In this document: piece by piece, positions 1 through 64,000 of the stretch
How the letters are laid out: each line of letters starts with the position of its first letter
How positions within the stretch are numbered: position 1 is the first letter of the stretch
Assembly: GCA_965243325.1 (NCBI GenBank)
Contig: CBDEUQ010000003.1
Coordinates: 2,020,304 to 2,084,303 of the forward strand
Source: Alphaproteobacteria bacterium
GTDB taxonomy: Bacteria > Pseudomonadota > Alphaproteobacteria > UBA7887
Direction: 5' to 3'
DNA: 64,000 nt
Notes under the pieces: model-generated
Seen by the model: the letters and a program-made list of their open reading frames with translations, nothing else
Database searches by the model: none
What the model was told of the DNA's origin: nothing
Program-made: the position numbers and the translations under genes

Positions 1-1585
<1,585 letters not shown>

Positions 1586-1994
1586 GGCGTTGTTCCTCCC
1601 TCGCGGCAAGCGGGCGCCAACAAAGGCCGGCGCGGCTGCGGCGTCAATCGAAAACCGCACTGCGCCGGCAACCCGTCAGATTCGCCCGCACGCGTCCCTA
1701 TCCGACTTTTTCCGTCCCTTTCCGTCCCGAGGCGGGGACGGCGCGGTCCGCGGTCCGACCAGGCGGCGACGGCCAGCCTGCCGGACCGCTCCGGCGGTTC
1801 ACAGCGGACCATGGTCCGCCGCCGGTCGGTGCGCGGCAGGGCGGGCTTCTCTGCGTGCCTCGTTTCCCCGGAGTAACGGACAGCGGCGCGGCTTGTCGTC
1901 CCCGGGGGCTTGGGGAACCTCGCCGGCGTTGACGTTGCGTTGTCCGCGCGCGAATCGCGGCGCCCGACGATGCCGGCATCGATTACAGGCCGGC

Positions 1995-2513
1995 CTATGC
2001 CTTCGACCCTCGCAGGGCGGAGTGGCCGAGAGGGAGGAACAAGCGCATCGGATCGTCCGTGAGCGGGGCGAAGCCGAAGCCCTCGTAGAAGAGTTTCGCG
2101 TCGTCGTTCGCGGCGTCCACGATCAGGGCGTGCATGGCCACGGTCTCGTCCGCGGCGACGACGCGCTTGACCGCATCGGCGAGAAGCATGCGGCCGACAC
2201 CGCGCCCGTGCGCCGAGCGGTCGACCGCCAGCCGGCCGATCAGGGCGCAGGGAACCGGATGGCGCGGCAGCTTCCGGGACAGTGCCTCGGGCAGCGAGGC
2301 CAGATCGACTGCCAGCGCGCTCAGCGTGTAGAAGCCGAGCACGGCATCGACGTTGCCGGCAGTGCAGACGAACACCCGGGCGATCCGGCGCCGGACATCC
2401 TGTCCGGCCTGGCGCGCCAGGTGGCGGTCGAGTTCCGGAAGGCCGCAGGAAAACGCCCTTCGGTCATGCCGCTGGCCGAGAGGCTCGACGACCAGCGTAT
2501 CGGGGGCGGTCAA
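1995..2513 (-). CDS. GNAT-family acetyltransferase, toxin of a DUF1778/GNAT (TacAT/KacAT-like) type II TA pair
   Basis: 172 aa. GNAT acetyl-CoA motif ...HGRGVGRMLLADAVK.... Overlaps the upstream DUF1778 gene by 4 nt (ATGA). Confidence 0.75.
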   Translation of the reverse strand: MTAPDTLVVEPLGQRHDRRAFSCGLPELDRHLARQAGQDVRRRIARVFVCTAGNVDAVLGFYTLSALAVDLASLPEALSRKLPRHPVPCALIGRLAVDRSAHGRGVGRMLLADAVKRVVAADETVAMHALIVDAANDDAKLFYEGFGFAPLTDDPMRLFLPLGHSALRGSKA

Positions 2514-2797
2514 CGCGATTCGACGCGCCGGGCGTGCTCCTCCAGGGCGGCGCGGAGCCGATCGTTCGGCGGCGGCGGCTCGGCCAGCGCATCGAAGAAG
2601 CGCATCGCGGCCTCGCGGGTGAGCGCCACGGCCTCGCGCCGGCCGATGGTTGCCTCCGCGCTCTCCAACGCGCTGGACACGATGAAGGCGCTGACGGTCT
2701 TGCCTTCGACGGATGCCGCCCGCTCGATACGCCGCTTCGCCGTTTCGCTGAGCCGCAGGTTGATTCGCGCACTGCGAGCCGTGTTCGCGGGGGCCAT
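2510..2797 (-). CDS. DUF1778-family antitoxin (RHH-like), partner of the GNAT toxin
   Basis: The ORF track gives 2510..3001 with a TTG start. The internal ATG at 2797..2795 gives a 95-aa product MAPANTARSARINLRLSETAKRRIERAASVEGKTVSAFIVSSALESAEA..., typical DUF1778 length and sequence. The choice of start is an inference. Confidence 0.65.
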   Translation of the reverse strand: MAPANTARSARINLRLSETAKRRIERAASVEGKTVSAFIVSSALESAEATIGRREAVALTREAAMRFFDALAEPPPPNDRLRAALEEHARRVESR

Positions 2798-3281
2798 GGC
2801 GCCGTCCTCCCTTACCGACGCCGATGTACGTCGTTCCGGTGCCCGTCGCAAGGTCGAACCGCTTCGACGCACATCCAACGGCAGTAGTTCCCGATGCGCT
2901 CGGCCAAACCCGTTGCTTTGCGGGTCAGTTACCGCCGAAGGGGCGCGTGGCGCGGATTCAACCGAGTTTTCGACCGCTCTGTCGAATCGAAGGTCGGGCA
3001 ACCCTGGTCATGCGCTATGGCTCCTGCACTCCTCCGTTATGCCCGGACTTGATCCGTGCTCCGGCTTTGCTGGCTCGGGGACGGGCTCCACCGCAGGTTA
3101 TCGCGAACGTGCGGAGCCTCAGCATCACCGGCAGCGTGTGGACCGCCCGCGCCGAGTCGCGTCGCTCGCGGACACACCCCGCAAGCGCCTCGGTCAACGC
3201 GAGCCGGTGCGCCACCGCGCCGACGCGCAGCAGCACCAGCCCGGCACCCGACGACATCGACCCGCCCTCAATACTGGCACT

Positions 3282-3466
3282 CATTTTCTTGGGTTGAATT
3301 CTTGCGGTGAATGGCTCGCAGATCGAACGGCAGAGGGGTATCTTCGGGCATGGCGGGCGTGCCGCTTTCGTCGCCGGGGCAGAAGGTCGCTGGACAACGA
3401 ATTTCTGCCCTATGACAATGACTTACGACACGTTCGCCGTCACCTCAGCCCACCGTGAGGAATAGG
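3282..3466. repeat. Copy A of a ~175-bp direct repeat (about 80% identical to copy B at 12208..12378)
   Basis: Shared blocks ggctSgcagatcgaacggcag, atggcgggcgtgScgct and gccggggcagaaggtcgctggacaacga, then atgacaaYgacttacgMcacgtt. No conserved reading frame across the indels. Confidence 0.5.
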
Positions 3467-3875
3467 GCAGGCTAGCTTGCCGACATCCTCGAACGCATCT
3501 CAGATTGCAAGATCAACCGCGTCAACGACCTGATGCCCTGGAACTGCACGTCGCGCGAAGATCGGGAAGCCGACACCTGAACTCGCCGGGGCCGTCAGAC
3601 CGGACGTGTGTGGACGCCCCTGGTGACGCAAGCATTTTCTTCGGTCGGTTCGGTGCGCGCGGTCAGGTGCTGTCGTGTGTCCGGCCTCTCTATGCGGCAC
3701 GTCACACGCCGCGGGCCCTCATGGAGATGCGCGGATCGGGTCCATATCGCTTACGCGAGCTCGAAAGCTCTGCGTCCGGAGACTGGTTTTCCCGATCCCG
3801 TCTCGATCGACCGTTTGCCCTTGCCTTTCCTCAGACCTGCCCGCGTCCCCGACAGCGACCCGCCCGACCGCCCTC

Positions 3876-4898
3876 TCAGGCGGCGGCGGGAGCCCGGTAG
3901 CTCTCCTTCTTCGTCATCAGCGCCCAGACGATGCGCGCCATCCGGTTGGCCAGCGCCACGGCGACGAGCATGCGCGGTTTGCGCGCCAGCATCCTGGCAA
4001 GCCATGGGTCGTTCGTCCTGCCGCGCCGAGCCGCCCAGCGAACGACCGCCATGGCGCCCGTGATCAGCAGCCGCCTCAAGTCACGCTGGCCCATCTTCGA
4101 TATCTTGCCCAGGCGCGGCTTGCCGCCAGTCGTGTGCTGGCGCGGCACCAGGCCGAGCCAGGCGGCGAAGTCCCGGCCGCGCCGGAAGGTCTCCATCGGC
4201 GGCGCGAAGGACTGGACCGCCATCGCGGTGATCGGCCCGATCCCCGGCACGGTCATCAGACGGCGCGCCTCCTCGTCCTGCCGGGCCACCGCCCGGATTT
4301 CCTCTTCAAGGCCATCGATCTTCTCGCCAAGCCCGGCAATCTGGTTCAGCAGAAGGCCGGCCAGATCGTGGACCGCGTCCGGCAGATCCAAGTCCGGGTC
4401 TTCAAGCGCCGACGCCAAGCGCCCGACATGGGCCGGACCCTGGGGAGCAACGATGCCGAACTCCGCCAGATGACCGCGCAAGGCGTTGATGGTCTGGGTG
4501 CGCTGGCGTACCAGGAGATCACGCGTGCGGAACAGCATGCCCCGGGCCTGCTGCTCGACGGTCTTCACAGCCACAAAACTCATCGTCGGGCGCGATGCTG
4601 CCTCGCAGATCGCCTCCGCATCCGCCGCATCGTTCTTCTGTCGCTTGACGTAAGCCTTCACGTAGGCCGGCGGAACCAACTGCACCGCATGGCCCAGGCG
4701 GCTGATCTCGCGGCCCCAATGGTGCGCACCGCCGCAGGCTTCCATCGCGACTGTGCAGGGCTGCTGCGAGACCAGAAACCCCAGCACCTTCGCCCGGCTC
4801 AGCTTCTTCCGGAACGCGACCGATCCATCGGGCCGCGCGCCGTGAAGCTGAAAGCTGTTCTTCGCGAGATCGATCCCGATCATGCTAACCTGTTCCAT
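3876..4898 (-). CDS. IS110-family transposase
   Basis: Track ORF 3876..5057. Probable start is the ATG at 4898 (MEQVSMIGIDLAKNSFQLHG..., the usual IS110-family N-terminus). The C-terminal half carries a DEDD-type motif (...MTVPGIGPITAMAV...). Confidence 0.85.
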   Translation of the reverse strand: MEQVSMIGIDLAKNSFQLHGARPDGSVAFRKKLSRAKVLGFLVSQQPCTVAMEACGGAHHWGREISRLGHAVQLVPPAYVKAYVKRQKNDAADAEAICEAASRPTMSFVAVKTVEQQARGMLFRTRDLLVRQRTQTINALRGHLAEFGIVAPQGPAHVGRLASALEDPDLDLPDAVHDLAGLLLNQIAGLGEKIDGLEEEIRAVARQDEEARRLMTVPGIGPITAMAVQSFAPPMETFRRGRDFAAWLGLVPRQHTTGGKPRLGKISKMGQRDLRRLLITGAMAVVRWAARRGRTNDPWLARMLARKPRMLVAVALANRMARIVWALMTKKESYRAPAAA

Positions 4899-5001
4899 GG
4901 ACGCCCCTTTCCTCTCTTGGCGTTTACGACACCGCCAACTTGGCACATTGCGATGCCGTCGGGAGGGGCGTCCACTCCATCGCTTACTTGGTACCGATGT
5001 T

Positions 5002-8000
5002 ATGGATACAGTAAATTTCGACCATGAGACTCGTAGAATAAGTGACCGATTCGTCACTAAGTTCGACGCGATACCGGGATTTTGGAACTATCTTATCGGC
5101 CTTGATCGCAGTGATCTCATAGCAGAGTTGGTCCAGAATGATCTGGACCAAGGAGCGACCAAAACCGTCGTCTCATTCGGGAAGACGTGTCTGATCTGCG
5201 AAGGGAACGGGGAGCCGGTCGATCCAGAAGGCTGGCAACGTCTCCAGGTGATATCGGGCGCAGGGGATGAGGTGCCTGCCAAGCGCAGCAGGTTTGGCGT
5301 CAAGAACCACGGCCTCAAGGCTGCTTTCACGATTGGTGATGAAATCCGTCTGATGTCGGCCGGCCGGACTATTGTTCAAACGCTCTACGCCAAGGGACGC
5401 CATATGCGCCCTCATCCCGGCGCGTCAGCGCACCCAATTGAAGATCGTCAAGCGCCCACTGAGGGTTGCCGCATAATCGTACAGTATCGCGACGTAGACC
5501 TCGAGCCTACTCAAGGGGAGGCCGTCAAGTTGGATGCAGTCAGCGAGGGTGAAATCGAAACACTGTTTAGGTCAGCCTGTGCAGGCATGCCTGAACAGTT
5601 CGCGGGTGTAGTCTCGCCGGAGAACACGCCTCGGTACGAAATCGTGTTGCGGCATTGGAAGCTTGGCGAAGCGCGGTTTCAGTTCTCATGTACTCGGCCG
5701 CGCAAAGCGACCAAGCGTATTGATGTCTTCCAACGGCGTTGCGCCATTAACGGGACGTACTCCGCCCTTCCAAAACCTTTGCGAGAACGAGCAGTTCGCC
5801 GCCTCGTTCCGTTGAAAGGCGTTCTGAAGGATCGGGTTGCCGATTTTTTTCGCCGCGGGAGGCACTTCTTCATCGAGGCATCGTGGCCGATTGACGTGAA
5901 GGGAAAGCCCGGAGTTGGGACCGGGAGGTATCGCTACCCAATCGGCTACCCAGCGAATTCGCGTGAGGCGCGAACGGGACATAGCACTCATTTTAATGCG
6001 CCGTTTGCTTCGAATAACGAACGCCACGCTCCCGCATGGAACGAGGCCACGAACACCGAGTTGCGTCGAGCGTGTGAATCTCTGCTAGTCGACGTGCTTG
6101 CCCTTCACGCAATTCCACGGTGGAAAGCGAACGGGTTGAATCCTGTCGTGCCGAACACCGATACTGACAACGGAAGGGAGATCGTCCGCACGCTGCTGGA
6201 GGCACTTGTCACGAGGGGAGCATTGCCTGTCCTGAGTTGGCGGCAAGCGGCCGAAGTCGCCACAAAGGTCAAAAGGATGAGCATCAGGGCGATTGCGAGC
6301 CGCCGCCCTGCTAGAGAATTTCCAAGGAGCGAGAGGCGGTACCGGTTTGTGGTGCCGGCGTTGACTTGGGCGGAGAACACCATTGAGCCATTACTGTCGC
6401 TGTTGTGTCCAACTTGGGAGAGGCAGCTCGACCCGCGCGTCAATGCAAAAATCGTTAGCTTACTGACAGACGGGAAAACCCGTGGCTTCTGCGAGGAGTT
6501 TGTCACCTTCGACGAACAGGACGTGATCGATCGGGTGACGTCACAAGGGAATGACCACTTCGGTGCGATCGCAGACCCTGAACGTGAATTTTCCCATTTA
6601 TTCTTCGTTCGCGTGTATCTGGACCTGATTGAGTTGACGCTCGAACAAGGTGACCTCGAAGCCGGGAAAGAAGACCTCCTTCGTTCAAATTTACTTCTTC
6701 CCGATATAGCTGGTCAGGTAACGTCTATGTCGGAACTCTATTCCAACGCGTCGCTTCCATCCGATATACCTGGCCTTCACTTGCCGTCCATCCTCGATGC
6801 TGGCCTGATCACGCATGCTCTTTTTAAGCGCAGAAAGTGGAGAATTCGGAAATTTACGATCGCCGAGTTCTTGGAGAGCGATACTCTTCGGACCGCTGAC
6901 GAGCAAACTCGGAGGAAGTTCTGGAAGTGGCTTTCGCGGAATGGTCGGCATATTCGGCCGCGTGACCGACCAAAGCTCGCCGAACTCGCCGTTTGGCCGG
7001 ACGAGAACGACGACCTTTGCAGGATATCCGATCTCTGCGAGCCGCGCACGGGGCGCGTTGGTACTGTGCTTGCCGGGTTCATTAGGCGACCGCACAGGGA
7101 GGTTCGCAGTTCAAGGCTCGTTTCCGTCGGGGGCAGGGCGCGTGTCTCGGTCCGACGCACGCCAACCAAGAGCGAGATCGGGGATTGGCTTGACACAAAG
7201 TTCAGGGGATTTGAGATCGGGAGCCAACCGGATGCTGCAACGGCCGCGGAGTTGCGTCGATTCGAGGGAGACCTATGTAGTCTGCTTGAGGACAGGTCCA
7301 TTGCTCCTCTGCTCACGGCGGCTGTGTCAGCGCTACCAGCGCTTGCTCGGGACGGAGCGATGCGACTGCGCACGAAGTTGGTGTTCCCGAGCCGCGGCAA
7401 CGGACGGCTCGCTCTGCCCGACCGCTTCCTGCTCTTGGATCGACGACGTGGCGCCATGCTGGCCAAGCTCTCTCCGGCGTTGAACACACCTACTGCGGCG
7501 ATGCTTTTGGACGCATTCGACGAAGATCCCGGCAACTCCTCCGTTCTGCAACTGCGACTGGCGGAAATCTTAAGAGTCACCGAAACGGATGATGACGAGC
7601 GACGTGAACTCCGAGCGAAGCCCATCATTCCTGTGGCCGGCCAGTGGCGAGCGCCCTGTGAGCTAGCCTTCACCGGCAACAGAGGCGACCACTGGGGTGA
7701 TTGGAAGACCGGCATCTCGACTGAGGGGCTGTCGCAGGACGACCAGAGGCGGTATCGAGCTGCAGGCGTAACGTCCGCCTTGCCTAATCCGACAACGAGC
7801 CGCGCCTTTTTTGGGTGGCTCGCAACGCGGGATGAACGCGTACTTCGGCGGCATATCCCTTGCATACTGCGTCATTTCCTTCTTCCAAATGGCCCTGTTC
7901 GATGGGCTCGTGACTTCGCGGACACGCCTTGTATTCCAGTGGAAGGCCAGTACGGATTGCGACTCGTATCGTTGCAAAGTGTGCGGCGCAAACCAATTTT

Positions 8001-8538
8001 CCTGCGCGACGCGGGGGATATCGGAGATGTTATTATCCAGAATGACGGCGCGGTTTTGTTGGCCATCCACCAGGCGAAGGAGGTAGCAACGCCGATCACG
8101 GAAATGTTGCGCGAGTTGGATGTCAAGTCGCTCCGCGAAGCCCTCGGGGAACCGGAAAGCGTCGCTGGCTCGGGAGATGTCGTTCCAGTCAGAGAGGATA
8201 TTCGTACTCGCTTCGATGGACTCAGTTCTTCCCCGTTCCGGCGGACGTTCCGAAAACGACTCACTGAGTTGGGTGTCGAACTTGGGTTGCTACGCAGTCA
8301 CTGGCAACGTCGGCTGGATCTTGTCCGAGGTATTCACGTCGGTGAAGATGTAGAGGTGCGATTTCGATTCCGTGGCAAACCCTACCTACAAAAAGCCGAT
8401 GCAGGATTCGATTCCGGTACCGGCATATTCTGGATGAAACAGGGCCTTGACGCTCGCAGACTGTACGAGACTATTGCCAAACAATTGATTTTCGAACCGG
8501 CGGCGAGGCCCATCGACCTCCTTGCGCTAGTGGATTGA
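5002..8538 (+). pseudogene. Segment 1 (about 1,176 codons) of a giant gene. The N-terminal domain resembles a MutL/MORC-like GHKL ATPase. The natural reading frame is interrupted at 8529/8530 by an IS630-family insertion; the present stop at 8536..8538 is IS-derived
   Basis: Track ORF 4882..8538. Likely ATG at 5002 (MDTVNFDHET...). GHKL motif I IAELVQNDLDQGATKTVVSF (compare MutL ELVENSLDAGAT), motif II CEGNGEPV (DxGxG-like), motif III G-rich GVKNHGLKAAF. GC is visibly lower than the flanks. Frame continuity with 9679..10224 and 11513..11701 was verified by hand (see findings). Confidence 0.75.
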
Positions 8539-9609
8539 TTCCAACGTTTGGAACCCTCGGTTTCTGGCGGCGATGATGTCGTCGGGGTCCGCGATCCAGA
8601 CGAAGGGCTTTGCCTCTGTCCGGTTGTGCTCGTCGATGAAGCGCTGGATGGCGTCGCGGAGTTCGTCGACGGAGCGGAACACGCCGTGCTTGAGCCGCCG
8701 GCGCGTCAGCTTGGCGAAGAAGCCTTCGACGGCGTTGAGCCACGAGCACGAGGTCGGGGTGAAGTGGAAGGTCCAGCGCGGATGCTTCTCGAGCCATGCC
8801 CGGACCGCCTTGTGCTTGTGGGCGGAGTAGTTGTCGAGGATGGCATGGATCGGCGTCCCGGCGGCGACCGTGCGTTCGATGCGTTCGAGGAAGCGCACGA
8901 ACTCCTCGTGCCGGTGACGGGCGCTGTGCTGCGAGATCACCGTCCCCTCGAGCACATCAAGGGCGGCGAACAGCGTCGTCGTGCCGTGTCGCTTGTAGTC
9001 GTGGGTCATGGTGGCACCGCGCCCTTTCTTCAACGGCAGCCCGGGCTGCGTGCGGTCGAGTGCCTGGATCTGCGACTTTTCGTCGATCGACAGCACCGCC
9101 GCATGCGCCGGCGGCTCCACGTACAGGCCGACGATGTCGCGCACCTTGTCGACGAAGGCCGGATCGGTCGACAGCTTGAACTGACGCCAGCGGTGCGGCG
9201 CGAGACCGTGCGCCTGCCAGATCGTGCGCACCGTCGAGGCGGCCACGCCCGCGGCCTTCGCCATCGCCCGCAGTGTCCAGTGCGTCGCCTCGCCCGCCGG
9301 CGGCGTCTGCGTCAGGCGTACGATCGTCGCAACCCGTGCAGGCGACAAAGGCTTCCGGCCGGGAGGCCGTGTCTTGTCCCGCAGAAGCCCGTCGACGCCC
9401 TCTTCCATGAAGCGTTCCTGCCAGCGCCAGACGCACGTCTTCGACTTCCCCGTCGCCGCCATGATCGCCATCGTCCCCAGACCGTCGGCGCTGGCCAGGA
9501 CGATCCGCGCCCGCCACACGTGCTTCTGCGCGCTGTTGCGATCCTCAACGATCGCACGCAAGCGGTCGCGATCCTCCACCGAAACCGTGAACGAAACTCC
9601 CCGACGCAT
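8527..9609 (-). CDS. IS630-family (Tc1/mariner-like DDE) transposase
   Basis: 360 aa, ...IDEKSQIQALDR...HGTTTLFAALDV...LDNYSAHKH..., ending ...TLESIH. The TAG stop (rc of 8527..8529) lies in the flanking C-TA of the CTAG target, outside the element. Confidence 0.85.
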   Translation of the reverse strand: MRRGVSFTVSVEDRDRLRAIVEDRNSAQKHVWRARIVLASADGLGTMAIMAATGKSKTCVWRWQERFMEEGVDGLLRDKTRPPGRKPLSPARVATIVRLTQTPPAGEATHWTLRAMAKAAGVAASTVRTIWQAHGLAPHRWRQFKLSTDPAFVDKVRDIVGLYVEPPAHAAVLSIDEKSQIQALDRTQPGLPLKKGRGATMTHDYKRHGTTTLFAALDVLEGTVISQHSARHRHEEFVRFLERIERTVAAGTPIHAILDNYSAHKHKAVRAWLEKHPRWTFHFTPTSCSWLNAVEGFFAKLTRRRLKHGVFRSVDELRDAIQRFIDEHNRTEAKPFVWIADPDDIIAARNRGFQTLESIH

Positions 9610-9676
9610 CGCAACCGTCCCATGACAGATCGAACAAGGGAAACAATAAAGGACTCTTCCGTCAAATACAATCCAC
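8530..9676 (-). mobile_element. IS630-family insertion sequence (1,147 bp) in a CTAG target with TA duplication
   Basis: Left junction gcgC-TA|gtggattgattcc; right junction caatccac|TA-Gaacg. Terminal inverted repeats GTGGATTG/CAATCCAC. TA copies at 8528..8529 and 9677..9678. The reconstituted target is CTAG, the classic IS630 target. Confidence 0.8.
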
Positions 9677-9678
9677 TA

Positions 9679-10224
9679 GAACGAGCTATGGAACTGGAGA
9701 TAGCCGATCCAAGTTTCGGACGGCCGGGAGGATCTCAATTGGGTGCTGGTGACGGGGAAACGGCCGCGGAGGACACCACTGGGCAGGGACAGGAAGATGA
9801 AGGGAATGGCCGGCTCGGAGAAGCGGGAAGCGGACACTCTCCGTTTGAACCGGACCCTACGCGCAATAGGCCCAAACCCGGCCCAATCTCTTCCGAATCA
9901 GCTAGACCGCCGGGACGTGCTAAGGAACAGTCCGGTTCATCGGGCTCGGGTGGGGGCGACAGCTTTAGACGCAAACCCGATCTCGAAAAGCAACACATTG
10001 AGGAGCTAAAGCGCAGCCACTATGCCAGCCATTGCCAGATGTGCTTGTGCGAACGTTCGCCTCAAGAGTTAGCTCCAGCTGGCAGCTACATTGAGGCAGA
10101 AGAAGTACGTCAGAGCGTTGTGCATGCGCACCATACCGATTTAGTGTCGGCCGGCGGCGCACGTCACGCCGGCAACATTATTCTACTGTGCAAGTTACAT
10201 CACGACAACTACGGAAGGCAATTC
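9679..10224 (+). pseudogene. Segment 2 of the giant gene: low-complexity G/S/E-rich linker plus the first half of an HNH nuclease motif, cut by the IS256-family insertion
   Basis: In frame with 8527..8529 once the IS630 and one TA are removed (cta|gaa cga gct atg...). Carries ...HYASHCQMCLCERSP...VHAHHTDLVSAGGARHAGNIILLCKLHHDNYGRQF (CxxC...HxHH...GG...N...CxxHH). Confidence 0.7.
10217..10224. repeat. 8-bp target-site duplication (ggcaattc), left copy, IS256-family copy 1
   Basis: The same 8-mer recurs directly after the right IR at 11505..11512. Confidence 0.8.
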
Positions 10225-11504
10225 GGTGACGTAAGAATTTATGTGTCAGGTGGGAAGGGGGTACTCCCTGTGGTGACGACAACCACAAACAGGAGCACCC
10301 CGCATGTCCCAGCAAGCTGCGACGATCATGAGCCTACCCCAGGCCTTTGAGGTGGTGAAGGAGATGCAGGCAGGCGGACTGGACTGGGGCGAGGGCTACC
10401 GCCCGCTCGGCCGCCAGGCGCTGGCCGAGATCATCGAGGGCCGGATGGCCGAGGCGGTGGATCGCTGGCTCGACAACCTCGACGCCGGCGCGATGCGCGA
10501 CCGGCGCAACGGGACCTACCGCCGCTGCCTGCTGAGCGAGCTCGGCGACATCGAGCTCAACGTGCCGCGCACCCGGCACTTCTGCCCGACCGGGGTTGTG
10601 AAGAGCTACGCAAGGCGCGCGCCGGAGATCGACCGTGCCATCCTGGCCGGCTTCGTGCTGGGGCTTTCGACGCGCAAGGTGGGCGAGGTCCTGCTGGCCC
10701 TGCTCGGGCGCCCGGTCTCGGCCGCGACGGTGAGCCGGGTCTCCAAGACGCTCGACATGGCGGTCGAGGCCTTCCACCGCAGGCCGCTGAAGAACGCCTA
10801 CAAGGCGCTGATGCTCGACGGCGTGGTGCTGGCCCGCAAGACCGGCGCCGGCGCGCTCAGGAGGCCGGTCCTGGTGGCGCTCGGCATCCGCCCCGACGGC
10901 AAGAAGGAGATCATCGACTTCCATCTCGCCGTCAGCGAAGGCGCCCGCGAGTGGGAAGTGTTCCTCAACCGGCTGTACCACCGCGGGCTCACCGGCGAAG
11001 GCCTTGAGATGATCTGCGTCGATGGCGGCAAGGGCCTGCTGGCTGCCTTGCCGTTCGTCTATCCCGGCATCCCGGTTCAGAGGTGCTGGGCGCACAAGAT
11101 GCGCAACATCCTCAACAAGGTCCGCAAGGCCGACCAGGAGGCCGTCAAGGCCGATGTCCACGCCGTCATGAATGCAAAGAGCCGCCGCAAGGCCCAGAGC
11201 GCCGCCCGACGCTTCGCCGACCGCTGGCAAAGCACCTACCCCAAGGCCGTCGCCTGCCTGCGCAGCGATCTCGACGAGCTGCTCACCTGCTTCCGCTACC
11301 GGACCCTCGATGAGCGAAAGCGGGTCAGGACCACCAACGCCATCGAACGAAGGTTCCGGGAGGTCCGCAGACGAACCCGGCCCATGGGAACCTTCCAGGA
11401 CCGGACCTCAATGGACCGCGTCCTCTACGCGGTATTCATCCACGAAAACAAGTCTCAGGGAATCAGCACCCCCGTCTCCCTGACACATAACTCTTGACGT
11501 TACC
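10225..11504 (+). mobile_element. IS256-family insertion sequence, copy 1 (1,280 bp)
   Basis: Imperfect terminal IRs ggtgacgtaagaatttatgtgtca and tgacacataactcttgacgttacc (rc ggtaacgtcaagagttatgtgtca). Flanked by an 8-bp TSD. Identical over its full length to 37223..38502. Confidence 0.85.
10304..11497 (+). CDS. IS256-family (Mutator-type) transposase
   Basis: 397 aa with family hallmarks ...RNGTYRR...LNVPRTRHF... and ...QRCWAHKMRN.... Identical to 37302..38495. Confidence 0.9.
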   Translation: MSQQAATIMSLPQAFEVVKEMQAGGLDWGEGYRPLGRQALAEIIEGRMAEAVDRWLDNLDAGAMRDRRNGTYRRCLLSELGDIELNVPRTRHFCPTGVVKSYARRAPEIDRAILAGFVLGLSTRKVGEVLLALLGRPVSAATVSRVSKTLDMAVEAFHRRPLKNAYKALMLDGVVLARKTGAGALRRPVLVALGIRPDGKKEIIDFHLAVSEGAREWEVFLNRLYHRGLTGEGLEMICVDGGKGLLAALPFVYPGIPVQRCWAHKMRNILNKVRKADQEAVKADVHAVMNAKSRRKAQSAARRFADRWQSTYPKAVACLRSDLDELLTCFRYRTLDERKRVRTTNAIERRFREVRRRTRPMGTFQDRTSMDRVLYAVFIHENKSQGISTPVSLTHNS

Positions 11505-11512
11505 GGCAATTC
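11505..11512. repeat. 8-bp target-site duplication (ggcaattc), right copy, IS256-family copy 1
   Basis: Perfect match to 10217..10224. Confidence 0.8.
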
Positions 11513-11701
11513 AGCCGTGCCGGAATAAGTGCGGCTCTTCGGGACAAACCGAAGAGAATGTCGGTCTGCTACGACGGGGATTTGCACGTTAGTGGCCGGC
11601 AAATTAAACTTGAGGTGTCGGGCACGGGAGAGGTCGTGAGACTCTTCTTTACCGAGCACCACATCGCATACTGGTTGTCGCAGGAGTCAGCGTCAAATTG
11701 A
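11513..11701 (+). pseudogene. Segment 3 (62 codons plus stop) of the giant GHKL-HNH gene, downstream of the IS256-family insertion
   Basis: Continues the frame ...GRQF|SRAGISAALRDKPKRMSVCYDGDLHVSGRQIKLEVSGTGEVVRLFFTEHHIAYWLSQESASN* when one TSD copy is removed. Stop at 11699..11701. Confidence 0.6.
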
Positions 11702-12207
11702 AATGCGAAGTTTTGCGATCTTACTTTTCCGCGGAACGGCGTGTTGATTGGTTAATTTCGGGAGCGCGAACTCTCGCGCGCGGCGCCGTTGGAGCGTCAC
11801 CCTTTGAGATTTTCTGTGCCTTGGTTGGGGGTTGAAGGGTCTCGTTTTTTTTGCAGTTCGCCGCGGCGGTCAGGGTTTCGGGGCAGCGAGGCGCCCGGCC
11901 AGCATTCGGATCTCCAGCGTCTCGGTTACCGCTAGCTTGGACAAATGGTCGCGGCGTAGCGCGTAGCGGTCGTCGGCATCGTTCCGCGGATCCGGCTTCG
12001 CCGGCCCGAGGACAGGCTCCCGTGCGCGTGATCGAGAACATGCGGAAGTGCAGCGTCGTTGGGAGCGTATGCACCAACTGCTCCGGCTCGCGCCATTCCC
12101 CGATGCATCCCGCAGGCGCTTTGGCCGGGCCGAGCCGGCCATCCGCGTCCCGCAGGGGCACCATTCCGCCGTTCGACGAAATCAGACCGCCCGGAAAATC
12201 GGCGCTC

Positions 12208-12378
12208 ATGCTCTTGCGTTTGACGGCTGGCAGATCGAACGGCAGACGAGTACTTCCGTAATGGCGGGCGTGGCGCTCTCGTTGCCGGGGCAGAAGGTCG
12301 CTGGACAACGATTTTCGACCTCATGACAACGACTTACGCCACGTTTACCGTTACCTTGACCGACCGTGGCGTATAAGG
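12208..12378. repeat. Copy B of the ~175-bp direct repeat (partner of 3282..3466)
   Basis: See copy A. Contains an 11-bp inverted repeat cttacgccacg...cgtggcgtaTaag. Confidence 0.5.
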
Positions 12379-12558
12379 CGGGCGAACATTCGTTGACCCT
12401 TAAACTTTACGAGAAAGTCGCCGGAGACCTCATTTCACGGTCTGTGCCGTCTGCGAATTTCCGCAATGGAAATACTAGCCGCCGGAGGCCGGGGATTCCT
12501 CCAACGAAAAGGATTCGAACCCGGCCGGGAGGAAAGTGGCGGCGGGTCTCTTCGGTGT

Positions 12559-13434
12559 TCACGGTCCGTCTTGCTCCTTGTGGAACGTGTAGAGGCGGGT
12601 GAAGTCGGCGCCGGGCATGGCCCGCTTCATGGCGCGCAGGGTCTCGCCGACGGTGCCGCCCACCGGCGCCCGTTGGCCGGCATCCTGGACGGCGGCGAGG
12701 AACAGGTCGACGTCCTTCGACAGCAGGTCGATGGTGAAGCCGGCGTCGAAGGTGCCGGTGGCGACGCGCGTCGGGAACTTGTCGCTGGTCGCCGTGTTCC
12801 GCCCCGTCGACACGTTGAGCACGGCGATCATCGTCTCGAGATCGAGGCCCTGCGCCTCGCCGAACGCCACCGCTTCGGTCGTGGCCGTCATGGAGGCGGC
12901 CGACAACACGTTGTTGAGCAGCTTCATCGCCTGGCCCTGGCCGGGCTCGGCGCCGACGTGGAACAGGTTCCGCGCCATGACGCCGAGCGTTTCCCGGTGC
13001 GCTTCGAAGCGCCCGGCGTCGCCGGAGACCATCATCGCCAGCGTGCCTTCGGCGGCGCCGCGGGTGCCGCCGCTCACCGGCGCGTCGAGGTAGGCGATGC
13101 CCGCGTCCGCAAGGGCGCGGGCGACCGCCCCTGCCGCCTCCGGCCCGATCGTCGAGTGGTCGGCGAGGCAGCGCGTCCGGCTTCCGGCGGCGGCGGCGAT
13201 TTCGCCGACGACCGCCCGGACCGCGGGTCCGTCGGGCAGCGACAGGAGCACGAGGTCGGCGGCGTCGGCGACGGCGGCCGTCGACTCGCACACCCGGGCG
13301 CCCGCCGGCGCCCGCGCGGCGGTGCCGGCGGCGTCGTACACCGCGAGCGCGTATCCGGCGTCGGCGAGGCGGCGCGCCATGCGGCCCCCCATTTCGCCGA
13401 GTCCGACGAACCCGATGACCTCGCTGTCGCTCAT
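12559..13434 (-). CDS. NAD(P)-dependent 3-hydroxyisobutyrate dehydrogenase-family oxidoreductase (HIBADH / 2-hydroxy-3-oxopropionate reductase-like)
   Basis: 291 aa. N-terminal IGFVGLGEMGGRMARRL Rossmann motif. Family signatures ...DAPVSGG... and ...KLLNN.... Confidence 0.8.
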   Translation of the reverse strand: MSDSEVIGFVGLGEMGGRMARRLADAGYALAVYDAAGTAARAPAGARVCESTAAVADAADLVLLSLPDGPAVRAVVGEIAAAAGSRTRCLADHSTIGPEAAGAVARALADAGIAYLDAPVSGGTRGAAEGTLAMMVSGDAGRFEAHRETLGVMARNLFHVGAEPGQGQAMKLLNNVLSAASMTATTEAVAFGEAQGLDLETMIAVLNVSTGRNTATSDKFPTRVATGTFDAGFTIDLLSKDVDLFLAAVQDAGQRAPVGGTVGETLRAMKRAMPGADFTRLYTFHKEQDGP

Positions 13435-13560
13435 GCGGCCGCACTCCCGGTTGCCCGGCGCGGGGGATTGTCAAGCGGCGCCGGTTGGTTATCGTTCCGT
13501 TTCACCCGAGGCCCAGCGTAGCCAATCGTGCCGGCGGGCCGCAACGCGAGGGAGGCCCAC

Positions 13561-14028
13561 GTGCGCGTGATCGAAAGCTTCGATGCGATGAAGGCCCTGA
13601 TCGGCGAGGAGATCGGCGTGAGCCCGTGGGTCGACGTGACCCAGGAGCGGATCGACAAGTTCGCCGAGGCGACGGGCGACTTCCAGTGGATCCACGTCGA
13701 CCCCGACCGCGCGGCGCGCGAGCTGCCGGGCGGCAAGACGATCGCGCACGGCTTTCTCACACTCTCGCTGCTGCCGCAGATGGTCTACGAGATCTACCGC
13801 ATCGACGGCGTGGCGCACGGCCTCAACTACGGCAGCAACCGCATCCGCTTCACCTCGCCGGTGCCGGCGGGGAGCCGGCTGCGCGCACGGCTGCGGGTCA
13901 AGCACGCCGAGGACGTCAAGAACAACGGCCTGCGCGTCATCGGCGACGTGACCATAGAACTCGAGGGCTCGAGCCGCCCGGCGTGCGTCGCCGAGACCAT
14001 ATCGGTGGTCTACCCGGCGGCGGCGTGA
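13561..14028 (+). CDS. MaoC-like (R)-specific enoyl-CoA hydratase / hotdog-fold dehydratase
   Basis: Track ORF 13528..14028. A GTG at 13561 gives VRVIESFDAMKALIGEEIGVSPWVDVTQERIDKFAEATGDFQWIHVD..., a MaoC signature. The start choice is uncertain. Confidence 0.7.
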   Translation: MRVIESFDAMKALIGEEIGVSPWVDVTQERIDKFAEATGDFQWIHVDPDRAARELPGGKTIAHGFLTLSLLPQMVYEIYRIDGVAHGLNYGSNRIRFTSPVPAGSRLRARLRVKHAEDVKNNGLRVIGDVTIELEGSSRPACVAETISVVYPAAA

Positions 14029-14041
14029 GGGGCGCGGCGGC

Positions 14042-14842
14042 TCACTTCGCGGTCAGGCCGCCGTCGAGGACGATCTCGGCCCCGGTCATCAGCGACGAGG
14101 CGTCGGAGGCGAGAAAGACGATCGCGCTCGCCACCTCGTCGGCGCGGCCCTTGCGGCCGATCGGCTGAAAGCCGCTCAGGAACGCCTGGGCCCCGTCGTA
14201 GTCCGCGTTCTGGATCTTCATCATCTTGTGCGCGACCTGATTCATCATCTCGGTCTCGATGATCCCCGGATGCACCGAGTTGACGCGGATGTTGTAGCCG
14301 AAATGCGCGCATTCGAGCGCCGCCGACTTGGTCAGCAGGCGCACCCCGCCCTTGGTCGCGCTGTAGCCGGCGCTGAGCGGCGAGCCGACGATGCCGGCGA
14401 CCGAGGAGAGGTTCACGATCGATCCGGACGCGCCGCCGGGCGGACACGTCTCCTTCAGCGTCCGCATGGCGTGCTTGACGCCGAGAAACACGCCTTCGAG
14501 GTTGATCGCGGCCTGCCGGCGCCACTCGTCGAGCGTCATCTCCTCGAGCGGTTTCTCGACGAAGATCCCGGCGTTGTTGACGACGACGTGCGGCCCGTCG
14601 TGGCGCGCCGCGGTGTCGGCGAACACGCGCGCCCAGTCCTCCTCCCGCGTCACATCGTGGGCGGCGAACGAGGCGTCGCCGCCGCCGTCGCGGATGCCCC
14701 GGACGGTCGCGGCGCCGGCCTCTTCGAGGACGTCGGTCACCACCACTGCCGCGCCGGCGGCGGCGAGCGCCTTCGCCGTCTCCGCGCCGATCCCGCGCGC
14801 CGCGCCGGTCACGATCGCCGTCCGTCCCGTCAATGCCGCCAT
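14042..14842 (-). CDS. Short-chain dehydrogenase/reductase (SDR) family oxidoreductase
   Basis: The internal ATG at 14842 gives a 266-aa product MAALTGRTAIVTGAARGIGAETAKAL... (TGxxxGIG), NNAG, and the catalytic Y-x3-K in ...AGYSATKGG.... Confidence 0.85.
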   Translation of the reverse strand: MAALTGRTAIVTGAARGIGAETAKALAAAGAAVVVTDVLEEAGAATVRGIRDGGGDASFAAHDVTREEDWARVFADTAARHDGPHVVVNNAGIFVEKPLEEMTLDEWRRQAAINLEGVFLGVKHAMRTLKETCPPGGASGSIVNLSSVAGIVGSPLSAGYSATKGGVRLLTKSAALECAHFGYNIRVNSVHPGIIETEMMNQVAHKMMKIQNADYDGAQAFLSGFQPIGRKGRADEVASAIVFLASDASSLMTGAEIVLDGGLTAK

Positions 14843-14948
14843 GAGTCCGCTCCCCGCCGCCCGGCGGCGCGAGCATAGCACGGGCCGCCGATTCGATAAT
14901 CCGCGAAGCCGCGTGTTATGACCGGGCGGCGTGCGACGGGGGGAGTAC

Positions 14949-16253
14949 ATGGCCGACGCGAAGACCGAACCGCGCGTGCCGACAAGCTTCTGGCAGTATA
15001 TCCGCTCGCTCGGCCCGGGGCTGGTGGTCGCCCTGACGTGGCTCGGCGCCGGCGACCTCGTCGATTCCGCCGTCGCGGGCGGCAACTACGGCTACACGCT
15101 GATGTGGGCGATGGCGTTGGCGCTGTTCGTCCGCTTCGTCTTCGTCTCGATCATCGCCAAGTACCAGCTCTGCAACCAGCACGGCGAGAGCGTGCTCTCG
15201 GGACTGAAGCGGGTGCACGTGGCGATGCCGCTCTTCGTCGCCGTCGTGGCGGTGATCTTCGGCCACATCTACGGCTCGTTCCTGGTGCGCGGCCTCGGCC
15301 TCGCGAGCGAGGCGCTGTTCCGCTTCGGCGACCCGTTCGTGTGGTCGGCGGTCTGGGTGGTGGCGGCGGCGGTGTTCGTGTACCGCGGCCTCTACCGGCG
15401 GCTGGAGGCGGTCTTCTACGTCTTTCTCGCCCTGCTCGGCGTGTCGGTGATCGGCGTCGCCGCGTGGAGCGGCCCCGACCCGGTGGCGGCGGCGAAGGGC
15501 GTGCTGCTTTTCGACGTGCCGGAGCAGCAGGGGTCCTACGGCGCGCTGCTCGTGATCACGTCGCTGATCGGCGCGGTCGGCGGCTCGATCGCCAATCTGC
15601 TCTATCCCTACTTCATCCAGCAGAAGGGGTGGCGCGGGCCGCGCTTCCGCCGCGTCCAGCTTTACGATCTCGCCTTCGGCGTCGGCGTGCTCGTGTTCCT
15701 CAACCTGTCGGTGTGGACCATCGGCGCCGAGGTCCTGCACGCGCGCGGCGAGACGATCGAAAGCCTGGACGACCTCGCCAAGCTGCTGACCATCGCCCTC
15801 GGCGACCTCGGCGCGCCGATCTTCTACGTCGGCGTGTTCGCCGCCGTCTACAGCTCGGTGATCGGCATGGCGATGGGCTTCGGCTATCTCGTCACCGACG
15901 CGGTACGCGTCCACCGCACGGCCGAGACGCTGCCCGCCGAGCCGTTCGACGCCGGCGCCCGGCCCGTCTACCGGATCGTCGTCGCGTGGTGCCTGTTCTC
16001 GCCGCTGGTATGGAGCCTTCCCGGCGCGCCGGACTTCATCTTCCTCACCATCGTCGGCAACGCGGCGTCGGTGATCGTGCTGCCGATCCTCTGCGGCGCC
16101 CTGTGGATTCTGACCGCGCGCCGAGTGCTCATCGGCGCCGAGTGGCGCAACAGGTGGTGGGAGAACGGCTTCCTCGCGGCGCTGTTCGTGCTGTCGATCT
16201 GGGGCGCGTGGCAGTCCGTCATCGCCATCGCCGGCGCCGTGGGGTGGGGGTAG
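14949..16253 (+). CDS. mntH: NRAMP-family divalent metal (Mn2+/Fe2+) transporter
   Basis: Track ORF 14931..16253. Probable start MADAKTEP at 14949. Multi-TM protein with NRAMP-type motifs ...LGPGLVVALTWLGAGDLV... and ...GYTLMWAM.... Confidence 0.8.
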   Translation: MADAKTEPRVPTSFWQYIRSLGPGLVVALTWLGAGDLVDSAVAGGNYGYTLMWAMALALFVRFVFVSIIAKYQLCNQHGESVLSGLKRVHVAMPLFVAVVAVIFGHIYGSFLVRGLGLASEALFRFGDPFVWSAVWVVAAAVFVYRGLYRRLEAVFYVFLALLGVSVIGVAAWSGPDPVAAAKGVLLFDVPEQQGSYGALLVITSLIGAVGGSIANLLYPYFIQQKGWRGPRFRRVQLYDLAFGVGVLVFLNLSVWTIGAEVLHARGETIESLDDLAKLLTIALGDLGAPIFYVGVFAAVYSSVIGMAMGFGYLVTDAVRVHRTAETLPAEPFDAGARPVYRIVVAWCLFSPLVWSLPGAPDFIFLTIVGNAASVIVLPILCGALWILTARRVLIGAEWRNRWWENGFLAALFVLSIWGAWQSVIAIAGAVGWG

Positions 16254-16327
16254 GCCCGGGCGGCGTGGCGCTTACGCGGCGCGCCGGGCCTTGAGCAAGG
16301 GGCCGGGCTGCCCGCGCCCCCGTCGCC

Positions 16328-17854
16328 TCAGCGTGCGCCCGTCGTCGCGCGCCGCGGCATGCGGATGAGGAGCACGAGCGGCATGACGGCGAGGGCGACG
16401 AGGGTCATCAGCTTGAAGTCGTTGACGTAGGCGATCGCGCCCGCCTGCCGGGTCAGCTCGGCGTTGAGCGCGGCGCGTCCGGCGGCGTCGGCGGCGGACC
16501 ACGGGCCGGGCAGGAGGTCGGCGTCGAACGGCGTGACGTGGGCGCCGAGCTCGGCGCGGTTGATCTGGGTGTAGCGCGTCACCAGCGCCACCAGCATGCT
16601 GACCGCGACCGAGCTGCCGAGGTTGCGCGCGAGGTTGAACAGGCCCGCCGCCTCCGTGCGGTAGCGGTCGTCGAGCGTCGCGAAGGTGCAGACGTTGATC
16701 GGCACGAAGTACATGCCGAGGCCGAAGCCCTGCAGCAGCCCGGTCCACACGAGGGTGAAGACGTCGACGTCGGTGTTGAAGCCCGCCATCGCCCACATCG
16801 ACCACGCGATCAGCGCGAGGCCGGCGGCCATGAGGATCCGCATGTCGACGACGCTGCTCAGCCGCGCGACCAGAAGCATCGCCGCCATCGCGCCGACACC
16901 GCGCGGCGCGAGCACGACGCCCACGGTGATGACCGGATAGTCCATCAGGTGCTGGAGGAACGGCGGCAGCAGCACGAGGCCGGTAAGCAGCAGCGCGCCG
17001 AAGGCGGCGATGAGGGTAAGTCCGACGAGGACGTTGCGGTCCGCGAAGACGTGCAGGTCGATGAACGGGCGGTGGCGCGTCGTCGCCGTATGGACGATGA
17101 ACATGTAGAAGGCGGCGCCGGCCACGCTCGCCTCGATGACGATCTCGGCGCTGTCGAACCAGTCCTCGAGCTCGCCGCGGTCGAGCATGAGCTGGAAGCT
17201 GCCGATCGCGGTGCCGAGCAGCGCGAAGCCGAACCAGTCGAACCGCCGCAGCCGGTCGCGCGCCGTCTCGGGCACGAAGGCGAGAAGCCCGAGCAGCGCC
17301 AGCACGCCGAACGGCAGGTTGACGAAGAACACCCACCGCCAGTCGTAGACCTCGGTGAGCCAGCCGCCCAGCGTCGGGCCGACGATGGGGCCGATCATCA
17401 CGCCGCTGCTCCAGATCGCCATCGCCGAGCCGTGCTGCTCGCGCGGATAGGTGTCGAGCATGATCGACTGCGAGAGCGGGACGAGGAACGCGCCGCACGC
17501 CCCCTGGAGGAGGCGGTAGACGACGATCTCCTCGAGCGAGGTGGCGATGCCGCACAGCATCGAGGCGACGGTGAAGCCGGAGATCGCGAACACGAAGAGG
17601 CGCTTGCGGCCGAACCGCCCGGCGAGGAAGCCGGTCGGCGGCATGAAGATCGCCGTCGTCACGATGTAGGAGGTTATCACCCAGGCAATGCGGTCCTGGG
17701 TCGTCAGCAGCGACCCCTGCATGTTGGGCAGCGCGACGTTGGCGATCGTCATGTCGAGCGCCTGCATGATCGTCGCGATCATCACCGTGATTGTGATCAT
17801 GATCCGCCGGGCGCCGAGGGAGCGGGGCGCCGCTCCGGTCGCGGCATCGGCCAT
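16328..17854 (-). CDS. emrB: MFS transporter, DHA2 (EmrB/QacA) family drug-efflux permease
   Basis: 508 aa, 14-TM type. ...MQALDMTIANVALPNMQGSL... is the EmrB-family N-terminus. Adjacent to a membrane-fusion gene. Confidence 0.85.
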   Translation of the reverse strand: MADAATGAAPRSLGARRIMITITVMIATIMQALDMTIANVALPNMQGSLLTTQDRIAWVITSYIVTTAIFMPPTGFLAGRFGRKRLFVFAISGFTVASMLCGIATSLEEIVVYRLLQGACGAFLVPLSQSIMLDTYPREQHGSAMAIWSSGVMIGPIVGPTLGGWLTEVYDWRWVFFVNLPFGVLALLGLLAFVPETARDRLRRFDWFGFALLGTAIGSFQLMLDRGELEDWFDSAEIVIEASVAGAAFYMFIVHTATTRHRPFIDLHVFADRNVLVGLTLIAAFGALLLTGLVLLPPFLQHLMDYPVITVGVVLAPRGVGAMAAMLLVARLSSVVDMRILMAAGLALIAWSMWAMAGFNTDVDVFTLVWTGLLQGFGLGMYFVPINVCTFATLDDRYRTEAAGLFNLARNLGSSVAVSMLVALVTRYTQINRAELGAHVTPFDADLLPGPWSAADAAGRAALNAELTRQAGAIAYVNDFKLMTLVALAVMPLVLLIRMPRRATTGAR

Positions 17855-17872
17855 GGTCGGTCAGCCGCCGGG

Positions 17873-19072
17873 TCAGAGGTCCGGCGCGAGCCCCCCGGCA
17901 ACGCCGTCGAACCAGTCCAGAGCGCGGTCGACGAATGGCGGCAGCGTGCGCTCGTGGCCGGTGTCGACGGTCACCGTGGCGCTCATGCCGACGCGCAGCG
18001 GCGGGTCGCCGGGGCGCTCGACGATGGCGAAGCGCACGGGCAGGCGTTGCACCACCTTGACCCAGTTGCCGGTGGCGTTCTGCGGCGGCAGCAGCGAGAA
18101 CTCGGCCCCGGTCGCCGGGCTGAAGCTCGTCACGTGCGCCTGCCATTCGTGCTGCGGATAGGCATCGACGGTCAGGGTCGCCGGCTGGCCGAGGGCAAGG
18201 TGGGTGAGGTCGCTTTCCTTGAGGTTGGCTTCGAGCCAGATGGCCGCGGTCTCGACGAGGCTGATCTTCGCCTCGCCGGCCTCGATGAAGGTCCCCGGCC
18301 TCAGGCCCACGCGGGCGACGATGCCGTCGGCGGGCGCCCGCACGACCGTGTTCTCGAGGGCGAGGGCGCGGCCGTCGCGCCGCGCGCGGGCATTGTTGTA
18401 GCGCGCGAAGTCCTCGTCGGGCGTCGTCGGGTCGCCGCCGAGCCGGGCCAGCACCTCGTCGCGCTCGCGCTCGGCGACCGCCGCGGTCTGGCGCGCCATC
18501 GCCAGGTCGTGCCGGACTTCGTCGAGCCTCGCGACGGCGATCGCGCGGCGCTCGACGAGCGCGCTCTGGCGCTCGAACTCGCTCTCGTAGTAGCTCACGT
18601 CGGTGCGCGCCAGCGCCAGCTGCTCCTCCTTCTGCCGGTAGCGGGCGCGGAGCGCCGCGATCTCGGTGCGCACCATCGAGAGCTGCGCCTCCGCTTCCTC
18701 GAGGGCGATGCGGAACGGCTCGTCGTCGATGCGGAACAGCACCGTGCCCCACGCCACCGTGTCGTTGGTGCTGACCGGAACCTCGACCACCCGGCCCTTG
18801 ACCTCGGGCGCGACGGCGACCTTGTCGGCACGGATGTAGGCATTGTCGGTGGTGACGAACCGGCCGCTCTCGACCCAGTAGCGGGCGCCGTACACGGCCC
18901 CGACGAGAGGCACGCCGACGAGCAGCACGAGGCGGATGGCGCCGCGCACGAGACGCGCGACCCCCCGCCCGGCGCGCGCCAGAGGGGGCCGCTTCGGCTC
19001 CCGCTCCGGCCGCGGCAGCGGCGTCACTCGGGCGGGGTGCTGGCGAGTCTCGTCGGCGGCCGGATCAGCCAT
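17873..19072 (-). CDS. emrA: HlyD-family membrane-fusion (secretion) protein, EmrA-like
   Basis: 399 aa. N-terminal TM segment, coiled-coil region, then ...LSLLPPQNATGNWVKVVQRLPVR..., a typical EmrA C-terminus. Directly upstream of emrB on the same strand. Confidence 0.8.
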   Translation of the reverse strand: MADPAADETRQHPARVTPLPRPEREPKRPPLARAGRGVARLVRGAIRLVLLVGVPLVGAVYGARYWVESGRFVTTDNAYIRADKVAVAPEVKGRVVEVPVSTNDTVAWGTVLFRIDDEPFRIALEEAEAQLSMVRTEIAALRARYRQKEEQLALARTDVSYYESEFERQSALVERRAIAVARLDEVRHDLAMARQTAAVAERERDEVLARLGGDPTTPDEDFARYNNARARRDGRALALENTVVRAPADGIVARVGLRPGTFIEAGEAKISLVETAAIWLEANLKESDLTHLALGQPATLTVDAYPQHEWQAHVTSFSPATGAEFSLLPPQNATGNWVKVVQRLPVRFAIVERPGDPPLRVGMSATVTVDTGHERTLPPFVDRALDWFDGVAGGLAPDL

Positions 19073-19392
19073 CTGCCGGCGGCGTGCGGTGCCGATTTGC
19101 GCGGGCGCGGGCGCGGTTCATGCCAGTCGATACCGGTGGAGCGGAGCCAAGCCAAGACTCTACCGCGTCCGCCGGCTTGCCGGAAGCGCGCAACCGCGCC
19201 GTCTGCCGCGCGCCCCGCGCACGGCTCGCGCCGGGCGACCGCCGCCGACATCGACCGTGCCCCGAACCGCGGCCGCTCGATCCGCCGGAGGCGCGGTGCG
19301 CTTACCCGCCGCGCGCCCGAGGCGGCGGACATCCCGTCCGAAAGCCGCGACTTCAAGCCACCGTCGCGGGCTCCGGGCGGAAGGGACCGGGA

Positions 19393-21510
19393 TCAGGCTG
19401 CCGCGACCTCGACGAGCGTGTCGGAAAAGGTCGGCGCGTTGCCGTAGTCGGCGAAGGCCGGCGGGTTGATCGCGTTCACCGTATAGCCGTTGCGGCTGCC
19501 CTTGACCCAGTAGCCCATGGGCGCGACGACGACGCCGGGCCGCGTGCTCGCGCTGACCTCGGCTACCGCGCGGAAATCGCCCCGGTCGTTGAACACCCGG
19601 ACCTCGCTGCCGCCGGCGATGCCGCGCGCTTCGGCGTCCGCCGGATTGATCGTCACCGTCTGCTCGCCGGCGTGATGCAGTTGCGTGCGCAGGTTGCCGT
19701 AGGACGAGTTCAGGAAGGCGTGGCTCTTGGGCGAGATCATGTTGAGCGGATAGCGGGCGGCGAGCGCCGGGTTGGTCTCCGGCGCCTCGTTCTGCGGCAC
19801 GAAGTCGGGCAGCGGATCGAGGGTTTCGCCCGGCTGGCCGGCGAGATAGCCCTGGCGGAACAGGGGCAGCACCATATTTCCGCCCGCCGCCATCGAGGAC
19901 TTGAACTCGAGCTTGCCCGACGGCGTCGGGAAGTTGCCCTCGCGGTGCGGCACGAAATCGTCGGGCGAGCCGACCTTGAGGCGTGCATAGCCGGTCTTGC
20001 GCAACCCGTCGAGATCGATGCCGTCGAGCACCGGGTTGCTCCAATCCAGCGCGTCGAGCGCCATTTCCTCGTCCGTGCGCCGCCAGTAGGGATCGTCGAA
20101 GCCCATGGCGCGGGCGAGCCGGCGGAACAGTTCGGTATTGGGCACCGCCTCGCCGCGCGGCGCGATAGCCGGCTCGTTCAGCGTGAGATACAGGTGGCCC
20201 CAGGAGAACATGAGGTCGAACTGTTCGAGCTGGGTCGTCGCCGGCAGGACGATATCTGCGTAGCGCGCGGTATCGGTGATGAAATGCTCGCTCACCACCG
20301 TGAACAGGTCGTCGCGCGCCAAGCCGCGCAGCACCTTGTCCTGCTCCGGCGCGACCACCGCAGGGTTGGAATTGTAGACGAACAGCGACGCGATATTCCG
20401 GCCGAGCTCGCCGGTCAGCGCCGGGCCGATCCGCCACTGGTTGAGCACCGGTGTGCCCTCGGGGATCCAGTCGGGCCGGCTGATGTCGTCCCACTTCATC
20501 GGGAAGGCCCAGATCGGCATGTGCAGGATGCCGCCGCCGCAACGGCGCCACGAGCCGACCAGTCCCGGAAGGCACGCCATTGCGCGCACCGCGTTGCCGC
20601 CCGAGGCATTGCGCTCGATCGCGACGCCCATGCGGATGACCGACGGCTGGACCGTGGCGAACTCGCGGGCGAGCGTGCGGATATCGTCGGCGTCCAGCCC
20701 GGTGACGGCCGCCACCCGGTCCGGCGGGAAGCCGGCCGCCCGGGCCTTCAACTCCTCGTAGCCGAGCGTGTATTTCGCAACATAGTCGTGGTCGACCAGG
20801 TCCTCGGCGACGATGACGTTGATCATGCCGAGCGCCAGGGCCGCATCGGTGCCCGGCCGGATCGGCAAGTGCCAGTCGGCCTGCCGGGCGGTCCGCGTCG
20901 CCACGGGATCGATCACCACAACCTTGGCTCCCCGGCGCTGGGCCTCGGCGATGAATGGCCAGTGGTGCAGGTTGTTGCTGATCGTGTTGATCGCCCACAG
21001 GACGATATAGCGCGAGTGGACGAAGCTTTCCGGATCCACCGCCGGGGTCGGGCCGCAAGTCATGAAGAAGGCGGTGATGGCGGCCGAGTCGCAAAAGGTC
21101 CGCTCGGAGACTGTTGCGCCGAGCCGGTTGAAGAAGGCGTCGCCGACGTTCAGCCCGTTCAAGATGCCCTCGGTGCCGAGATAGCTGTAGGGCAGGATGG
21201 CGGCCGGACCGTCGCGCGCGACGATCCGCTTCCAGCGGTTCGAGATTTCGTCGAGCGCCTCGTCCCAGCCGATCGGCACGAACTCGCCATCGCCCTTGGC
21301 GCCGGTGCGGCGCAGCGGAGCAAGCACCCGGTTCTCGCTGTAGACCCGGTTCTCGTAATCGTTGACCTTGACGCACAGGCCGCCCTGGGTGAACGGATGG
21401 TCCGGGTTGCCGCGCACATTGGCGACCTTGCCGTCGACGATCGTCGTGAGCATCGCACAAGTGTCGGGACAATCGTGCGGACAGGCGCTGAACACCGTTT
21501 TTTCGTTCAT
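19393..21510 (-). CDS. Molybdopterin-dependent oxidoreductase (MopB superfamily, FdhF/NasA-like) with an N-terminal Fe-S motif
   Basis: ATG at 21510 with ggagg RBS. MNEKTVFSACPHDCPDTCAML... (C-x2-C-x3-C). 706 aa with molybdopterin-binding regions throughout. Confidence 0.8.
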   Translation of the reverse strand: MNEKTVFSACPHDCPDTCAMLTTIVDGKVANVRGNPDHPFTQGGLCVKVNDYENRVYSENRVLAPLRRTGAKGDGEFVPIGWDEALDEISNRWKRIVARDGPAAILPYSYLGTEGILNGLNVGDAFFNRLGATVSERTFCDSAAITAFFMTCGPTPAVDPESFVHSRYIVLWAINTISNNLHHWPFIAEAQRRGAKVVVIDPVATRTARQADWHLPIRPGTDAALALGMINVIVAEDLVDHDYVAKYTLGYEELKARAAGFPPDRVAAVTGLDADDIRTLAREFATVQPSVIRMGVAIERNASGGNAVRAMACLPGLVGSWRRCGGGILHMPIWAFPMKWDDISRPDWIPEGTPVLNQWRIGPALTGELGRNIASLFVYNSNPAVVAPEQDKVLRGLARDDLFTVVSEHFITDTARYADIVLPATTQLEQFDLMFSWGHLYLTLNEPAIAPRGEAVPNTELFRRLARAMGFDDPYWRRTDEEMALDALDWSNPVLDGIDLDGLRKTGYARLKVGSPDDFVPHREGNFPTPSGKLEFKSSMAAGGNMVLPLFRQGYLAGQPGETLDPLPDFVPQNEAPETNPALAARYPLNMISPKSHAFLNSSYGNLRTQLHHAGEQTVTINPADAEARGIAGGSEVRVFNDRGDFRAVAEVSASTRPGVVVAPMGYWVKGSRNGYTVNAINPPAFADYGNAPTFSDTLVEVAAA

Positions 21511-21745
21511 CGTATTCCTCCATACCCGAGACGCGGCCCGATATCGGCGCGAGAAGATACCGGCGGGCAAGCCTAGCGCGCGGCTAGGCCGGCCGGCATT
21601 GCGACAGCCTGCCGTTCCGTTACAGTTTTTTGCTCTTTTTCGGCGGGCTCCAGCGTTGTTGTTGACCGGCATTCCCGGGCAGTGCCACGCTTTCGTCGCG
21701 ACTCCAGGCGTCAGCGCACCGGGCCGGGCGCGGGAAGGAGGCGGC

Positions 21746-22642
21746 GTGGTCAGGTTGGCCGGACACGGCCGGGCGAAATACACCACGGGAACGCTGCTCG
21801 GCAGCAGCCGCGGCCGGGGCTGGGGTGGGCTGCTGGCCGAACGCTGGAGCCATACCGAAGGCGACCTCGGCGAGGTCCGGCCGCGCGAAACCGAAATCGT
21901 CGTCATGCTCGAAGGCCGGGTCCACGTCCGGCGGCGCGGCGACGGGCGGCTTCAGCATCACGATGCGGTGCCCGGCACGATCTGGCTGTGCCCGGCCGGG
22001 ATTCGCGAGGACATGATCCATATCTACGGCGAGATTCCGGAGACCGTGCATCTCTATCTGCCGGCCGCGCCGCTGTCGGCGACCGCCCTGCGTGAACTCG
22101 ATCTCGATCCCGACGCCGTCGGCCTGCACTATGACGGCGGCTTCCGCGATCCGCTGATCGAGCAGATCGCCCGATCGGCCCGGGCCGAGATGATCGCTCC
22201 GGCGCCCGGCGGCAGGATGCTGGTGGAGACCCTGGCGTCCGCGCTCGGCGTTCAGATCTTGCGGCGCCATTCAAACCTGAGTCCGGCTGCGGTGGCGCTG
22301 CCGAGCGTCCGCGGCGCGCTCGACTCCCGGCGGCTCAAGCGGGTCGTCGAGCATGTCGAGGCCCATCTCGGCGAGGATCTGACCGTTGAGGCGCTCGCCA
22401 GCGTAGCCTGTCTCAGCCCATATCATTTCGCCCGCGCCTTCAAGGCGGCGACCGGATCGGCGCCGCACCGTTACCTCACCGACCGCCGCATCGGCCGCGC
22501 CCGGGCACTGCTGGCCGAGGGCCGGTTGCCGCTCACCGAAATAGCCGAAATCTGCGGGTTCTCCTCCCAGCCGCATTTCACCTACTGGTTCAAGCGCCTC
22601 GTCGGCATCACGCCGGGCGCCTACCGGGCGGAGCGCGCCTGA
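21746..22642 (+). CDS. AraC-family transcriptional regulator (N-terminal cupin-like sensing domain, C-terminal HTH)
   Basis: Track ORF 21362..22642. A GTG at 21746 behind a gaaggagg RBS gives about 298 aa. The C-terminus ...LTVEALASVACLSPYHFARAFKAATGSAPHRYLTDRRIGRARALL... is a classic AraC HTH. Confidence 0.7.
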   Translation: MVRLAGHGRAKYTTGTLLGSSRGRGWGGLLAERWSHTEGDLGEVRPRETEIVVMLEGRVHVRRRGDGRLQHHDAVPGTIWLCPAGIREDMIHIYGEIPETVHLYLPAAPLSATALRELDLDPDAVGLHYDGGFRDPLIEQIARSARAEMIAPAPGGRMLVETLASALGVQILRRHSNLSPAAVALPSVRGALDSRRLKRVVEHVEAHLGEDLTVEALASVACLSPYHFARAFKAATGSAPHRYLTDRRIGRARALLAEGRLPLTEIAEICGFSSQPHFTYWFKRLVGITPGAYRAERA

Positions 22643-22876
22643 CCCGCCCCTCGCCGACACGGCGATATCCGAAGAAAAATCAGTTCTTTAGGCCAAAATA
22701 GCTCCAGAAATTCAGGTTCGCGCCCGATTGCCGCCCCGATGCCCGGCCTGGGGTTGGAACGAACATCGGAGCGCCCGCGAGCATGATGGTCATGAATCGA
22801 CCACCTTGATTTCATGTTGTCCATTTGTTGGGCAGTTGTGGCGGGGCGCGACGCGGAGCCGGCGGCATCATGCAGT

Positions 22877-22892
22877 TGGCACGCCCGTTGCA
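22877..22892 (+). promoter_or_regulatory. Sigma-54 (RpoN) -24/-12 promoter upstream of urtA
   Basis: TGGCACgcccgTTGCA matches TGGCAC-N5-TTGCW exactly. It lies about 45 bp upstream of the urtA ATG (22937). Confidence 0.6.
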
Positions 22893-22936
22893 CGAGAGCG
22901 GGCAGGTGCAATTCGTCCCCTGTTGGAGGTGACCCG

Positions 22937-24226
22937 ATGAAAACGTTCCTCTCGTCCCGCCCGCGGCGTGCGGCGGCGCTGGCCTGTGCGGCGGCGCTTG
23001 CCGCCGCGCCCGCGGTGGCGGAAGACCCGATCAAGATCGGCGTGCTGCATTCGCTCTCCGGTACGATGGCCATCAGCGAAACGACGCTCAAGGACACGGT
23101 GCTGATGATGGTCGGCGATCTCAATGCCTCGGGCGGACTGCTCGGCCGGACGGTGGAAGCGGTCGTCGTCGATCCCGCGTCCGACTGGCCGCTGTTCGCC
23201 GAAAAGGCGCGCGAGCTGATCGAGAAGGAAGACGTCGCCGCGGTCTTCGGGTGCTGGACCTCGGTGTCGCGCAAGTCCGTGCTGCCGGTGTTCGAGGAGC
23301 TCAATGGCCTTCTGTTCTACCCGGTGCAGTACGAGGGCGAGGAAAGCTCGCGCAACGTCTTCTACACCGGTGCGGCGCCCAACCAGCAGGCGATTCCGGC
23401 GGTCGAGTATCTCATGAGCGAGGAGGGCGGCGGCGCCGAGCGCTGGGTGCTGCTCGGCACCGACTACGTCTATCCGCGCACGACCAACAAGATCCTGCGC
23501 GCCTTCCTCCACGCCAACGGCGTCGACGACTCCGACATCATGGAGGAGTACACCCCGTTCGGCCACTCCGACTGGCAGACGATCGTCGCCGCGGTCAGCG
23601 ACTTCGCGTCCGCCGGTAAGCCGACCGCCGTCGTGTCGACGATCAACGGAGACGCGAACGTGCCGTTCTACAAGGAGCTCGCCAACCAGGGCATCAGCGC
23701 CGAGGACATTCCGGTCGTCGCCTTCTCGGTGGGCGAGGAGGAGCTGTCCGGCCTCGACACCGAACCGCTCGTCGGCCATCTCGCCGCGTGGAACTACTTC
23801 ATGTCGGTCGACGCCGAGGAGAACGACGCGTTCATCGACAAGTGGCACGCCTTCATCGGCGACGACGAGCGCGTCGTCAACGACCCGATGGAAGCCCACT
23901 ACATCGGATTCCAGATGTGGGCGCAGGCGGTGCGCCAGGCCGGCTCGACGGACGTCGATGCGGTCCGCCAGGCGATGTACGGGCAGACGGTCACCGCCCT
24001 GTCCGGCTACGAAGTCACGATGAACGTCAATCACCACCTGTCGAAGCCGGTGATGATCGGCGAGATCCAGGACGACGGCCAGTTCGACATCGTCTGGGAG
24101 ACCGGCGACGTCGTGGTCGGCGACGCCTGGAGCGACTTCATTCCGGAGAGCGCGAGGCTCACCGCGGACTGGACGTTCCCGTGGGTCTGCGGCAACTGCG
24201 AAGCGCCGACGTACGCGCTCAACTGA
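22937..24226 (+). CDS. urtA: Urea ABC transporter substrate-binding protein
   Basis: Start at 22937 behind a ggaggtga RBS. Signal peptide MKTFLSSRPRRAAALACAAALAAAPAVA, then ...IKIGVLHSLSGTMAISE... (UrtA / Leu-Ile-Val-binding fold). First gene of urtABCDE. Confidence 0.9.
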   Translation: MKTFLSSRPRRAAALACAAALAAAPAVAEDPIKIGVLHSLSGTMAISETTLKDTVLMMVGDLNASGGLLGRTVEAVVVDPASDWPLFAEKARELIEKEDVAAVFGCWTSVSRKSVLPVFEELNGLLFYPVQYEGEESSRNVFYTGAAPNQQAIPAVEYLMSEEGGGAERWVLLGTDYVYPRTTNKILRAFLHANGVDDSDIMEEYTPFGHSDWQTIVAAVSDFASAGKPTAVVSTINGDANVPFYKELANQGISAEDIPVVAFSVGEEELSGLDTEPLVGHLAAWNYFMSVDAEENDAFIDKWHAFIGDDERVVNDPMEAHYIGFQMWAQAVRQAGSTDVDAVRQAMYGQTVTALSGYEVTMNVNHHLSKPVMIGEIQDDGQFDIVWETGDVVVGDAWSDFIPESARLTADWTFPWVCGNCEAPTYALN

Positions 24227-24263
24227 GCCGGGCTCCGCGCGAATCCCTTTCCGCAAGCAAGTG

Positions 24264-24286
24264 AGCGGGCCGGCTGCCGGCCCGCT
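24264..24286 (+). terminator. Hairpin between urtA and urtB, a candidate partial terminator or attenuator
   Basis: agcgggccgg-ctg-ccggcccgct, a 10-bp GC stem, followed by a pyrimidine-rich tcctTcc rather than a clean T-run. Confidence 0.35.
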
Positions 24287-24314
24287 TCCTTCCCCAACTT
24301 TTCCGGTGTTCGCC

Positions 24315-25958
24315 ATGCCGCTGCGCACCGCCTGCCGCCCGTTCGTCGCCCTTGCGCTGCTGTGCCTGTCCGCAGGCGCGGCGGCGCAGGAAGGCGGTAT
24401 AGCGCCGTTGATCGAGGGCCTCGCGGCGAAGGGATTTGCCGACAAGGTGTCGGCGGTCGAGGCGCTGGCGCGCAGCGGCCACGAGCGCGCCGGCCCCATC
24501 CTGCAAGGTCTGCTCGACGGGCGTCTGTTCCGCGTCAAGGCCGACGATCGCATCGTTTTCGCCGACAGGATCGAGGGCGGCTACCGGCTGCTCGATCCGC
24601 TGAGCGAGGCGCTCCTCGGCGAGGTCGGGCGCCGCGACGTGCGGAAAATCAAGGCCAACAACAAGCTGAGGGGCGTCCTGCGCGGCGCCCTCGGGGCGCT
24701 CACCCTGCGCCACCCCGAACCCGAACGCCGCATCGCCGCCGCCGACGCGATGTTCAAGGCGCCGAGCGCCGACGTGCTCGGGTTGCTCGAGGCGGCGCTG
24801 GCCGACGAGACGGATACGGAGGTGGCCGAGCGCCTGCGCCGCGCGCTCGCCGGCGGGCGTCTCGCCGCGAGCGACGACTCGACGGCGCGCATCGCCGCGC
24901 TGGCGACGCTGGCCGAGTTCGTGGACACCGACGTGCGCACGCTGGTCGCGAGCGTGCTGGTGACCGGGGACGACGGCGCGCCGGACGAGCCCGACGACGC
25001 CGTGCGCGCCGCCGCCGCCGAAGCGCTCGAGACGATCGACGACTCGATCGCTCGCTGGCAGCTGGTCGGCAGCCTGTTCCAGGGTGCGAGCCTCGGTTCG
25101 GTGCTGCTGCTCGCCGCCATCGGCCTCGCCATCACCTTCGGCGTGATGGGAGTCATCAACATGGCGCACGGCGAGATGGTCATGCTGGGCGCCTACACTA
25201 CCTTCGTGGTGCAGGAGGTGTTCCGGACGCATTTCGCCGCCGCCTTCGATTATTCGCTGTTCGTGGCACTGCCCGCCGCCTTCCTCCTCGTCGGCGCCAT
25301 CGGCGTCGCCGTCGAGCGCGGAATCATCCGCTTTCTCTACGGCCGGCCGCTGGAGACGCTGCTGGCGACGTGGGGCCTGAGCCTCGTTCTCCAGCAGGCG
25401 GTGCGCACCGTGTTCGGCCCGACCAACCGGGAGGTCGGCAATCCGGCGTTCATGACCGGCGCCATCGAGCTCGCCGGCGGTGTCGTGCTCACCTGGAACC
25501 GCATCTGGATCATCGTCTTCGCGCTCGTCGTCTTCGGCCTGCTGATCGCGGTCATCGCGCGCACGCCGTTCGGCCTCAGGATGCGCGCGGTGACGCAGAA
25601 CCGCGCCATGGCGGCGAACATGGGAATCCGCACCGGCTGGGTCGACGCGCTGACCTTCGGACTGGGATGCGGAATCGCCGGCATGGCCGGCGTGGCGCTG
25701 AGCCAGATCGACAACGTGAGCCCCAACCTGGGGCGCGGCTACATCGTCGATTCGTTCATGGTCGTGGTGTTCGGCGGCGTCGGCAACCTGTGGGGCACCT
25801 TTGTCGGCGCCTTGAGCCTCGGCGTCGCCAACAAGTTTCTCGAGCCGTACGCCGGCGCCGTCCTCGGCAAGATCCTGATCCTCGTGGCGATCATCCTGTT
25901 CATCCAGAAGCGGCCGCGCGGCCTGTTCGCGCTCAAGGGCCGCGCAGTGGAAAGTTGA
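24315..25958 (+). CDS. urtB: Urea ABC transporter permease with the long N-terminal periplasmic extension typical of UrtB
   Basis: Track ORF 24261..25958. Probable start MPLRTACRPF... at 24315. The C-terminal half is a branched-chain-type ABC permease (...LGVMGVINMAHGEMVMLGAY...). Confidence 0.85.
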   Translation: MPLRTACRPFVALALLCLSAGAAAQEGGIAPLIEGLAAKGFADKVSAVEALARSGHERAGPILQGLLDGRLFRVKADDRIVFADRIEGGYRLLDPLSEALLGEVGRRDVRKIKANNKLRGVLRGALGALTLRHPEPERRIAAADAMFKAPSADVLGLLEAALADETDTEVAERLRRALAGGRLAASDDSTARIAALATLAEFVDTDVRTLVASVLVTGDDGAPDEPDDAVRAAAAEALETIDDSIARWQLVGSLFQGASLGSVLLLAAIGLAITFGVMGVINMAHGEMVMLGAYTTFVVQEVFRTHFAAAFDYSLFVALPAAFLLVGAIGVAVERGIIRFLYGRPLETLLATWGLSLVLQQAVRTVFGPTNREVGNPAFMTGAIELAGGVVLTWNRIWIIVFALVVFGLLIAVIARTPFGLRMRAVTQNRAMAANMGIRTGWVDALTFGLGCGIAGMAGVALSQIDNVSPNLGRGYIVDSFMVVVFGGVGNLWGTFVGALSLGVANKFLEPYAGAVLGKILILVAIILFIQKRPRGLFALKGRAVES

Positions 25959-25962
25959 CGGC

Positions 25963-27111
25963 GTGATCGGGGCGCTGACCGGAGTGCGCGCCGACGGCGG
26001 CGCCGGCGTGCGGATCACGGCGCTGCTGCTGCTCGCCGCCACCATCGCGGTGCCGCTGCTCAACCGCTACGCGCCGGCGGACTCGGCGCTGCACTTGCCC
26101 ACCTACATGGTGAGCCTGCTCGGCAAGTACCTCTGCTTCGCCCTGCTGGCGCTCAGCGTCGACCTGATCTGGGGCTACTGCGGCATCCTCAGCCTCGGCC
26201 ACGGCGCCTTCTTCGCCCTCGGCGGCTACGCCATGGGCATGCATCTGATGCGCCAGATCGGCGACCGCGGCGTGTACGGCCACCCGGAGCTGCCGGACTT
26301 CATGGTGTTCCTCGACTGGAGCGAACTGCCCTGGTACTGGTACGGGTTCGACAGCTTCGCCTTTGCCGCGCTCATGGTGATGCTCGTGCCCGGCGCGCTG
26401 GCGTTCGCCTTCGGCTGGTTCGCCTTCCGCTCGCGCGTCACTGGCGTCTACCTGTCGATCATCACCCAGGCGATGACGTTCGCGCTGATGCTCGCGTTCT
26501 TCCGCAACGACATGGGCTTCGGCGGCAACAACGGCCTGACCGATTTCAAGGACCTGCTGGGGATGGATCTGCAGGACGACGCGACCCGCCGCGGCATTTT
26601 CGTCGCCACGGGCGCGGCGTTGATCGCCGGGCTCCTCGTCTGCCGGTTCATCGTCGCCTCGCGGCTCGGTCGGGTGCTCGTCGCGATCCGCGACGCCGAG
26701 AGCCGCACCCGATTCCTCGGCTACCGCGATGCCTGGTACAAGCTGTTCGTCTTCGTCGTCTCGGCGGCGATCGCGGGCATCGCCGGGGCGCTCTACGTGC
26801 TGCAGGTCGGAATCATCAACCCCGGCGAGTTTTCGCCCGCCAACTCGATCGAGATCGTCGTCTGGGTCGCGGTGGGCGGCCGCGGCACGCTCTACGGCGC
26901 GATCCTCGGCGCGATCCTGGTCAACTACGCCAAGAGCTACTTCACCGGCGCGCTGCCCGAGGTCTGGCTGTTCGTGCTCGGCGGGCTGTTCATCGGCTCG
27001 ACGCTCTTCCTGCCCAAGGGACTCGTCGGCGCGCTGGCGCGGGTGCCGGCGCTCGCCTGGCCGAGCCGGCGGCCGCGCGCGCCGGCCCCGGGAACAGAGG
27101 CGCATGGCTAA
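25963..27111 (+). CDS. urtC: Urea ABC transporter permease
   Basis: 382 aa LivM-like permease (...LSLGHGAFFALGGYAMG...). 4-nt gap after urtB. Confidence 0.85.
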   Translation: MIGALTGVRADGGAGVRITALLLLAATIAVPLLNRYAPADSALHLPTYMVSLLGKYLCFALLALSVDLIWGYCGILSLGHGAFFALGGYAMGMHLMRQIGDRGVYGHPELPDFMVFLDWSELPWYWYGFDSFAFAALMVMLVPGALAFAFGWFAFRSRVTGVYLSIITQAMTFALMLAFFRNDMGFGGNNGLTDFKDLLGMDLQDDATRRGIFVATGAALIAGLLVCRFIVASRLGRVLVAIRDAESRTRFLGYRDAWYKLFVFVVSAAIAGIAGALYVLQVGIINPGEFSPANSIEIVVWVAVGGRGTLYGAILGAILVNYAKSYFTGALPEVWLFVLGGLFIGSTLFLPKGLVGALARVPALAWPSRRPRAPAPGTEAHG

Positions 27112-27904
27112 CGTCGGCCACCGCGTTCGCGAGCCGAAGAGCGTCGTCGCCGAGGCGCCGCGCGCGGGCGACACGCTGCTCTATCTCGACAGCGTGACCG
27201 TCACCTTCGACGGCTTCAGGGCGCTGAACGATCTGAGCTTCTATGCTCAGGCGCGGCGCATGGAAGCGGTGATCGGCCCCAACGGCGCCGGCAAGACGAC
27301 GATGATGGACGTCATCAGCGGCAAGACCAGACCCGACCGCGGCCGGCTCCTGTTCCGCGGCGACATCGACCTGACGCGGCTGGACGAGGCGGCGATCGCC
27401 AATCTCGGCATCGGCCGCAAGTTCCAGAAGCCGACGGTGTTCGAGAGCCATACGGTGTTCGACAACCTCGAGCTCGCTGCGAAGGGCGGCCGCAACCCGT
27501 TCCGCTCGCTGTTCGCCAGACTCGGGCCCGACCGCCGCGCCCGCATCGAGGAAGTTCTCGGCGTCGTCGGGCTGGCCGGCCGCGAAACCGACCTCGCCGG
27601 CTCGCTGTCGCACGGCCAGAAGCAGTGGCTCGAAATCGGCATGCTGCTGATGCAGGACCCGGAGCTGCTGATGGTGGACGAACCCGCGGCCGGCATGACC
27701 GACGCCGAAACCGAGGCGACGGCGCGGCTGCTCAAGCGCATCGCCCGCACCCGTTCGGTGCTCGTCGTCGAGCACGACATGGATTTCATTCGCTCGCTGG
27801 AGACGCGCGTGACGGTCATGCACGAGGGCTCCGTCATCGCCCAGGGCAGCATGGAAAGCGTGCAGAACGACGACCGCGTCATCGAAATCTACCTCGGGCG
27901 CTGA
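27104..27904 (+). CDS. urtD: Urea ABC transporter ATP-binding protein
   Basis: ATG at 27104, in frame inside track ORF 26729..27904. Walker A GPNGAGKTT. ABC signature LSHGQKQWLEIG. Walker B LLMVDEP. Confidence 0.85.
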   Translation: MANVGHRVREPKSVVAEAPRAGDTLLYLDSVTVTFDGFRALNDLSFYAQARRMEAVIGPNGAGKTTMMDVISGKTRPDRGRLLFRGDIDLTRLDEAAIANLGIGRKFQKPTVFESHTVFDNLELAAKGGRNPFRSLFARLGPDRRARIEEVLGVVGLAGRETDLAGSLSHGQKQWLEIGMLLMQDPELLMVDEPAAGMTDAETEATARLLKRIARTRSVLVVEHDMDFIRSLETRVTVMHEGSVIAQGSMESVQNDDRVIEIYLGR

Positions 27905-27906
27905 AC

Positions 27907-28602
27907 GTGCTGTCGGTCGAATCCGTCGATCTCCACTACGGCGCGAGCCGCGCCCTGAGGGCGGTAGACCTGCAGGCCGCGGTCGGCGAGGTGACGTGCG
28001 TGCTGGGCCGCAACGGGGTCGGCAAGACCAGTCTGCTGCGCGCCGTCGTCGGCCAGCATCCGATCAGCGGCGGGCGCATCGTCTGGCGCGGGCGCGACAT
28101 CTCGCGCGCCCCCGCGCATGCGCGGGCGGCGGCGGGGATCGCCTACGTGCCGCAGGGGCGGGAGATTTTCCCGCTGCTCACGGTCGAGGAGAACCTGCGC
28201 ACGGGCTTCGCCGCCCTGCCGCGCGCCGAGCGCGCGCTCCCCGAGCGCGTCTTCGAGCTGTTTCCCGTGCTTCGGCGCATGCTGCGGCGCCGCGGCGGCG
28301 ACCTGTCGGGCGGCCAGCAGCAGCAGCTGGCGATCGCCCGGGCGCTGGTCATGCGGCCGAAGCTGCTCGTGCTGGACGAGCCGACCGAAGGGATACAGCC
28401 GTCGATCATCAAGGACATCGAGCGGGTGATCGTCGTGCTGCGCGATTCCGGCGACATGGCGATCCTGCTCGTCGAGCAGTACCTGGATTTCGCCCGGCGC
28501 CTCGCCGACCGCTTCGCGGTGCTGAACCGCGGCGAGGTGGTGGCCGACGGCACGGCCGAACGCCTCACCGACGCCGATGTCCTCCGCCATCTCACTGTCT
28601 GA
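27907..28602 (+). CDS. urtE: Urea ABC transporter ATP-binding protein
   Basis: GTG at 27907, in frame inside track ORF 27625..28602. Walker A GRNGVGKTS. Signature LSGGQQQQLAIARAL. Walker B LLVLDEP. Confidence 0.8.
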   Translation: MLSVESVDLHYGASRALRAVDLQAAVGEVTCVLGRNGVGKTSLLRAVVGQHPISGGRIVWRGRDISRAPAHARAAAGIAYVPQGREIFPLLTVEENLRTGFAALPRAERALPERVFELFPVLRRMLRRRGGDLSGGQQQQLAIARALVMRPKLLVLDEPTEGIQPSIIKDIERVIVVLRDSGDMAILLVEQYLDFARRLADRFAVLNRGEVVADGTAERLTDADVLRHLTV

Positions 28603-29416
28603 GGGGCGCTGCGCCCGGACCCTGCCGGCCACGGTCGGCGGGCTCGACATCGTCGCCGACGGCGGCGTGCACGCGCGCCGCCAGAACGCGCCGCTGCGGC
28701 TGTTCCGCCCGCACGCGGCGGCGGGCGAGCCGCCGACGGGCATCGTCGCCAACGTGTCCGGCGGCATTCTCGGCGGCGACCGCCTGAGTCTTTCGGTGGC
28801 CGCCCGCGGCGACGCGCTGATCACCGGGCAGGCGGCGGAAAAGGTCTACCGCTCCGCCGGCGCGATGGCGCGCGTCCGCACCGACCTCGCGATCGGCGCT
28901 GGTGCGGCGCTCGAATGGTTGCCGCAGGGCACCATCCTGTTCGACGGGGCGCGGCTCGACCGCGGGACGACGGTCCGCGCGGCGCCGGGCGGGCGCTGCC
29001 TCGCCGGCGAGATCCTGGTCTTCGGCCGTGTCGGGATGGGCGAGACCCTCTGCCGCGGCGCGATCCGCGACCGCTGGCGCGTCGAGCGCGGCGGCCGGCC
29101 GCTGTGGATCGACGCGCTGCGGCTCGAAGGCGACATCGGCGCGCGCATGGCGGCGCCGTACGGCTTCGCCGGCGCGTGCGCCCAGGCCACCGTGCTCTAC
29201 GTTGCCGACGACGCGGCCGCGTGCGTCGACCGCGCGCGCGACCTGATGGCCCGGGCCGGGCGCGCCGCGGCGACCGTGGTGGGCGGCGTGCTGATCGCGC
29301 GCTGGCTGAGCGCCGATCCGGCGGCGGCGCGCGCCGCCTTCGGGCGCTTCTGGCGCGCCTTCCGCGCCGAGGTGCTCGGTCGGCCGGCGCGCCTGCCCGC
29401 GGTGTGGCACGTTTGA
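28577..29416 (+). CDS. ureD: Urease accessory protein UreD (UreH)
   Basis: 279 aa, UreD-like. First gene of a contiguous ureDABCEFG block. Confidence 0.8.
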
Positions 29417-29434
29417 CGACCGGAGGAGGCGCGG

Positions 29435-29737
29435 ATGAATCTGACCCCGCGAGAGAAGGACAAGCTGCTGGTGGCGATGGCGGCCTCGGTGGCGCGGCGC
29501 CGGCTGGAGCGCGGCGTCAGGCTCAATCACCCCGAGGCGGTGGCGCTGATCACCGACTTCGTGGTCGAGGGCGCACGCGACGGGCGCACGGTGGCGGCGC
29601 TGATGACCGCCGGCGCCGAGGTGCTCCGGCGCGACCAGGTGATGGAGGGCGTGCCCGAGATGATCGGCGAAATCCAGGTCGAGGCGACGTTCCCCGACGG
29701 CACCAAGCTCGTCACCGTGCACCAACCGATTCGATAG
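29435..29737 (+). CDS. ureA: Urease gamma subunit
   Basis: 100 aa [39 protein letters not shown]..., a near-canonical UreA. Confidence 0.95.
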
Positions 29738-29749
29738 GGGGGCCGATCC

Positions 29750-30067
29750 ATGATCCCGGGCGAAATCCTGCCGCGGGCGGGCGACATCGTTCTCAACGAA
29801 GGCCGCGCCGCCGTCACCCTGACCGTCGTCAACAGGGGCGATCGTCCCGTGCAGGTCGGCAGCCACTACCATTTCGCCGAGGCCAACGCGGCGCTCGACT
29901 TCGACCGCGCGGCGGCGCGCGGGCGGCGGCTCGACGTGCCGTCGGGCACGGCGGTGCGCTTCGAGCCCGGCCAGAGCCGCGACGTGCGCCTGATCGCCTA
30001 CGCCGGCCGGCGCCACGTCGTCGGCTTCAACCGGGCGGTCATGGGGCCGCTCGACGGGGAGGCGTGA
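29750..30067 (+). CDS. ureB: Urease beta subunit
   Basis: 105 aa [19 protein letters not shown]...[13 protein letters not shown]..., a canonical UreB. Confidence 0.95.
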
Positions 30068-30069
30068 GC

Positions 30070-31778
<1,709 letters not shown>

Positions 31779-31779
<1 letters not shown>

Positions 31780-32228
31780 TGCGCCGGGTCGCGCACGTGG
31801 CGGCGGCGGGGCGATGGCCGGCGGCGGCGGCGCGCGACAGCGTTACGCTCGCGTGGGACGACCGCCACCGCCGCCGCGTACGCCTGGTGAGCGACCGCGG
31901 CGCGCCGTTCCTGCTCGATCTCGAGCGCGCCACGGCGCTCGGCGACGGCGACGGTCTGGCGCTCGACGACGGCGGCTGGGTGGCGGTCGTCGCCGCGCCG
32001 GAGCCGGTGGCCGAAGTCCGCACCGCCGACCCGCGCGCCCTTGCCCGGCTTGCCTGGCACCTCGGCAACCGCCACGTCCCGGCGCAGATTCTCGGCGACG
32101 GCGTGCGGTTTCGCGACGACCGGGTGATCGTCGACATGGTCGCCGGGCTCGGCGCCGCGGTCGTCCGCCTACAGGCGCCGTTCGACCCGGAGCGCGGCGC
32201 CTATCACGACCGCCGCGGCGATGGATGA
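31779..32228 (+). CDS. ureE: Urease accessory protein UreE
   Basis: ATG overlaps the ureC stop (TGATG). 149 aa, UreE-like. Confidence 0.75.
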
Positions 32229-32892
32229 CGCGGCGCTCTGCCGCCTGCTGGCGTGGACCTCGCCGGCCTTCCCGGTCGGCGGCTACAGCTACAGCCACGG
32301 CCTGGAGACCGCGGTCGCCGTGGGGCTGGTGGCGGACGCCGCCGGGCTCCGCGAATGGACCGCGGACGCGCTCGAGTACGGCGCGGGCCGCGTCGACGGC
32401 GCCTGGCTCGCCGCCGCGCACGACGCGGCCCGGGCCGGGGACTGGCCGCGCTTCGAGCGGGTGGCGGCGGACGCCGCGGCGCAGCGCGCAAGCGCCGAGA
32501 CCGCGCTCGAGGCGATGGCGCAGGGCGCGGCGTTCCTCGCCACCGTGCGCGCCGCGTGGCCGCACCGGTGGTTCGACCGGGCGGACGGCGTCCCCCTCGT
32601 GCACGCGGTGGCGGTGGGGCTTGCGGCGGCGGCGCACCGGGTCCCCTGCCACGCCGCGCTCGTCGCGGCGCTGCACGGATTCGCCGCCAACCTCGTTTCC
32701 GCGGGCGTGCGCCTGATCCCGCTCGGCCAGACCGACGGCCAGCGCGTGCAGGCGGCGCTCGAACCCGTCGTCCGCCGCGTCGCGACGGCCGCCGAACGGG
32801 ACCGGGGCGAGACGCCCGGCACCGCGACGCCGCTCGCCGACTGGTGCGCGGCGGCCCACGAAACCCAGCATGTAAGGCTGTTCCGATCATGA
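32221..32892 (+). CDS. ureF: Urease accessory protein UreF
   Basis: 223 aa. ...[21 protein letters not shown]... is the UreF N-terminal motif. Confidence 0.85.
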
Positions 32893-33524
32893 CGCATTCC
32901 GCTCACGGCCCCGCCCGCATCGGCATCGGCGGCCCCGTCGGCTCCGGCAAGACCGCGCTCGCCGACGCCCTCTGCAAGCGCCTGCGCGGCGACTGGGAGA
33001 TCGCGGTCGTAACGAACGACATCTACACCCGGGAGGACGCCAACTTCCTCGTCCGCTCGGGCGCGCTGGTGGCCGAGCGCATCGCCGGCGTGGAGACCGG
33101 GGGCTGTCCGCACACCGCCATCCGCGAGGACGCCTCCATCAACCTCGCGGCGGTCGCGGCGATGAACGCCCGGTTCCCGGACCTCGACCTGATCCTGATC
33201 GAGTCCGGCGGCGACAACCTTGCCGCCACCTTCAGCCCCGAGCTGGCCGACATCACGCTCTACGTCATCGACGTGGCCGCCGGCGACAAGATCCCGCGCA
33301 AGGGCGGGCCCGGCATCACGCGTTCCGACCTGCTGGTGATCAACAAGATCGATCTCGCGCCGCTGGTCGGCGCCGACCTCGGCGTGATGGACCGCGATGC
33401 GCGCAAGATGCGGGGCGAGCGCCCCTTCGTTTTCGCCAACCTCAAGGCCGGCGACGGGCTGGCGCGCATCGCCGACTTCGTGCTGACCCAGACCGGCCTC
33501 GCGGGCGCGCCCGCCGCATCGTAA
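32889..33524 (+). CDS. ureG: Urease accessory GTPase UreG
   Basis: ATG at 32889 (ATGA overlap with ureF), in frame inside track ORF 32253..33524. P-loop [11 protein letters not shown], then ...ESGGDNL... and ...VINKIDLA.... Confidence 0.9.
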
Positions 33525-33599
33525 GTCCGCCCCGCGCGGCGCGCCCCGACCGCCGGGCGGCGGCCGGAGCGCGGAGCGGCGGGGGACTGCGGCCGCTCC

Positions 33600-34076
33600 C
33601 TAATCGTCGTCGTCGTCCCAGTCGTCGTCGTACCGGTCGCCGTGACGGCGGTGCCAGCGGTCGCTCATGGACAGCGCGCCGTCGCCGTTGCGGTCCAGCC
33701 GCTCCACGACGGCCGCGAGCGGTCGGTCGTATTCGGCGCGGCTGACGACGGCGTCGCCGTCGGCGTCGAGGAACTGGAAGGCCCGCACCGTCAGCGGCCG
33801 CGTCGTCTCGTGCCAGACACCGGCGAACTCGTCGAGGTCGAGGTTTCCGTCGCCGTTGCCGTCGTGGGCCGCGTGGCGCGCGTTGCGCACCGTGTCGATC
33901 TCGGCCTGCGTCAGCTTGCCGTCGCCGTCGGCGTCGACCGACCGGAACATGTCCATCGCCATGACCGCGAACGGCCCCTTGGCCAAGTGGGCGTGGCCCG
34001 CGTAGCCGGCGACCGCGACTCCGACCACGGCGACCGCCGCGCCGGCTCCGATCCAGGCCATCGTTCTCTTTTTCAT
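33600..34076 (-). CDS. Secreted or periplasmic EF-hand calcium-binding protein
   Basis: Track ORF 33600..34133. Probable start MKKRTMAWIGAGAAVAVVGVAVAG (signal peptide) at 34076. Four EF-hand loops (DADGDGKLTQAE, DGNGDGNLDLDE, DADGDAVVSRAE, DRNGDGALSMSD) and an acidic C-terminal tail DDDWDDDDD. Confidence 0.8.
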   Translation of the reverse strand: MKKRTMAWIGAGAAVAVVGVAVAGYAGHAHLAKGPFAVMAMDMFRSVDADGDGKLTQAEIDTVRNARHAAHDGNGDGNLDLDEFAGVWHETTRPLTVRAFQFLDADGDAVVSRAEYDRPLAAVVERLDRNGDGALSMSDRWHRRHGDRYDDDWDDDDD

Positions 34077-34246
34077 CGTTCCGCTCCCTTGTGGGTTGTC
34101 GATGCGCCGGAACGTGGGCCGCGCCTGTCGCAAAAGCTTGTCCCGCGGGCTCCTTTTTCGTCGCGAACGCTGTCCGGCGGGCCGGTTGACAGACTTTGTT
34201 ACACTTTCGTCCCGCGTCCGCCGGCGCGCCGCATTATCGGTCCCTC

Positions 34247-34966
34247 ATGGAGCCTGAGCCGCACGTCCTCGTCGTCGACGACCACCGGGACATCCGCGAG
34301 CCGCTGGCCCGCTACCTGGAGCGTCACGGCCTGCGCGCTTCGGTCGCCGACGGGGCGCGGGCCGCGCGCCGCGTTCTCGAGCAGGCGGCCGTGGATCTCG
34401 TCGTGCTCGACGTCATGATGCCGGGCGAGGACGGTCTGGCGCTGTGCCGGCACCTGCGCGAGACCACGCGGATTCCCGTCATCCTGCTGACGGCAATGGC
34501 CGAGGACACCGACCGGATCGTCGGCCTCGAGATGGGCGCCGACGACTATGTGACCAAGCCGTTCAACCCGCGCGAGCTGCTGGCCCGCGTCAAGGCGGTG
34601 ATCCGGCGCGCGCGCAGCCTGCCGCCCGACCGCGAGCCGAAGGCCGAGGGGCGGATCGCCTTTGATCGCTGGACGCTGGACGCGGACCGTCGCGAGCTTA
34701 CCGACGAGGGCGGAGTCGTCATACCGTTGTCCACCGGCGAGTTCCGGCTGCTCATGGCCCTGGTCGAGCGCCCGGGAATGGTGCTGTCGCGCGACCGGCT
34801 GCTGGACCTCACGCGCGGCCGCCGTGCGATGCCGTTCGACCGCGCGGTCGACAACCAGGTGAGCCGGCTCAGGCGCAAGATCGAACGCGATCCGGCGAGG
34901 CCGGAACTGATCGTCACCGTGTGGGGCGGCGGCTACCGCTTCGCCGGCAAGGTCGAGCGCGCATGA
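34247..34966 (+). CDS. OmpR-family two-component response regulator
   Basis: Track ORF 34196..34966. Probable start MEPEPHVLVVDDH at 34247. Receiver residues DD...D...K. C-terminal winged helix ...RLLDLTRGRRAMPFDRAVDNQVSRLRRKIE.... Confidence 0.85.
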   Translation: MEPEPHVLVVDDHRDIREPLARYLERHGLRASVADGARAARRVLEQAAVDLVVLDVMMPGEDGLALCRHLRETTRIPVILLTAMAEDTDRIVGLEMGADDYVTKPFNPRELLARVKAVIRRARSLPPDREPKAEGRIAFDRWTLDADRRELTDEGGVVIPLSTGEFRLLMALVERPGMVLSRDRLLDLTRGRRAMPFDRAVDNQVSRLRRKIERDPARPELIVTVWGGGYRFAGKVERA

Positions 34967-36396
34967 GGGCGCTACCGCGGAGCCTCGCCGGCCGGCTCGC
35001 GCTCGTGCTGCTGCTGGCGCTCGTCGCGGCGCAGGGCATCGCCGTGTTCCTGTTCGCCGGCGAACGCGCCGCCGCCGTGCATCACGCCTATCGCGAGAAC
35101 GTCGTCGCGCGGACGGCGACCGTCGTGCGCCTCATCCAGGGCACGCCGCCCGCGCTCCACGACTCCGTTGCCGCCGCGGCGCGAACGCGCTTCGTCCGCT
35201 ATTCGCTGACCCCGGAGCCGGTCGTCGAGCACCTCGGCAGCGGCGAGCGGGCGGAAGCGATCGCCCGCGACCTCGCGCGCGCCCTCGGCGTCGACCGCGG
35301 CCGGGTGCGCATCGCCCCCCTGTGGCGGCCGCATCGACACGGCGAGCACGATGACGATGACGATCACGATGACGACGATCACGATGACGAGCATGACGAC
35401 GACGATGACGACGATCACGAGCGGCCGCGGTGGAAGCGGCACTGGTTCGCCGTTTCCATCGCCATGCCCGACGACGGCTGGCTCAACGTCCAGGTGGGAC
35501 CGCCGCCCGGCGCCCGGCCATTCGGATGGACGTTTCTGCTCTCCTTCGCCCTGTCGGCGCTGGCGGTCGGCGGCGTCGCGGTGTGGGCGGCGCGGCGCCT
35601 GACGCGGCCGATGCGCCGTCTTGCCGATGCCGCCGATGCGCTCGGGCGGGGCGAGGATGTCGGCGACCTGCCGGAGGCGGGGCCGCTCGAGACGCGCCGG
35701 ACCGTCCGCGCCTTCAACCGGATGCGTGACCGCATCGACCGTTTCGTCCGCGACCGCACGACGATGCTCGCGGCCATCTCGCACGATCTCCGGACGCCGA
35801 TCGCGGGCCTGCGTCTCCAGGCCGAGTTCGTCGCCGATGAGGAGGTGCGCAAGAGGATCGCGTCCGGCCTCGACGAGATGCAACGGATGACCGAAGAGAC
35901 GCTGGCATTCGCCCGCGAGGACATGACCCGCGAGGAGACGCGGACGGTGGACCTTCGCGCGCTCGTGGACAGCGTGGCGGCGGACCTCGCGGACCTCGGG
36001 CACGACGTATCGCTGGCCGACGGTGGGCGCGTGCTGGTGCGCTGCCGGCCGGCGGCCCTGCGCCGCGCCGTGGCGAACCTGCTCGAGAACGCCGCCGTCT
36101 ACGGCAGGCGCGGCCGCGCCCGCATCGACCGGCCGGAAGGCGACGTCCGCGTCGCGGTCGACGACGAGGGGCCGGGGATCGCCGATGCCGACCTCGAGCG
36201 GGTTTTCGAGCCCTTCGTCAGGCTCGAGGGGTCGCGCAGCCGCGAGACCGGCGGCAGCGGGCTCGGCCTCGCCATCGCCCGCACCGTCGTCCGCGGCCAC
36301 GGCGGCGACGTGCGGCTGGAGAACCGCAAGGAAGGCGGCCTGCGCGCGACCCTCACGCTGCCGCGCGCCGCGGTCGTCGAGGGCGGAGCGGCGTAG
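34963..36396 (+). CDS. Sensor histidine kinase. The periplasmic domain contains a His/Asp-rich tract
   Basis: ATGA overlap with the response-regulator stop. Two TM segments flank a periplasmic domain containing HRHGEHDDDDDHDDDDHDDEHDDDDDDDHERPR. HAMP. H-box ...AAISHDLRTPIAGL.... HATPase motifs ...LLENAAVYG..., DDEGPGI, GGSGLGLAIA. Confidence 0.85.
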   Translation: MRALPRSLAGRLALVLLLALVAAQGIAVFLFAGERAAAVHHAYRENVVARTATVVRLIQGTPPALHDSVAAAARTRFVRYSLTPEPVVEHLGSGERAEAIARDLARALGVDRGRVRIAPLWRPHRHGEHDDDDDHDDDDHDDEHDDDDDDDHERPRWKRHWFAVSIAMPDDGWLNVQVGPPPGARPFGWTFLLSFALSALAVGGVAVWAARRLTRPMRRLADAADALGRGEDVGDLPEAGPLETRRTVRAFNRMRDRIDRFVRDRTTMLAAISHDLRTPIAGLRLQAEFVADEEVRKRIASGLDEMQRMTEETLAFAREDMTREETRTVDLRALVDSVAADLADLGHDVSLADGGRVLVRCRPAALRRAVANLLENAAVYGRRGRARIDRPEGDVRVAVDDEGPGIADADLERVFEPFVRLEGSRSRETGGSGLGLAIARTVVRGHGGDVRLENRKEGGLRATLTLPRAAVVEGGAA

Positions 36397-36399
36397 GCC

Positions 36400-36546
36400 A
36401 TGCGATGTCCCGGCCCGTACTTCCATCCGCTGCAGGGTGACGGGGCAGGCCGCTACGCCGTACGCTTGACCGCCAACTACCGGGTCACGTTCGGATCGGG
36501 CGATGACGGCGCGGCAGACGTGGACATGGAGGACTATTGTCGATGA
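36400..36546 (+). pseudogene. higB: N-terminally truncated higB (RelE/ParE-superfamily toxin) remnant encoding only the C-terminal ~48 aa
   Basis: MRCPGPYFHPLQGDGAGRYAVRLTANYRVTFGSGDDGAADVDMEDYCR matches the C-terminal half of HigB toxins (...LHPLKGDREGYWSI.VR.NWRI.F.F..GDAY.V.YEDYH). The N-terminal ~45 aa are absent. It begins 4 nt after the kinase stop. ATGA overlap with higA. Confidence 0.6.
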
Positions 36547-36848
36547 TGGAGAGGCATCCTTCCGTGATGCCGGTGCATCCCGGAGAGATCCTGCGTGAGG
36601 ATATTCTGCCCGCGGTTTCGATTACCGGAACGGCGATGGCAGCAGCGCTCGGGATCTCCGAGCAGACCCTTTACGACATCCTTGACGAAAAGCAGCCTGT
36701 GACGGCCGAGATGGCCGTGCGGTTCGGCAAGCTGTTCGGCAATGGCGCCCGCTTCTGGGCGACTCTCCAATGCCGCTACGATCTGGCAATTGCGGAACGC
36801 TCCGTGGAGGTCTCGAATATCCCGACCCTCGAAGCGAGGGCGAGTTGA
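36543..36848 (+). CDS. higA: HigA-family antitoxin (XRE-type HTH)
   Basis: MMERHPSVMPVHPGEILREDILPAVSITGTAMAAALGISEQTLYDILDEKQPVTAEMAVRFGKLFGNGARFWATLQ..., a canonical HigA. Track ORF 36537..36848 uses a TTG 6 nt upstream. Confidence 0.85.
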   Translation: MMERHPSVMPVHPGEILREDILPAVSITGTAMAAALGISEQTLYDILDEKQPVTAEMAVRFGKLFGNGARFWATLQCRYDLAIAERSVEVSNIPTLEARAS

Positions 36849-37214
36849 CGCTCCGAAGGGGATGACGGTGTGTTCGCACCGTCACGGCAAGGAAGGGGTG
36901 GCGACATTCGCGCTCGTCTCTCAGGTGCTCAGTCAGTCGGCATGGACACCCGATGTTCTGGAGGAAAGGCAGCATGATTTGATCGGGCGGCTCAAATCGG
37001 AATGGCGTCTTGGCTAAGCGCCGGGGTGCACTGTCGCCGATCGCTCCCCGATTGGCCTCGTTTGGGCAAGCCCCGGCGGCTCGGCAGGTGGGGAATGTAC
37101 GGAGGAGCCGCCGGCCGTGGAGCCGCTGACTCGAAACGGTGGCAAGCGTCTGCCAGAGGTCGATGCTTTCCTCGTATGATCGTACCCTATGCCAAGCGGA
37201 AACCACACCAGTCA

Positions 37215-37222
37215 AGCCACTC
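37215..37222. repeat. 8-bp target-site duplication (agccactc), left copy, IS256-family copy 2
   Basis: Repeated at 38503..38510, directly after the right IR. Confidence 0.8.
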
Positions 37223-38502
37223 GGTGACGTAAGAATTTATGTGTCAGGTGGGAAGGGGGTACTCCCTGTGGTGACGACAACCACAAACAGGAGCACCCCG
37301 CATGTCCCAGCAAGCTGCGACGATCATGAGCCTACCCCAGGCCTTTGAGGTGGTGAAGGAGATGCAGGCAGGCGGACTGGACTGGGGCGAGGGCTACCGC
37401 CCGCTCGGCCGCCAGGCGCTGGCCGAGATCATCGAGGGCCGGATGGCCGAGGCGGTGGATCGCTGGCTCGACAACCTCGACGCCGGCGCGATGCGCGACC
37501 GGCGCAACGGGACCTACCGCCGCTGCCTGCTGAGCGAGCTCGGCGACATCGAGCTCAACGTGCCGCGCACCCGGCACTTCTGCCCGACCGGGGTTGTGAA
37601 GAGCTACGCAAGGCGCGCGCCGGAGATCGACCGTGCCATCCTGGCCGGCTTCGTGCTGGGGCTTTCGACGCGCAAGGTGGGCGAGGTCCTGCTGGCCCTG
37701 CTCGGGCGCCCGGTCTCGGCCGCGACGGTGAGCCGGGTCTCCAAGACGCTCGACATGGCGGTCGAGGCCTTCCACCGCAGGCCGCTGAAGAACGCCTACA
37801 AGGCGCTGATGCTCGACGGCGTGGTGCTGGCCCGCAAGACCGGCGCCGGCGCGCTCAGGAGGCCGGTCCTGGTGGCGCTCGGCATCCGCCCCGACGGCAA
37901 GAAGGAGATCATCGACTTCCATCTCGCCGTCAGCGAAGGCGCCCGCGAGTGGGAAGTGTTCCTCAACCGGCTGTACCACCGCGGGCTCACCGGCGAAGGC
38001 CTTGAGATGATCTGCGTCGATGGCGGCAAGGGCCTGCTGGCTGCCTTGCCGTTCGTCTATCCCGGCATCCCGGTTCAGAGGTGCTGGGCGCACAAGATGC
38101 GCAACATCCTCAACAAGGTCCGCAAGGCCGACCAGGAGGCCGTCAAGGCCGATGTCCACGCCGTCATGAATGCAAAGAGCCGCCGCAAGGCCCAGAGCGC
38201 CGCCCGACGCTTCGCCGACCGCTGGCAAAGCACCTACCCCAAGGCCGTCGCCTGCCTGCGCAGCGATCTCGACGAGCTGCTCACCTGCTTCCGCTACCGG
38301 ACCCTCGATGAGCGAAAGCGGGTCAGGACCACCAACGCCATCGAACGAAGGTTCCGGGAGGTCCGCAGACGAACCCGGCCCATGGGAACCTTCCAGGACC
38401 GGACCTCAATGGACCGCGTCCTCTACGCGGTATTCATCCACGAAAACAAGTCTCAGGGAATCAGCACCCCCGTCTCCCTGACACATAACTCTTGACGTTA
38501 CC
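37223..38502 (+). mobile_element. IS256-family insertion sequence, copy 2 (identical to 10225..11504)
   Basis: Identity to copy 1 begins at ggtgacgtaag and ends at ...gacgttacc. Its own distinct 8-bp TSD. Same orientation as copy 1, offset exactly 26,998 bp. Confidence 0.85.
37302..38495 (+). CDS. IS256-family transposase (identical to 10304..11497)
   Basis: Identical 397-aa translation in the ORF track. Confidence 0.9.
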   Translation: MSQQAATIMSLPQAFEVVKEMQAGGLDWGEGYRPLGRQALAEIIEGRMAEAVDRWLDNLDAGAMRDRRNGTYRRCLLSELGDIELNVPRTRHFCPTGVVKSYARRAPEIDRAILAGFVLGLSTRKVGEVLLALLGRPVSAATVSRVSKTLDMAVEAFHRRPLKNAYKALMLDGVVLARKTGAGALRRPVLVALGIRPDGKKEIIDFHLAVSEGAREWEVFLNRLYHRGLTGEGLEMICVDGGKGLLAALPFVYPGIPVQRCWAHKMRNILNKVRKADQEAVKADVHAVMNAKSRRKAQSAARRFADRWQSTYPKAVACLRSDLDELLTCFRYRTLDERKRVRTTNAIERRFREVRRRTRPMGTFQDRTSMDRVLYAVFIHENKSQGISTPVSLTHNS

Positions 38503-38510
38503 AGCCACTC
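38503..38510. repeat. 8-bp target-site duplication (agccactc), right copy, IS256-family copy 2
   Basis: Perfect match to 37215..37222. Confidence 0.8.
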
Positions 38511-38550
38511 ACCCTGCCGGCTTGCCGCGACGCTGTCTTGGGGACTCGGC

Positions 38551-39597
38551 ATGACACCTACTCCGGCGACGACGGCTGGACCGCGCCGCGTTCCCGTCGG
38601 CGAACTGAGCCCGATGGTCTCCGGCATCTTCCGCTCGGTCGGCATGTCGGACGAGGACGCGGACCTCATGGCGACCGCCCTGATCGCCTCCGACCTCAGG
38701 GGCGTTCCGTCTCATGGGGTGATCCACGTGCCCGGCTACGTGGGCCGGCTCACCACCGGCGGGGTCGACCCCAAGGGCCGCCCCGCGGTGGAACGCCGGA
38801 AGGGCGGCGCGCTGCGGATCGACGGCGGCAACAGCATGGGCCAGATCGGTAGCGCCTTCGCCATGGAACGGGCCATCGAGCAGGCGCGGGAGGTCGGCGT
38901 CGCCATGGCCACGGTCGGCAACTCCAACCACAGCGGCGCCATGGCCTTCTACGCCATGATGGCGCTGGAACACGACATGATCGGCATCGCGCTGTCCAAT
39001 GCCGTGCCGACCATGGCGCCCTGGGGCGGGCGCGACCGCATCCTCGGCATCAACCCGATCGGGATTGCGATCCCCACCGATGCGGCGGCGCCGTTTGTGC
39101 TCGACGTTTCCTTCAGTGCGGTCTCGCGGAGCAAGATCGTCGTCCACCACCAGGGCGGCATGTCGCTCGAGGACGGCTGGGCGCTCGATGCCGAAGGGCG
39201 GCCGACGCAGGATGCGGCGGCGGCCCTCGAAGGGCTGCTGCTGCCCATCGGTGGCTACAAGGGGACGGGCCTCGCCATCGCCAGCGGGGTCCTGTGCACG
39301 CTGCTGTCGGGGGCGGGCTTCGGCACCGATCTGGGGAGCCTCGAAGCCGGTGCCGTCGCCGGTGCCGACGGCCATGCGCTGCTGGCCGTCGACATCGGCG
39401 CCTTCGAGGACCCGGCCGCGTTCCGGGCCCGCATGACGGCGGTCCTCGACCGCATCAGGAACAGCAACCCGGCGCCCGGGGTCGATCGCATCACCTATCC
39501 CGGCGAAGGGGGCCACGATCGGGCCCGGGCCAACCGCGCCGCCGGCGTCCCCCTCAGCGAGGACACCTGGTCGTCCCTCAAGGCTCTCTGCGACTGA
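38551..39597 (+). CDS. Ldh2-family (malate/L-lactate/L-sulfolactate/ureidoglycolate/ketimine-reductase type) NAD(P)H-dependent dehydrogenase, paralog 1
   Basis: 348 aa. ...DLRGVPSHGVIHVPGYV... and ...TVGNSNHSGAMAFY... are Ldh_2-family signatures. Confidence 0.8.
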   Translation: MTPTPATTAGPRRVPVGELSPMVSGIFRSVGMSDEDADLMATALIASDLRGVPSHGVIHVPGYVGRLTTGGVDPKGRPAVERRKGGALRIDGGNSMGQIGSAFAMERAIEQAREVGVAMATVGNSNHSGAMAFYAMMALEHDMIGIALSNAVPTMAPWGGRDRILGINPIGIAIPTDAAAPFVLDVSFSAVSRSKIVVHHQGGMSLEDGWALDAEGRPTQDAAAALEGLLLPIGGYKGTGLAIASGVLCTLLSGAGFGTDLGSLEAGAVAGADGHALLAVDIGAFEDPAAFRARMTAVLDRIRNSNPAPGVDRITYPGEGGHDRARANRAAGVPLSEDTWSSLKALCD

Positions 39598-39600
39598 ACC

Positions 39601-40674
39601 GTGGCCCGGTATCCAGGATCCGAATCCGAATGCCGAATCGAGGTGGACCGGCTGTCGCGCCTTGTCGCCGACATCTTCGCAGGCTGCGGCATGGCGCCCG
39701 AGGACGCTGCCCTGCTGGCCGACTCCCTGGTCCAGGCGGACCTGCGCGGCATCCATTCCCACGGCGTGCTGCGGGTCCCCGACTACGTGGCCAAGCTCAC
39801 GGCCGAAGGGGTCGACCCCCGCGGCCGGCCGACCGTGGTGAAGGACAACGGCGGTGCCCTCGTGGTCGATGGCGGCAACGCCATGGGCCAGATCGGCGGC
39901 GTCTTCGCCATGGACATGGCCATCGCGCGGGCCCGGGTCCACGGTGTCGCCGCGGTCGCGGTGGGGGGCAGCAACCACGCCGGCACCATGGACTACTACG
40001 TGCGCCGAGCGATCGGCGCGGACATGATCGGCATCGCCACCACCAACGCCCTGCCGACGATGGCGCCGTGGGGCGGGATCGACAAGATCATCGGCCTCAA
40101 CCCTATCGGGATCGGCATCCCCGGCGGCGCCGAGGGGCCGATCGTCCTCGATGTGGCGCTGGGCGCCACCGCCCACGGCAAGATCCGGGTCTACCGCCAG
40201 AAGGGCCTGCCTATACCTGCGGGGTGGGCCTTCGACGTCGAAGGCCAGCCGACCACCGATGCGGAAGTCGCCCTCGACGGCCTGATCCAACCGATCGGCG
40301 CCTTCAAGGGACTGGGCCTCGCCGTCTGCATGGGGGTTCTGTCGTCGCTGCTTTCGGGTGCCGGCTACGGGACCGAGTCGGGCAACATGGTCGACGGCGC
40401 CGCGGCGGGCCGCGACGGTCAATTCTACGTGGCCCTCAACGTCGGGGCATTCGAGGACCTGGATGCTTTCAAGGGACGGGTCGACGGCGTCATCCGCCAG
40501 GTCCGCACATCGCGCCGGGCCGAGGGGGTGGAGCGGCTGTACGCGCCCGGCATGCTCGAGGCCGAGATCGCCGCCCACAACGGCGCCCACGGCATCCCCC
40601 TCAACGAGGAAATCGTCGGCGGCCTGATCGAGGTCGCCGGCCGGTTCGGCGTCGCCCATGGCCTGGGCGCCTGA
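39601..40674 (+). CDS. Ldh2-family dehydrogenase, paralog 2 (tandem duplicate; the proteins share the same motif blocks)
   Basis: GTG start 3 nt after the previous stop. ...DLRGIHSHGVLRVPDYV... and ...VGGSNHAGTMDYY... parallel paralog 1. Confidence 0.8.
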   Translation: MARYPGSESECRIEVDRLSRLVADIFAGCGMAPEDAALLADSLVQADLRGIHSHGVLRVPDYVAKLTAEGVDPRGRPTVVKDNGGALVVDGGNAMGQIGGVFAMDMAIARARVHGVAAVAVGGSNHAGTMDYYVRRAIGADMIGIATTNALPTMAPWGGIDKIIGLNPIGIGIPGGAEGPIVLDVALGATAHGKIRVYRQKGLPIPAGWAFDVEGQPTTDAEVALDGLIQPIGAFKGLGLAVCMGVLSSLLSGAGYGTESGNMVDGAAAGRDGQFYVALNVGAFEDLDAFKGRVDGVIRQVRTSRRAEGVERLYAPGMLEAEIAAHNGAHGIPLNEEIVGGLIEVAGRFGVAHGLGA

Positions 40675-41769
40675 ATGCCGATCCGCCTGACATACGGGGG
40701 GCGCCAGCGGTTCCGCTACCGCCACCACGACATCACGGTGCTCGGCCGGGTTCTGGGCGCCGGCTTTCCCGTCCGCCGGGCGCACTTCGATCTCAACGGC
40801 AGCGGACCGCGGCCCTTCTACGTGGAGCAGGAGCCCGATCCCGGCATCGACTGGACGCAGGGCTACAAGAGCTCCCCGGGAGAGCTGCGATGCCGCGACC
40901 AGGGCGAGTTCTGCATCGAGATCCCCGTCGACGACGACCGGCTGCAGGCCGGCGACAACAGCCTTTCCCTGACGGTGGAGGACGGGGCCGGGACGACCCA
41001 CGCGGCGGCGATGACCTTCGCCTGGTCGGCCGATCCGGTGCCGCTGCCGCTGGACCTGCGCGATCTGTCGTCCTACCGCTCGGTGCAGGAGATCGGGCAG
41101 GCCATCAACGGCGCCTTCGATTTCGATCCGGAGGCCAACCTCATCCGGTCGCGGGGCTCGGTGGCGCCGGATGCCTTCCTCCTTCTGGGCTCGCCCCACG
41201 GCGGCCAGGAGGCGACCTACCGGGTCCGCTTCACCGAGACCGCGGGGGCCAAGTGGCTGGGGCTGTCCGATTTCTTCGCCGGCCTGACCGAGGGCGTGCC
41301 GCCGCGGGGCATAAAGGTCGGCTGGTGCAGCGCCGGCATGGCCGCCCTCAGTCCGACGGACGGCGGCCGCTCCTTCATGGCCTGGGGCGACCATTCCGGT
41401 GATCCCCGGGAATGGGCCGTCGCCACCAATCCGGCCGCGCCCGTCGCGGTGTCGCGGGACACGGCGTACCGGGTCCGCCACCAGATCTGTCGCCATAGCG
41501 GCGTGGGCCGCGTGCGCTACCGCCTGTGGCCGGAGGGCACGGCGGAGCCCGACGACTGGCTCTGCGTGGAGGAGGACAGACGGGTGCCGTCGGACCTGCC
41601 GCGCAACGAACGCGGCGGCTTCGGCCTGTTCCAGCACATGGGCCATCCCATCGAGTGGTCCGATATCCTGGTCACGCCCCATGAGCCCGATCCGCGCGAC
41701 CGGCCCGGCACCGATTCGGCCGCCGCCCGCGAGCCGTTCCTGAAGCGCGACCGTCCGGGCGCGTTCTGA
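40675..41769 (+). CDS. Uncharacterised 364-aa protein, translationally coupled to the Ldh2 pair. No domain recognisable by eye
   Basis: ATG immediately follows the TGA of the upstream gene (tgaATG). Continuous high-GC3 coding frame. No TM segments or signal peptide evident. Confidence 0.6.
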   Translation: MPIRLTYGGRQRFRYRHHDITVLGRVLGAGFPVRRAHFDLNGSGPRPFYVEQEPDPGIDWTQGYKSSPGELRCRDQGEFCIEIPVDDDRLQAGDNSLSLTVEDGAGTTHAAAMTFAWSADPVPLPLDLRDLSSYRSVQEIGQAINGAFDFDPEANLIRSRGSVAPDAFLLLGSPHGGQEATYRVRFTETAGAKWLGLSDFFAGLTEGVPPRGIKVGWCSAGMAALSPTDGGRSFMAWGDHSGDPREWAVATNPAAPVAVSRDTAYRVRHQICRHSGVGRVRYRLWPEGTAEPDDWLCVEEDRRVPSDLPRNERGGFGLFQHMGHPIEWSDILVTPHEPDPRDRPGTDSAAAREPFLKRDRPGAF

Positions 41770-42145
41770 TACGGGGCGGTGACGGACTCGCCCACGTTTC
41801 CTGCCGTCCACCCGCCTCTCCTCGACGACGTCCCGTTGCCGCCGGTGATGCGGGTCGCCCTGCCGCAGCCCAAGGGCGAGCCGGTGGCGGACCTGGAAGG
41901 CGCTATCGCCCGCGCCTCGCCGGCGCGGCCAGGCCCAGGTCCTGGAACGCCTCGGGGTCTCGGACGCGACCATGGGCGGACGGTCCGCGCCACCATGGAG
42001 GCGGTCGAGAGGTGAAGTGAAACGCCTCGACAAGCTGCGCAAGGGCGGCCCGTCCACGCGCTTGAGAACTGCCATTCCTGGGACAGTTTCCGCCGTTGGA
42101 ACTGTGGCGCTGGGCTTTATGCGGTGAGTGAACGAACGGCTTGCC

Positions 42146-43063
42146 TCACCCGAGCCGCTCGCGCTCGGCGCGGACGAGATCGAAGCCGGCGCGCAGGAGG
42201 CGGATGGAGGCTTCGCGGGTCATGAAGCCGGCGTGCGCGGTCAGCGTCACGTTGTCGAGGCGCCGCAGCGGGCTGTCGGCGGCGAGCGGTTCGTCGGCAA
42301 ACACGTCGAGGCCGGCGTGGGCGATGCGGCCGGCGCCGAGCGCGGCGACCAGCGCCTCCTCGTCGATCAGGCCGCCGCGCGCGGTGTTGATCAGGATGGC
42401 GCCCGGCCGCATCAGCGCGAGACGGCGCGAATCGAGGATGCCGGCGGTCTCGTCGGTGAATGCGAGGTGCAGCGAGAGCACGTCGGCGCGGGCGATCACG
42501 TCGTCGAGGGGGCATGCCTCGCAGGGCAGGTCGGGGGCGACGCCACTCCGGTTCCAGGCGATCACCGACATGCCGAGCGCGGCGCCGATGCGCACCGCCT
42601 CGCTGCCGATGCCGCCGGTGCCGACGACGCCGAGGGTCCGCCCCGCGAACTCGATGCTGTCCCGCGTCTCCCAGCCGCCGGCGCGGATCGCGCGGTCCAT
42701 CGCGGCGATCCGGCGGCCCGCGGCGAACATGAGCGCGACCGCGTGCTCGGCCACGCCGCGGTCGCCGTAGCCGCGGATCGTGCGCACGGGGATGCCGCGT
42801 GCCCGTGCCGCGTCGACGTCGATGTAGCTCGCCGCGCCGGTCCCGAGGAACACGATCGCCGCGAGCGCCGGCGCCTCGCCGATCATCGCCGCGTCGACGG
42901 TCGTGTGGTCGACGACGGCGATCCGGCAGTCGGCGAGCAGCGCACGCGCGGCGTTGCGGTCCGGGTCGCCGACTGCGAGCTCGAGACCCGGCGCCAGCGC
43001 CCGCAACTCCTCGTCGACGAGACCGGCGAGGAACGCGGGGCAGTCGATGAAGCGGTCGATCAT
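42146..43063 (-). CDS. D-isomer-specific 2-hydroxyacid dehydrogenase (glycerate/hydroxypyruvate-reductase-like)
   Basis: ATG at 43063 behind a ggagg RBS. 305 aa. NAD-binding ...LGVVGTGGIGSEAVRIGAALGM.... Catalytic region ...LINTARGGLIDEEAL...AGLDVFADEP...LTAHAGF.... Confidence 0.85.
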   Translation of the reverse strand: MIDRFIDCPAFLAGLVDEELRALAPGLELAVGDPDRNAARALLADCRIAVVDHTTVDAAMIGEAPALAAIVFLGTGAASYIDVDAARARGIPVRTIRGYGDRGVAEHAVALMFAAGRRIAAMDRAIRAGGWETRDSIEFAGRTLGVVGTGGIGSEAVRIGAALGMSVIAWNRSGVAPDLPCEACPLDDVIARADVLSLHLAFTDETAGILDSRRLALMRPGAILINTARGGLIDEEALVAALGAGRIAHAGLDVFADEPLAADSPLRRLDNVTLTAHAGFMTREASIRLLRAGFDLVRAERERLG

Positions 43064-43136
43064 GCGCGGACGCCTCCTTCGCAGAACTGCGGTCCAGTAT
43101 AGTGCACGCGCTGCGACGAACGGCGGGGAACGGGCG

Positions 43137-44594
43137 ATGACGGGCGACAACCTCACCAACGCGATCGGCAACCAGCAGGGAATCGAGATGTTCGGCGGCC
43201 GCGCCGGCCGGGCGAGAACGCCGCGTCCGACGGCGACGGTCGCCGAGGCGGCGCGCGAGATCCCCGTGTTCGCGGAGGCCGACGTGCTCGTCGTCGGCGG
43301 CGGACCGGCGGGCACCGCCGCCGCCGTGTCCGCCGCACGCCTCGGCGCCCGGACGGTGCTCGTCGAGCGCTACAACCACCTCGGCGGGCTGTCCACCGGC
43401 GGCCTCGTGATCTGGATCGACCGCATGACCGACTGGAGCGGCCGGCAGGTGATCGCCGGCGTCGCCAGCGACTTGCTCGACCGTCTGCCGGCCGATGCGG
43501 TGCAGGGGCCGGACCGCGCCGACTGGGGCTCGCGCGACGCGGCGACCGCCGCCTACTGGGCCCAGCGCACCGCCGCCTACCACGGCATCGTCACCTGGTC
43601 GCCGACCATCGACCCGGAAGCGCTCAAGAGCGCGTCGCTGGACACGGTGCGCGAGGCCGGCGTGCAACTGGTTCTCCACGCCTGGGCGGCGGCGCCGGTC
43701 GTCGAGGACGGGCGCGTCCGCGGCGCGATCTTCGAGAGCAAGGAGGGGCGGCAGGCGATCCTCGCGAAGGTCACGGTCGACACCACCGGCGACGCCGACC
43801 TGCTCGCCCGCGCCGGGGCGGCGCTCGAGAGCGGCATCGACGAGGGCGACATCCACCACTGCATCAACACGGCCTTTCTCGCCGGCGGTGTCGACATGGC
43901 GCGCTGGCTCGCGTTCCGCGCCGAGGACCGGGAACGGTTCGCCGCCTTCACCGCGCGCGGGCGCGAGGCCTTGGGCTCGTTCGAGAAACCGTTCGTCTCG
44001 TGGCGCAACGACGTGGCGCTGTTCATGGGGCCCAGGCTCTCGGGCTACGACGCCGTGAATGTCGAGGACCTGACCGAGGTCGAGCGCCGCTCGCGCGACC
44101 TCGCGCGCCGGCATGTCGAATTCTACCGCGCCGCCGCGCCGGGGTTCGAGAACGCCTGGCTGATGCTCGGGGCGCCGCAGATCGGGGTGCGCCACAGCCG
44201 GCGGCTCGCGGGCGTGCGCACGGTCACGCGCGCGCAGTGGGACGAGGGCAGGGTGTGGGACGACGAGATCGGCGTCTCGCCGTCGCTGTCGCCGAAGTTC
44301 CCGAACGTCTCGGTGCCCTACGGCGCGCTGCTGCCGGCCCGGCTCGACGGCGTGCTCGGCGCCGGCCGCCACATCGCCTGCGACGCCAGCTCGCACTCGT
44401 TCCTGCGCGAGATCCCGCAGTGCTGGATGTCGGGGCAGGCCGCCGGCGCCGCCGCCGCGCTCGCCGCCGACGCCGGGATCGTCCCGCGCGCCGTGGCGCC
44501 CCGCCTCGTCCAGCGCGCGCTGCTCGACCAGGGCGCGTACCTTTCGCCGGCGACCGCGGCGCGCGCCCGCCCGCCGGCCGCCGCCGCCAGCTGA
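43137..44594 (+). CDS. FAD-dependent oxidoreductase (FAD_oxidored-like)
   Basis: ATG at 43137, in frame inside track ORF 42903..44594. The dinucleotide-binding motif VLVVGGGPAGTAAAVSAARLG is near the N-terminus. 485 aa. Confidence 0.75.
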   Translation: MTGDNLTNAIGNQQGIEMFGGRAGRARTPRPTATVAEAAREIPVFAEADVLVVGGGPAGTAAAVSAARLGARTVLVERYNHLGGLSTGGLVIWIDRMTDWSGRQVIAGVASDLLDRLPADAVQGPDRADWGSRDAATAAYWAQRTAAYHGIVTWSPTIDPEALKSASLDTVREAGVQLVLHAWAAAPVVEDGRVRGAIFESKEGRQAILAKVTVDTTGDADLLARAGAALESGIDEGDIHHCINTAFLAGGVDMARWLAFRAEDRERFAAFTARGREALGSFEKPFVSWRNDVALFMGPRLSGYDAVNVEDLTEVERRSRDLARRHVEFYRAAAPGFENAWLMLGAPQIGVRHSRRLAGVRTVTRAQWDEGRVWDDEIGVSPSLSPKFPNVSVPYGALLPARLDGVLGAGRHIACDASSHSFLREIPQCWMSGQAAGAAAALAADAGIVPRAVAPRLVQRALLDQGAYLSPATAARARPPAAAAS

Positions 44595-44611
44595 CGCGGG
44601 CGGCGCCTGTC

Positions 44612-45091
44612 CTAAGAACGCGTACTTTTCGACGGGTGACCTGCGGGGCCTCCGGAGAGCCGGCCTTCGACGTCGACGAGGACGAGGCGGGCAGGGGGTT
44701 CGGCGCCCCATAGCCACATCACGAGGTTGAGATCGTCAGGGCCGCTGCCTGCGGCGAAGCTCCGAACCCGCATGCCCACTTGGCCCGCGTCGATCAGGCG
44801 GTCGGCCAGAGCCTGCGATGCCGGGACGGCGCCGGCGAGCATCTCGGCTTCCCAGGCGGGGCACGCAAGGTTGAATTCGTTTACGCCGAGAGTCCGGCGG
44901 CGTTCTTCGTCATACGCGTCGAACACGGGCTCGGCGTCGACCTCGTAAGCGCAGAGCGTCAGCGGCTGCAACGGCCGGCCCAGCGGTTGCGCTTCGCGAA
45001 CGGCGGTGAGCGGAGTGAGCGCGGTGTACAGCGCCGGAATGCCGCGCCGATCGAAGCGTCCGCCATGGCGGCGTGCGCCCTCTCCCGACAA
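44612..45091 (-). CDS. RES-domain toxin (RES-Xre / MbcT-ParT-like type II TA)
   Basis: 159 aa from a TTG. ...GEGARRHGGRFDRRGIPALYTALTPLTAVRE... is the RES-domain R...E...S core. In-frame TGA upstream at 45127..45125, so nothing can be added N-terminally. Confidence 0.7.
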   Translation of the reverse strand: MSGEGARRHGGRFDRRGIPALYTALTPLTAVREAQPLGRPLQPLTLCAYEVDAEPVFDAYDEERRRTLGVNEFNLACPAWEAEMLAGAVPASQALADRLIDAGQVGMRVRSFAAGSGPDDLNLVMWLWGAEPPARLVLVDVEGRLSGGPAGHPSKSTRS

Positions 45092-45163
45092 CGGAGTCCA
45101 GGACCAATGCGGATTGTGCGCCCGTCAGACCAGTCCTCGGAACCGCATCGGGCGCGCGCGGGC

Positions 45164-45514
45164 TCAGGCGTAGCCTCCGGCCGCGATGCGGTCGAGATAG
45201 GCGTGGACATGGTCGGCCCGGCCTTCGCGTACCAACTGGTCCGGCGTCGCGCCGCCGAAGCCCTGCAACGGCTCGGCGCGGAACCAGGCGTAGGCGGCAA
45301 GCGGAGAACCGGTCGCCGCCTCGACGCGGTTGAGAATCTCCAGCATCTGACGAAGGCGGACCTGGGTCTTCCGCGCCCGGACGCGCGACGCGCGCGCGAA
45401 CGCATCCTTCCCGAGACCCAGCGTGGCGGCGATCTCGGACTTCGTGGTGCGGAGCGCGTCGGCCACAAGGGTTGGCGAGAACACCTGATCTTCGACGAAT
45501 TCCTGAAAGCGCAC
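45164..45514 (-). CDS. Xre-family / DUF2384 antitoxin partner of the RES toxin
   Basis: 116 aa. The C-terminal ...AYAWFRAEPLQGFGGATPDQLVREGRADHVHAYLDRIAAGGYA is typical of RES-associated DUF2384 antitoxins. Lies upstream of the RES gene on the same strand. Confidence 0.7.
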   Translation of the reverse strand: MRFQEFVEDQVFSPTLVADALRTTKSEIAATLGLGKDAFARASRVRARKTQVRLRQMLEILNRVEAATGSPLAAYAWFRAEPLQGFGGATPDQLVREGRADHVHAYLDRIAAGGYA

Positions 45515-45646
45515 GGCCCTACCTCGCTAATTTTGACGCATTGCGGTGCGAAAGAACGCGCGGTTCCAGGCGATTCGGAGAATGGCGGCGTCGTGGTCCG
45601 AAATTCAACGAGCCTGTGAAAGCAAGGCGCGCATCGGCCGCGTCCA

Positions 45647-47911
45647 TCACCCGCGCGGAACGAGCCGAAGCACGTGCCGCGTCGCCGCGGCGACGGCGGC
45701 GGGGGTCATCGGCAGGGTGAGATAGCCGCCCCCGGCCCAGAGGTCGGCCATGTCGGCGTAGTGGGGCGAAAGCGGGTGCCCGGACTGGCCAGCGTGCACG
45801 ATAGCCTTCATGCCGTCGGCGTCGGCGAGATCGACGATGATGCGCACGCTCGCGCCGTGGATCTCGGCGAACGGCGCATGCGCGTCGTCGATGCGCGTGT
45901 TGGCCTGCATCACCGTATAGGGACCGCCGCCGTGCGGCCGCTCGATCGCGAACAGGTCCCGGACCACCGGTATGGCGTCGGTCAGCGCATGCCGGCTCAC
46001 GGCCTTGTGGGCGTCGCCCCAGCGCCACGCGCCGGGGTCGGGGCCGTAGGCGGCGGAGAGCCACGCGAGCGCCTCGTCGAGAGCGCGGGCGATCGCGGCA
46101 TCGCATCCGTCCGCGCCGCACCACGACGGATCCTCGCCGAGCACGCGGCGGACCATCGCCGGCCGCCGGCCGCGGTAACGGTCGCGGAACGCCGGCAGGT
46201 TGCGCGCGATCAACCCCTGCGCCAGCGCCCGGTACCACGCGTGGAAGATCAGCGGCTCCGAGCGGTCGGCGGCCATGCGGCCGTCCCACGCCGCGAGCCG
46301 CGCGTGATGGGGCGAGTCGGCGACCGCGGGCAGCATGAGCGGCAGAAACTCAAGCGCCATCAGCGAGATTTCGTCGGTTTGCAGCGCCGCGAAGTCGGCC
46401 ACGCCGTGCCGTTCGCGCACGGCGAGCTGCCCGGCAATGCGCCGCGCGCGGTAGTTTTCGGCCCAGTCGCGCCCGATGAAGGGTTCGTATCCCGGCGGCC
46501 GGATGTCCTGGTTGGCGGTGAAGATGGCGCCGCCCGGCGGGTTGTAGAGCCGGGGCAGGGCGTCGTAGGAAAGGCGGCCGATCCACTCGCCGTTGCCGTC
46601 GGCGGCCACGGTCGGCAGCCAGCCGTCGTCATCGCGGCGCACCGGCACCCGCCCGGCGGCGACGAAGCCGATGTTGCCCGCGGCGTCGGCGAGGACGAAG
46701 TTCTGCATCGGCGCGCTGAAGCGTTCCAGCGCTTCGAACAGCGCCTCGACCGAGCCGGCCCGCGCGAGGCGGAACCCGGCGTCGACGGTGGCGTCGTCCG
46801 CTTCGAGCGCCGTCCATGACAGGGCGAGCAAGCGCTCGCCCGCGAAGCGGGCGAGGTCCGAGACGACCGGGCCGAACGGCGTGGTGCGGATGTCGTGCGC
46901 CACCGGATCGCGGCCGCGGACGGCGATCCTCTCGCGGCTCCGGCCGGTGACGTCCGCCTCGTCGACGACGAACACGTCCTGCACGTCGGGGCCGGTGTTG
47001 GTGACGCCCCAGGCCGCGTCGCGGGTGCGCCCGACGACAATCGCCGGGATGCCGGGGACGGTGGCGCCGGCGACGTCGAACCCGGGGGCGCTGAGGTGCG
47101 CGAGATACCAGGCTGCCGGCGCGGTGAGCGCGAGATGCGGATCGTTGGCGAGAATCGGCGCCCCGGTCTTCGAGCGCGCCGGGCCGACGACCCAGTTGTT
47201 GGAGCCCGTGTCGCGCGGCGCGGGCGCCGGCATCACGGCGCCGGTCTCGCGGTACGCCGCGGCGTCCGGCGGCACGGGCGTGCTGCCGGATCCGGGCCAC
47301 GCGGTGGCGAAGACCGCGGACGAGAGCGCCGTCTTCATCTCCGCCCGCAGCAGCTCCTCCATCGCGTTGCCGGAAAGCCGCAGCGCCATGAGCTTGACCG
47401 CAAGCACCGAATCCGCGGGCGTCCACGGCGCCGGCCGGTGGCCGAGCGCCAGCAGCTCCGGCGGCAGCCATCGCGTCGCGTCGATCGCCGCGGTGACTCC
47501 GGCGGCGTAGGCCTCGAGCAGGCGGCGCCCGTCGGCCGGCACGGCGTCGACGTTGCGGGCCGATACGCGGCCGAAGCCCAAGGTGCGGAAATAGCGGTCG
47601 GAGCCGACGAAACCGGCGCCGAGCACGGAGGCCAGCTCGCCGCGGCCGGCGAGGCGCATGAAGGCGATCTGCGACAGCCGGTCCTGGCCGTGCACGAAGC
47701 CGAGGCCGAACCAGGCGTCCCGCTCGCTCCCGGCGTCGATGTGCGGGACGCCGTACGCGTCGCGGCGGATCGCTATTTCGGCATCGACGCCGGCCACGGC
47801 GAGCTCGCCGCCGAGCGTCGGCAGCGAGGCCCGCAGCGCGATCCACCCAGCGGCCGCGGCTACCGCGACGGCGGCCGCGAGGGCGACCGCAATGCGGCGC
47901 GGCCAGCGCAC
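45647..47911 (-). CDS. Penicillin-acylase-family Ntn hydrolase (penicillin amidase / acyl-homoserine-lactone acylase-like)
   Basis: 754 aa from a GTG start. Signal peptide. ...GSNNWVV... (Ser nucleophile of the beta subunit, SNxW). Long alpha and beta regions typical of the family. Confidence 0.8.
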   Translation of the reverse strand: MRWPRRIAVALAAAVAVAAAAGWIALRASLPTLGGELAVAGVDAEIAIRRDAYGVPHIDAGSERDAWFGLGFVHGQDRLSQIAFMRLAGRGELASVLGAGFVGSDRYFRTLGFGRVSARNVDAVPADGRRLLEAYAAGVTAAIDATRWLPPELLALGHRPAPWTPADSVLAVKLMALRLSGNAMEELLRAEMKTALSSAVFATAWPGSGSTPVPPDAAAYRETGAVMPAPAPRDTGSNNWVVGPARSKTGAPILANDPHLALTAPAAWYLAHLSAPGFDVAGATVPGIPAIVVGRTRDAAWGVTNTGPDVQDVFVVDEADVTGRSRERIAVRGRDPVAHDIRTTPFGPVVSDLARFAGERLLALSWTALEADDATVDAGFRLARAGSVEALFEALERFSAPMQNFVLADAAGNIGFVAAGRVPVRRDDDGWLPTVAADGNGEWIGRLSYDALPRLYNPPGGAIFTANQDIRPPGYEPFIGRDWAENYRARRIAGQLAVRERHGVADFAALQTDEISLMALEFLPLMLPAVADSPHHARLAAWDGRMAADRSEPLIFHAWYRALAQGLIARNLPAFRDRYRGRRPAMVRRVLGEDPSWCGADGCDAAIARALDEALAWLSAAYGPDPGAWRWGDAHKAVSRHALTDAIPVVRDLFAIERPHGGGPYTVMQANTRIDDAHAPFAEIHGASVRIIVDLADADGMKAIVHAGQSGHPLSPHYADMADLWAGGGYLTLPMTPAAVAAATRHVLRLVPRG

Positions 47912-47918
47912 GCGCGGC

Positions 47919-49088
47919 CTACGAGTCGCCGCCGAACTCGGCGACGATGGCCTCGCGGGCGCCGTCGAGGCGCGGGATCGGACCGCGCGTCGGCGGGTCC
48001 GCGTGGCCCGACATCTTGATCGGGTTGCCGGCGATGCGGACCGGACCGGCGGCGGGATCGTCGATGCCGACGACCATGTTGCGGGCGCCCACCTGCGGGT
48101 TGCCGACCGCGCCGGCCACGTCGTTGAGCGGCCCGCACGGCACGCCGGCCGCCTCGAGCTTCGCGAGCCAGCGCTCCGTGGTCGCGGTCTTCAGCGTGCG
48201 CTCGAGCTCGACCTTGAGCGCGAGAACGTTCTCCATGCGCTTCGGATTGGTTTCGAAGCGGGGATCGGCGAGCAGGTCCTCGCGGCCCAGAGCCTCGCAC
48301 AGCCTGCCGAACAGCGCCTCGTTCCCCGCCGCCATGACGACATGGCCGTCGGCGCTCTCGTAGCATTCGAAGGGGGCGATCGACGGGTGCCGGGCGCCGC
48401 TCGGCGGCGGGCTTTCGCCGGTGGTGAAGTAGCGCGCGATGGCGTTTTCCAGAATCGCGATCTGGCAGTCGAGCATGGCGACGTCGACGAATCGGCCGAG
48501 GCCCGTGCGCGCGCGCTCGTGCAGCGCGGCGTTGACGCCGATCGCCGTGAACAGGCCGGCGGCGATGTCGCCGATCGCCGTGCCGACACGCGTCGGCGGC
48601 ATGCCCTCGTGGCCGGTGAGGCTCATGATGCCGCCCATGCCCTGCACGACCATGTCGTACGCCGGGCGCTGGGACAGCGGGCCGGTCTGGCCGAAACCGG
48701 AACAGGCGGCGTAGATCAGGCGCGGGTGGCGGGCATGCAGATCGTCCCAGGCGTAGCCGAGCTTCGCCATGGCGCCGGGGCGGAAGTTCTCGACCAGCAC
48801 GTCGGCGCGCGCCAGCAGCCGCGCGAACAGCGCCCGGTCGGCGTCTGCCTTGAGGTCCAGGGCGAGGCTCTCCTTGCCGCGGTTGAGCGACATGAAATAG
48901 GCCGACTGGCCGTCGACCCAGGGGCCATAGGCGCGGGCGTCGTCGCCGCCCGGCGGTTCGACCTTGATGACCCGCGCGCCGAGATCCGACAGCACCATCG
49001 TGCAGTACGGGCCGGCAAGCACGCGCGTCATGTCGAGCACGAGTACGTCGGCGAGCGGGCCGGCGCTTCCTTCGGTCATCGTCGCCAT
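47919..49088 (-). CDS. Family III CoA-transferase (CaiB/BaiF-type)
   Basis: Track ORF 47919..49235. ATG at 49088 (MATMTEGSAGPLADVLVLDMTRVLAGPYCTMVLSDLGARVIKVEPP..., the canonical CaiB/BaiF N-terminus). Confidence 0.85.
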   Translation of the reverse strand: MATMTEGSAGPLADVLVLDMTRVLAGPYCTMVLSDLGARVIKVEPPGGDDARAYGPWVDGQSAYFMSLNRGKESLALDLKADADRALFARLLARADVLVENFRPGAMAKLGYAWDDLHARHPRLIYAACSGFGQTGPLSQRPAYDMVVQGMGGIMSLTGHEGMPPTRVGTAIGDIAAGLFTAIGVNAALHERARTGLGRFVDVAMLDCQIAILENAIARYFTTGESPPPSGARHPSIAPFECYESADGHVVMAAGNEALFGRLCEALGREDLLADPRFETNPKRMENVLALKVELERTLKTATTERWLAKLEAAGVPCGPLNDVAGAVGNPQVGARNMVVGIDDPAAGPVRIAGNPIKMSGHADPPTRGPIPRLDGAREAIVAEFGGDS

Positions 49089-49158
49089 CCGTGGTTTACT
49101 CCCGGAACGGCACCGGATAGCGCAAGGCTTCCGCGCTGCGCAAGCGAAGCGAGGGACG

Positions 49159-51182
<2,024 letters not shown>

Positions 51183-51312
51183 TCATGTCCGGGCCATGTC
51201 GAGGGCATCGCCATGTATGCGCGGTTCGCCTCCATCGAGATGCGCACCACGCGCTGGGCCTTCCGCTCCTCCTTCGCCGCCGGCGGCTGACGAGGCCTTC
51301 GCGGCGCCTCTC

Positions 51313-52341
51313 TCAGGCGCCCGCCGCAGGCAATCGGCTGCGCAATGAAAGCGGCAGCTTCAGGACAATGATGCGCCGCGCGTTGCGCCAGAACGCGGAC
51401 AGCAGCAACAGGGCCGCACCGACGATCAGCGCCGTAATGGCGTCGCGCAGGCTCGAGGCATGGAACTCCTGCACGAGCCCATAGATGGCGATCAACAGAT
51501 AAGCCAGCGCCGAGACCAGCAGGGCGCGGCGGTCAATCGCCAGCGCGACAATGCCCACCAGCACATAGAGAACCACCACGACGACCGCGGACAGGACAGG
51601 GTCGGAACCGTCACTCCCCGATGTCCATGAGAAGACCGGATGCACCATGAGCGGCGGGGCCAGGAGGTGGAGCCAGAACGCGGTGTCGGAACGTCCGGTG
51701 CGCCGCGCCGTGTCCGACAGATCCCAGTACATCGCCCATGCGAAGACACCCATGCCGGCGAGGAACATCGCCGGCCTGACGAAGTTCATGACGCTGCCCG
51801 GATGATGTTCGACCGCCCAATCGGTGACGACGCCCAAAAGGGCGCCTGCAAGCGCCCCCGCCCCGGCCGCCACGGTGATGGGAACATGGAAGCGCCGCCA
51901 GTGAAGCCAGGCAGCCAATGCGGCGGCGAGCGCGGCCGGGGTCGTGGCGTCTATCGAAAGCGCCAGCCAGTCGTCGTCCGTCAGCAACCGCAGGACGGCC
52001 CAGAAGACGCCTCCGACAAACGTCAGCAGCAGGAAGATGGAGGGCAGCGCCATGTGCCTTCGGCGCGTGAAATATTCCGCGAGAGCCCAGGACGCCAGAG
52101 CGACTGCCGCGCCTCCCAAAGTATCGAGCCGGTCCCCGACGATCCAGCCGACGGCCAGCAGAAGCAGGGCTGCGGCGACGACGACGAAAACATCGTTGAA
52201 ACTCGTAATCAGCCGGAAGTGCTCCTCATCCGCCGGCGGCGTTGCGCGGCGGCCCGCGACGTAAGCCCGGAATTCCTCTGCGGCTTCCTGCGACAGCGCG
52301 CCCTCCGCCACCGCGTCATCAATGTCGCCGTCGCTATACAT
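51313..52341 (-). CDS. Polytopic membrane protein of unknown function
   Basis: 342 aa. Soluble acidic N-terminus followed by about 8 hydrophobic segments. The overlapping ORFs are antisense. Confidence 0.6.
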   Translation of the reverse strand: MYSDGDIDDAVAEGALSQEAAEEFRAYVAGRRATPPADEEHFRLITSFNDVFVVVAAALLLLAVGWIVGDRLDTLGGAAVALASWALAEYFTRRRHMALPSIFLLLTFVGGVFWAVLRLLTDDDWLALSIDATTPAALAAALAAWLHWRRFHVPITVAAGAGALAGALLGVVTDWAVEHHPGSVMNFVRPAMFLAGMGVFAWAMYWDLSDTARRTGRSDTAFWLHLLAPPLMVHPVFSWTSGSDGSDPVLSAVVVVVLYVLVGIVALAIDRRALLVSALAYLLIAIYGLVQEFHASSLRDAITALIVGAALLLLSAFWRNARRIIVLKLPLSLRSRLPAAGA

Positions 52342-52566
52342 GGTCGATCACGCTCGCCATCCAGCCGAGACGGACGCCTAAATTGCCATAGTGGCCGCTC
52401 GATATGGCAGGACTGTGGCCGATTGCAATTTCCTTGGCGTGAGTCCCCCTGCCATTGCCCTTCCGGCGCCCGCCGGGGGTGTCCGCAGGGTGCGCGACCT
52501 GCCGGTCCGCGTTGACAGTGGCCTGCCGGAGGATAGGATCGCCGCCGGGCTCGGGGGAGGCGGCGT

Positions 52567-53718
52567 TTGGCGTTCGAAATCAGCGGGGAACAGGCGGCGT
52601 TCCGCGCCGCCGCACGCCGCTTCGCCGCGGCCGAGATGGCACCGCACGCGCAGGCGTGGGACGAGGGCGATGTCTTTCCCGTCGATGTCCTGCGCCGCGC
52701 CGCGGCGCTCGGCTTCGCCGCCGTCTATTGCGCCGAGGCGCACGGCGGCGCCGGACTCGGCCGGCTCGACGCGACGCTGATCTTCGAGGAGCTCGCCGCC
52801 GCCTGCCCGTCCACCGCCGCCTATCTCTCGATCCACAACATGGCGGCGTGGATGATCGACACCTTCGGCGACGACCGGCAGCGCGAACGCTGGCTCCCCG
52901 GCCTCGCGACGATGGACTCGTTCGCCGCCTACTGCCTGACCGAGCCCGGCGCCGGCTCCGACGCCGCCGGCCTTTCGACGCGCGCCCGGCGCGATGGCGG
53001 CGACTACGTGCTCGACGGCAGCAAGGCGTTCATCTCCGGCGCCGGGCGGGCCGACCTCTACGTCTGCATGGTGCGCACCGGCGACGCCGGCGCCGACGGC
53101 ATCACCTGCCTCGTCGTCGAGGCGGGCGCGCCGGGCCTCTCCTTCGGCCGGCAGGAACGCAAGCTCGGCTGGCACTCGCAGCCCACCGCGGCCGTGATCT
53201 TCGAGGAATGCCGCGTGCCGGCGGCCAACCGCATCGGGCCTGAGGGCGAGGGGTTCCGCATCGCCATGAAGGGGCTCGACGGCGGCCGCCTGAACATCGC
53301 CGCGTGCTCGATCGGCGGCGCCCGCGCGGCGCTTGAGGCAGCGCGGGACCACGTGCGGACCCGCGAGCAGTTCGGCCGCAAGCTGGCCGAGTTCCAGGCG
53401 CTCCGGTTCACGCTCGCCGACATGGCGACCGACCTCGCGGCGGCGCGCGCGCTGCTGCGCGAGGCCGCGGCCGGGCTCGACGCCGGTGCGGCCGACGCCA
53501 CCGCGCGGTGCGCCATGGCCAAGCGGTTCGCCACCGACGCCGGATTTCGCGTCTGCGACGCGGCGTTGCAGTTGCACGGCGGCTACGGCTACCTCCGAGA
53601 CTACCCCGTCGAGCGCATTCTGCGCGACCTGCGCGTGCACCGGATTCTCGAGGGCACCAACGAGATCATGCGGGTGATCGTCGCCCGGCGCCTGCTCGAA
53701 GGAGATTGGGAACCGTGA
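52567..53718 (+). CDS. Acyl-CoA dehydrogenase (isobutyryl-CoA-dehydrogenase-like)
   Basis: TTG start behind a gggggagg RBS. 383 aa. ...YCLTEPGAGSDA... and the C-terminal ...LQLHGGYGYLRDYPVERILRDLRVHRILEGTNEIMR... are ACAD signatures. Confidence 0.85.
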   Translation: MAFEISGEQAAFRAAARRFAAAEMAPHAQAWDEGDVFPVDVLRRAAALGFAAVYCAEAHGGAGLGRLDATLIFEELAAACPSTAAYLSIHNMAAWMIDTFGDDRQRERWLPGLATMDSFAAYCLTEPGAGSDAAGLSTRARRDGGDYVLDGSKAFISGAGRADLYVCMVRTGDAGADGITCLVVEAGAPGLSFGRQERKLGWHSQPTAAVIFEECRVPAANRIGPEGEGFRIAMKGLDGGRLNIAACSIGGARAALEAARDHVRTREQFGRKLAEFQALRFTLADMATDLAAARALLREAAAGLDAGAADATARCAMAKRFATDAGFRVCDAALQLHGGYGYLRDYPVERILRDLRVHRILEGTNEIMRVIVARRLLEGDWEP

Positions 53719-54764
53719 CCCAGGACGCGCCCGAAATCCACTTCGCCGTGGAGCGCGGCGTCGGCCGCGTCACGCTCGACCGGCCGCGCGCGCTCAACGC
53801 GCTCACGCTCGGCATGGTGCAGGCGATGGACGCGCGCCTGCGCGCCTGGGCCGACGATCCGGACGTCCGTGAGGTGCTCGTCGAGGGCGCCGGCGGGCGC
53901 GCCTTCTGCGCCGGCGGCGACATTCGCACGCTGTGGGACCAGGGCTACACGCGCGACGACGGCACCGACTACCCGGCGCGGTTCTTCCGCGACGAGTTCC
54001 GTCTCAACCGCCTCGTCAAGCGCTATCCCAAGCCCTACGTGGCGCTGCTCGACGGCATCACGATGGGTGGCGGCGTCGGCCTTTCGGTGCACGGCGCGCT
54101 TCGCGTCGCCACGCCGCGCACCGACTTCGCCATGCCGGAAACCGGAATCGGCTACTTTCCCGACGTGGGCGGCGGCTGGTTTCTCGCCCATTGCGAGGGC
54201 CGGATCGGCGAGTATCTGGCGCTCACCGGCGCGCGGATCGGCCCCGCCGACGCGCTTCGCATCGGCGCCGCGACGCACTGGCTGGACGACGACGCGCTCG
54301 CCGACTTCGGCGACCGGCTGGGCAGCGCGCCGGCGCGCGATCTGCTCGACGCGCTGGCGCGCGACCCGGGGCCGCCGCCGCTCGCCGCGCACGCGGCAAC
54401 CATCGACCGGTGTTTCGCCGGCGCCCGCGTCGAGGCGGTCGTCGCGGCGCTCGCCGCCGACGGCAGCGCCTGGGCCGAGAAGACCCTGGCGACGCTCCGC
54501 CGCAAGTCGCCGACGAGCGTCAAGGTGACGTTCCGCCAGCTTCGCGAGGCGCGCGGCCTCGACTTCGAGGCCAACATGGCGATGGAGTACCGCATCGCCC
54601 AGCGCTTCATGGCCGCCGCCGACTTCTTCGAGGGGGTGCGCGCGCTGCTCGTGGACAAGGACGGCGCGCCGGCGTGGAACCCGGCGCGCATCGAGGACGT
54701 CGACGACGAGACGGTCGCCGCGTTCTTCGCGCCGCTGAGCTGGGGCGCGCTCGATTTCGACTGA
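53715..54764 (+). CDS. 3-Hydroxyisobutyryl-CoA hydrolase (crotonase superfamily)
   Basis: GTG at 53715 overlapping the ACAD stop (GTGA), in frame inside track ORF 53508..54764. ...AFCAGGDIR...GITMGGGVGLS.... Confidence 0.8.
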   Translation: MTQDAPEIHFAVERGVGRVTLDRPRALNALTLGMVQAMDARLRAWADDPDVREVLVEGAGGRAFCAGGDIRTLWDQGYTRDDGTDYPARFFRDEFRLNRLVKRYPKPYVALLDGITMGGGVGLSVHGALRVATPRTDFAMPETGIGYFPDVGGGWFLAHCEGRIGEYLALTGARIGPADALRIGAATHWLDDDALADFGDRLGSAPARDLLDALARDPGPPPLAAHAATIDRCFAGARVEAVVAALAADGSAWAEKTLATLRRKSPTSVKVTFRQLREARGLDFEANMAMEYRIAQRFMAAADFFEGVRALLVDKDGAPAWNPARIEDVDDETVAAFFAPLSWGALDFD

Positions 54765-54780
54765 CCGGGGGAGGGCGATC

Positions 54781-55674
54781 GTGCGCATCGGATTCGTCGG
54801 CGTGGGCAAGATGGGCGCCCCCATGGCGCGCAACCTTCTGAAGGCCGGATACGGCGTGACGGTCTTCGACGTGGACGCGGACGCCGCGGCGGCGCTCGAG
54901 CCCTCCGGCGCGCGCATCGCCGCCGCCGCGGTGGAGGCCGCCGCCGGGGCGGACTGCATCGTCACCATGCTGCCGGCGGGAGAGCACGTGCGCGACGTGT
55001 ACGACGAGGTGATTCCCGCCGCCCCCGACGGCGCCCTGGCGATCGACTGCTCGACGATCGACGTGGCCACGGCGCGCGCGGTCGCCGACGCGGCGACGGC
55101 GCGCGGCCTGGCGATGCTGGATGCGCCCGTGTCCGGCGGCGTCGCCGGGGCGGAAGCGGGGACGCTCACGTTCATGGTGGGCGGTCCGGCGGACGCGTTC
55201 GCGCGGGCCGGACCGGTCCTCGGCGCGATGGGCCGCAAGATCGTCCACGCCGGCGGCACCGGCAACGGCCAGGCAGCGAAGATCTGCAACAACATGATGC
55301 TGGGCATCTCGATGATCGCCCTGTCGGAGGGGTTCACGCTCGGCGAGGCGCTCGGCCTTGAGGCGCAAACTCTGTTCGACATCTCCTCCAACGCGACCGC
55401 GAGCTGCTGGGCGATGCACAATCACCTGCCGGTCCCGGGAATCGTCGAGACCGCCGCCGCGAACCGCGGCTTCCGGCCCGGGTTCTCGACCGACATGATG
55501 CTGAAGGACCTCGAGCTCGCGCAGGCCGCGGCGCGGGAGGCGGGCGTCGACACACCGCTGGGCCGGCGGGCGGCGGCGCTCTACGCGCTGTTCCGCAACG
55601 CCGGCAACGGCGGGCTCGACTATTCCGCCATCGTTAGGCTGATTGCCGGTGGCACAAGCTCGGATGTATGCTGA
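54781..55674 (+). CDS. mmsB: 3-Hydroxyisobutyrate dehydrogenase
   Basis: 297 aa. MRIGFVGVGKMGAPMARNL, DAPVSGG and ...KICNNM.... Completes an ACAD-hydrolase-HIBADH valine-catabolic set. Confidence 0.85.
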   Translation: MRIGFVGVGKMGAPMARNLLKAGYGVTVFDVDADAAAALEPSGARIAAAAVEAAAGADCIVTMLPAGEHVRDVYDEVIPAAPDGALAIDCSTIDVATARAVADAATARGLAMLDAPVSGGVAGAEAGTLTFMVGGPADAFARAGPVLGAMGRKIVHAGGTGNGQAAKICNNMMLGISMIALSEGFTLGEALGLEAQTLFDISSNATASCWAMHNHLPVPGIVETAAANRGFRPGFSTDMMLKDLELAQAAAREAGVDTPLGRRAAALYALFRNAGNGGLDYSAIVRLIAGGTSSDVC

Positions 55675-55733
55675 CGCGCGGCGCACGTGCCCGGCGCCCG
55701 GCGAACGAGCGAGACAGGGAGGGCGCCGCTATC

Positions 55734-56237
55734 GTGGCTGATGAAACACGGCCCGTCGCAGGCGCAGGCGTCGAGGACGACGGCAAGCGGACGCTCCTCG
55801 AGTGCGTGCGGCTGATCGAGCGCCTTCACCGGCGGTTTCTCGACGTGGTCAAGAGCGAGCTCGACCGGCTCGGCATGGAGGACATCAGCAATGTCCAGGC
55901 GGTCCTGCTGAGCAACATCGAGCACGAGACGGTGACCGTCGGCGAGCTCACGCTGCGCGGCTACTACATGGGCTCGAACGTGTCCTACAACGTCAAGAAG
56001 CTCGTCGAGAACGGCTACCTGCTGCAGGAGCGCTCGGCGCACGACCGGCGCATGACGCGGGTGCGCGCGTCCGACAAGGGCCGTGAGGTGGTCGCCGCGG
56101 TCGACGCGCTGTTCGCCCACAACGCCGCCGCTCTCGGGTCCAAGGGTCTCGACGAGCCGGCGCTGCGCGGCACCGCCGGGAACCTGCGCGCGATCGAGCG
56201 TTTCTGGGCCGATTACCTGAGCTACGGGCGCGGGTAG
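55734..56237 (+). CDS. MarR-family transcriptional regulator
   Basis: Track ORF 55668..56237. A GTG at 55734 behind an agggagg RBS gives 167 aa. Winged HTH ...VTVGELTLRGYYMGSNVSYNVKKLVENGYL...DRRMTRVRASDKG.... Confidence 0.65.
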   Translation: MADETRPVAGAGVEDDGKRTLLECVRLIERLHRRFLDVVKSELDRLGMEDISNVQAVLLSNIEHETVTVGELTLRGYYMGSNVSYNVKKLVENGYLLQERSAHDRRMTRVRASDKGREVVAAVDALFAHNAAALGSKGLDEPALRGTAGNLRAIERFWADYLSYGRG

Positions 56238-56403
56238 GGGCGGGCCGCCAGAGGCATTCGCGCGGAGCGCCGGACGGAGTCCCGTCCGGATGCGATCTTC
56301 GCTTGTCGAGGTACGAACGGCGCCCGCTCCGGGTTCCTCTTGAGCACGTATCGTCCGGCAACGTACAATAAGATGTACACGAGAGATCGCAGGGTGAACG
56401 ATC

Positions 56404-56682
56404 ATGGACAGCTACCCGATCGCAGAGGCGCGCCGCAACCTGCCGTCTCTGATTCGTAAGGCGGAGAAGGGCAAGACCGTGCAGCTGACCCGGCGCGGCG
56501 AGCCGGTGGCGGTTCTCGTCGGCTTACGGTCTTTCGAACGGCTCGCCGCCGGCAGGCGGCGTTTCACGGACGCGCTTCGGGATTTCGCGACTGAAACCGA
56601 CGCGTCCGAACTCGCGCTCGATCCCGACGAACTGTTCGGGGACCTGCGGGATCCGGCGCCCGGCCGGGACGTGTGGCCGTAA
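56404..56682 (+). CDS. Phd/YefM-family antitoxin
   Basis: 92 aa, MDSYPIAEARRNLPSLIRKAEKGKTVQLTRRGEPVAVLVGLRSFERL..., a canonical Phd/YefM fold sequence. Confidence 0.8.
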   Translation: MDSYPIAEARRNLPSLIRKAEKGKTVQLTRRGEPVAVLVGLRSFERLAAGRRRFTDALRDFATETDASELALDPDELFGDLRDPAPGRDVWP

Positions 56683-56685
56683 GCA

Positions 56686-57096
56686 TTGAGATATCTGCTC
56701 GACACGGTGGTTGTCTCGGAACCCCTGAGACCCCGGCCTTCTGCTGCCGTCATGCGCGAATTGCGCGCGCACGAGCACGAGGCCGCGATCCCGGCTCCGG
56801 TCTGGCACGAATTGCGGTTCGGCTGCGCGCGGTTGCCGCCGTCGCGCCGCCGGGATGCGATCCGCCGGTACATCGAAGACGTGGTCCTCTCGTGTTTCCC
56901 GGTGCTTGAGTACGACCGGCGGGCCGCCGACTGGCACGCGGTCGAGCGCGCACGATTGACCGCCCAGGGGCGACCGCCGCCGTTCGTCGACGGACAGATC
57001 GCGGCGATCGCAGTCATCAACAACCTTACGCTGGTTACGTCGAACGCGCGCGATTTCAGGGCATTCGAAGAGTTGCGGGTGCAGAGTTGGGCGTGA
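56686..57096 (+). CDS. vapC: PIN-domain toxin VapC
   Basis: TTG start 4 nt after the antitoxin stop. (M)RYLLDTVVVSE... gives the PIN first acidic residue. ...LTLVTSNARDF... is near the C-terminus. Confidence 0.75.
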   Translation: MRYLLDTVVVSEPLRPRPSAAVMRELRAHEHEAAIPAPVWHELRFGCARLPPSRRRDAIRRYIEDVVLSCFPVLEYDRRAADWHAVERARLTAQGRPPPFVDGQIAAIAVINNLTLVTSNARDFRAFEELRVQSWA

Positions 57097-57232
57097 CGCC
57101 GCGCGCCGAGACCGCCGGAATGCGGCGTTCAAGACCGACATCCTCCGACCCCACCGCCGTCCCGGATTTCCCGCGCCGGCGCGCTCGCCGCCTGCCGACA
57201 CCGCCCGCTTCGGCGCCGGCGGTGCCGGCATC

Positions 57233-58876
57233 TCACGGCGCCAGCCGCTCGCGCCGAATGCGGATGCCCGCGGCTTCGCGGTCCCACGTGTCGGGCGCCA
57301 GGCCGGCGGCGCGAAGCTCGGTCTTGCGGACCTTCTGCGTCGGCGTCTTGGGCAGGTCGTCGAGGATGCGCACGTAGCGTGGCACCATGAAGTACGCCAT
57401 CCGGCCGGCGAGCCACGCGGTCAGCGCCGCCGGGTCGACGCGCTCGCCGGCGACCGGCGCCACCGCCAGCAACACCTCGTCCTCGCCGTCGCCGGCCTCG
57501 CTCGGCACCGCCACCGCCGCGGCCTCGCGCACCGCCGGGAAGGCCGTCGCCTCGGCCTCGACCTCGAACGACGAGATGTTCTCGCCGCGCCGGCGGATGG
57601 CGTCCTTCATGCGGTCGACGAAGAAGAACTCGCCGTCGTCGGTGCGCCGGAACGCGTCGCCGGTATGAAACCAGCCGTTGCGCCACGCCCTGGCGGTCGC
57701 CTCCGGGTTGGAGTGGTAGCCGTGGTTCATGGCCCAGGGCGCCGCCGTGCGGACGATCAGCTCGCCGGTCGCGCCCGGCGGCACCTCGATGTCGTGCTCG
57801 TCGACCACCCGCGCCTCGACGCCGGGCCGCGGCCGGCCGCACGTGCCGTTGGTCATGGAGTCCGCTTCGGCGACCAGCGGGCACGATATCTCGGTCATGT
57901 TGAAGACCGAGAAGGACTCGAGGCCGGCGCGGGCGCACAGCGCCGTCGCATCGTCGGTGACCGGCGCGATGAGCACGCGGCGGAGCGGAGTCTCGATCTC
58001 GTCTTCGCCGCGAGGCAGCTTGAGCAGGAACGTCGGGATCACCGCCATCAGCACCGCGTAGGTCGCGCCGGTCCGCCGCACCGACGCCCAGAAGGTGCGG
58101 GTGTCGAACGACGGCAGGACCGCGAGCGAGGCGCCGGCGGCCAGCGCCCACGCGACCATCGCCGTTCCCGACACGTGGAACAGCGGCAGGTACAGCAGCG
58201 CGCGGTCGTCCGAACCGAGGCCGTGCGCGCACGCGCGCGCCGACTCGTACTGCTGGAAGTAGCTGCACAGCACGCCCTTCGACGGTCCCGTCGTGCCGGA
58301 GGTGAACAGCACCATCTGGGTGTCCCACGGCGCGATTGCCCGGGCGAGCGGCGGCGGCGCGTCCGGCGCCGGCGCGCGCAGCACGGCTCCGGCGCGGACG
58401 TCGAGTCCCGGGACGCGCACGTCCGCGGCCCGGTCGCCGCCGGCCGTGACCAGCGTCTTCAGCGGCCCCGTGTCGATGTCGGCGAGGCGCGGCGCAAGCG
58501 CCGGGTGCGCAATCATCAGCGACGCGCCCGACAGGTGCACCGCGTGTTCGAGCAGCCGGCCCCGATACGCCACGTTGAGGGGTACGTAGACCGCGCCGAG
58601 ATAGTTGATCGCGAGCCAGCTCGCCAGCGCCTCGCGCCCGTTCGGCTGCCACGACAGCACGAAGTCGTCCTGGCGCACGCCGAGGCGGCGGAGCGCGTGG
58701 GCGGCGGCGACGACGCGGGCGCGGAACGCGCCGTACGTCCACGTCTCGCCGTCATCGAAGCAGGCAAACGCGCGGTCGGGCGCCGCCGCCGCGCGGCGTT
58801 CGAGGAGCGCCCGAAAGACACAGGCCTCGGCTGGCGCGACCCGTGCCGTGTCTTCGTTCCCCGTCCATGCCGTCAT
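57233..58876 (-). CDS. AMP-dependent synthetase/ligase (acyl-CoA synthetase family)
   Basis: Track ORF 57233..59053. ATG at 58876 behind a ggaga RBS. AMP-binding motif ...LFTSGTTGPSKGV.... ...YHTGDAF... and ...PKTPTQKVRKTEL... at the C-terminus. Confidence 0.85.
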   Translation of the reverse strand: MTAWTGNEDTARVAPAEACVFRALLERRAAAAPDRAFACFDDGETWTYGAFRARVVAAAHALRRLGVRQDDFVLSWQPNGREALASWLAINYLGAVYVPLNVAYRGRLLEHAVHLSGASLMIAHPALAPRLADIDTGPLKTLVTAGGDRAADVRVPGLDVRAGAVLRAPAPDAPPPLARAIAPWDTQMVLFTSGTTGPSKGVLCSYFQQYESARACAHGLGSDDRALLYLPLFHVSGTAMVAWALAAGASLAVLPSFDTRTFWASVRRTGATYAVLMAVIPTFLLKLPRGEDEIETPLRRVLIAPVTDDATALCARAGLESFSVFNMTEISCPLVAEADSMTNGTCGRPRPGVEARVVDEHDIEVPPGATGELIVRTAAPWAMNHGYHSNPEATARAWRNGWFHTGDAFRRTDDGEFFFVDRMKDAIRRRGENISSFEVEAEATAFPAVREAAAVAVPSEAGDGEDEVLLAVAPVAGERVDPAALTAWLAGRMAYFMVPRYVRILDDLPKTPTQKVRKTELRAAGLAPDTWDREAAGIRIRRERLAP

Positions 58877-59042
58877 CGTTCGTTCTCCGTCGTCTTCGCG
58901 CGGCCGCCGCGCTTGCCACACGCGCGCGCGTAAAGTAGAGCGGGACGCTACGCAAGAGCGACGGACCGCGCCACGGCGCCGCCGGACAAGGCCGCGGGCA
59001 AGCGGCCGCCGACGCGGGGCGCCGACACAGGGGGGACACGCT

Positions 59043-61373
59043 ATGGATGCCAAGATCGTCTGGCTGTTCGTCTTCGTACTGCTCTATTGGGCATACTGCA
59101 TCTTCTGGGGCGTCAAGGGCGCGCTGACCTCGCGCACCGCGAGCGACTACTTCATCGCCGGACGCGGCATCTCGATCTGGGTTTTCGTGCTCGCCGCCAC
59201 CGCGACGTCGTTCTCGGGCTGGACGTTCATGGGCCATCCGGGGCTGATCTACCGCGACGGCCTGCCATACGCCTACGCGTCGTTCTACGCCATCACCATC
59301 CCGTTCACCGGCGTCATGTTCCTCAAGCGGCAGTGGATGATCGGCAAGCGCTTCGGCTTCGTCACGCCGGGCGAGATGCTGTCCGACTATTTCCGCTCCG
59401 ACTCGATCCGCATTCTGGTGGTCATCGTCGCGCTGGTCTTCTCGGTTCCGTACCTCGGCGTGCAGCTGCGGGCCTCGGGATTCCTCTTCAACGTGCTGAC
59501 CGACGGCATGCTCGACGTGAACTTCGGCATGTGGGTGCTGTCGGCCGTGGTCATCATCTACGTTGCCTCCGGGGGGTTGCGCGCCGTCGCCTACGTCGAC
59601 ACCGTGCAGTGCCTGCTGCTTGCCGGGGGCATCATCGCGATCGGCATCATCGCCCTCGTCTACGTCGGCGGCATGGGCCGCATGGTCGACGGCATCGCCG
59701 CCCTGTCGCAGGAGGACCAGCGCGTCGGCAGCGAGGCGGTGGCGGCGCTGGAGGAGCGCGGCCTGACGTACACGCAGGCGCAAGCCCGCCTCGTTGTCGC
59801 CGCGGCGAGTCCGGACGACGAGGCGCTCGCCGCGGAGGCGGCGGAGCTCCGGCCGCTGGTGGCCGCGGCCAAGCGCGTCACCCCCGACGGCTACAGCCAT
59901 TACGTCGCCATTCCCGGGGTGATCCAGTTCGTCGACGCCGGCGGCAAGGCGCAGGGCGGCGCGTGGACCGGAATCATGGTGCTCGCCTACATGTTCGCGC
60001 TCATGGGCATCCAGTCGGCGCCAGCGTTCACCATGTGGGCGTTCTCCAACCGCAGCCCGAAGCCGTTCGCACCGCAGCAGGTGTGGGCGTCGTCCTTCGG
60101 CATCGGCCTGATCCTCTTCGTCTTCACCGCCATGCAGGGCATGGGGTCGCACCTCCTCGGCACCAATCTCGCGTTCTACAAGGCGCATCCCGACCGGGTG
60201 GCCGAGTCCGTGACACCCGTGCAGGCGAACATCGTCGCGTCGACCTATCGCGAGAACGTCACCCAGGTGCTGGACACCGCGGACCTGAGCGCGATCGTGA
60301 CGGCGGCGCTGGCCGCCTGGCGCGACGGCGACGCGGTGCCGACGTTCGGCGACATCGCGGCGGGCGAGGGGCCCGCCGCGGAGGCGGCGGCGCGCCTCGT
60401 CGCCTGGCACGAGGGGGGCACGTTCGACGCCGCCGCCGCGCCGGCGCTCGTCGACGTGATGAATTCCCAGGGCAAACAGGGCATGCTCGTCCCGCAGCTC
60501 ATCAATCTCATCGCCGACGTGGCGCCCTGGCTCGTCGGGCTGCTGTCGGTGTGCGCGCTGGCGGCGATGCAGTCGACGGGCGCGGCGTACATGTCCACCG
60601 CCGGCGGCATGCTGACGCGCGACCTGCTCAAGCACTACATCCTGCCGGCGGCGACGCACGCGCAGCAGAAGCTGTTCGGCCGCATCGGCGTCATCGGCAT
60701 CGTCGTCGCGGCGCTTGTCGTCGCCACCGTGTCGTCGGACGCGCTGGTGCTGCTGGGCGGTCTCGCCGTCGCCTACGGGTTCCAGATGTGGCCGGCGCTG
60801 ATCGCGATCTGCTGGTGGCCGTGGCTGACCCGCGCCGGCGTCACGCTCGGCCTCGTCGCCGGCCTCGTCGCCGTCACGCTGACCGAGTCGATCGGCCAGC
60901 AACTCGGCGTCACCGCGTGGGGCCGCTGGCCGTTGACGATCCACTCGGCCGGCTGGGGCATCCTGTTCAACCTCGGCGTCGCCATCGCCGTCTCGGCGTT
61001 CACCCAGAACGAGGCCGACCACGATCACAAGATGGTGTTCCACGGCTTCCTGCGCGACCATGCGGGGCTGCCGGAGAGCAAGCGCCATCTCATCCCGCGT
61101 GCCTGGGCGATCGCGCTCGTCTGGTTCCTGTTCGCCATCGGGCCCGGCGCGGTGATCGGCAACACGATCTTCGGCGCCCCGAACGACCCGGCAAGCTGGA
61201 TGTTCGGCATCCCGTCCATCTGGGCGTGGCAGATCGTGTGGTGGGCGCTCGGCGTCTTCATGATGTGGTTCCTCGCCTACAAGATGGAGATGTCGACCGT
61301 TCCGTCGCGCGAGGTGGAGGCGCTGCAGGAGGACATCGGCGACGCGCAGCTCGCCGCGGCCGGCAAGAGCTGA
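59043..61373 (+). CDS. Sodium:solute symporter (SSS) family transporter with unusually long hydrophilic insertions (776 aa)
   Basis: ATG at 59043, in frame inside track ORF 58605..61373. The N-terminal MDAKIVWLFVFVLLYWAYCIFWGVKGALTSRTASDYFIAGRGI... is the SSS signature. Two insertions of roughly 100 aa lie between TM blocks. Confidence 0.8.
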   Translation: MDAKIVWLFVFVLLYWAYCIFWGVKGALTSRTASDYFIAGRGISIWVFVLAATATSFSGWTFMGHPGLIYRDGLPYAYASFYAITIPFTGVMFLKRQWMIGKRFGFVTPGEMLSDYFRSDSIRILVVIVALVFSVPYLGVQLRASGFLFNVLTDGMLDVNFGMWVLSAVVIIYVASGGLRAVAYVDTVQCLLLAGGIIAIGIIALVYVGGMGRMVDGIAALSQEDQRVGSEAVAALEERGLTYTQAQARLVVAAASPDDEALAAEAAELRPLVAAAKRVTPDGYSHYVAIPGVIQFVDAGGKAQGGAWTGIMVLAYMFALMGIQSAPAFTMWAFSNRSPKPFAPQQVWASSFGIGLILFVFTAMQGMGSHLLGTNLAFYKAHPDRVAESVTPVQANIVASTYRENVTQVLDTADLSAIVTAALAAWRDGDAVPTFGDIAAGEGPAAEAAARLVAWHEGGTFDAAAAPALVDVMNSQGKQGMLVPQLINLIADVAPWLVGLLSVCALAAMQSTGAAYMSTAGGMLTRDLLKHYILPAATHAQQKLFGRIGVIGIVVAALVVATVSSDALVLLGGLAVAYGFQMWPALIAICWWPWLTRAGVTLGLVAGLVAVTLTESIGQQLGVTAWGRWPLTIHSAGWGILFNLGVAIAVSAFTQNEADHDHKMVFHGFLRDHAGLPESKRHLIPRAWAIALVWFLFAIGPGAVIGNTIFGAPNDPASWMFGIPSIWAWQIVWWALGVFMMWFLAYKMEMSTVPSREVEALQEDIGDAQLAAAGKS

Positions 61374-61394
61374 CTGCCGCGGCGCGGGCGCGGC

Positions 61395-61625
61395 GTGAGC
61401 CAGCCGGGCTACGTGCTGTGGACCGCGGCGCTGGCGGCCGCGCTTTGGTGGCCGGTCGCCCGCCTCGTCTGGGTGCTCGGCGTCCGCCGGCTCGAGAGGC
61501 GGCTGGGGGAGCCGCTCGATGCCGGGGCGCGCGCCGGCCAGCGGCGGCGCGCCTGGGTGCTGGCGATCCCCATCGCGCTGGCGTTCGCGGCGCTGTTCAA
61601 CCTGCGCCTGCTCGACGCGTCCTGA
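61395..61625 (+). CDS. Small two-TM membrane protein, a possible accessory subunit of the SSS transporter
   Basis: 76 aa from a GTG start, 22 nt after the transporter stop. Two hydrophobic helices. Confidence 0.45.
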   Translation: MSQPGYVLWTAALAAALWWPVARLVWVLGVRRLERRLGEPLDAGARAGQRRRAWVLAIPIALAFAALFNLRLLDAS

Positions 61626-61626
61626 C

Positions 61627-62199
61627 GTGCTGTCGGACCGCGCGTGGCGGCGGCTCGCCGTGGCGTTGGTCCTCGCGACGGCGGGGTGGTTTCTCTACGA
61701 CACGCTGATCGTCCCGCGCGATCCCGCCCTCGATGCGCAGTCCGCCGCCGACCGGGCCTTCGAGGACGGCGACTGGGAACGCGCGCTCGCGCTGTACCGC
61801 GAGCGCGCGGCGCTGCAGCCGGGCAACGGCTTCGCGCTGCGTGGCGTCGCCCTCAGCCTCATGCAGCTCGGCCATGCCGAGGACGCGCTCGCCGCCTTCG
61901 AACGCGCCATCGCCGCCGAGCCCGGGATCGCGTTCGCATGGGCCAACCGCGGCATCCTCAACGACCGCCTCGGCCGCCATGAGGCGGCGATGGCCGACTA
62001 CGCGCGCGCCCTCGAGCTCGATCCGGCGGTCGCCGACGGCCCGCACTGGATGACGCGGTTCCTGCGCAAGCAGGCCGAACGCCCGCCGACCATCGCCGAC
62101 CGTCTGGCCTACCTGCGTTCCGAGTTCGCCAAACCGCCGGCCGAGCGGGTGCTGCGCATGCCCGGGACCGACGCCTCGCAGCGACCGTACCAGCAGTAA
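61627..62199 (+). CDS. Tetratricopeptide-repeat (TPR) protein with an N-terminal TM anchor
   Basis: GTG at 61627, in frame inside track ORF 61519..62199. TPR-like AxxxYxxAL repeats (...ALALYRERAALQPGNGFALRGVALSLMQLGHAEDALAAFERAIAAEPG...). Confidence 0.6.
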   Translation: MLSDRAWRRLAVALVLATAGWFLYDTLIVPRDPALDAQSAADRAFEDGDWERALALYRERAALQPGNGFALRGVALSLMQLGHAEDALAAFERAIAAEPGIAFAWANRGILNDRLGRHEAAMADYARALELDPAVADGPHWMTRFLRKQAERPPTIADRLAYLRSEFAKPPAERVLRMPGTDASQRPYQQ

Positions 62200-62439
62200 G
62201 GCGCGCGTCCGCCGCCCCGGCCGCGCCGGCGCCGCCGTTCGCGTCTCACAACAGCCCGAACACGTCCACCAGCAGGACGCGCAGGAAGAACAGGAGTGCG
62301 ATGCAGCCGAAGAGCTGGCGCACCCAGTCCGCCTTGCCGTCCTTGTCGCGCCACGCGAGCGCGTGCCACGCCACGCCGCCGGTGACGACCAGGAAGAGAA
62401 GGTCCAGCGCGCCCGGCACCGGCCGGCGTGCCGCCGCGG

Positions 62440-63624
62440 CTACACGGCGCCGGCGCCGCGCAGGCCGGCGATCTCGCCGGCGTCGTAGCCGAGTTCGCCG
62501 AGGATGGCGTCTGTATGCTCGCCGAGGGTCGGTGCGCGATGGCGGACCGAACCCGGCGTCGCCGAAAGGAACAGCGGCGCCCGGAGCAGCGGTACGGGGT
62601 CGGCGACGCCGGGAAAGGCGACCGGCAACATCAGCCCCATCGCGCGAATGTGCTCGTGCTCGAGAATGTCCTGCGGCGCGAGCACCGGCGCCGAGGGGAT
62701 GCGCGCCTCGTCGAGCTCGTCGACGGATTGGGCCGACGTCCGTTGCCCCGTCCACTCCGCCATGCGCTCGCAGATCGCATCGCGGTTGTCGCCGCGCGAT
62801 TCGTCGGTGCCGAAGCGCGGATCGCTCAGCCACACGTCCTCGCCCATCAGCCGTGCCCAGCGTTCGTAAAGCGGGTTGCCGACGGTCTGCACGAGAATCC
62901 AGCCGTCGCGCGTCTGGAACGCGTCGGTCGGCGCCGAGGTCTGGCCGCGGTTGCCGGTGGCGACCCGGTCAGGCCGGCGCAGCGCCTGTTCGATCACCGT
63001 CGGGTGGTTGAACGACAGGGCCGTGCCGAGCAGCGAGGTCTGCACCGTCTGGCCTTCGCCGGTCTTCGTCCGGTGCATCAGCGCCGCCATCGTGCCGAAC
63101 GCGGAATAGAGCGCGGTGCCGAAATCGACGTAGGGCAGAAACGCGCGCATCGGCTCGTCGGGCCAGCCGGAGAGGTACATCGCGCCGTTCATCGCCTGGC
63201 CGATGCCGTCGAACCCCACGCGGTCCTTCATCGGCCCGCCGGGGCCGAAGCCCGACGTGGTCGTCAGGATGATGTCGGACCGGTGGGATTTCAGGCTGTC
63301 GTAGTCGATCCCCATCGTCTTCAGCGTCGGCGGCGGCAGGTTGGCGACCACCACGTCCGCCGTCTTCGCCAGCCGGCGGACGACGTCGCGGCCGCCGGGG
63401 GTGCGCGGATTGAGCGTCAGCCCGCGCTTGTTGCGCGCCAGCTGCAGAAAGGTCGCGCCCGGCCCGTCCGCGGAGACGGGCTGCACGAACCGGTCCTCGC
63501 TGCCCGCCGTCTTCTCGATGCGGATGACGTCGGCGCCCATTTCCGCCAGCAGGGTGGCGCAGAACGGCCCCGCGATGTACCGCCCGAAATCGAGCACCCT
63601 CACGCCGTCGAGCACGCCGTTCAT
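62440..63624 (-). CDS. Family III CoA-transferase (CaiB/BaiF-type), second copy in the window
   Basis: Track ORF 62440..63774. ATG at 63624 (MNGVLDGVRVLDFGRYIAGPFCATLLAEMGADVIRIE...). Confidence 0.85.
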   Translation of the reverse strand: MNGVLDGVRVLDFGRYIAGPFCATLLAEMGADVIRIEKTAGSEDRFVQPVSADGPGATFLQLARNKRGLTLNPRTPGGRDVVRRLAKTADVVVANLPPPTLKTMGIDYDSLKSHRSDIILTTTSGFGPGGPMKDRVGFDGIGQAMNGAMYLSGWPDEPMRAFLPYVDFGTALYSAFGTMAALMHRTKTGEGQTVQTSLLGTALSFNHPTVIEQALRRPDRVATGNRGQTSAPTDAFQTRDGWILVQTVGNPLYERWARLMGEDVWLSDPRFGTDESRGDNRDAICERMAEWTGQRTSAQSVDELDEARIPSAPVLAPQDILEHEHIRAMGLMLPVAFPGVADPVPLLRAPLFLSATPGSVRHRAPTLGEHTDAILGELGYDAGEIAGLRGAGAV

Positions 63625-64000
63625 GCGGTCGGTCCTCCCTTGCCGTCGGTCGGCCCCGCGGTCGCCGCGCCGCCGCCGGCGATGACCAGCGTGCGATGCG
63701 GGAACGGGATTTCGATGTTCTCCTGGTCGAAGACCCGCTTCATGCGGCGGTGGAACTCGCGGCGCACGCGCCATTGCCGGTTCGGCCGCGTCTTCAGGCG
63801 GACGCGGATGTTGACCGCGGAATCGCCGAACGAATCGAGCCCGAGCACGTTCAGCGGCTCCAGGATGTCGTCTTCATAGTCGGGGTCGCCTCGCATGTCC
63901 TCGCCGATTTCCCGCAGTTTCGCCGTCACGCGGTCCGTATCCTCCTTGTATGCCACGCCGGCGTCGATCAGCGCATACGAAAAATCCCGCGTCATGTTGC
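63621..64000 (-). CDS. MscS-family mechanosensitive channel, C-terminal cytoplasmic domain only (N-terminus beyond the window end)
   Basis: ORF 63621..63995 with no stop upstream before the window edge. ...GDSAVNIRVRLKTRPNRQWRVRREFHRRMKRVFDQENIEIPFPHRTL... is the conserved MscS C-terminal beta-domain. Confidence 0.7.
   Translation of the reverse strand, partial: NMTRDFSYALIDAGVAYKEDTDRVTAKLREIGEDMRGDPDYEDDILEPLNVLGLDSFGDSAVNIRVRLKTRPNRQWRVRREFHRRMKRVFDQENIEIPFPHRTLVIAGGGAATAGPTDGKGGPTA

Follow-up and report, generated by a model that had tools for sequence, protein, structure and literature searches.

Gene content and boundaries of the island

The DNA analysed here, a stretch of 64 kb referred to as the window, carries a 9.7-kb accessory island that takes the place of 41 bp in the spacer separating tacA from the 3' end of a gene for an NAD-binding dehydrogenase. 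The block is a pile-up of insertion sequences, comprising an IS66 remnant, IS110, IS630, IS256 and two IS1380 copies, around one large disrupted gene. Its features are the following:

2871..12573, no strand: accessory island, 9.7 kb, absent from close relatives (blastn of L100, L101 and L102 against the window)
2871..3057, no strand: island DNA, 187 bp, between the break of copy A and the junction; matched neither by the IS1380 profile nor by IS1380 right ends
3058..3471, minus strand: IS1380-family copy A, a 5' fragment with left inverted repeat, leader, frameshifted first ~85 codons and a ~33-nt segment shared only with copy B
3289..3301, minus strand: 13-nt insertion in copy A, disrupting the transposase frame just past the start (nhmmer and pairwise alignments)
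3349..3443, minus strand: leader rod hairpin of copy A, holding the identical blocks noticed earlier (folding and family-wide covariation)
3452..3471, minus strand: left inverted repeat of copy A, CCTGCCCTATTCCTCACGGT, aligning with the IRL of intact relatives; CTAG flank at 3472-3475
3476..3580, plus strand: remnant of an IS66-family transposase C-terminus, LADILERISDCKINRVNDLMPWN... (Pfam PF13817 DDE_Tnp_IS66_C, E=1.4e-4, under the gathering score)
3876..4898, minus strand: IS110-family transposase gene (Pfam PF01548 and PF02371)
5047..11701, plus strand: large gene of a ~1,420-aa protein family (blastn of L103 and L104, three collinear pieces at 79-82%)
8529..9673, minus strand: IS630-family element, filling a gap between collinear large-gene pieces (Pfam DDE_3 and HTH)
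10225..11504, plus strand: IS256-family element with inverted repeat, in a gap between large-gene pieces (Pfam Transposase_mut, E=9e-76)
11722..12382, minus strand: IS1380-family copy B, a 661-bp internal-deletion derivative retaining both ends
11991..12029, minus strand: extra segment of copy B, net ~34 nt, that follows codons FSIT, stands as an insertion against the nhmmer profile and also occurs in copy A (3058-3090)
12260..12354, minus strand: leader rod hairpin of copy B (folding and leader alignment)
12383..12573, no strand: island DNA, 191 bp, from copy B's left inverted repeat to the junction; no IS1380 profile match

The limits of the island were obtained by comparison with L100, L101 and L102, whose flanks match the window at 94-97% and which have neither the island nor a copy of the repeat, only 41 bp of unrelated sequence. 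In blastn, L100 1-10861 corresponds to window 23472-12574 (96.9%) and L100 10903-13773 to window 2870-1 (97.4%); the junctions lie at 2870/2871 and 12573/12574, ~190 bp outside the IS1380 remnants. GC content is 0.53-0.66 inside the island and 0.69-0.77 outside. No convincing terminal inverted repeats or target duplication were found at the island ends (2871 and 12573). The stretch 12383-12573 contains a tRNA-T-loop-like sequence, GGTTCGAATCC, which was considered as an att remnant and discarded, as ARAGORN reported no tRNA and Rfam nothing credible. The idea that the 187 bp past the break of copy A represent its diverged right end was supported neither by alignment nor by the IS1380 profile.

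Among the other elements, the IS66 remnant is interrupted at CTAG, where copy A inserted. The IS110 element spans ~3600-4980, with imperfect inverted arms at 3610-3628 and 4957-4975, and lies immediately upstream of the large gene, whose first ~45 nt show no similarity to L103 or L104. This gene is split by IS630 and IS256 into 5047-8528, 9674-10224 and 11507-11701. Some sources name members of its family 'HNH endonuclease signature motif containing protein'; none of 254 homologues carried a Pfam domain, and the gene itself gave no Pfam or PADLOC match. The transposase genes of the two interrupting elements occupy 8527-9609 (IS630, minus strand) and 10304-11497 (IS256), and the latter element is flanked by 8-bp target duplications (GGCAATTC, plus strand) at 10217-10224 and 11505-11512. 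A third IS1380 left end, seemingly cut by IS256, had been suspected at 11531-11512, but the family profile was blank there, and these positions belong to the large gene, of which they form the 3' end.

Composition of the direct repeat

A sequence-only reading of the window had noticed an unexplained direct repeat of ~175 bp and ~80% identity bracketing the island. The repeat is real: a search within the 64-kb window measured 172 nt at 81-83% identity, in direct orientation, as one segment of 131 nt (3342-3472 against 12253-12383, 81%) and one of 41 nt (3300-3340 against 12212-12252, 83%), offset by a 1-nt indel. Every one of the claimed identical blocks was found, including a 28-mer identical in both copies (TCGTTGTCCAGCGACCTTCTGCCCCGGC, minus strand) that occurs exactly twice in the window, the expectation from 100 shuffles being 0. 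The limits proposed for the similarity (3282 and 12208) have to be corrected, because on the minus strand the match runs on into coding sequence to ~3058 and ~11991, for a total of ~415 nt. The family start codon lies inside the repeat unit, and the statement that the unit is not a conserved CDS fails for its inner third, which corresponds to the beginning of a transposase gene, now frameshifted, so that the unit is partly coding. An inverted repeat is indeed present at the end of copy B, not of the 11 bp reported but as a perfect 9-nt pair (12335-12343 and 12365-12373), while the T-run located by the earlier reading at 11795-11830 is actually at 11838-11853 on the plus strand, in the right-end (3' non-coding) part of copy B.

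The unit consists of a left terminal inverted repeat, a structured leader and the first transposase codons. We consider it very probable that the repeat stems from one IS1380-family insertion sequence, present twice in degenerate form on the minus strand, and represents its left ends. Since these copies sit within a 9.7-kb IS pile-up, the repeat is ordinary mobile-DNA debris and not an integration scar.

Structure of the two remnants

A profile of 44 full-length relatives was searched against the window with nhmmer. Window 3475-3091 matched profile positions 1-368 (E=5e-59, copy A), the left part of copy B (12383-11928) matched positions 4-428 (E=8e-63) and its right end (11912-11759) matched positions 1425-1580 (E=1.5e-9). 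Blastn against the intact elements gave a consistent picture, copy A aligning to the ISs of L001 and L002, and copy B to positions 15-361, 377-429 and 1428-1617 of the L001 IS. At the protein level, Pfam PF13701 was found in the copy A ORF 3015-3284 (minus strand) with E=7e-11 and 41.4 bits, over profile positions 10-73 and above the cut-off of 34.7, and in copy B with E=1e-6 and 27.7 bits, under the same gathering score of 34.7.

Copy A has its left repeat, CCTGCCCTATTCC, with the tip at 3471 in the alignment of 75 leaders, and an ATG start codon at 3351-3349 on the minus strand. Because the 13-nt insertion disrupts the reading frame, the ORF 3015-3284 starts at an internal ATG. Neither alignment nor the IS1380 profile revealed a right end; everything beyond codon ~85 is lost, so that ~75% of the element is absent, and CTAG flanks the copy on the left-repeat side only. 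As a query against plasmid DNA, copy A gave no match.

Copy B retains ~455 nt at its left end and ~190 nt at its right end, with ~1 kb of transposase sequence deleted in between. Its left repeat is CCCGCCTTATACG, with the tip at 12382, its right repeat is degenerate, and a mutation has turned its start codon into ATT (12262-12260). At the C-terminal end, the peptide RMLAGRLAAPKP corresponds to the family sequence FRMLAGRLAASGP. TTCG flanks one side, to be compared with a degenerate and uncertain right junction.

Since both copies are frameshifted and the start codon of B is mutated, neither can encode a transposase. Tblastn of the L002 transposase against the window recovered residues 7-81 and the last 14 residues only; the window copies thus keep only the N-terminal ~15% of the protein, and a complete DDE catalytic domain is lacking in both. 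Moreover, the ~34-nt extra segment is absent from all of the 100+ collected relatives, and marks copies A and B as one sublineage. One possible origin is an in-frame insertion of 36 nt with a later loss of 2 nt. Its interpretation as a mobile insert was dropped, the pattern being unmatched in 102 loci and in viral contigs.

Relationship to the IS1380 family

The IS1380 family is widespread and related to piggyBac; its type element comes from Acetobacter pasteurianus and ISEcp1 is a distant member. PF13701 (DDE_Tnp_1_4) is the Pfam entry for the transposase of the ISfinder family IS1380. Among annotated relatives, the closest share 62% identity with the L002 transposase; they are named 'IS1380 family transposase' and are found on plasmids of Komagataeibacter, Bradyrhizobium and Methylocystis; the one plasmid leader examined, from Komagataeibacter, shows the same leader motifs. 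Intact elements in L001 and L002 are homologous to the window copies at the DNA level, and that of L002 has an IRL/IRR pair with CTAG on both sides. Intact relatives from genomes and metagenomes have the same ends and the same leader as the window copies, and in 100+ relatives the leader unit always lies between the IS1380 inverted repeat and the transposase start. An exact 21-mer scan gave two genome matches, in intact elements, and none in metagenome and viral contigs.

The window copies share with the family a PF13701-type transposase N-terminus and ends that start with CC and carry the inverted repeat CCCGTCTTATTCAC; both left repeats, with CC tips, align with this consensus of 75 leaders. 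Intact relatives have a single ORF of ~446 aa in a total of ~1.65-1.8 kb, possess a right repeat that pairs with the left one and show 4-bp target duplications, matching flanks (TTAC/TTAC, TTAG/TTAG, CTAG/CTAG, ATAG/ATAG) being observed at 12 insertions of two multi-copy elements. In contrast, the window copies are dead fragments, A lacking ~75% of the element and B ~1 kb internally besides its mutated start codon, and they carry the ~34-nt segment seen in no relative. Because both are remnants, they are members of the family by descent and not functional elements. A third truncated family copy, located on L003, an unrelated contig, ends at nearly the same point (to within ~12 nt) and is joined to integrase-like sequence.

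Origin of the repeat and of the block

The earlier reading had offered att-like integration repeats, termini of a decayed larger mobile element or a regulatory/sRNA module as possible explanations. Under the first of these, one copy would come from the target and the other from the integrating element, and the two copies do lie in the same orientation close to both edges of the lower-GC block, like the att sites of genomic islands. They are near those edges but not at them: the junctions fall ~190 bp past the IS remnants, that is 412 bp and 191 bp past the units as first delimited. Furthermore, a single copy should mark the empty site, and none is present in L100, L101 or L102; the copies are only ~80% identical, against ~94% for the flanks at neutral sites; no integrase-type domain occurs among the scanned island ORFs; and each copy is internally an IS, namely an IS end followed by a transposase gene. 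The empty-site comparison excludes an att origin. A host RNA regulator (regulatory RNA, riboswitch or sRNA gene) present in front of two paralogues through duplication, independently of mobile elements, would agree with a unit that precedes a pair of similar ORFs and has a stable predicted fold (z -3.5 to -5.1), and the best-conserved part is in fact structured, but it is the leader of the IS itself: the downstream ORFs are transposase fragments, the unit has that constant position next to an IS1380 end in its 100+ relatives, and no Rfam family was recovered on either strand even at E<=10. An independent host module is scarcely credible.

That the repeats are termini of decayed mobile elements was correct, though of two separate small IS1380-family copies, since both are left ends in the same orientation and not the two ends of one island-spanning element. 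A related possibility is a composite transposon, with the two IS1380 copies as arms carrying the large gene and the island being that transposon. The copies belong to one sublineage with a common segment found nowhere else, have the same orientation and bracket the large gene, and in L103 another IS1380-family element lies ~80 bp upstream of the homologous gene. However, the island runs ~190 bp past each remnant, the outer end due from copy A (a right inverted repeat) is missing, no target duplication surrounds the island, and arms that differ by ~20% speak against a unit active in the recent past. As for the L103 element, its leader differs, its transposase has 459 aa (446 aa in the window family) and it gives no DNA match to window 3475-5046; for these reasons it appears to be an independent insertion. 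A composite origin is quite improbable. It is also unlikely that the copies derive from a MITE-like non-autonomous IS1380 derivative spread in trans, instead of from two full-length insertions that decayed independently. In favour of such a derivative, copy B is only 661 bp long with both ends and no functional transposase, as in MITEs and internally deleted ISs, copies A and B have the derived segment in common, and the L003 copy breaks close to the same point. Yet a short element with both terminal repeats and no transposase is represented by copy B only, whose right terminus is degenerate; copy A lacks a right end; neither A nor L003, the latter continuing into integrase-like sequence, has the deletion junction of B (around 11912-11927); the window holds 2 copies with no target duplication seen; and exact-pattern scans gave the leader only in intact elements, or nothing.

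Two degenerate IS1380-family insertions thus remain our preferred reading. Window and L100 differ at 5.4% of third-codon positions and at 6.1% of intergenic positions, and copies A and B by ~20%. As the latter value is well above the ~6% neutral divergence of the flanks, the copies diverged before the block arrived. The 9.7-kb block would have entered the dehydrogenase-tacA spacer as a unit, presumably pre-assembled; at the least it came from elsewhere. Its two IS1380 remnants had by then already diverged by ~20% and did not arise from that entry. For annotation, an unexplained island-bracketing repeat becomes two IS1380 pseudo-elements, a gain of small biological importance, and the 9.7-kb IS pile-up is resolved to the base, with its empty site verified.

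A covarying hairpin in the IS1380 leader

The left-end leader of this IS family is ~120 nt long, between the left inverted repeat and the transposase start, and is better conserved than the transposase. The 175 bp of the repeat are the best preserved part of the remnants because the leader is under stronger constraint than the protein, and the leader stands out because a rod hairpin, supported by family-wide covariation, ends at the start codon. This is a ~95-nt three-tier rod. In its outer stem of 12-13 bp, a box lying ~35-48 nt inward of the IS tip pairs with the 13 nt that directly precede the start codon (GGCGGATGTGGCG and CGCCACACCCGCC, respectively). For copy A the minus strand was predicted to fold at -44.6 kcal/mol (z -5.1) and the plus strand at -41.9 (z -3.5); for copy B the corresponding values were -38.9 kcal/mol (z -4.0) and -42.7 (z -5.0).

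We evaluated the stem over 69 distinct leaders (75 aligned, including copies A and B), a sample of IS1380 elements whose transposases share 59-88% identity with the L002 query, together with a single plasmid copy from Komagataeibacter. The 12-bp stem consists of standard pairs in 98.3% of cases, compared with 32-56% in slid controls, and none of 500 shuffles reached the observed score. Four pairs have changed on both sides, with pair types including GC:38/AU:28 and UA:48/CG:14. The rod topology was recovered in 69/69 folds, with mean z-scores of -4.7 and -3.8 on the two strands. The indications for one strand or the other conflict. In the outer stem, wobble changes (132 A.C against 12 G.U on the sense strand) favour the antisense strand, whereas those of the inner stems (162 against 80) favour the sense strand, and the minimum free energies of the two strands are indistinguishable (p=0.11).

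The repeat matched no Rfam family: with Rfam 15 there was no match in the window at gathering scores, nothing credible over either copy on both strands at E<=10, and nothing at the leader of 8 related loci at E<=1. No such leader element was found in Rfam or in the literature searched. A consensus scan found a sole sigma-70-like promoter, at 3391-3419 on the plus strand, within the hairpin and facing outward.

Possible role of the leader

The leader hairpin is probably a translational or antisense control element of the transposase. The narrower proposal, that the rod acts as a functional RNA occluding initiation and/or forming an antisense RNA, we put forward as a tentative one. In transcripts entering from the IS end, the hairpin would block the transposase initiation region; an antisense transcript might also form the hairpin and control transposase translation, in the manner of IS200 and IS10. 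Wobble pairing in the outer stem, with its G.U bias, suggests the antisense mechanism, and since the hairpin folds on either strand it could do both. A DNA-level role, as a palindromic protein-binding site, may also be envisaged.

IS10 is controlled by RNA-OUT and fold-back inhibition. In IS200, the transposase is controlled by a 5'UTR hairpin and by the antisense sRNA art200 (PMC4513863). In common with these elements, the IS1380 left end has a conserved stem-loop that overlaps the point where transposase translation begins and can fold on either strand. On the other hand, the transposase families and sequences are unrelated, and the IS1380 structure, predicted from sequence alone, is a ~95-nt three-tier rod closed by a long-range stem of 12-13 bp. 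Dead copies that keep the hairpin and the N-terminal DNA-binding part, such as those in the window, could persist as trans-acting dampers of intact relatives. The covarying left-end hairpin is a testable candidate for how the IS1380 family limits its own expression. The leader is also a possible seed for an RNA or DNA motif model flagging IS1380 ends, including decayed ends that protein searches barely detect.

Identity of the direct repeat

The sequence-only reading had described a direct repeat of about 175 bp at 3282..3466 and 12208..12378. This repeat is real: a search of the window paired 3342-3472 with 12253-12383 (131 nt, 81%) and 3300-3340 with 12212-12252 (41 nt, 83%), and a 28-mer that the copies share without mismatch has exactly two occurrences in the 64 kb, where none is expected by chance. 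Both named stretches match, but their inner limit was misplaced, as on the minus strand the similarity runs on to ~3058 and ~11991, about 415 nt in total. Both copies (A, 3058-3471; B, 11722-12382) lead straight into a minus-strand ORF that encodes a match to the N-terminal part of PF13701 (DDE_Tnp_1_4), the Pfam family of IS1380-family transposases (E=7e-11 for A, E=1e-6 for B). The finding is an ordinary one, two IS1380-family pseudo-elements in an IS-riddled, horizontally acquired block (2871-12573).

When one genome per species was scanned, the conserved 21-mer turned up at two loci, in an alphaproteobacterial MAG (L001) and in a Defluviicoccus MAG (L002), both with the same ~120-nt upstream sequence followed by an almost complete transposase ORF (446 aa in L002; 428 aa in L001, where it starts at GTG and the family ATG is ATC). 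The L002 element runs from CCCGCTTTATTCATCGCGG to ...CCGAATAAGTCGGG, with CTAG on either side. Independently of L002, the IS ends are fixed by two multi-copy metagenome elements (12 insertions), in which identity ends exactly at the CC...GG tips and the 4-bp duplications match (TTAC/TTAC, TTAG/TTAG, CTAG/CTAG, ATAG/ATAG). A metagenome scan gave 80 further loci, whose transposases share 59-88% identity with the query. The family start codon (MTEDSLLPFDLPA..RKKVTADFGGGLISS) falls within the repeat unit, which, once the ends and start codon of the relatives are mapped onto the window, comprises left inverted repeat, leader and the first ~20 codons.

Positions obtained from the relatives, all on the minus strand
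3471: left inverted repeat tip, copy A (CTAG at 3472-3475)
12382: left inverted repeat tip, copy B
3351-3349: start codon of copy A, ATG
12262-12260: start codon of copy B, mutated to ATT

State of the two copies

The window was searched with a nucleotide profile of 44 full-length IS1380-family relatives, and blastn results agree.

Profile matches and lesions, all on the minus strand
3475-3091: copy A, profile positions 1-368
12383-11928: copy B, left part, profile positions 4-428
11912-11759: copy B, right part, profile positions 1425-1580
3289-3301: frameshifting insertion of 13 nt in copy A

Given its two separate matches, copy B is a 661-bp internal-deletion derivative, in which the region of the stop codon (…RMLAGRLAAPKP*) is retained, as is a right end, degenerate, at ~11722. 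The T-run and short ORFs reported just inside copy B are present, the T-run at 11838-11853 (plus strand), and both lie within this right-end segment. Of copy A just a 5' fragment is left, without a right end. After the codons FAIT/FSIT both copies carry an extra segment of ~34 nt (A 3058-3090, B 11991-12029), which was found in none of the relatives collected, and for this reason A and B belong to one sublineage despite ~20% divergence.

On an unrelated metagenome contig, one more truncated copy of this IS, the third (L003, 4803-5300), breaks at most ~12 nt from the end of A and from the site of B's extra segment (after FAIAC(G/R)YED); read by eye, the sequence joined to the break resembles a tyrosine recombinase C-terminus. 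The common break point is either a fragile spot or a coincidence.

A conserved leader hairpin

The best-conserved part of the repeat is its non-coding part. Near-invariant in an alignment of 75 leaders are a flanking CTAG, the left inverted repeat CCCGTCTTATTCAC, a box (G/T)G(G/A)CGGATGT(A/G)GCG ~35-48 nt from the tip, and GCCACACCCG(C/T)CATG, which adjoins the start codon. The tip-proximal and start-codon boxes pair as a covarying outer stem of 12-13 bp: standard pairs make up 98.3% of cells in the alignment of the antisense strand and 32-56% in slid controls, the score was reached by 0/500 shuffles, and four pairs changed on both sides (e.g. GC:38/AU:28, UA:48/CG:14). All 69 distinct leaders folded into the same three-tier rod, with very different interior sequences, at a mean z-score of -4.7 on the antisense and -3.8 on the sense strand. 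These results, from loci L001-L099 (alignments A7 and A8), cover the IS1380 lineage with transposases 59-88% identical to the query and one Komagataeibacter plasmid copy (L105), annotated as IS1380 family, which has the same leader boxes. The Rfam search suggested by the sequence-only reading matched no family to the leader, and the hairpin is the sole, modestly novel by-product of this analysis.

Leader rod hairpin (~95 nt, between left inverted repeat and start codon)
3349-3443: copy A
12260-12354: copy B
409-503 of L105: Komagataeibacter plasmid copy

The evidence on the strand is divided. In the outer stem the non-Watson-Crick cells are mostly A.C in sense, that is G.U in antisense (132 vs 12), which points to the antisense strand and to which the RNAalifold gap corresponds (-18.4 kcal/mol antisense, -0.9 sense); in the inner stems the G.U pairs point to the sense strand (162 vs 80), and in minimum free energy the two strands show no difference (p=0.11). 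IS10 is controlled by fold-back inhibition and RNA-OUT, an arrangement that the leader architecture resembles. It also resembles that of IS200, where a 5'UTR hairpin and the antisense RNA art200 form the control device (PMC4513863). By analogy with these two elements the hairpin would act as an IS control device; alternatively, the palindrome may be a putative protein-binding site at the DNA level.

A sigma-70-like promoter (TGGACA-17-GACAAT, 3391-3419, plus strand) lies in the hairpin loop and 3' arm, opposite in strand to the transposase; it is directed outward, through the left inverted repeat, and takes in part of the 28-mer that A, B and L001 share unchanged. The central 21-mer of that 28-mer is exact in L002 too. 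Many family members, judged by eye, also show, immediately ahead of the 5' box, a small hairpin with a short run of T after it (columns ~45-70 of alignment A7, for instance L016 401-470 and L043 573-640); the hairpin overlaps the left inverted repeat at its inner end. The arrangement could be a candidate terminator of transcription entering the IS.

Contents of the block

The closest homologues of the long ORF, at loci L103 and L104, align with three collinear pieces of the window, so the island core is a single gene for a ~1,420-aa protein, split twice.

Features of the block
5047-8528, 9674-10224, 11507-11701, plus strand: large gene (L103 8001-12263, L104 4416-8678)
8529-9673: IS630-family element, interrupting the large gene
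10225-11504: IS256-family element, interrupting the large gene, with 8-bp duplication
~3600-4980: IS110-family element, immediately upstream of the large gene's 5' end
3476-3580, plus strand: IS66-family transposase C-terminal stub (PF13817, E=1.4e-4, weak match)

The protein belongs to a widespread family with 254 homologues, of which the few that are named are alphaproteobacterial; 'HNH endonuclease signature motif containing protein' is the name given to some. No Pfam or PADLOC match was obtained for it. The IS66 stub, with copy A on one side and the IS110 element on the other, is truncated at the CTAG that served as insertion site for copy A, which shows, as far as the weak match allows, a nested IS-into-IS insertion. 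The right end of copy B lies ~20 bp past the large gene's stop codon. The IS1380 profile matched neither of the stretches at the two island ends, 2871-3057 and 12383-12573. The right-edge stretch (191 bp) contains a tRNA T-loop-like GGTTCGAATCC, and neither ARAGORN nor Rfam found a tRNA or tmRNA there.

In another genome, a different IS1380-family element (L103 6431-7930, 459-aa transposase, unrelated leader) precedes the homologue of the large gene by ~80 bp, in divergent orientation, a position comparable to that of copy A were IS110 taken out of the window. This may reflect recurrent association or target preference.

Junctions and origin of the block

Through 90% cluster members of the flanking dehydrogenase, three related island-free contigs were reached. 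L100 is 97% identical to the window on both sides (L100 1-10861 = 23472-12574; L100 10903-13773 = 2870-1) and has 41 bp in place of 9,703 bp. L101 has the same junctions over the stretch that it covers; L102 (94%) also lacks the island, and its tacA/tacT region is rearranged, so that the left junction is not comparable. Since the island is absent from all three, the empty state is ancestral and the block was gained in the window's lineage.

The sequence-only reading had offered att-like repeats left by integration, terminal repeats of a decayed larger mobile element, or a repeated regulatory/sRNA module. An att-type origin is excluded by this comparison, because the junctions lie ~190 bp outside each remnant, the repeat is absent from the empty site, and divergence of window and L100 is 5.4% for third codon positions and 6.1% for intergenic DNA, so that copies made at or after insertion could not have diverged by ~20%. 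The same contrast argues that the remnants were already old when the block arrived. A composite transposon, with A and B as arms bounding a mobile unit, is unattractive, because copy A lacks the outer end due from it and the limits of the island are not IS1380 termini. Decayed mobile-element termini with a regulatory module are the part of the earlier interpretation that stands.

A TacA/TacT pair (DUF1778 antitoxin/GNAT toxin) directly adjoins the island (1995-3001, minus strand; L100 10976-12015; L102 2860-4071). In L102 tacA is truncated and other genes replace tacT, so the spacer beside the pair is variable within this lineage.

Elsewhere in the window

The 5_ureB_sRNA family is an antisense RNA over a urease gene in Helicobacter. 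Its Rfam entry (RF02514, '5' ureB small RNA') matched 30221-30508 on the minus strand (100 bits, E=5e-25); in this 70%-GC sequence the match may reflect not an sRNA but conserved urease coding sequence.

Follow-up and report, generated by a model that had tools for sequence, protein, structure and literature searches.

A probably horizontally acquired, IS-disrupted gene for a predicted sacsin-type ATPase and HNH nuclease in an alphaproteobacterial genome

Positions 5002..11701 of the window (the whole 64,000-nucleotide stretch of DNA analysed) hold a recently inactivated pseudogene, which most probably derives from a horizontally acquired, stand-alone gene for an ATP-gated single-protein nuclease, likely involved in defence. 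Its product falls in a so far uncharacterised family of proteins about 1,400 residues long, which matches no named defence family in profile searches; the literature searched yielded no experiment on any of its members. The role in defence is suggested by the genomic context and by analogy with the anti-phage protein VcSduA.

Reconstruction of the gene

The gene is preserved in three pieces.

5002..8529, plus strand: gene piece 1 (1,176 codons)
9679..10224, plus strand: gene piece 2 (182 codons)
11513..11701, plus strand: gene piece 3 (62 codons plus TGA)

For the in-silico splicing, the IS630-family element (8530..9676) was removed together with one TA, and the IS256-family element (10225..11504) together with one 8-bp duplication. 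Joining 5002..8529, 9679..10224 and 11513..11701 then gives one open reading frame of 4,263 nt and 1,420 aa, whose sole stop is the terminal TGA and which contains no frameshift. The preliminary description had proposed exactly this frame; its coordinates are right to the base, and its arithmetic is sound, as the spliced translation has no stop at either junction. The closest intact homologue, L002, is 79-82% identical at the nucleotide level, and the window positions 5047-8528, 9674-10224 and 11507-11701 align to its positions 10046-13527, 13524-14074 and 14069-14263, collinear over both insertion junctions. Furthermore, the reconstructed product is matched over 99-100% of its length, at 51-76% identity, by more than 100 uninterrupted proteins of 1,400-1,450 aa, so that, together with the collinearity of the L002 DNA, the single-frame reconstruction is far beyond chance. 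In the intact homologues, an example of which is WP_347521894.1 of Pelagibius sp. CAU 1746, the ATPase and the HNH nuclease are found in one reading frame and not as separate genes.

The start codon ATG 5002 agrees with the N-termini of the homologues, and an alternative upstream ATG at 4882 lies within IS110-proximal, non-conserved sequence. The GC content of the gene pieces is 0.55-0.61 (about 57% overall), against about 0.70 in the flanks and the host, in line with the lower GC reported at the outset.

Insertion sequences and loss of the gene

Three insertion sequences lie in the gene or directly beside it.

3876..4989 (nominal limits), minus strand: IS110-family element, directly 5' of the gene and divergent from it
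3876..5057, minus strand: IS110 DEDD transposase reading frame (Pfam DEDD_Tnp_IS110 plus Transposase_20)
8530..9676, minus strand: IS630-family insertion sequence, 1,147 bp
8527..9609, minus strand: IS630 transposase reading frame (Pfam DDE_3, 8.7e-23, plus HTH_32/29/23)
10225..11504, plus strand: IS256-family insertion sequence, 1,280 bp, with 26-bp imperfect inverted repeats
10304..11497, plus strand: IS256 transposase (Pfam Transposase_mut, 8.9e-76)

Both in-gene insertions bear the hallmarks of transposition. The IS630-family element is bordered by a TA target duplication (8528-8529 and 9677-9678), and the DNA of the homologues is uninterrupted where it sits. The IS256-family element is flanked by the 8-bp target duplication GGCAATTC (10217-10224 and 11505-11512), and a second copy, 100% identical, is found at 37223..38502 with an 8-bp duplication of its own, AGCCACTC. 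These duplications and the Pfam-assigned transposases bear out the view that two insertions inactivated the gene.

The gene is dead in this genome: the IS630-family element parts the ATPase and scaffold from the linker and HNH nuclease, the IS256-family element severs the HNH domain from its tail, and the IS110-family element sits on the promoter region. The native promoter has probably been displaced by the latter, since DNA homology to other loci begins only at about position 4990 (comparison with L004), some 12 bp before ATG 5002. As judged from the lack of any other stop or frameshift in the 1,420 codons and from the identical second IS256 copy, the inactivation is recent.

Distribution and genomic context

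The family has been found at 35 loci among 185,579 species genomes. These belong to at least 10 phyla, and the 45-70% identity between them implies horizontal transfer. Its full-length members, among 517 clusters at 50% identity, share a uniform architecture of 1,360-1,440 aa. In 149 sequences, which reach down to 24% identity, the catalytic residues of ATPase and HNH nuclease keep a conservation of at least 97%. The searches for known relatives returned zero Pfam matches for the reconstructed protein, zero families at E<=1 among the PADLOC-DB v2.0.0 defence-protein HMMs, and no significant match in a PDB sequence search; the Pfam and PADLOC results agree with the earlier remark that the protein was not recognisable as a member of any named defence family.

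The defence-island context is partial only. Some copies adjoin Mrr, GmrSD, type I restriction-modification, integrase or ICE genes, and other loci are purely housekeeping. L042 lies among sulfatase and ABC-transporter genes, and L043 is partly among housekeeping genes. No neighbour gene recurs at more than 4 of the 36 loci and no neighbour family in more than 3 of the 90 neighbouring reading frames, and the neighbourhood comparison revealed no conserved methyltransferase beside the gene. The idea of a horizontally acquired defence gene, put forward in the preliminary description, is upheld in its first half by the foreign GC and the patchy distribution, while the defence half stays a suggestion, the neighbourhoods being heterogeneous.

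This context also bears on another reading, in which the protein would act against plasmids or ICEs, or as an addiction or exclusion factor on integrative elements, sensing DNA topology or ends as Wadjet and MORC-type clamps do and cleaving incoming replicons. The Paracoccaceae copies L001 and L006 lie within an ICE-like block (TrwC relaxase, SSB, a NikA-like protein, YAcAr and an AAA_30/UvrD_C_2 helicase), at L002, L003 and L043 the gene has an integrase or a transposase next to it, and the fold matches of the ATPase module include the GHKL clamps MORC, SMCHD1 and topo VI-B, which act on DNA topology. However, conjugation genes are absent at most loci and no homologue was found among 72,556 plasmid records, so that this reading is on balance unlikely. 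Searches of phages and of IMG/VR viral contigs gave no match either, so that no vehicle of transfer emerged.

The ATPase module

The reconstructed protein can be divided into six regions, all on the plus strand.

5002..5631, plus strand, codons 1-210: sacsin/Hsp90-like GHKL (Bergerat-fold) ATP-binding domain
5632..6036, plus strand, codons 211-345: transducer (S5/Hsp90-middle-like), beta-rich
6037..8529, plus strand, codons 346-1176 (about 830 residues): large alpha/beta scaffold, confidently modelled, with no recognisable fold match
9679..10029, plus strand, codons 1177-1293: acidic, Pro/Gly-rich linker, predicted disordered, pI about 4.6
10030..10224, plus strand, codons 1294-1358: McrA-like zinc-finger HNH (beta-beta-alpha-Me) nuclease core
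11513..11701, plus strand, codons 1359-1420 plus TGA: conserved tail made of a C-terminal helix, a three-stranded beta sheet and a last helix (AF2 pLDDT >90)

Structure prediction and fold search place a Bergerat alpha/beta fold at the N-terminus, followed by the transducer domain, and the closest structural relative of the ATPase domain is the sacsin family. Of the MutL/MORC-type N-terminus first described, the Bergerat GHKL fold has stood, whereas the MORC-type sequence signature is absent (no match to Pfam HATPase_c or HATPase_c_3). The model NF047352 of NCBIfam, for a sacsin-like ATP-binding domain, matches 8 of 8 members tested at 19.3-31.1 bits (E 2e-7 to 1e-3, below its curated 50-bit cut-off), always at aa 27-118, which is the block of motifs I to III.

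Motif I reads E42-L-V-Q-N46-D-L-D49, in a region that aligns to MutL residues 23-50 (P 0.001), and E42, N46 and D49 are at least 97% conserved in 149 sequences. The same holds for the lid lysine K94, for the glycine-rich motif III (G99-V-K-N-H-G104-L) and for R311 of the transducer, which is strongly basic (pI about 11) and carries an invariant R311-Y312-P313. Motif II (G68-N69-G70) departs from the D-x-G-x-G of GHKL proteins, as no conserved Asp is found and the family has [C/S/A]66-x-G68-[N/D/V]69-G70; in an alignment with HtpG, G68/N69 stand opposite D-N. This departure fits the sacsin subgroup, since sacsin likewise has Asn160 where Hsp90 has Asp79, and this Asn has been proposed to keep the adenine contact (PMC9880540). 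The conserved E42, N46, K94, G99-G104 and R311 suggest that the protein would bind and hydrolyse ATP.

Alternatively, given the missing Asp, the GHKL module could be a pseudo-ATPase that senses a nucleotide or ligand, or else bind proteins like the module of sacsin and Hsp90; it would then sense a phage protein or small molecule and free the HNH nuclease with no ATP-driven clamp. The nearest structural relative, sacsin, is chaperone-like and its own ATP binding is debated (PMC9880540), and a conserved His motif in the acidic linker could be autoinhibitory. This is nonetheless quite unlikely, as the catalytic Glu42, the Mg-binding Asn46, Asp49, Lys94, motif III and Arg311 are conserved as an active hydrolase would show, and an Asn at motif II is the sacsin state itself.

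Scaffold and linker

Between transducer and linker, the scaffold consists of about five modules of helix bundle plus beta hairpin with many invariant Trp residues. Its net charge is basic over aa 613-1176, and its C-terminal edge is the point of the IS630 insertion. Profile and fold searches revealed no recognisable reader domain for modified DNA in the protein, since aa 346-1176 have no assigned fold.

The linker has an AF2 pLDDT <50 except for a conserved motif, GEAGSGHSPFEPDPTRNRPKPGPIS (9817..9891; pLDDT 71-94), in which His1229 is at least 97% conserved. The motif persists in members at 27-30% identity, and the helix after it runs into the HNH domain.

The HNH nuclease

The nuclease core holds the motif H-C1295-Q-M-C1298 ... 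H1327-H1328 ... G-G ... N1342 ... C1347-K-L-H1350-H1351 and is interrupted by the IS256-family element 3 codons past G1355. The HNH C-terminus claimed earlier is supported: C1295, C1298, H1327, H1328, N1342, C1347, H1350 and H1351 are invariant in 113 sequences, most motif residues are at least 97% conserved in 149, and hhalign against EcoKMcrA (residues 206-256; P 7.3e-5) pairs all motif elements one to one. The AF2 model gives a strand-strand-helix core with pLDDT >90, for which the best low-rmsd Foldseek matches, ScoMcrA (E 0.17) and Gme HNH (E 0.39), are not significant. In 3 of 7 relatives, Pfam HNH and HNH_2 score 12.7-14.5 bits, short of the 21-bit cut-off; the window protein itself gives no such match. 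One NCBI record labels a family member 'HNH endonuclease signature motif containing protein'. The C-terminal tail packs behind the core in the AF2 model, is collinear with the homologues, and has G1386, H1408 and W1412 at least 97% conserved (149 sequences).

A MutL-like repair or recombination enzyme, i.e. an ATPase-coupled nicking endonuclease with an accessory housekeeping role outside any conflict system, is very improbable, given a nuclease nearest the type IV restriction enzymes McrA and ScoMcrA, an extremely patchy occurrence (35/185,579 species), the horizontal transfer implied by 45-70% identity across phyla, a GC foreign to the host, IS-driven loss that recurs in 6 genomes, and the lack of a conserved MutS-like or other repair partner.

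Comparison with known systems

The nearest known analogue is VcSduA, a single protein with a GHKL domain, a clamp-like middle domain and a nuclease, whose anti-phage activity requires both ATPase and nuclease (PMC12137116). Stand-alone paraMORC3-nuclease fusions had been predicted in 2008 (Iyer, Abhiman and Aravind; PMC2292703). Like VcSduA and the paraMORC3-type Shedu (type I-D), the window protein combines in one polypeptide a GHKL domain with transducer at the N-terminus, an extensive middle part and a nuclease at the C-terminus. Its gene likewise stands alone, has no conserved partner genes, and shows a distribution that is sporadic and laterally mobile. However, the Shedu nuclease is a DUF4263 PD-(D/E)xK domain rather than an HNH (beta-beta-alpha-Me) one, and the window ATPase is of the sacsin/Hsp90 type. 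VcSduA itself has only a few hundred residues, as the numbering of K557A in its C-terminal nuclease domain indicates, and the window protein, with its 830-residue scaffold and acidic linker, is more than twice as long. Membership in Shedu was rejected for lack of the DUF4263 PD-(D/E)xK nuclease domain (no Pfam or PADLOC match of DUF4263/Shedu models at E<=1). Membership in MORC or paraMORC1-5 was likewise rejected, as there is no MORC-type signature, the nuclease is HNH rather than RE-fold, and no operon is conserved, with SF-II helicase, methylase or restriction-endonuclease genes absent as conserved neighbours.

For the ATPase, the nearest structural type is the N-terminal plus middle domains of sacsin SR1 and Hsp90 (PDB 5v44), although sacsin combines three of these modules with DnaJ and HEPN domains and is chaperone-linked, whereas the window protein has one module plus an HNH nuclease. 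Its HNH core pairs motif by motif with that of EcoKMcrA, ScoMcrA gives the best, though not significant, low-rmsd structural match, and as with these enzymes there is no cognate methyltransferase. The window protein differs from McrA and ScoMcrA in having no recognisable SRA, SBD or other modification reader, in an 11-residue insertion between CxxC and HH, in its extra beta tail, and in the coupling of the HNH nuclease to an ATPase, which McrA lacks. MutL also joins GHKL and transducer through a linker to a C-terminal endonuclease, of a fold different from HNH; in contrast to MutL, the window family has no MutS partner, is accessory and patchy, and has a far larger middle scaffold.

Proposed mechanism and significance

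Somewhat more tentatively, the family may be the first representative of a kind of single-protein defence system not yet described. Its sacsin-type GHKL ATPase would power a scaffold of about 830 residues, a new type of sensor or clamp, and the scaffold would control a McrA-like HNH nuclease by way of the acidic linker and its invariant His motif. If so, the sacsin ATPase module would have a relative in prokaryotes that is coupled to a nuclease; as animal antiviral and death-domain proteins also contain this module, the bacterial protein could serve as a tractable model of how it works.

From the anatomy described above we infer the following steps, each of them conditional. The protein would be an ATP-gated clamp, like MutL, MORC and VcSduA, in which ATP binding would make the N-terminal domains dimerise. 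DNA would be bound by the transducer and scaffold, which are basic, the linker being acidic, and the conformational cycle would license the tethered HNH nuclease to cut. Since neither a methyltransferase nor any other partner is conserved, the choice between self and non-self would have to lie in the protein itself, which may read DNA modification or structure, in a type IV-like manner, or fire on an infection cue, as an abortive system. Such an enzyme would come at a cost, which would account for its repeated destruction by insertion sequences: independent insertions are found in the homologous loci L024, L025, L028, L032 and L037, which brings the count to at least 6 genomes including the present one.

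Reconstruction of the interrupted gene

When the segments 5002..8529, 9679..10224 and 11513..11701 of the window (+ strand) are spliced in silico, they form a sequence of 4,263 nt that translates into 1,420 residues with one terminal TGA. The preliminary description had proposed that these three pieces belong to one open reading frame of 1,176 + 182 + 62 codons, and these counts proved exact. The observation of one reconstructable gene split by insertion sequences (IS) is thereby confirmed, and the window copy is a pseudogene. Since the reading frame contains, insertions aside, no stop and no frameshift across 1,420 codons, the inactivation is young. The start codon, ATG 5002, agrees with the N-termini of homologues, and the DNA homology to other loci starts only about 12 bp before it. 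An upstream ATG at 4882 was ruled out as the start, because homology begins near 4990 and the homologous N-termini fit ATG 5002.

A search of 5.8 billion proteins with the reconstructed product retrieved 255 relatives, over 100 of which are unbroken proteins of 1,400-1,450 aa that match 99-100% of the product's length with 51-76% identity. The same database also contains the truncated annotation from the window, of 1,178 aa. Intact homologues occur, for instance, in Pelagibius sp. CAU 1746 (WP_347521894.1) and in Rhodophyticola porphyridii ac11 (NZ_CP159473.1). The locus of the closest intact homologue (L002) is collinear with the window DNA over both insertion sites. Across 35 species-level genome loci, tblastn mostly aligned residues 1 to about 1415 in one piece and one frame, and this holds also for copies from Dehalococcoidia at 32% identity. 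When 1.84 billion cluster representatives were scanned exhaustively with HMMER, the family grew to 517 clusters, whose full-length members are uniformly 1,360-1,440 aa long down to 27% identity. Every motif is kept in the seven full-length distant members inspected (27-30% identity).

One possible case of ATPase and HNH encoded by separate genes is L030/P0192 (27% identity). Its HNH part reads in the +1 frame from an ORF of its own, with a 23-nt overlap: the ORF 9896..13411 ends within the acidic linker, and 13389..14048 encodes the linker-HNH part. An indel error in this nanopore-derived metagenome-assembled genome (MAG) and a natural two-gene variant are equally likely explanations.

Insertion sequences and recurrent loss

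The following elements interrupt or adjoin the gene in the window:

8530..9676, 1,147 bp: IS630-family element, transposase on the (-) strand with DDE_3/HTH domains, TA/TA duplication, termini GTGGATTG...
10225..11504, 1,280 bp: IS256-family element, Mutator-type transposase, 26-bp imperfect inverted repeats, 8-bp duplication GGCAATTC
3876..5057 (-): IS110-family transposase gene, divergent from and immediately adjoining the GHKL-HNH start codon

As had been noticed, two IS insertions break the gene: inverted repeats or target duplications were found together with the transposases, and each interruption is a classic transposition event. The IS630 element parts the ATPase-scaffold from the linker-HNH region, while the IS256 element lies three codons past G1355 and severs the HNH core from the beta tail. 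A second copy of the latter at 37223..38502, which has a separate 8-bp target duplication AGCCACTC, is 100% identical over 1,280 bp, which points to recent IS256 activity in this genome. The IS110 ORF is listed to 5057, but its Pfam domain begins at residue 60, and the true transposase start is probably near 4890. The lower GC of the gene reported earlier was also found: the gene pieces are at 0.55-0.61 and the flanking DNA at about 0.70.

Two N-terminal fragments of DDE_Tnp_1_4 (IS1380-like) transposases on the (-) strand, at about 3090-3290 and 12030-12233, flank the IS110 and GHKL-HNH block and are about 71% identical to one another. In L002, an intact DDE_Tnp_1_4 transposase lies 190 bp upstream of the GHKL-HNH gene. 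The fragments may be the remnant of the vehicle that brought the gene. Around this island, the long ORFs 1584..3458 (+), 12466..13521 (+) and 14918..16294 (+) have no Pfam match at E<=1e-3, and some of them may be spurious in DNA of 70% GC.

Loss of the gene is recurrent. In at least five other species-level genomes it has been independently disrupted by IS of other families, counting Pfam-confirmed insertions only:

Independent IS disruptions in other genomes (gene at 10001 onward in each locus)
L024 and L032: IS1380-like (DDE_Tnp_1_4), after aa ~428 and ~761
L025 and L037: IS3-type, at aa ~635 and ~684
L028: IS66, after aa ~515

Frameshifts in the nanopore-derived MAGs L016, L030 and L034 were left out of this count as evidence of pseudogenisation. 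The window copy is a clear natural case of three insertion sequences shutting down a gene that is presumably costly.

The ATPase module and scaffold

The order of the domains (GHKL ATPase, scaffold, linker, HNH nuclease) and the remaining anatomy of the protein can be regarded as nearly certain. Residues 1-1176 were modelled by AlphaFold2 from a 113-sequence alignment with a mean pLDDT of 85.9. A Foldseek search of this model against the PDB gave 231 matches at E<=1e-3, led by HtpG, Hsp90 and TRAP1, followed by GyrB, MORC3, ASFV topo II and MORC2. At the sequence level, the sole library match is to NCBIfam NF047352, the sacsin N-terminal ATP-binding-like domain, found within aa 27-118 in all eight members tested and below the cut-off in each. 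Apart from this sub-threshold match, scans of the full protein with Pfam, PADLOC and NCBIfam returned nothing; Pfam gave no HATPase_c or HATPase_c_3 match in the window protein or its relatives, and none of the PDB sequences matched the family profile at E<=10 in hmmsearch. The NF047352 signal and the lack of HATPase_c and HATPase_c_3 matches therefore indicate a GHKL module of the sacsin/Hsp90 type. Thus, the GHKL fold of the preliminary description holds, but its assignment to the MutL/MORC type does not. A MutL-like role in repair is an unlikely rival reading.

The ATPase centre is conserved: E42, N46 and D49 (motif I), G68/G70, K94, G99-K-N-H-G104 and R311-Y-P are kept at >=97% in 149 sequences reaching down to 24% identity. 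The canonical Asp of motif II is missing, and the family carries G-N-G instead. In sacsin, Asn160 replaces Asp79 of Hsp90, and a lid Lys and the catalytic-loop Arg474 are also found (PMC9880540). Plausibly, N69, K94 and R311 correspond to these three sacsin residues. A non-hydrolysing sensor module in place of an ATPase is a less likely alternative, and the family would offer a bacterial testbed for whether sacsin-type modules hydrolyse ATP and what hydrolysis gates. Within the scaffold, only weak signals of internal repeats were seen (P 0.001-0.005 between three of five modules), and no repeats are claimed.

The linker and the HNH nuclease

The C-terminal 244 residues were modelled separately. 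In this model the linker is disordered; it is acidic (pI ~4.6) and contains one better-ordered conserved stretch, the motif GEAxxGHSPFxPDPxRNxPxPxPIS, present as GEAGSGHSPFEPDPTRNRPKPGPIS at 9817..9891 (aa 1223-1247), which reaches a pLDDT of 71-94 (AF2) and whose His1229 is >=97% conserved down to 24% identity. It may serve as an autoinhibitory or docking element or contribute to the active site. The domain that follows is well ordered (pLDDT >90).

The C-terminal HNH motif described earlier is confirmed: C1295-x2-C1298, H1327-H1328, N1342 and C1347-x2-H1350-H1351 do not vary among the 113 aligned sequences. When 139 C-termini were combined into a profile, it aligned to residues 206-256 of E. 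coli McrA (P 7.3e-5) with all motif elements matched. Pfam HNH was sub-threshold in three of seven relatives, and the best low-rmsd Foldseek neighbours of the C-terminal model were the HNH domains of ScoMcrA and Gme, none at a significant level. By fold the protein is a member of the GHKL superfamily, and by motif one of the HNH superfamily.

Relation to known systems and proposed mechanism

GHKL ATPases coupled to nucleases are well known from conflict systems and from DNA repair, as in MutL, paraMORC3/Shedu I-D and topo VI. The nearest experimentally supported analogue of the family is VcSduA, a single protein of the Shedu family that combines a GHKL domain, a clamp-like middle domain and a PD-(D/E)xK nuclease, and whose anti-phage activity is lost on mutating either ATPase or nuclease (PMC12137116). 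As early as 2008, stand-alone fusions of paraMORC3 with a nuclease had been predicted (PMC2292703). In contrast to the known GHKL-nuclease conflict systems, the family has a different ATPase subtype, scaffold and effector: it combines a sacsin/Hsp90-type ATPase, an 830-residue scaffold and an HNH effector. The protein falls outside MORC/paraMORC, Shedu, NF047352 (by score) and every PADLOC family, in line with the earlier remark that no named defence family was recognised in it. Pfam, PADLOC and PDB sequence searches miss the family, and no description of it was found in the searched literature on sacsin-like proteins, GHKL-nuclease defence, paraMORC and DUF3883.

The architecture suggests an ATP-gated clamp nuclease. 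In such a mechanism, ATP would drive dimerisation of the GHKL domains, DNA would be held on the basic transducer and scaffold, and the dimerised, DNA-bound state would allow the flexibly tethered HNH domain to act. The protein itself would tell self from non-self, whether it reads a modification or structure or responds to an infection trigger.

Genomic context and distribution

The gene stands alone: clustering of 1,392 flanking ORFs gave no family in more than four of 36 loci, and PADLOC and Pfam scans found none more than three times among 90 neighbouring ORFs. The neighbourhoods of individual loci are mixed in gene content:

L002: Mrr, HsdM, GmrSD, transposase
L003: complete type I R-M system, integrase
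L001: ICE-like block
L043: MNT, NYN and AAA_14 genes, integrase
L042: sulfatase and ABC-transporter genes

A defence or conflict function appears somewhat more probable than other roles, the main competitor being an anti-plasmid role or competition among mobile elements. Should the family prove to be a defence system, it would represent a new single-gene type.

Its distribution is that of an accessory, mobile gene. A pattern scan of 185,579 species genomes found it in no more than 35, spread over Alpha- and Gammaproteobacteria, Rhodothermales, Acidobacteriota, Gemmatimonadota, Thermoleophilia, Latescibacterota, Dehalococcoidia, Opitutales and Binatia; its ~500 sequence clusters come mostly from uncultured environmental bacteria. 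No match was found in 72,556 plasmids, 50,697 phages and the IMG/VR viral contigs. Identities of 45-70% between phyla argue for horizontal transfer. Of the proposal of a horizontally acquired defence gene inactivated by IS, the transfer and the inactivation are supported, and the defence role is inferred. Several copies (L004, L017, L018, L031 and others) come from MAGs of different phyla whose isolate names share one binning series (COS1/COS2/COS3_bin, SB0661_bin), which hints at cross-phylum exchange inside one habitat.

Follow-up and report, generated by a model that had tools for sequence, protein, structure and literature searches.

Insertion sequences (ISs) of the IS256 family are about 1.2–1.5 kb long, carry one transposase open reading frame (ORF) and end in imperfect terminal inverted repeats (TIRs) of a few tens of bp (ISfinder descriptions). 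For ISCth4 of Clostridium thermocellum, a layout with a −35-like right end and a −10-like left end has been described, and the circles and hybrid promoters of IS256 itself, from Staphylococcus and Enterococcus, are reviewed through citations in the same paper (PMC7780238). IS256 also forms the composite transposon Tn4001 (cited in PMC3303853). On plasmid pAsa5 of Aeromonas salmonicida, copies of IS11/ISAs3 (IS256 family) bracket a gene region that is excised by homologous recombination (PMC3303853). Among alphaproteobacteria, ISPaes3 of Paracoccus aestuarii is an IS256-family element of 1,393 bp with a low copy number (1–2), and its end has been suggested to supply the −35 of a hybrid promoter (PMC3281130).

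We analysed a window of 64,000 nucleotides from an alphaproteobacterial genome (contig CBDEUQ010000003.1), in which two IS256-family copies, A and B, bracket urea transport and urease genes (Table 1). The copies are in direct orientation and identical at 1,280 of 1,280 positions; identity continues past the element ends for 2 bp leftward, which are part of the target duplications, and for 0 bp rightward. They are offset by 26,998 bp from start to start and separated by 25,718 bp of DNA (11505–37222). An initial annotation of this DNA had claimed zero mismatches, this same offset and distinct 8-bp duplications, and all three were reproduced, with one perfect pair of duplications per copy. We interpret the arrangement as two separate, recent insertions of a single active IS256-family IS whose copies are increasing in number within a small group of uncultured Alphaproteobacteria, a reading to which we assign a probability of roughly 0.9.

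Table 1. Features of the window, in order of position; gene assignments between the copies are from Pfam and NCBIfam profiles.
Feature	Position	Strand	Details
Strain-specific low-GC island	2873–12573		9.7 kb; GC 0.61; carries copy A
Second IS1380-family remnant	3015–3472		weak NF033539 match of the 3015–3284 ORF
IS110-family transposase ORF	3876–5057	−	left part of island; NF033542, 327 bits (cut-off 140)
Remains of 1,420-aa gene	5002–11701	+	sacsin-like N-terminus, HNH C-terminus; pieces 5002–8529, 9679–10224, 11513–11701
IS630-family transposase ORF	8527–9609	−	360 aa; NF033545, 277 bits (cut-off 100)
IS630-family element	8530–9676	−	1,147 bp; TA target duplication; inside HNH gene
Copy A target duplication	10217–10224 (left), 11505–11512 (right)		8 bp, GGCAATTC
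IS256-family copy A	10225–11504	+	1,280 bp; IRL 10225–10250, IRR 11479–11504
Transposase gene of copy A	10304–11497		397 aa
IS1380-family degenerate 5' remnant	11721–12383	−	
3-hydroxyisobutyrate-dehydrogenase-like	12559–13434	−	
Core chromosomal part of bracketed DNA	12574–37214		GC 0.71; 97–98.5% identity to L010, L037, L038 (without IS)
MaoC dehydratase	13528–14028	+	
SDR	within 14042–15085	−	
Nramp	14931–16253	+	
DHA2 MFS pump	16328–17854	−	passes TIGR00711
HlyD-type adaptor	17873–19072	−	below EmrA/EmrK cut-off
Molybdopterin oxidoreductase	within 19393–21906	−	
AraC regulator	within 21362–22642	+	
urtABCDE	about 22814–28602		
ureDABCEFG	28577–33524		
EF-hand protein	within 33600–34133	−	
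Response regulator	within 34196–34966		
Histidine kinase	within 34921–36396		
Small ORF	36400–36546		48 aa
HTH protein	36543–36848		101 aa
Copy B target duplication	37215–37222 (left), 38503–38510 (right)		8 bp, AGCCACTC
IS256-family copy B	37223–38502	+	same sequence as copy A
Transposase gene of copy B	37302–38495		
First of two tandem Ldh_2-family dehydrogenase genes	38551–39597	+	ATG 48 bp downstream of copy B right tip

The element belongs to a known IS family as a new member that has not been named. Its transposase scores well above cut-off against the NCBIfam profile of the IS256 family (NF033543; 298.5 bits, cut-off 150) and against Transposase_mut (PF00872; 255.7 bits, cut-off 21), which places it in the same family as IS256. 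The ISCth4 transposase (PDB 6xg8) aligned to residues 60–376 with an E-value of 2.3e-39, as a clearly diverged sequence, and residues D172, D240, E348 and C261/H264 fall on the catalytic D, D, E and CxxH of ISCth4 (residue numbers taken from PMC7780238). The element thus appears, from alignment, to have the DDE triad and C/DxxH motif of the family, and the profile scores and aligned catalytic residues together bear out the initial assignment to the IS256 family. Its size, its single ORF (bases 80–1273 of 1,280 bp) and its imperfect 26-bp TIRs (GGTGACGTAAGAATTTATGTGTCAGG and GGTAACGTCAAGAGTTATGTGTCAGG, matching at 21 of 26 positions) are those of an IS256-family element, as are its 8- or 9-bp target duplications. 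Each end occurs exactly twice in the window (with up to three mismatches allowed), against 0 occurrences expected in shuffled sequence. A nucleotide search of a plasmid collection with the IS gave no match, and the closest transposases in a protein search of that collection were IS256-family proteins merely 30–35% identical. A scan of the JGI metagenomes for the left end gave zero matches; transposase relatives at 76–88% identity are abundant in metagenomes.

With ISCth4 the element shares one Mutator-type DDE transposase with a CxxH motif, 8-bp duplications and the potential for a promoter across a circle junction of 5–6 bp, to which the right end would contribute a −35-like hexamer and the left end a −10-like one. 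In the window element, a TTGACG hexamer ends 5 bp before the right tip and TAAGAA begins at base 8 of the left end, so that a hypothetical circle spacer of 5–6 bp would put them 17–18 bp apart. By analogy, copy-out/paste-in with a junction promoter is its most likely mode of movement: the DDE transposase would join both ends into a circle, as the mechanism of the family suggests, the abutted ends would rebuild a promoter driving the transposase, and integration of the circle at a target would leave an 8- or 9-bp duplication behind. The two elements differ in length (1,503 bp for ISCth4 and 1,280 bp here), and the window element, which is known from sequence alone, has a GC-rich host and 9-bp duplications at about one-third of its copies. 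ISPaes3 is similar by description, as an alphaproteobacterial element whose duplications are 8 bp long and whose terminal repeats are imperfect, but its low copy number contrasts with that of the window element, for which one related genome of 5.2 Mb has 21 left-end matches.

Three related assemblies together contain about 30 further copies. Among the 26 full-length copies, eleven show 100% identity, although repeat polishing could inflate identity between copies in metagenome-assembled genomes (MAGs), a class that includes the related CBDEU* genomes and may include the genome of the window. Most of these full-length copies are flanked by a duplication of their own. In GCA_965243315.1 and ERZ26051807, nine further copies have 0 mismatches and exactly the same 1,280-bp boundaries, each directly abutted by its own 8- or 9-bp duplication. 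Two GTDB species representatives hold 23 left ends, with full-length copies at 0–11 mismatches, and 100%-identical copies are shared by the genome of the window and two different GTDB species representatives. Among the 23 duplications read, 15 are of 8 bp and eight of 9 bp. Copies in one related MAG (CBDEUP01) differ by 2–11 mismatches, and one copy in a related MAG (L015) has intact ends and no matching duplication. The element is currently in a burst in this small group of uncultured Alphaproteobacteria. We estimate that about two pairs within 27 kb of each other are expected by chance at such a copy number; given the 21 left-end matches in one genome, the A/B pair is therefore not special.

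Copy A lies in a low-GC island that is replaced by about 165 bp of unrelated spacer in the relatives L037 and L038, and whose right edge truncates the final codons of the 3-hydroxyisobutyrate-dehydrogenase-like gene. Within the island, a 1,420-aa HNH gene is interrupted twice, by the IS630-family element and by copy A, and excision of both ISs returns a full-length ORF; across site A, taking out the IS together with one duplication restores the frame exactly. The reconstructed ORF is collinear with eight intact homologues, gapless at both junctions, and is 76% identical to one of them (P0002) along the full length of 1,420 aa. The gene has a weak match to the sacsin P-loop and none in Pfam or PADLOC. 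Copy A is probably neutral in this gene, which the IS630-family element has also broken. The two IS1380-family remnants in the island are 71% identical over about 400 bp. An empty site A was not found in near-identical strains, because the whole island is absent there, and a scan of the JGI metagenomes for such a site gave zero matches. At site B, which is an intergenic spacer, a precisely empty site is present in L010 (98.2% identity), with AGCCACTC in single copy at 17266–17273. The matched duplications, this empty site and the restored frame at site A uphold the earlier claim of independent insertions.

Core chromosome makes up about 24.6 kb of the 25.7-kb interval. Of the gene content proposed initially, urtABCDE, ureDABCEFG and a two-component system were recovered, and emrAB is reduced to an EmrAB-like pair. 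The 'calcium/metal' label of the two-component system is a guess, prompted by the EF-hand protein encoded alongside it and by a kinase tract rich in Asp and His. Exact-protein look-ups returned no record for the MaoC protein, the 3-hydroxyisobutyrate-dehydrogenase-like protein, the IS630 transposase, P0001 or P0127.

Two identical, directly oriented copies around a cargo are what a composite transposon such as Tn4001 would present, and the pair could in theory be one unit of about 28.3 kb that inserted once and brought the urease and efflux genes with it. Such a unit would share a single target duplication, whereas here the outer duplications are unequal (GGCAATTC left of A, AGCCACTC right of B) and each copy has its own pair. 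Its cargo would be foreign to the locus or found as a unit elsewhere, whereas the interior is collinear with IS-free relatives: L010 is continuous at 98% identity from within the segment through the empty site B and outward, and L037 and L038 have the left part of the segment beside a TacA gene, with no IS. The GC content of the interior (0.71) also matches that of the chromosome outside (0.72). Because about 24.6 of the 25.7 kb is core chromosome, the pair did not arrive as a composite transposon; we rejected this origin, which is scarcely conceivable, and no observation points to the pair behaving as a unit. Where Tn4001 carries foreign cargo, the window has independent insertions around native chromosome.

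The pair might instead be an artefact of assembly, in which only one copy is real or a chimeric junction runs through the repeat. Repeats of 1.3 kb are classic points of breakage and joining, the related CBDEU* genomes are MAGs, and the L015 copy lacks a matching duplication. A repeat-mediated join would, however, pair unrelated flanks, and both window copies have perfectly matched duplications and unique flanks; the sequence is moreover collinear with L010 across site B and with the eight intact homologous proteins across site A. We consequently rejected an artefact as highly improbable. Bacteria are known to undergo gene conversion between dispersed IS copies, which could have kept two old insertions identical with no recent transposition. 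This is very unlikely, as copy B and the island of copy A are missing from relatives at 97–98.5% identity and the mismatched copies of CBDEUP01 have not been homogenised. Because of those absences, both insertions post-date the split from these relatives; together with the zero mismatches between A and B, this agrees with the recency claimed initially. Two separate, recent insertions remain the reading we prefer, with the pair a by-product that high copy number would leave around ordinary core chromosome.

Deletion, amplification or mobilisation through the pair, as raised in the initial annotation, is plausible. Direct repeats of 1.28 kb could in principle recombine, and recombination between A and B would lead to the loss or duplication of 26,998 bp, the urea transporter and urease genes among them. 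IS11/ISAs3 on pAsa5 is the closest parallel in that IS256-family copies bracket genes and excision, the proposed outcome, takes place; on pAsa5, PCR on derived strains established the deletions, whereas for the window pair the parental arrangement alone was seen, with no deleted, amplified or circular form. A bolder view, which we consider quite unlikely, is that the burst is live and crosses species boundaries within one community, with the pair perhaps a working 28.3-kb composite or recombination cassette that makes urea uptake and urease a gain-or-loss module.

The arrangement is routine genome wear and no new kind of mobile unit, and its importance beyond annotation is small. It adds to the record an IS256-family element of uncultured Alphaproteobacteria that is unnamed and currently active, and it flags a 27-kb stretch with urea transport and urease genes as one that recombination could remove or duplicate. 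For curators, the arrangement is not a mis-assembly, and the island around its left copy is strain-specific and decaying.

Downstream of copy B, the ATG of the first Ldh_2 gene lies 40 bp beyond the duplication, in the same orientation as the transposase. If copy B alters the expression of any gene, it is most likely this one; the insertion may separate the Ldh_2 operon from its native promoter. A hybrid promoter of the kind mentioned initially for IS256-family elements was rejected for the right junction of copy B, where none with a sigma-70 consensus exists. A look-up of the 101-aa HTH protein led to a 1-kb contig that ends about 100 bp before site B.

The two copies of the IS256-family element in the window (copies A and B) lie in the same orientation and are identical at 1,280 of 1,280 aligned positions; the related CBDEU* genomes are metagenome-assembled, as the window's genome may be, and polishing could slightly inflate the identity of such repeats. 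The copies start 26,998 bp apart, with 25,718 bp of intervening DNA, in agreement with the identity, orientation, and offset reported in the initial annotation. Sequence identity between them ends at the element tips, which are imperfect inverted repeats (21 of 26 positions matching), and each tip was found at these two places only in a search of the window (chance expectation, 0). The target duplications differ, as had been claimed: copy A has GGCAATTC on either flank, and copy B has AGCCACTC. Because nine additional copies from other assemblies have the same 1,280-bp extent, with the duplication immediately abutting, these boundaries are correct.

Features at and around the two copies of the IS256-family element (window coordinates)
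Feature	Position	Remarks
GNAT-toxin/TacA-antitoxin pair	1995-3001	left edge of low-GC island
Low-GC island	2873-12573	strain-specific; holds copy A
IS110-family transposase gene		within the island
Remains of 1,420-aa gene	5002-8529, 9679-10224, 11513-11701	within 5002-11701
IS630-family element	8530-9676	TA duplication; NF033545 at 277 bits; 0.5 kb upstream of copy A, same frame
Copy A	10225-11504	site A
Dehydrogenase genes, dehydratase genes, Nramp transporter		between copies A and B
DHA2 MFS pump and HlyD-type adaptor		between copies A and B; EmrAB-like pair
Molybdopterin oxidoreductase; AraC regulator		between copies A and B
urtABCDE; ureDABCEFG		between copies A and B
EF-hand protein and two-component system		between copies A and B
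48-aa ORF and 101-aa HTH pair	36400-36848	just upstream of site B
Small HTH gene	36543-36848	other side of copy B from the Ldh_2-family genes
Copy B	37223-38502	site B
Two tandem paralogous Ldh_2-family dehydrogenase genes	38551-40674	directly downstream of copy B

At site B, a contig of a relative (L010, ERZ25069412) aligns with window positions 19950-37222 at 98.2 per cent identity and with 38503-41024 at 98.4 per cent, and the two alignments share exactly 8 overlapping bases, AGCCACTC. The overlap marks a precise empty site, and the inside and outside of the bracketed segment are contiguous in this IS-free strain. The Ldh_2-family genes are ~75 per cent identical in DNA with a spacing of 1,047 bp; the ATG of the first, co-oriented with the transposase, lies 48 bp past the tip of copy B. 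No sigma-70-consensus promoter was found across this junction, and copy B would more likely act by isolating the operon from the native sequence upstream of it, or through transcription reading out of the IS.

At site A, removal of copy A and one duplication extends a broken reading frame by 62 codons, up to a stop, and removal of the IS630-family element as well yields a 1,420-aa ORF. Over its whole length, the restored product can be aligned with many intact proteins of ~1,420 aa, the top match being 76 per cent identical and exactly 1,420 aa long; eight homologs show 0 gaps at either junction. This large, uncharacterized family (at least 255 relatives) has an HNH-type C-terminus and is called 'HNH endonuclease' in some databases; Pfam and PADLOC gave no match, and the N-terminus has only a sub-threshold sacsin-type ATP-binding match. 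The gene may belong to a defense system or a selfish element. Elsewhere, a member of the family adjoins an integrase and a type I restriction-modification system (Pelagibius sp. CAU 1746), and another lies inside a relaxase/SSB region of conjugative appearance. The IS630-family transposase ORF reaches the very tip of its element, its TAG stop consisting of the duplicated TA and one flanking base (8527-8531).

The surrounding island (9,701 bp; GC 0.61 vs 0.71) is bounded internally by two like-oriented, degenerate remnants of the IS1380 family that share 71 per cent identity over ~400 bp. It is missing from two contigs of relatives, L037 (98.5 per cent identity; same assembly as L010) and L038 (97 per cent), in which ~165 bp of unrelated spacer links window position 2872 to 12574. 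Based on the broken gene, the IS remnants, and this absence, copy A is located in a decaying, strain-specific island, where insertion is probably cost-free. The island also changes the last codons of the neighboring dehydrogenase gene.

The element is occupied by a single ORF (bases 80 to 1273; 397 aa). Its classification in the IS256 family was corroborated: the transposase passes the NCBIfam equivalog model (298.5 bits; cut-off 150) and Pfam Transposase_mut, and the only relative with a solved structure is the transposase of the IS256-family element ISCth4 (6xg8; E 2.3e-39), with whose catalytic D, D, E and CxxH (PMC7780238) residues D172, D240, E348, and C261/H264 align. Duplications over 23 insertions were 8 bp (15) or 9 bp (8) long, and the element has all IS256-family features that can be assessed from sequence. 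The hexamer TTGACG stops 5 bp short of the right tip, and TAAGAA occupies the left end from base 8 onward, so that a 5-6 bp spacer at a predicted circle junction would set them 17-18 bp apart, which would fit copy-out/paste-in transposition. The same promoter-like hexamer arrangement was reported for ISCth4 in a study that also cites IS256 hybrid promoters (PMC7780238).

Nine loci elsewhere, in GCA_965243315.1 and assembly ERZ26051807, code for the exact transposase; their DNA copies all have 0 mismatches, and each has a duplication of its own. A probe of 34 bases from the left end, run against GTDB species representatives, matched 21 sites in MAG CBDEUP01 and 2 in MAG CBDEUT01, both labeled 'Alphaproteobacteria bacterium'; full-length copies there have 0-11 mismatches to the window copy, and some of the copies are truncated or hit by other insertions, the latter being the case for the copies in L018 and L035. 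The exact left end is absent from JGI metagenomes, transposases of 76-88 per cent identity are abundant in ENA metagenomes, and hits in the plasmid collection reach just 30-35 per cent identity at best. From these copy counts, mismatches, and database matches, we conclude that the element is an unnamed, new member of the known IS256 family in a burst within a narrow host group. At 21 matches in the ~5.2-Mb CBDEUP01 genome, chance alone is estimated to give ~2 pairs within 27 kb (210 pairs x 2 x 27 kb / 5.2 Mb); one pair ~55 kb apart is present there. Copies 100 per cent identical occur in both MAGs (L014 and L016 in CBDEUP01; L020 and L028 in CBDEUT01), suggesting very recent between-species transfer or mis-binning; the MAGs seemingly come from one study.

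These observations fit two independent insertions, both after the split from the 98 per cent relatives. Independence, as initially proposed, is supported by the matched duplication of each copy, the empty site B in L010, and the restored frame at site A; recency is supported by the 0 mismatches and by the lack of the island in L037 and L038 and of copy B in L010. Arrival of the pair and its cargo as one composite transposon is excluded, because the outer duplications are unmatched, the region is collinear with IS-free relatives, and GC is uniform. Matched duplications at both copies, and collinearity of both sites with independent sequences, make an assembly artifact unlikely. Older copies kept alike by gene conversion are also unlikely, given that the insertions are missing from relatives and that a related genome retains diverged copies. 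The initial observation is thus confirmed and its core interpretation supported, with an element of a known family behaving as such elements ordinarily do.

The bracketed DNA, except for the final 1.06 kb of the island, belongs to the core chromosome. Of the cargo first listed, urtABCDE, ureDABCEFG, and the two-component system are present, whereas 'emrAB' is only EmrAB-like, with scores below cut-off for the adaptor and for the specific EmrB model. Because no bracketed gene is obviously essential, deletion between the copies should be viable. In L037, ~0.9 kb of extra DNA (1921-2855) separates the MFS pump gene from the Nramp gene; the window (16265-16303) lacks it. An Rfam match to RF02514 (Helicobacter '5' ureB sRNA'; 100 bits; 30221-30508, minus strand), antisense within the urease alpha-subunit gene, most likely reflects coding-sequence conservation and not a real antisense RNA. 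The predicted sensor region of the histidine kinase (34921-36396) includes a long Asp/His-rich tract, HGEHDDDDDHDDDDHDDEHDDDDDDDHE, and the kinase's divergent neighbor, the EF-hand protein (33600-34133), has an Asp-rich tail and weak similarity to lanmodulin and XopAW; together they suggest a metal-sensing module beside the urease genes.

The recombination and hybrid promoters anticipated in the initial annotation are sound in principle. Recombination between copies of IS11, another IS256-family element, deletes the type III secretion region of plasmid pAsa5 (PMC3303853), and for the alphaproteobacterial element ISPaes3 a hybrid promoter has been proposed (PMC3281130), but the available data show neither such an event nor such a promoter at the window locus. 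Recombination products would share their junctions with the parental arrangement and so escape short-pattern searches. In CBDEUP01, one full-length copy with intact ends (L015; CBDEUP010000006.1, locus 4888, minus strand) has unrelated 9-bp flanks, AATAGTCCC and TCTCTTCAA, the signature expected after inter-copy recombination or of a chimeric assembly join.

Follow-up and report, generated by a model that had tools for sequence, protein, structure and literature searches.

The genes for an EF-hand protein, an OmpR-family response regulator and a sensor histidine kinase lie together in the window, the 64,000-nucleotide stretch of alphaproteobacterial DNA analyzed here, and our data suggest that this trio is a previously undescribed cation-sensing circuit. 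The most informative features, which were absent from the original prediction for this locus, are the family-wide conservation of an Asp/His-rich loop in the kinase and its covariation with the C-terminal tail of the EF-hand protein. The joint change in charge of loop and tail suggests a cation-sensing circuit and not a repeat-driven switch.

The EF-hand gene (33600..34076, minus strand) is an open reading frame for an exported protein of 158 aa, whose translation starts with MKKRTMAW. It is separated by a divergent intergenic control region of 170 bp (34077..34246) from an operon on the plus strand, which consists of the regulator gene (34247..34966; 239 aa; Pfam Response_reg and Trans_reg_C) and the kinase gene (34963..36396; 477 aa; Pfam HAMP, HisKA and HATPase_c). 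The regulator stop codon overlaps the kinase start codon (ATGA). All elements of the predicted arrangement, namely a gene for a protein with four EF-hands divergent from an OmpR/kinase pair, were found where they had been placed. As judged by gene order, the three genes are a real functional unit, because in 35 of 42 related loci, and likewise in a relative with less than 50% identity (L049), the EF-hand orthologue and the regulator-kinase operon were divergently arranged. The exceptions among the 42 loci were mostly truncated contigs. Regulator orthologues were present in 40 of these loci, and the genes flanking the trio were otherwise without conservation in the related loci compared. At L020, for example, the EF-hand protein was swapped for a lipoprotein with a Gly/Glu-rich region, and the divergent pairing with an exported acidic protein persisted. 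The trio recurs in many marine bacteria, most of them uncultured.

An alignment of 35 intergenic regions revealed blocks that were at least 80% conserved. In the window these are TGTCGCAAAAGCTTGTC (34126-34142), cGTCGC (34159-34164), a tandem 10-bp repeat TGACAGACTT/TGTTACACTT (34187-34206) and GCCGCATTATCG (34228-34239). The same repeat layout was seen in an AT-rich distant relative (L050), and the boxes occur in both GC-rich and AT-rich relatives. These conserved direct repeats between the divergent genes are probably where the regulator binds.

The EF-hand protein matched the Pfam families EF-hand_1/5/6/7 above their cut-offs, with E values between 6e-14 and 9e-10. Hydropathy analysis identified a single hydrophobic segment at its N-terminus (aa 6-24), which is predicted to be part of either a signal peptide of the Sec type or a membrane anchor that covers about aa 1-27. 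Four EF-hand loops are encoded on the minus strand between 33660 and 33935, namely DADGDGKLTQAE (aa 48-59; 33900-33935), DGNGDGNLDLDE (aa 72-83; 33828-33863), DADGDAVVSRAE (aa 104-115; 33732-33767) and DRNGDGALSMSD (aa 128-139; 33660-33695). In EF-hand proteins the loop has 12 residues, of which residues 1, 3 and 5 provide acidic or amide ligands, residue 6 is Gly, residue 8 is hydrophobic and residue 12 is Glu or Asp; the four loops agree with this pattern overall. The number of loops was thus predicted correctly, whereas their description as canonical applies less well to loops 3 and 4, which deviate slightly by an Ala at position 6 and an Asp at position 12, respectively. The paired helix-loop-helix units that characterize the family (Pfam PF00036/PF13499) are present, and the AlphaFold2 (AF2) model contains helix-loop-helix units across aa 35-141. 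In an alignment of 60 sequences, positions 1, 5 and 12 of most loops were invariant; the invariant residues are D48, D52, G53, E59, D72, G77, E83, D104, D106, E115, D128, D132 and D139. The invariance of the Ca-ligand positions in these homologues makes a role of the trio related to Ca2+ or another divalent cation, as originally put forward, plausible. The protein ends in a low-complexity tail (33603..33659, minus strand; RWHRRHGDRYDDDWDDDDD), in which a basic and His-containing lead-in is followed by an Asp/Trp run. The tail was disordered in the AF2 model (pLDDT below 50 for aa 144-152) and was the only indel hotspot among EF-hand proteins that are at least 95% identical (158-165 aa). His-rich segments are found in the tail and after the signal peptide.

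The regulator matched Response_reg and Trans_reg_C with 107 and 78 bits, respectively, and its best NCBIfam match was OmpR (258.8 bits, below the cut-off of 331). Hydropathy analysis of the kinase located two transmembrane helices, TM1 (aa 12-30) and TM2 (aa 191-209), which enclose a periplasmic domain of approximately aa 34-186; HAMP directly follows TM2 and precedes HisKA, with H274, and HATPase_c. Three positive charges precede TM1 and five follow TM2. In its cytoplasmic part the kinase is most similar to EnvZ and CpxA, and the best curated kinase matches were EnvZ, CpxA and RstB, all below their cut-offs. The heavy-metal sensor kinase model TIGR01386 scored 143.3 bits against a cut-off of 292.55, in a match limited to TM2 and the cytoplasmic region (aa 193-466), and the kinase was not assigned to the CusS/CzcS/SilS group. 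The periplasmic domain is a family-specific small alpha/beta domain (AF2 model of aa 1-215, pLDDT 75.5), and its sensor-domain family comprises 643 representative clusters. The domain matched no Pfam family. Its fold matched no entry in the PDB, and therefore no mechanism can be transferred by homology.

This domain carries an Asp/His-rich disordered loop (aa 124-155; 35332..35427, plus strand; HRHGEHDDDDDHDDDDHDDEHDDDDDDDHERP). Its His/Asp core, H129-H152, corresponds to nucleotides 35347-35418, exactly where the triplet array had been placed. According to the predicted topology, the tract is periplasmic, as originally proposed, because it lies between TM1 and TM2, the charge pattern fits and HAMP directly follows TM2. 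In the AF2 model, aa 122-158 are disordered, with pLDDT below 50 at aa 122-137 and 147-158, and project from between strands of the periplasmic domain, whose fold is predicted with confidence. Trp, Arg, His and Lys residues flank the loop in the window and would suit the membrane interface. Among 120 homologues the loop occurred at a conserved position, had a length of 14-54 aa, and was composed of 52.7% Asp, 16.2% His, 10% Arg and 8% Gly. Ala and Val, whose codons are a single mutation away from Asp codons, accounted for only 0.4% and 0.1% of the loop residues, compared with 19.5% and 10.6% in the rest of the domain, and the Asp:Glu ratio in the loop was 13:1. This conserved position, the extreme composition, the scarcity of residues one mutation away and the strong preference for Asp over Glu indicate, at the sequence level, that the loop is under selection. 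A His content of this order would also suit Zn2+ or Ni2+. There are exceptions to the acidic character. In one clade (L001, L002, L005 and L007) loops and tails are Arg/Gly-rich and net-positive, and in another (L003 and L021) they are near neutral; both retain intact EF-hands, so direct Ca2+ binding by the loop cannot be a universal mechanism. In about half of the distant sensor-domain relatives the acidic patch is merely vestigial. Loop charge correlated positively with the charge of the remaining periplasmic domain (rho +0.33 to +0.37), and this lack of compensation argues against a loop that simply docks onto a basic core. Disordered Asp runs interspersed with His- and basic-rich stretches are also known from calsequestrin and the sarcoplasmic reticulum histidine-rich Ca-binding protein, which are low-affinity, high-capacity acidic Ca2+ binders; the resemblance is compositional only, and these proteins are eukaryotic luminal buffers without a signalling domain.

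The charge properties of the kinase loop covaried with those of the EF-hand tail. The Spearman coefficient was 0.76 for the fraction of acidic residues (p = 1.5e-7) and 0.69 for net charge, and phylogenetically independent contrasts gave r = 0.68-0.73, a value that none of 10,000 permutations reached (p < 1e-4). No correlation was observed between the lengths of the two segments (rho -0.16). Shared motifs include RWHRRHG, which starts the tail in the window and ends the kinase loop of a homologue (P0315), as well as RHYRDDDD in the loop and RHYDDDD in the tail of L049. The likeness is nevertheless mostly compositional, since similarity in residue order was weak (mean z 0.87).

The closest analogues of this arrangement are the CpxP-CpxRA module of Escherichia coli and Vibrio and the DbfQ-DbfRS module of Vibrio cholerae. 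The cpxP gene is upstream of cpxRA and divergently transcribed, and CpxP, itself under Cpx control, inhibits CpxA by way of its periplasmic domain (PMC6737893); DbfQ is encoded beside dbfRS and binds the DbfS sensor domain (PMC12714742). Common to all is a gene for a small exported protein beside an operon encoding an OmpR-type regulator and a HAMP kinase, a conserved feature of the trio in the 35 loci and in L049. As in cpxP, and in contrast to dbfQ, which is adjacent, the accessory gene is immediately upstream and divergent; the cytoplasmic part of the kinase resembles CpxA, boxes are conserved in the shared promoter, and the feedback logic through the kinase periplasmic domain that we propose matches. 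Homology to CpxP/Spy or DbfQ was not found, in that Pfam detected EF-hand families alone in the accessory protein, and the sensor domain differs from those of CpxA and DbfS by belonging to another family, without Pfam or PDB match, and by carrying the Asp/His loop. By this comparison, the trio is an analogue of these modules in working principle and not a member. An acidic cluster in the periplasmic part of a kinase with two transmembrane helices is also found in PhoQ, where divalent cations at millimolar levels connect it with the phospholipids of the membrane and so repress the kinase (PMC4473727). However, the PhoQ patch is short and located on helices of a PDC fold, whereas the loop is a disordered insertion of 14-54 residues, in a fold for which no similarity to PhoQ was apparent, that is basic in some clades and is accompanied by a dedicated EF-hand partner.

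The original prediction had assigned the pair to the CarSR/BqsSR type. It shares with this system of Pseudomonas aeruginosa, for which a connection with Ca2+ and cation stress has been reported, an OmpR-type regulator and a kinase with two transmembrane helices and a small periplasmic domain. BqsS/CarS is an Fe2+ sensor that binds its metal with an ExxE motif in the periplasm (E45/E48 in PaBqsS), and Ca2+ had no direct effect on it (PMC12424716, PMC4358008). The window kinase contains R44-E45-N46-V47-V48 at this position, and the sole ExxE of its periplasmic domain, E95-R-A-E98, is not conserved (family consensus GERAAAIA). The partner is an EF-hand protein and not of the CarO/CarP type, the cytoplasmic part of the kinase is closest to EnvZ/CpxA, and the label finds no support. 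Periplasm-facing EF-hands behind an N-terminal signal peptide or anchor are shared with EfhP (PA4107), Caulobacter CaBP and Rhizobium calsymin (PMC4053335). EfhP and CaBP affect signalling (PMC4053335, PMC13171946), and CaBP and a stress regulator are connected in a regulatory loop (PMC13171946). By description, EfhP differs in having two EF-hands and an operon with DUF692/DUF2063 genes, and CaBP in having three EF-hands and a link to an ECF sigma factor, whereas the protein in the window combines four EF-hands with an Asp/Trp tail and has a fixed place beside a two-component system.

The reading that we tentatively favor is that of an envelope-sensing module for Ca2+ or another divalent cation, with the EF-hand protein as accessory or feedback partner. 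The EnvZ/CpxA-like kinase would phosphorylate the OmpR-type regulator, which in turn would control its own operon and the divergent EF-hand gene via the direct-repeat boxes. We infer that the kinase most likely responds to the concentration of a hard divalent cation in the periplasm, primarily Ca2+ and possibly Mg2+. The EF-hand protein would bind Ca2+ through its invariant loops and may act on the kinase by physical contact, as CpxP does on CpxA and DbfQ on DbfS, although it could also be a mere regulon member without action on the kinase. The kinase loop and the look-alike tail would form a low-affinity, electrostatic and cation-dependent element that works by PhoQ-like cation bridging or in which the tail competes with the loop for the same site. 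In-frame indels in both segments would shift this element over evolutionary time, at the ordinary rates of low-complexity regions and not as a programmed switch.

A programmed switch would correspond to a contingency locus, in which a short unit is repeated many times without interruption and its copy number varies at high frequency between sibling strains. The tract had been described as encoded by a near-perfect (GAY/CAY)n array, in which slipped-strand mispairing could alter loop length and so tune cation affinity between strains. The anticipated length polymorphism is real and confined as this idea would have it: among kinases at least 94% identical (475-482 aa) every indel was within the tract and in frame, strains that are 95-99% identical had in-frame indels only in the tract and in the similarly behaving EF-hand tail, and variants of 477, 479 and 481 aa coexisted in one metagenome sample, with flanks 98-99% identical. 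However, the array, although correctly located, is imperfect; Tandem Repeats Finder reported it at 35348-35420 with periods of 3, 6, 9, 12, 15 and 27 and 70-86% matches, and its perfect stretches reach no further than (GAC)3 and (GATGAC)2. It is not an independent observation at the DNA level either, because an Asp/His run can be encoded in no other way. The impurity of the repeat exceeds chance: GAT makes up 44% of the Asp codons in the tract versus 14.6% of those in the genes nearby (p = 0.005). Across the family, a single codon was used throughout in 1 of 39 Asp runs of at least four residues, compared with 17.9 expected from the gene background and 5.8 from tract codon usage (p = 0.013), and 92 Asp codon switches were counted versus 69 expected (p = 4e-4). 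The longest homocodon run was at most 3 units in 32 of 33 loci. The tracts of the window and L043 are identical despite differences at 30 of 1338 flanking positions (2.2%), point substitutions were also numerous among the between-strain changes, and a unit of 3 nucleotides never shifts the frame, so that on/off switching cannot result. A slippage-tuned tract is thus highly improbable.

Other readings concern the signal. His/acid-rich loops bind transition metals in periplasmic metal-binding proteins, and the loop might sense Zn2+, Ni2+, Co2+ or Cu2+ in the service of metal homeostasis, with a secondary role for the EF-hand protein. The His content of the loop in the 120 homologues, its recurring HDHDHG and DHHHGP endings and the His-rich segments of the EF-hand protein are consistent with this, as is the adjacency in the window of genes for urease, a nickel enzyme, ureG ending at 33524. 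This adjacency had been noted correctly, whereas the proposed nickel link found no support: ureG was beside the module in none of the 42 related loci, and the promoter boxes of the trio were absent upstream of the ure genes and had no second copy elsewhere in the window. Furthermore, no metal efflux or uptake genes were conserved beside the module in the related loci, the TIGR01386 score was far below its cut-off, loop His content varies down to Asp-only loops (e.g., P0315, with D11), and the invariant partner is an EF-hand protein, whose oxygen-only ligands suit hard cations. We consider a transition-metal sensor unlikely. Somewhat less doubtful is a kinase that, like EnvZ and CpxA, to which its cytoplasmic part is closest, senses a non-cation signal such as envelope, osmotic or pH stress via the folded periplasmic part or the transmembrane helices; the loop would then be a tolerated, compositionally filtered spacer and the EF-hand protein a co-regulated periplasmic Ca2+ buffer. 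The four-fold variation in loop length, uncorrelated with tail length, would agree with a spacer, as would the neutral or basic loops of some clades and the frequent lack of the tract in distant relatives, and the charges of loop, domain core and tail drift together as if adapting to the same ionic milieu. Against this reading stand the family-wide retention of the loop at one position with an extreme, specific composition that excludes Ala and Val, a covariation with the tail of another protein that survives phylogenetic contrasts, the motifs common to both segments and the persistence of a divergent exported acidic protein where the EF-hand protein was replaced. A lanmodulin-like EF-hand protein and a kinase sensing rare-earth ions are barely conceivable. 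The NCBIfam lanmodulin model aligned aa 16-136 with profile positions 7-115 of 132 (E 1.5e-7), the paired EF loops are just 12 residues apart, as in LanM and unlike calmodulin, and a LanM crystal structure (8fns) was among the weak fold matches (prob 0.93, E 0.16). Yet the score for this model (NF053806) was 31.6 bits versus a cut-off of 135, Pro at loop position 2, which is typical of LanM, was absent from all four loops (which begin with DA, DG, DA and DR), and the conserved neighbourhood contained no methanol/XoxF or lanthanide-uptake genes; the protein was not classified as a lanmodulin.

A more specific version of the favored divalent-cation module, which we regard as improbable, would make loop and tail co-evolving mimics in a three-part extracytoplasmic Ca2+ sensor, with the EF-hand protein as the true Ca2+ receptor and a tail that competes with the loop or zips to it. 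For bacterial two-component systems, we know of no mechanism that pairs a loop with a decoy tail in this way. If it were true, zipping would occur through bridging cations, and both partners would contribute to resetting the set-point, through in-frame indels and altered charge. Such a module might sense Ca2+ that the host controls within the sponge matrix, an idea that arises because it is found mainly in bacteria whose record names suggest an association with sponges.

Reading of positions 33400-36600 of the window, together with a listing of its open reading frames (ORFs), revealed three genes. The minus strand encodes at 33600-34076 a 158-aa protein (MKKRTMAW...DDDWDDDDD) that has a single N-terminal hydrophobic segment (aa 6-24), scores above the cut-offs of the Pfam families EF-hand_1, EF-hand_5, EF-hand_6, and EF-hand_7, and contains four EF-hand loops starting at aa 48, 72, 104, and 128. 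Divergent from it on the plus strand are an OmpR-family response regulator gene (34247-34966; Response_reg and Trans_reg_C) and the gene of a 477-aa histidine kinase (34963-36396; HAMP, HisKA, and HATPase_c), whose start overlaps the regulator stop as ATGA. The kinase carries at aa 124-155 an Asp/His-rich tract (HRHGEHDDDDDHDDDDHDDEHDDDDDDDHERP) with a His/Asp core encoded by nt 35347-35418, and Tandem Repeats Finder detected an imperfect array at 35348-35420. The elements of the original prediction, namely, the EF-hand gene, the regulator/kinase pair, and the tract, were confirmed in the window by sequence reading, ORF listing, and Pfam. The finding is real, and its interest goes beyond one unusual tract, although not on the grounds initially put forward.

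The three genes almost certainly constitute a conserved unit. Many full-length kinase homologues share 61-68% identity, and the scan of one genome per species with the sensor-domain alignment yielded 42 loci. All of them are from metagenome-assembled genomes (MAGs), labeled mostly Alphaproteobacteria, Paracoccaceae, Rhodospirillales, or Defluviicoccus, with some gammaproteobacterial Candidatus Poriferihabitaceae. The regulator was present in 40 of these loci, and an EF-hand orthologue was found at the same divergent position in 35 (E values of 1e-34 to 1e-63); at least three of the seven loci without an EF-hand match are cut by contig ends. The divergent arrangement is also seen in L049, a further locus with less than 50% identity from a lower-GC organism. 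The genes flanking the module are not conserved among the related loci. In a profile search, 643 representative clusters fell into the sensor-domain family at E ≤ 1e-3, and 261 when the threshold was tightened to E ≤ 1e-10.

The ligand positions of the EF-hand protein were invariant among 60 homologues. A fold search with its model returned just weak generic matches to calmodulin, polcalcin, and LanM. The fourth loop (window 33660-33695) has Asp instead of Glu at position 12 (D139) in all 60 homologues. In other EF-hand proteins, Asp at this position has been linked to a weaker affinity for Ca2+ and a relatively better one for Mg2+, and D139 suggests that the ion preference of the fourth site may differ.

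Hydropathy analysis of the kinase identified membrane segments at aa 12-30 and aa 191-209. Three positive charges precede the first segment and five follow the second, which is directly followed by the HAMP domain. The periplasmic location claimed for the tract is supported by hydropathy, charge balance, and HAMP position, and a cytoplasmic placement, named beforehand as refuting, was not seen. An AlphaFold2 model of aa 1-215, generated from 25 homologues (mean pLDDT of 75.5), predicts a small alpha/beta periplasmic domain with helices at 63-72 and 95-108 and strands at 78-83, 115-119, 162-167, and 173-178; the pLDDT is below 50 at residues 122-137 and 147-158. Taken together, topology and model indicate that the tract is a disordered periplasmic loop, predicted to be inserted between strands. 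Neither Foldseek (best E value of 1.1) nor sequence profiles matched the periplasmic fold to a PDB entry, and no Pfam family covers this domain. The closest curated relatives of the cytoplasmic part are EnvZ and CpxA, and that of the regulator is OmpR.

The loop is a feature of the family. Nearly all of the best 120 homologues contain a D/H/R/G/W-rich segment at one alignment position, with an aligned length of 14-54 residues (median, 29). It is composed of 52.7% Asp, 16.2% His, 10.0% Arg, 8.0% Gly, and 3.9% Glu, and contains only 0.4% Ala and 0.1% Val, compared to 19.5% and 10.6%, respectively, in the rest of the domain. Codons for Ala and Val are one nucleotide from those for Asp, and at a genomic G+C content of 70%, mutation does not explain why Asp is favored over Glu by 13:1. 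The scarcity of Ala and Val and the preference for Asp thus argue that the loop is not neutral filler. It is not universal in the sensor-domain family: among the distant full-length relatives, a clear acidic tract occupies the corresponding position in about half, and the others have only three to five acidic residues there. With lengths of 14-54 residues and net charges from -32 to +4, the loops are a natural series of Asp/His segments that could be used to study the influence of disordered charged segments on the threshold of a sensor.

A functional role of the loop and its link to the tail of the EF-hand protein are well supported. All EF-hand orthologues end in a short low-complexity tail, in which an Arg/His lead-in is followed by a run that is often Asp/Trp-rich (e.g., ...HDDDDGWWDDD). 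Over 35 genomes, the acidic fractions of kinase loop and tail were correlated (Spearman 0.76, p = 1.5e-7), as were their net charges (0.69) and His counts (0.59); their lengths were not (rho -0.16). This is illustrated by the Arg/Gly-rich, net-positive loops of four related loci (L001, L002, L005, and L007), which pair with Arg/Gly-rich tails, the His/Gly/Asn-rich loops of another four (L009, L011, L013, and L015), which pair with His/Arg tails, and the genomes with Asp/Trp loops, where the tails are Asp/Trp-rich too. Phylogenetically independent contrasts on a neighbor-joining tree of the kinase minus its loop (34 contrasts) gave r = 0.68 for the acidic fraction and r = 0.73 for net charge per residue, values as high as those observed not arising in any of 10,000 permutations. 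Some similarity extends to motifs: RWHRRHG opens the tail in the window, and the loop of P0315, a distant kinase homologue, ends in HRWHRRHG and contains RRHYRDDDDDD, compared to GRHYDDDDDDH in the tail of its partner. Beyond composition, tail-loop similarity was modest, with a mean z of 0.87 over composition-preserving shuffles and positive values in 86% of the 35 loci.

Covariation of two disordered charged segments in separate proteins is unusual. Its same sign fits a shared ligand or partner, either cations or a membrane surface, or else mimicry and competition, but is at odds with a direct pairing of loop and tail charges. Intramolecular docking predicts that the rest of the periplasmic domain compensates the charge of the acidic loop; no such compensation was found, the correlation being weakly positive (rho +0.33 to +0.37), which makes it unlikely that the acidic loop simply docks on a basic core. 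The covariation yields specific swap predictions.

Alignment of 35 intergenic regions revealed blocks conserved at 80% or more amid otherwise divergent sequence. In the window, these are TGTCGCAnAAnCnTGnC at 34126-34142, TGTCGC at 34159-34164 (33 bp after the first copy), the consensus match TGACACAnnTTGTTACA at 34187-34203, and GnCGCGTAAGCT at 34228-34239. The block starting at 34187 runs on to 34206 as a tandem 10-bp repeat (TGACAGACTT/TGTTACACTT). The same layout is present in L050, an AT-rich relative with clear tandem repeats (TGTCACAAAAGTT/TGTCCACAACCTT and TTGATACATTT/TGATACAATT). OmpR-family regulators bind tandem direct repeats with a period of ~10-13 bp, and the boxes are, judged from sequence, putative binding sites of the regulator. 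A consensus scan detected no sigma-70 promoter in the intergenic region. In the 35-locus alignment, many relatives share a small conserved palindrome (consensus CCATCGGnTGTCGATGG), located 15-30 nt upstream of the start codon of the EF-hand gene, which is degenerate in the window (GTGGGTTGTCGATG, 34091-34104) and could be a 5'-UTR hairpin or an operator.

The proximity of urease genes had suggested a link to nickel; ureG, which ends at 33524, adjoins the module in the window. This link was not borne out: ureG lay beside the module in none of the 42 related loci, and the adjacency was limited to the window's own lineage (close relatives L043, L044, and L046). Further copies of the boxes in the 64-kb window, e.g., at the ure genes, did not exceed chance, and nothing thus points to the ure genes as members of the regulon.

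The tract had also been proposed to be a triplet repeat whose slippage tunes the sensor. An Asp/His run has to be encoded as a (GAY/CAY)n array, and the array at the tract is a mere consequence of this. Length polymorphism is real: cluster members that are at least 94% identical measure 475-482 aa with every indel inside the tract, the tail is the only indel site in the EF-hand cluster (158-165 aa), and three tract variants from one metagenome sample show in-frame insertions of 2-4 codons and point changes between flanks that are 98-99% identical. The tracts of the window and L043 are identical, even though 30 of 1338 positions in their flanks differ. GAT accounts for 8 of the 18 Asp codons in the window tract, compared to 14.6% in seven neighboring genes (Fisher p = 0.005), and family-wide for 34% in tracts versus 17% elsewhere. 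The longest homocodon run was three or fewer in 32 of 33 loci. A single codon was used in only 1 of 39 Asp runs with a length of at least 4, as opposed to 17.9 expected from the gene background or 5.8 from tract codon usage (p = 0.013), and there were 92 codon switches versus 69 expected (p = 4e-4). Ordinary low-complexity coding regions whose repeats are kept impure show such a pattern, and contingency loci do not. The in-frame length polymorphism among close strains therefore stood, whereas slippage-built DNA did not, given codon alternation above chance and the short runs; we consider a slippage-tuned contingency locus very unlikely.

Bacterial extracellular calcium sensing is poorly understood. 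Our overall reading, tentative but quite possible, is that of an envelope module responsive to Ca2+ or divalent cations. A sensor of a non-cation stress, with a tolerated loop and the EF-hand protein as a co-regulated buffer, appears doubtful; the absence of a clear tract from many distant relatives is set against a biased composition and the covariation with the tail. A transition-metal sensor is somewhat less probable still and, in our view, unlikely: His makes up 16.2% of the loop, and the kinase scored 143 against a cut-off of 292.55 for the heavy-metal sensor kinase family TIGR01386. A lanthanide system is highly improbable; LanM appeared among the weak fold matches, and the protein scored 31.6 against the NCBIfam lanmodulin cut-off of 135, with Pro at position 2 in none of the four loops. 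CarSR/BqsSR, the best-known "calcium" two-component system and the type that the module had been said to resemble, has recently proved to be a direct sensor of Fe2+ rather than of Ca2+ (PMC12424716). BqsS binds Fe2+ via an ExxE motif (E45/E48), and the purified kinase is unaffected by Ca2+ (PMC12424716; see also PMC4358008). The window kinase differs, with R44-E45-N-V-V at the motif position and no conserved ExxE, and the assignment fails on this sole defining feature checked.

We class the module as a two-component system with a putative periplasmic accessory protein, and the closest systems in working logic are CpxP-CpxRA and DbfQ-DbfRS. The cpxP gene is located upstream of cpxRA and divergently transcribed, and CpxP is Cpx-induced and inhibits CpxA via its periplasmic domain (PMC6737893); DbfQ, whose gene adjoins dbfRS, binds to the sensor domain of DbfS (PMC12714742). 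The nearest precedent for the acidic element is the acidic patch of PhoQ, thought to bridge to membrane phospholipids through divalent cations at millimolar Mg2+/Ca2+ (PMC4473727). Two periplasmic EF-hand proteins with regulatory effects, the membrane-anchored EfhP with its two EF-hands (PMC4053335) and the Caulobacter CaBP, a protein with three EF-hands that is in a loop with SigV (PMC13171946), are not described there as kinase-paired. None of the known periplasmic EF-hand proteins found in the literature is genetically fixed to a kinase, and the full-text literature searched contained no description of an EF-hand protein fixed beside a kinase with a matching loop. Nor was the module described in the literature on Asp-rich sensor loops and sponge symbionts in the collection searched.

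In the proposed mechanism, the EF-hand protein, with its invariant ligand positions, would bind Ca2+ in the periplasm, and the kinase would read the ionic state via its acidic loop, via the EF-hand protein, or via both. The regulator would then act on the boxes in the shared promoter region and set the levels of both itself and the EF-hand protein, which would close a feedback loop. We infer which ion is sensed, in what direction regulation runs, and any contact between the EF-hand protein and the kinase. The module combines an EF-hand protein and a kinase of matching loop with conserved promoter boxes, and it spans hundreds of sequence clusters. As a candidate for extracytoplasmic Ca2+ sensing it is thus defined, widespread, and open to testing, and it may inform how marine-animal symbionts read their ionic surroundings.

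The MAGs in which the module occurs are assigned to two classes of Proteobacteria, apart from a few whose bins are labeled Vicinamibacteria or Binatia. Many MAG names hint at sponge microbiomes (Ca. Poriferihabitaceae; bins SB06xx, RHO1, COS2, and APA), and these record names, along with PMC12859430, suggest a sponge origin of many module-bearing MAGs. The taxonomic scatter points to horizontal spread within the sponge habitat or to mis-binning.

At 14 of the 42 loci, a gene for a cytochrome b561-type membrane protein (PF01292) immediately follows the EF-hand gene in the same orientation, and the two may be co-transcribed. An example is found at 3828-4370 of L047, a further module locus; the window has no such gene. 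At L020, from a Defluviicoccus MAG, the divergent partner (2003-3016, minus strand) is not an EF-hand protein but a 337-aa lipoprotein-like ORF with an N-terminal acidic, Gly/Glu-rich low-complexity region, and the kinase loop is short (23 aa, net charge of -8).

Two identical (100%) 1282-bp IS256-family elements (Transposase_mut, PF00872) are present in the window at 10223-11504 and 37221-38502, in direct orientation and with imperfect terminal inverted repeats. They flank ~25.7 kb that include the urea/urease genes and the module, a layout like that of a composite transposon. The copy downstream of the kinase is absent from the close relatives L043, L045, and L046, and its insertion is therefore recent. 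Directly after the kinase are two small overlapping ORFs of 48 aa (36400-36546) and 103 aa (36537-36848), which are kept in the same three relatives. The 103-aa ORF has a helix-turn-helix-like region with a weak YdaS-family match, and the pair looks like a toxin-antitoxin remnant.
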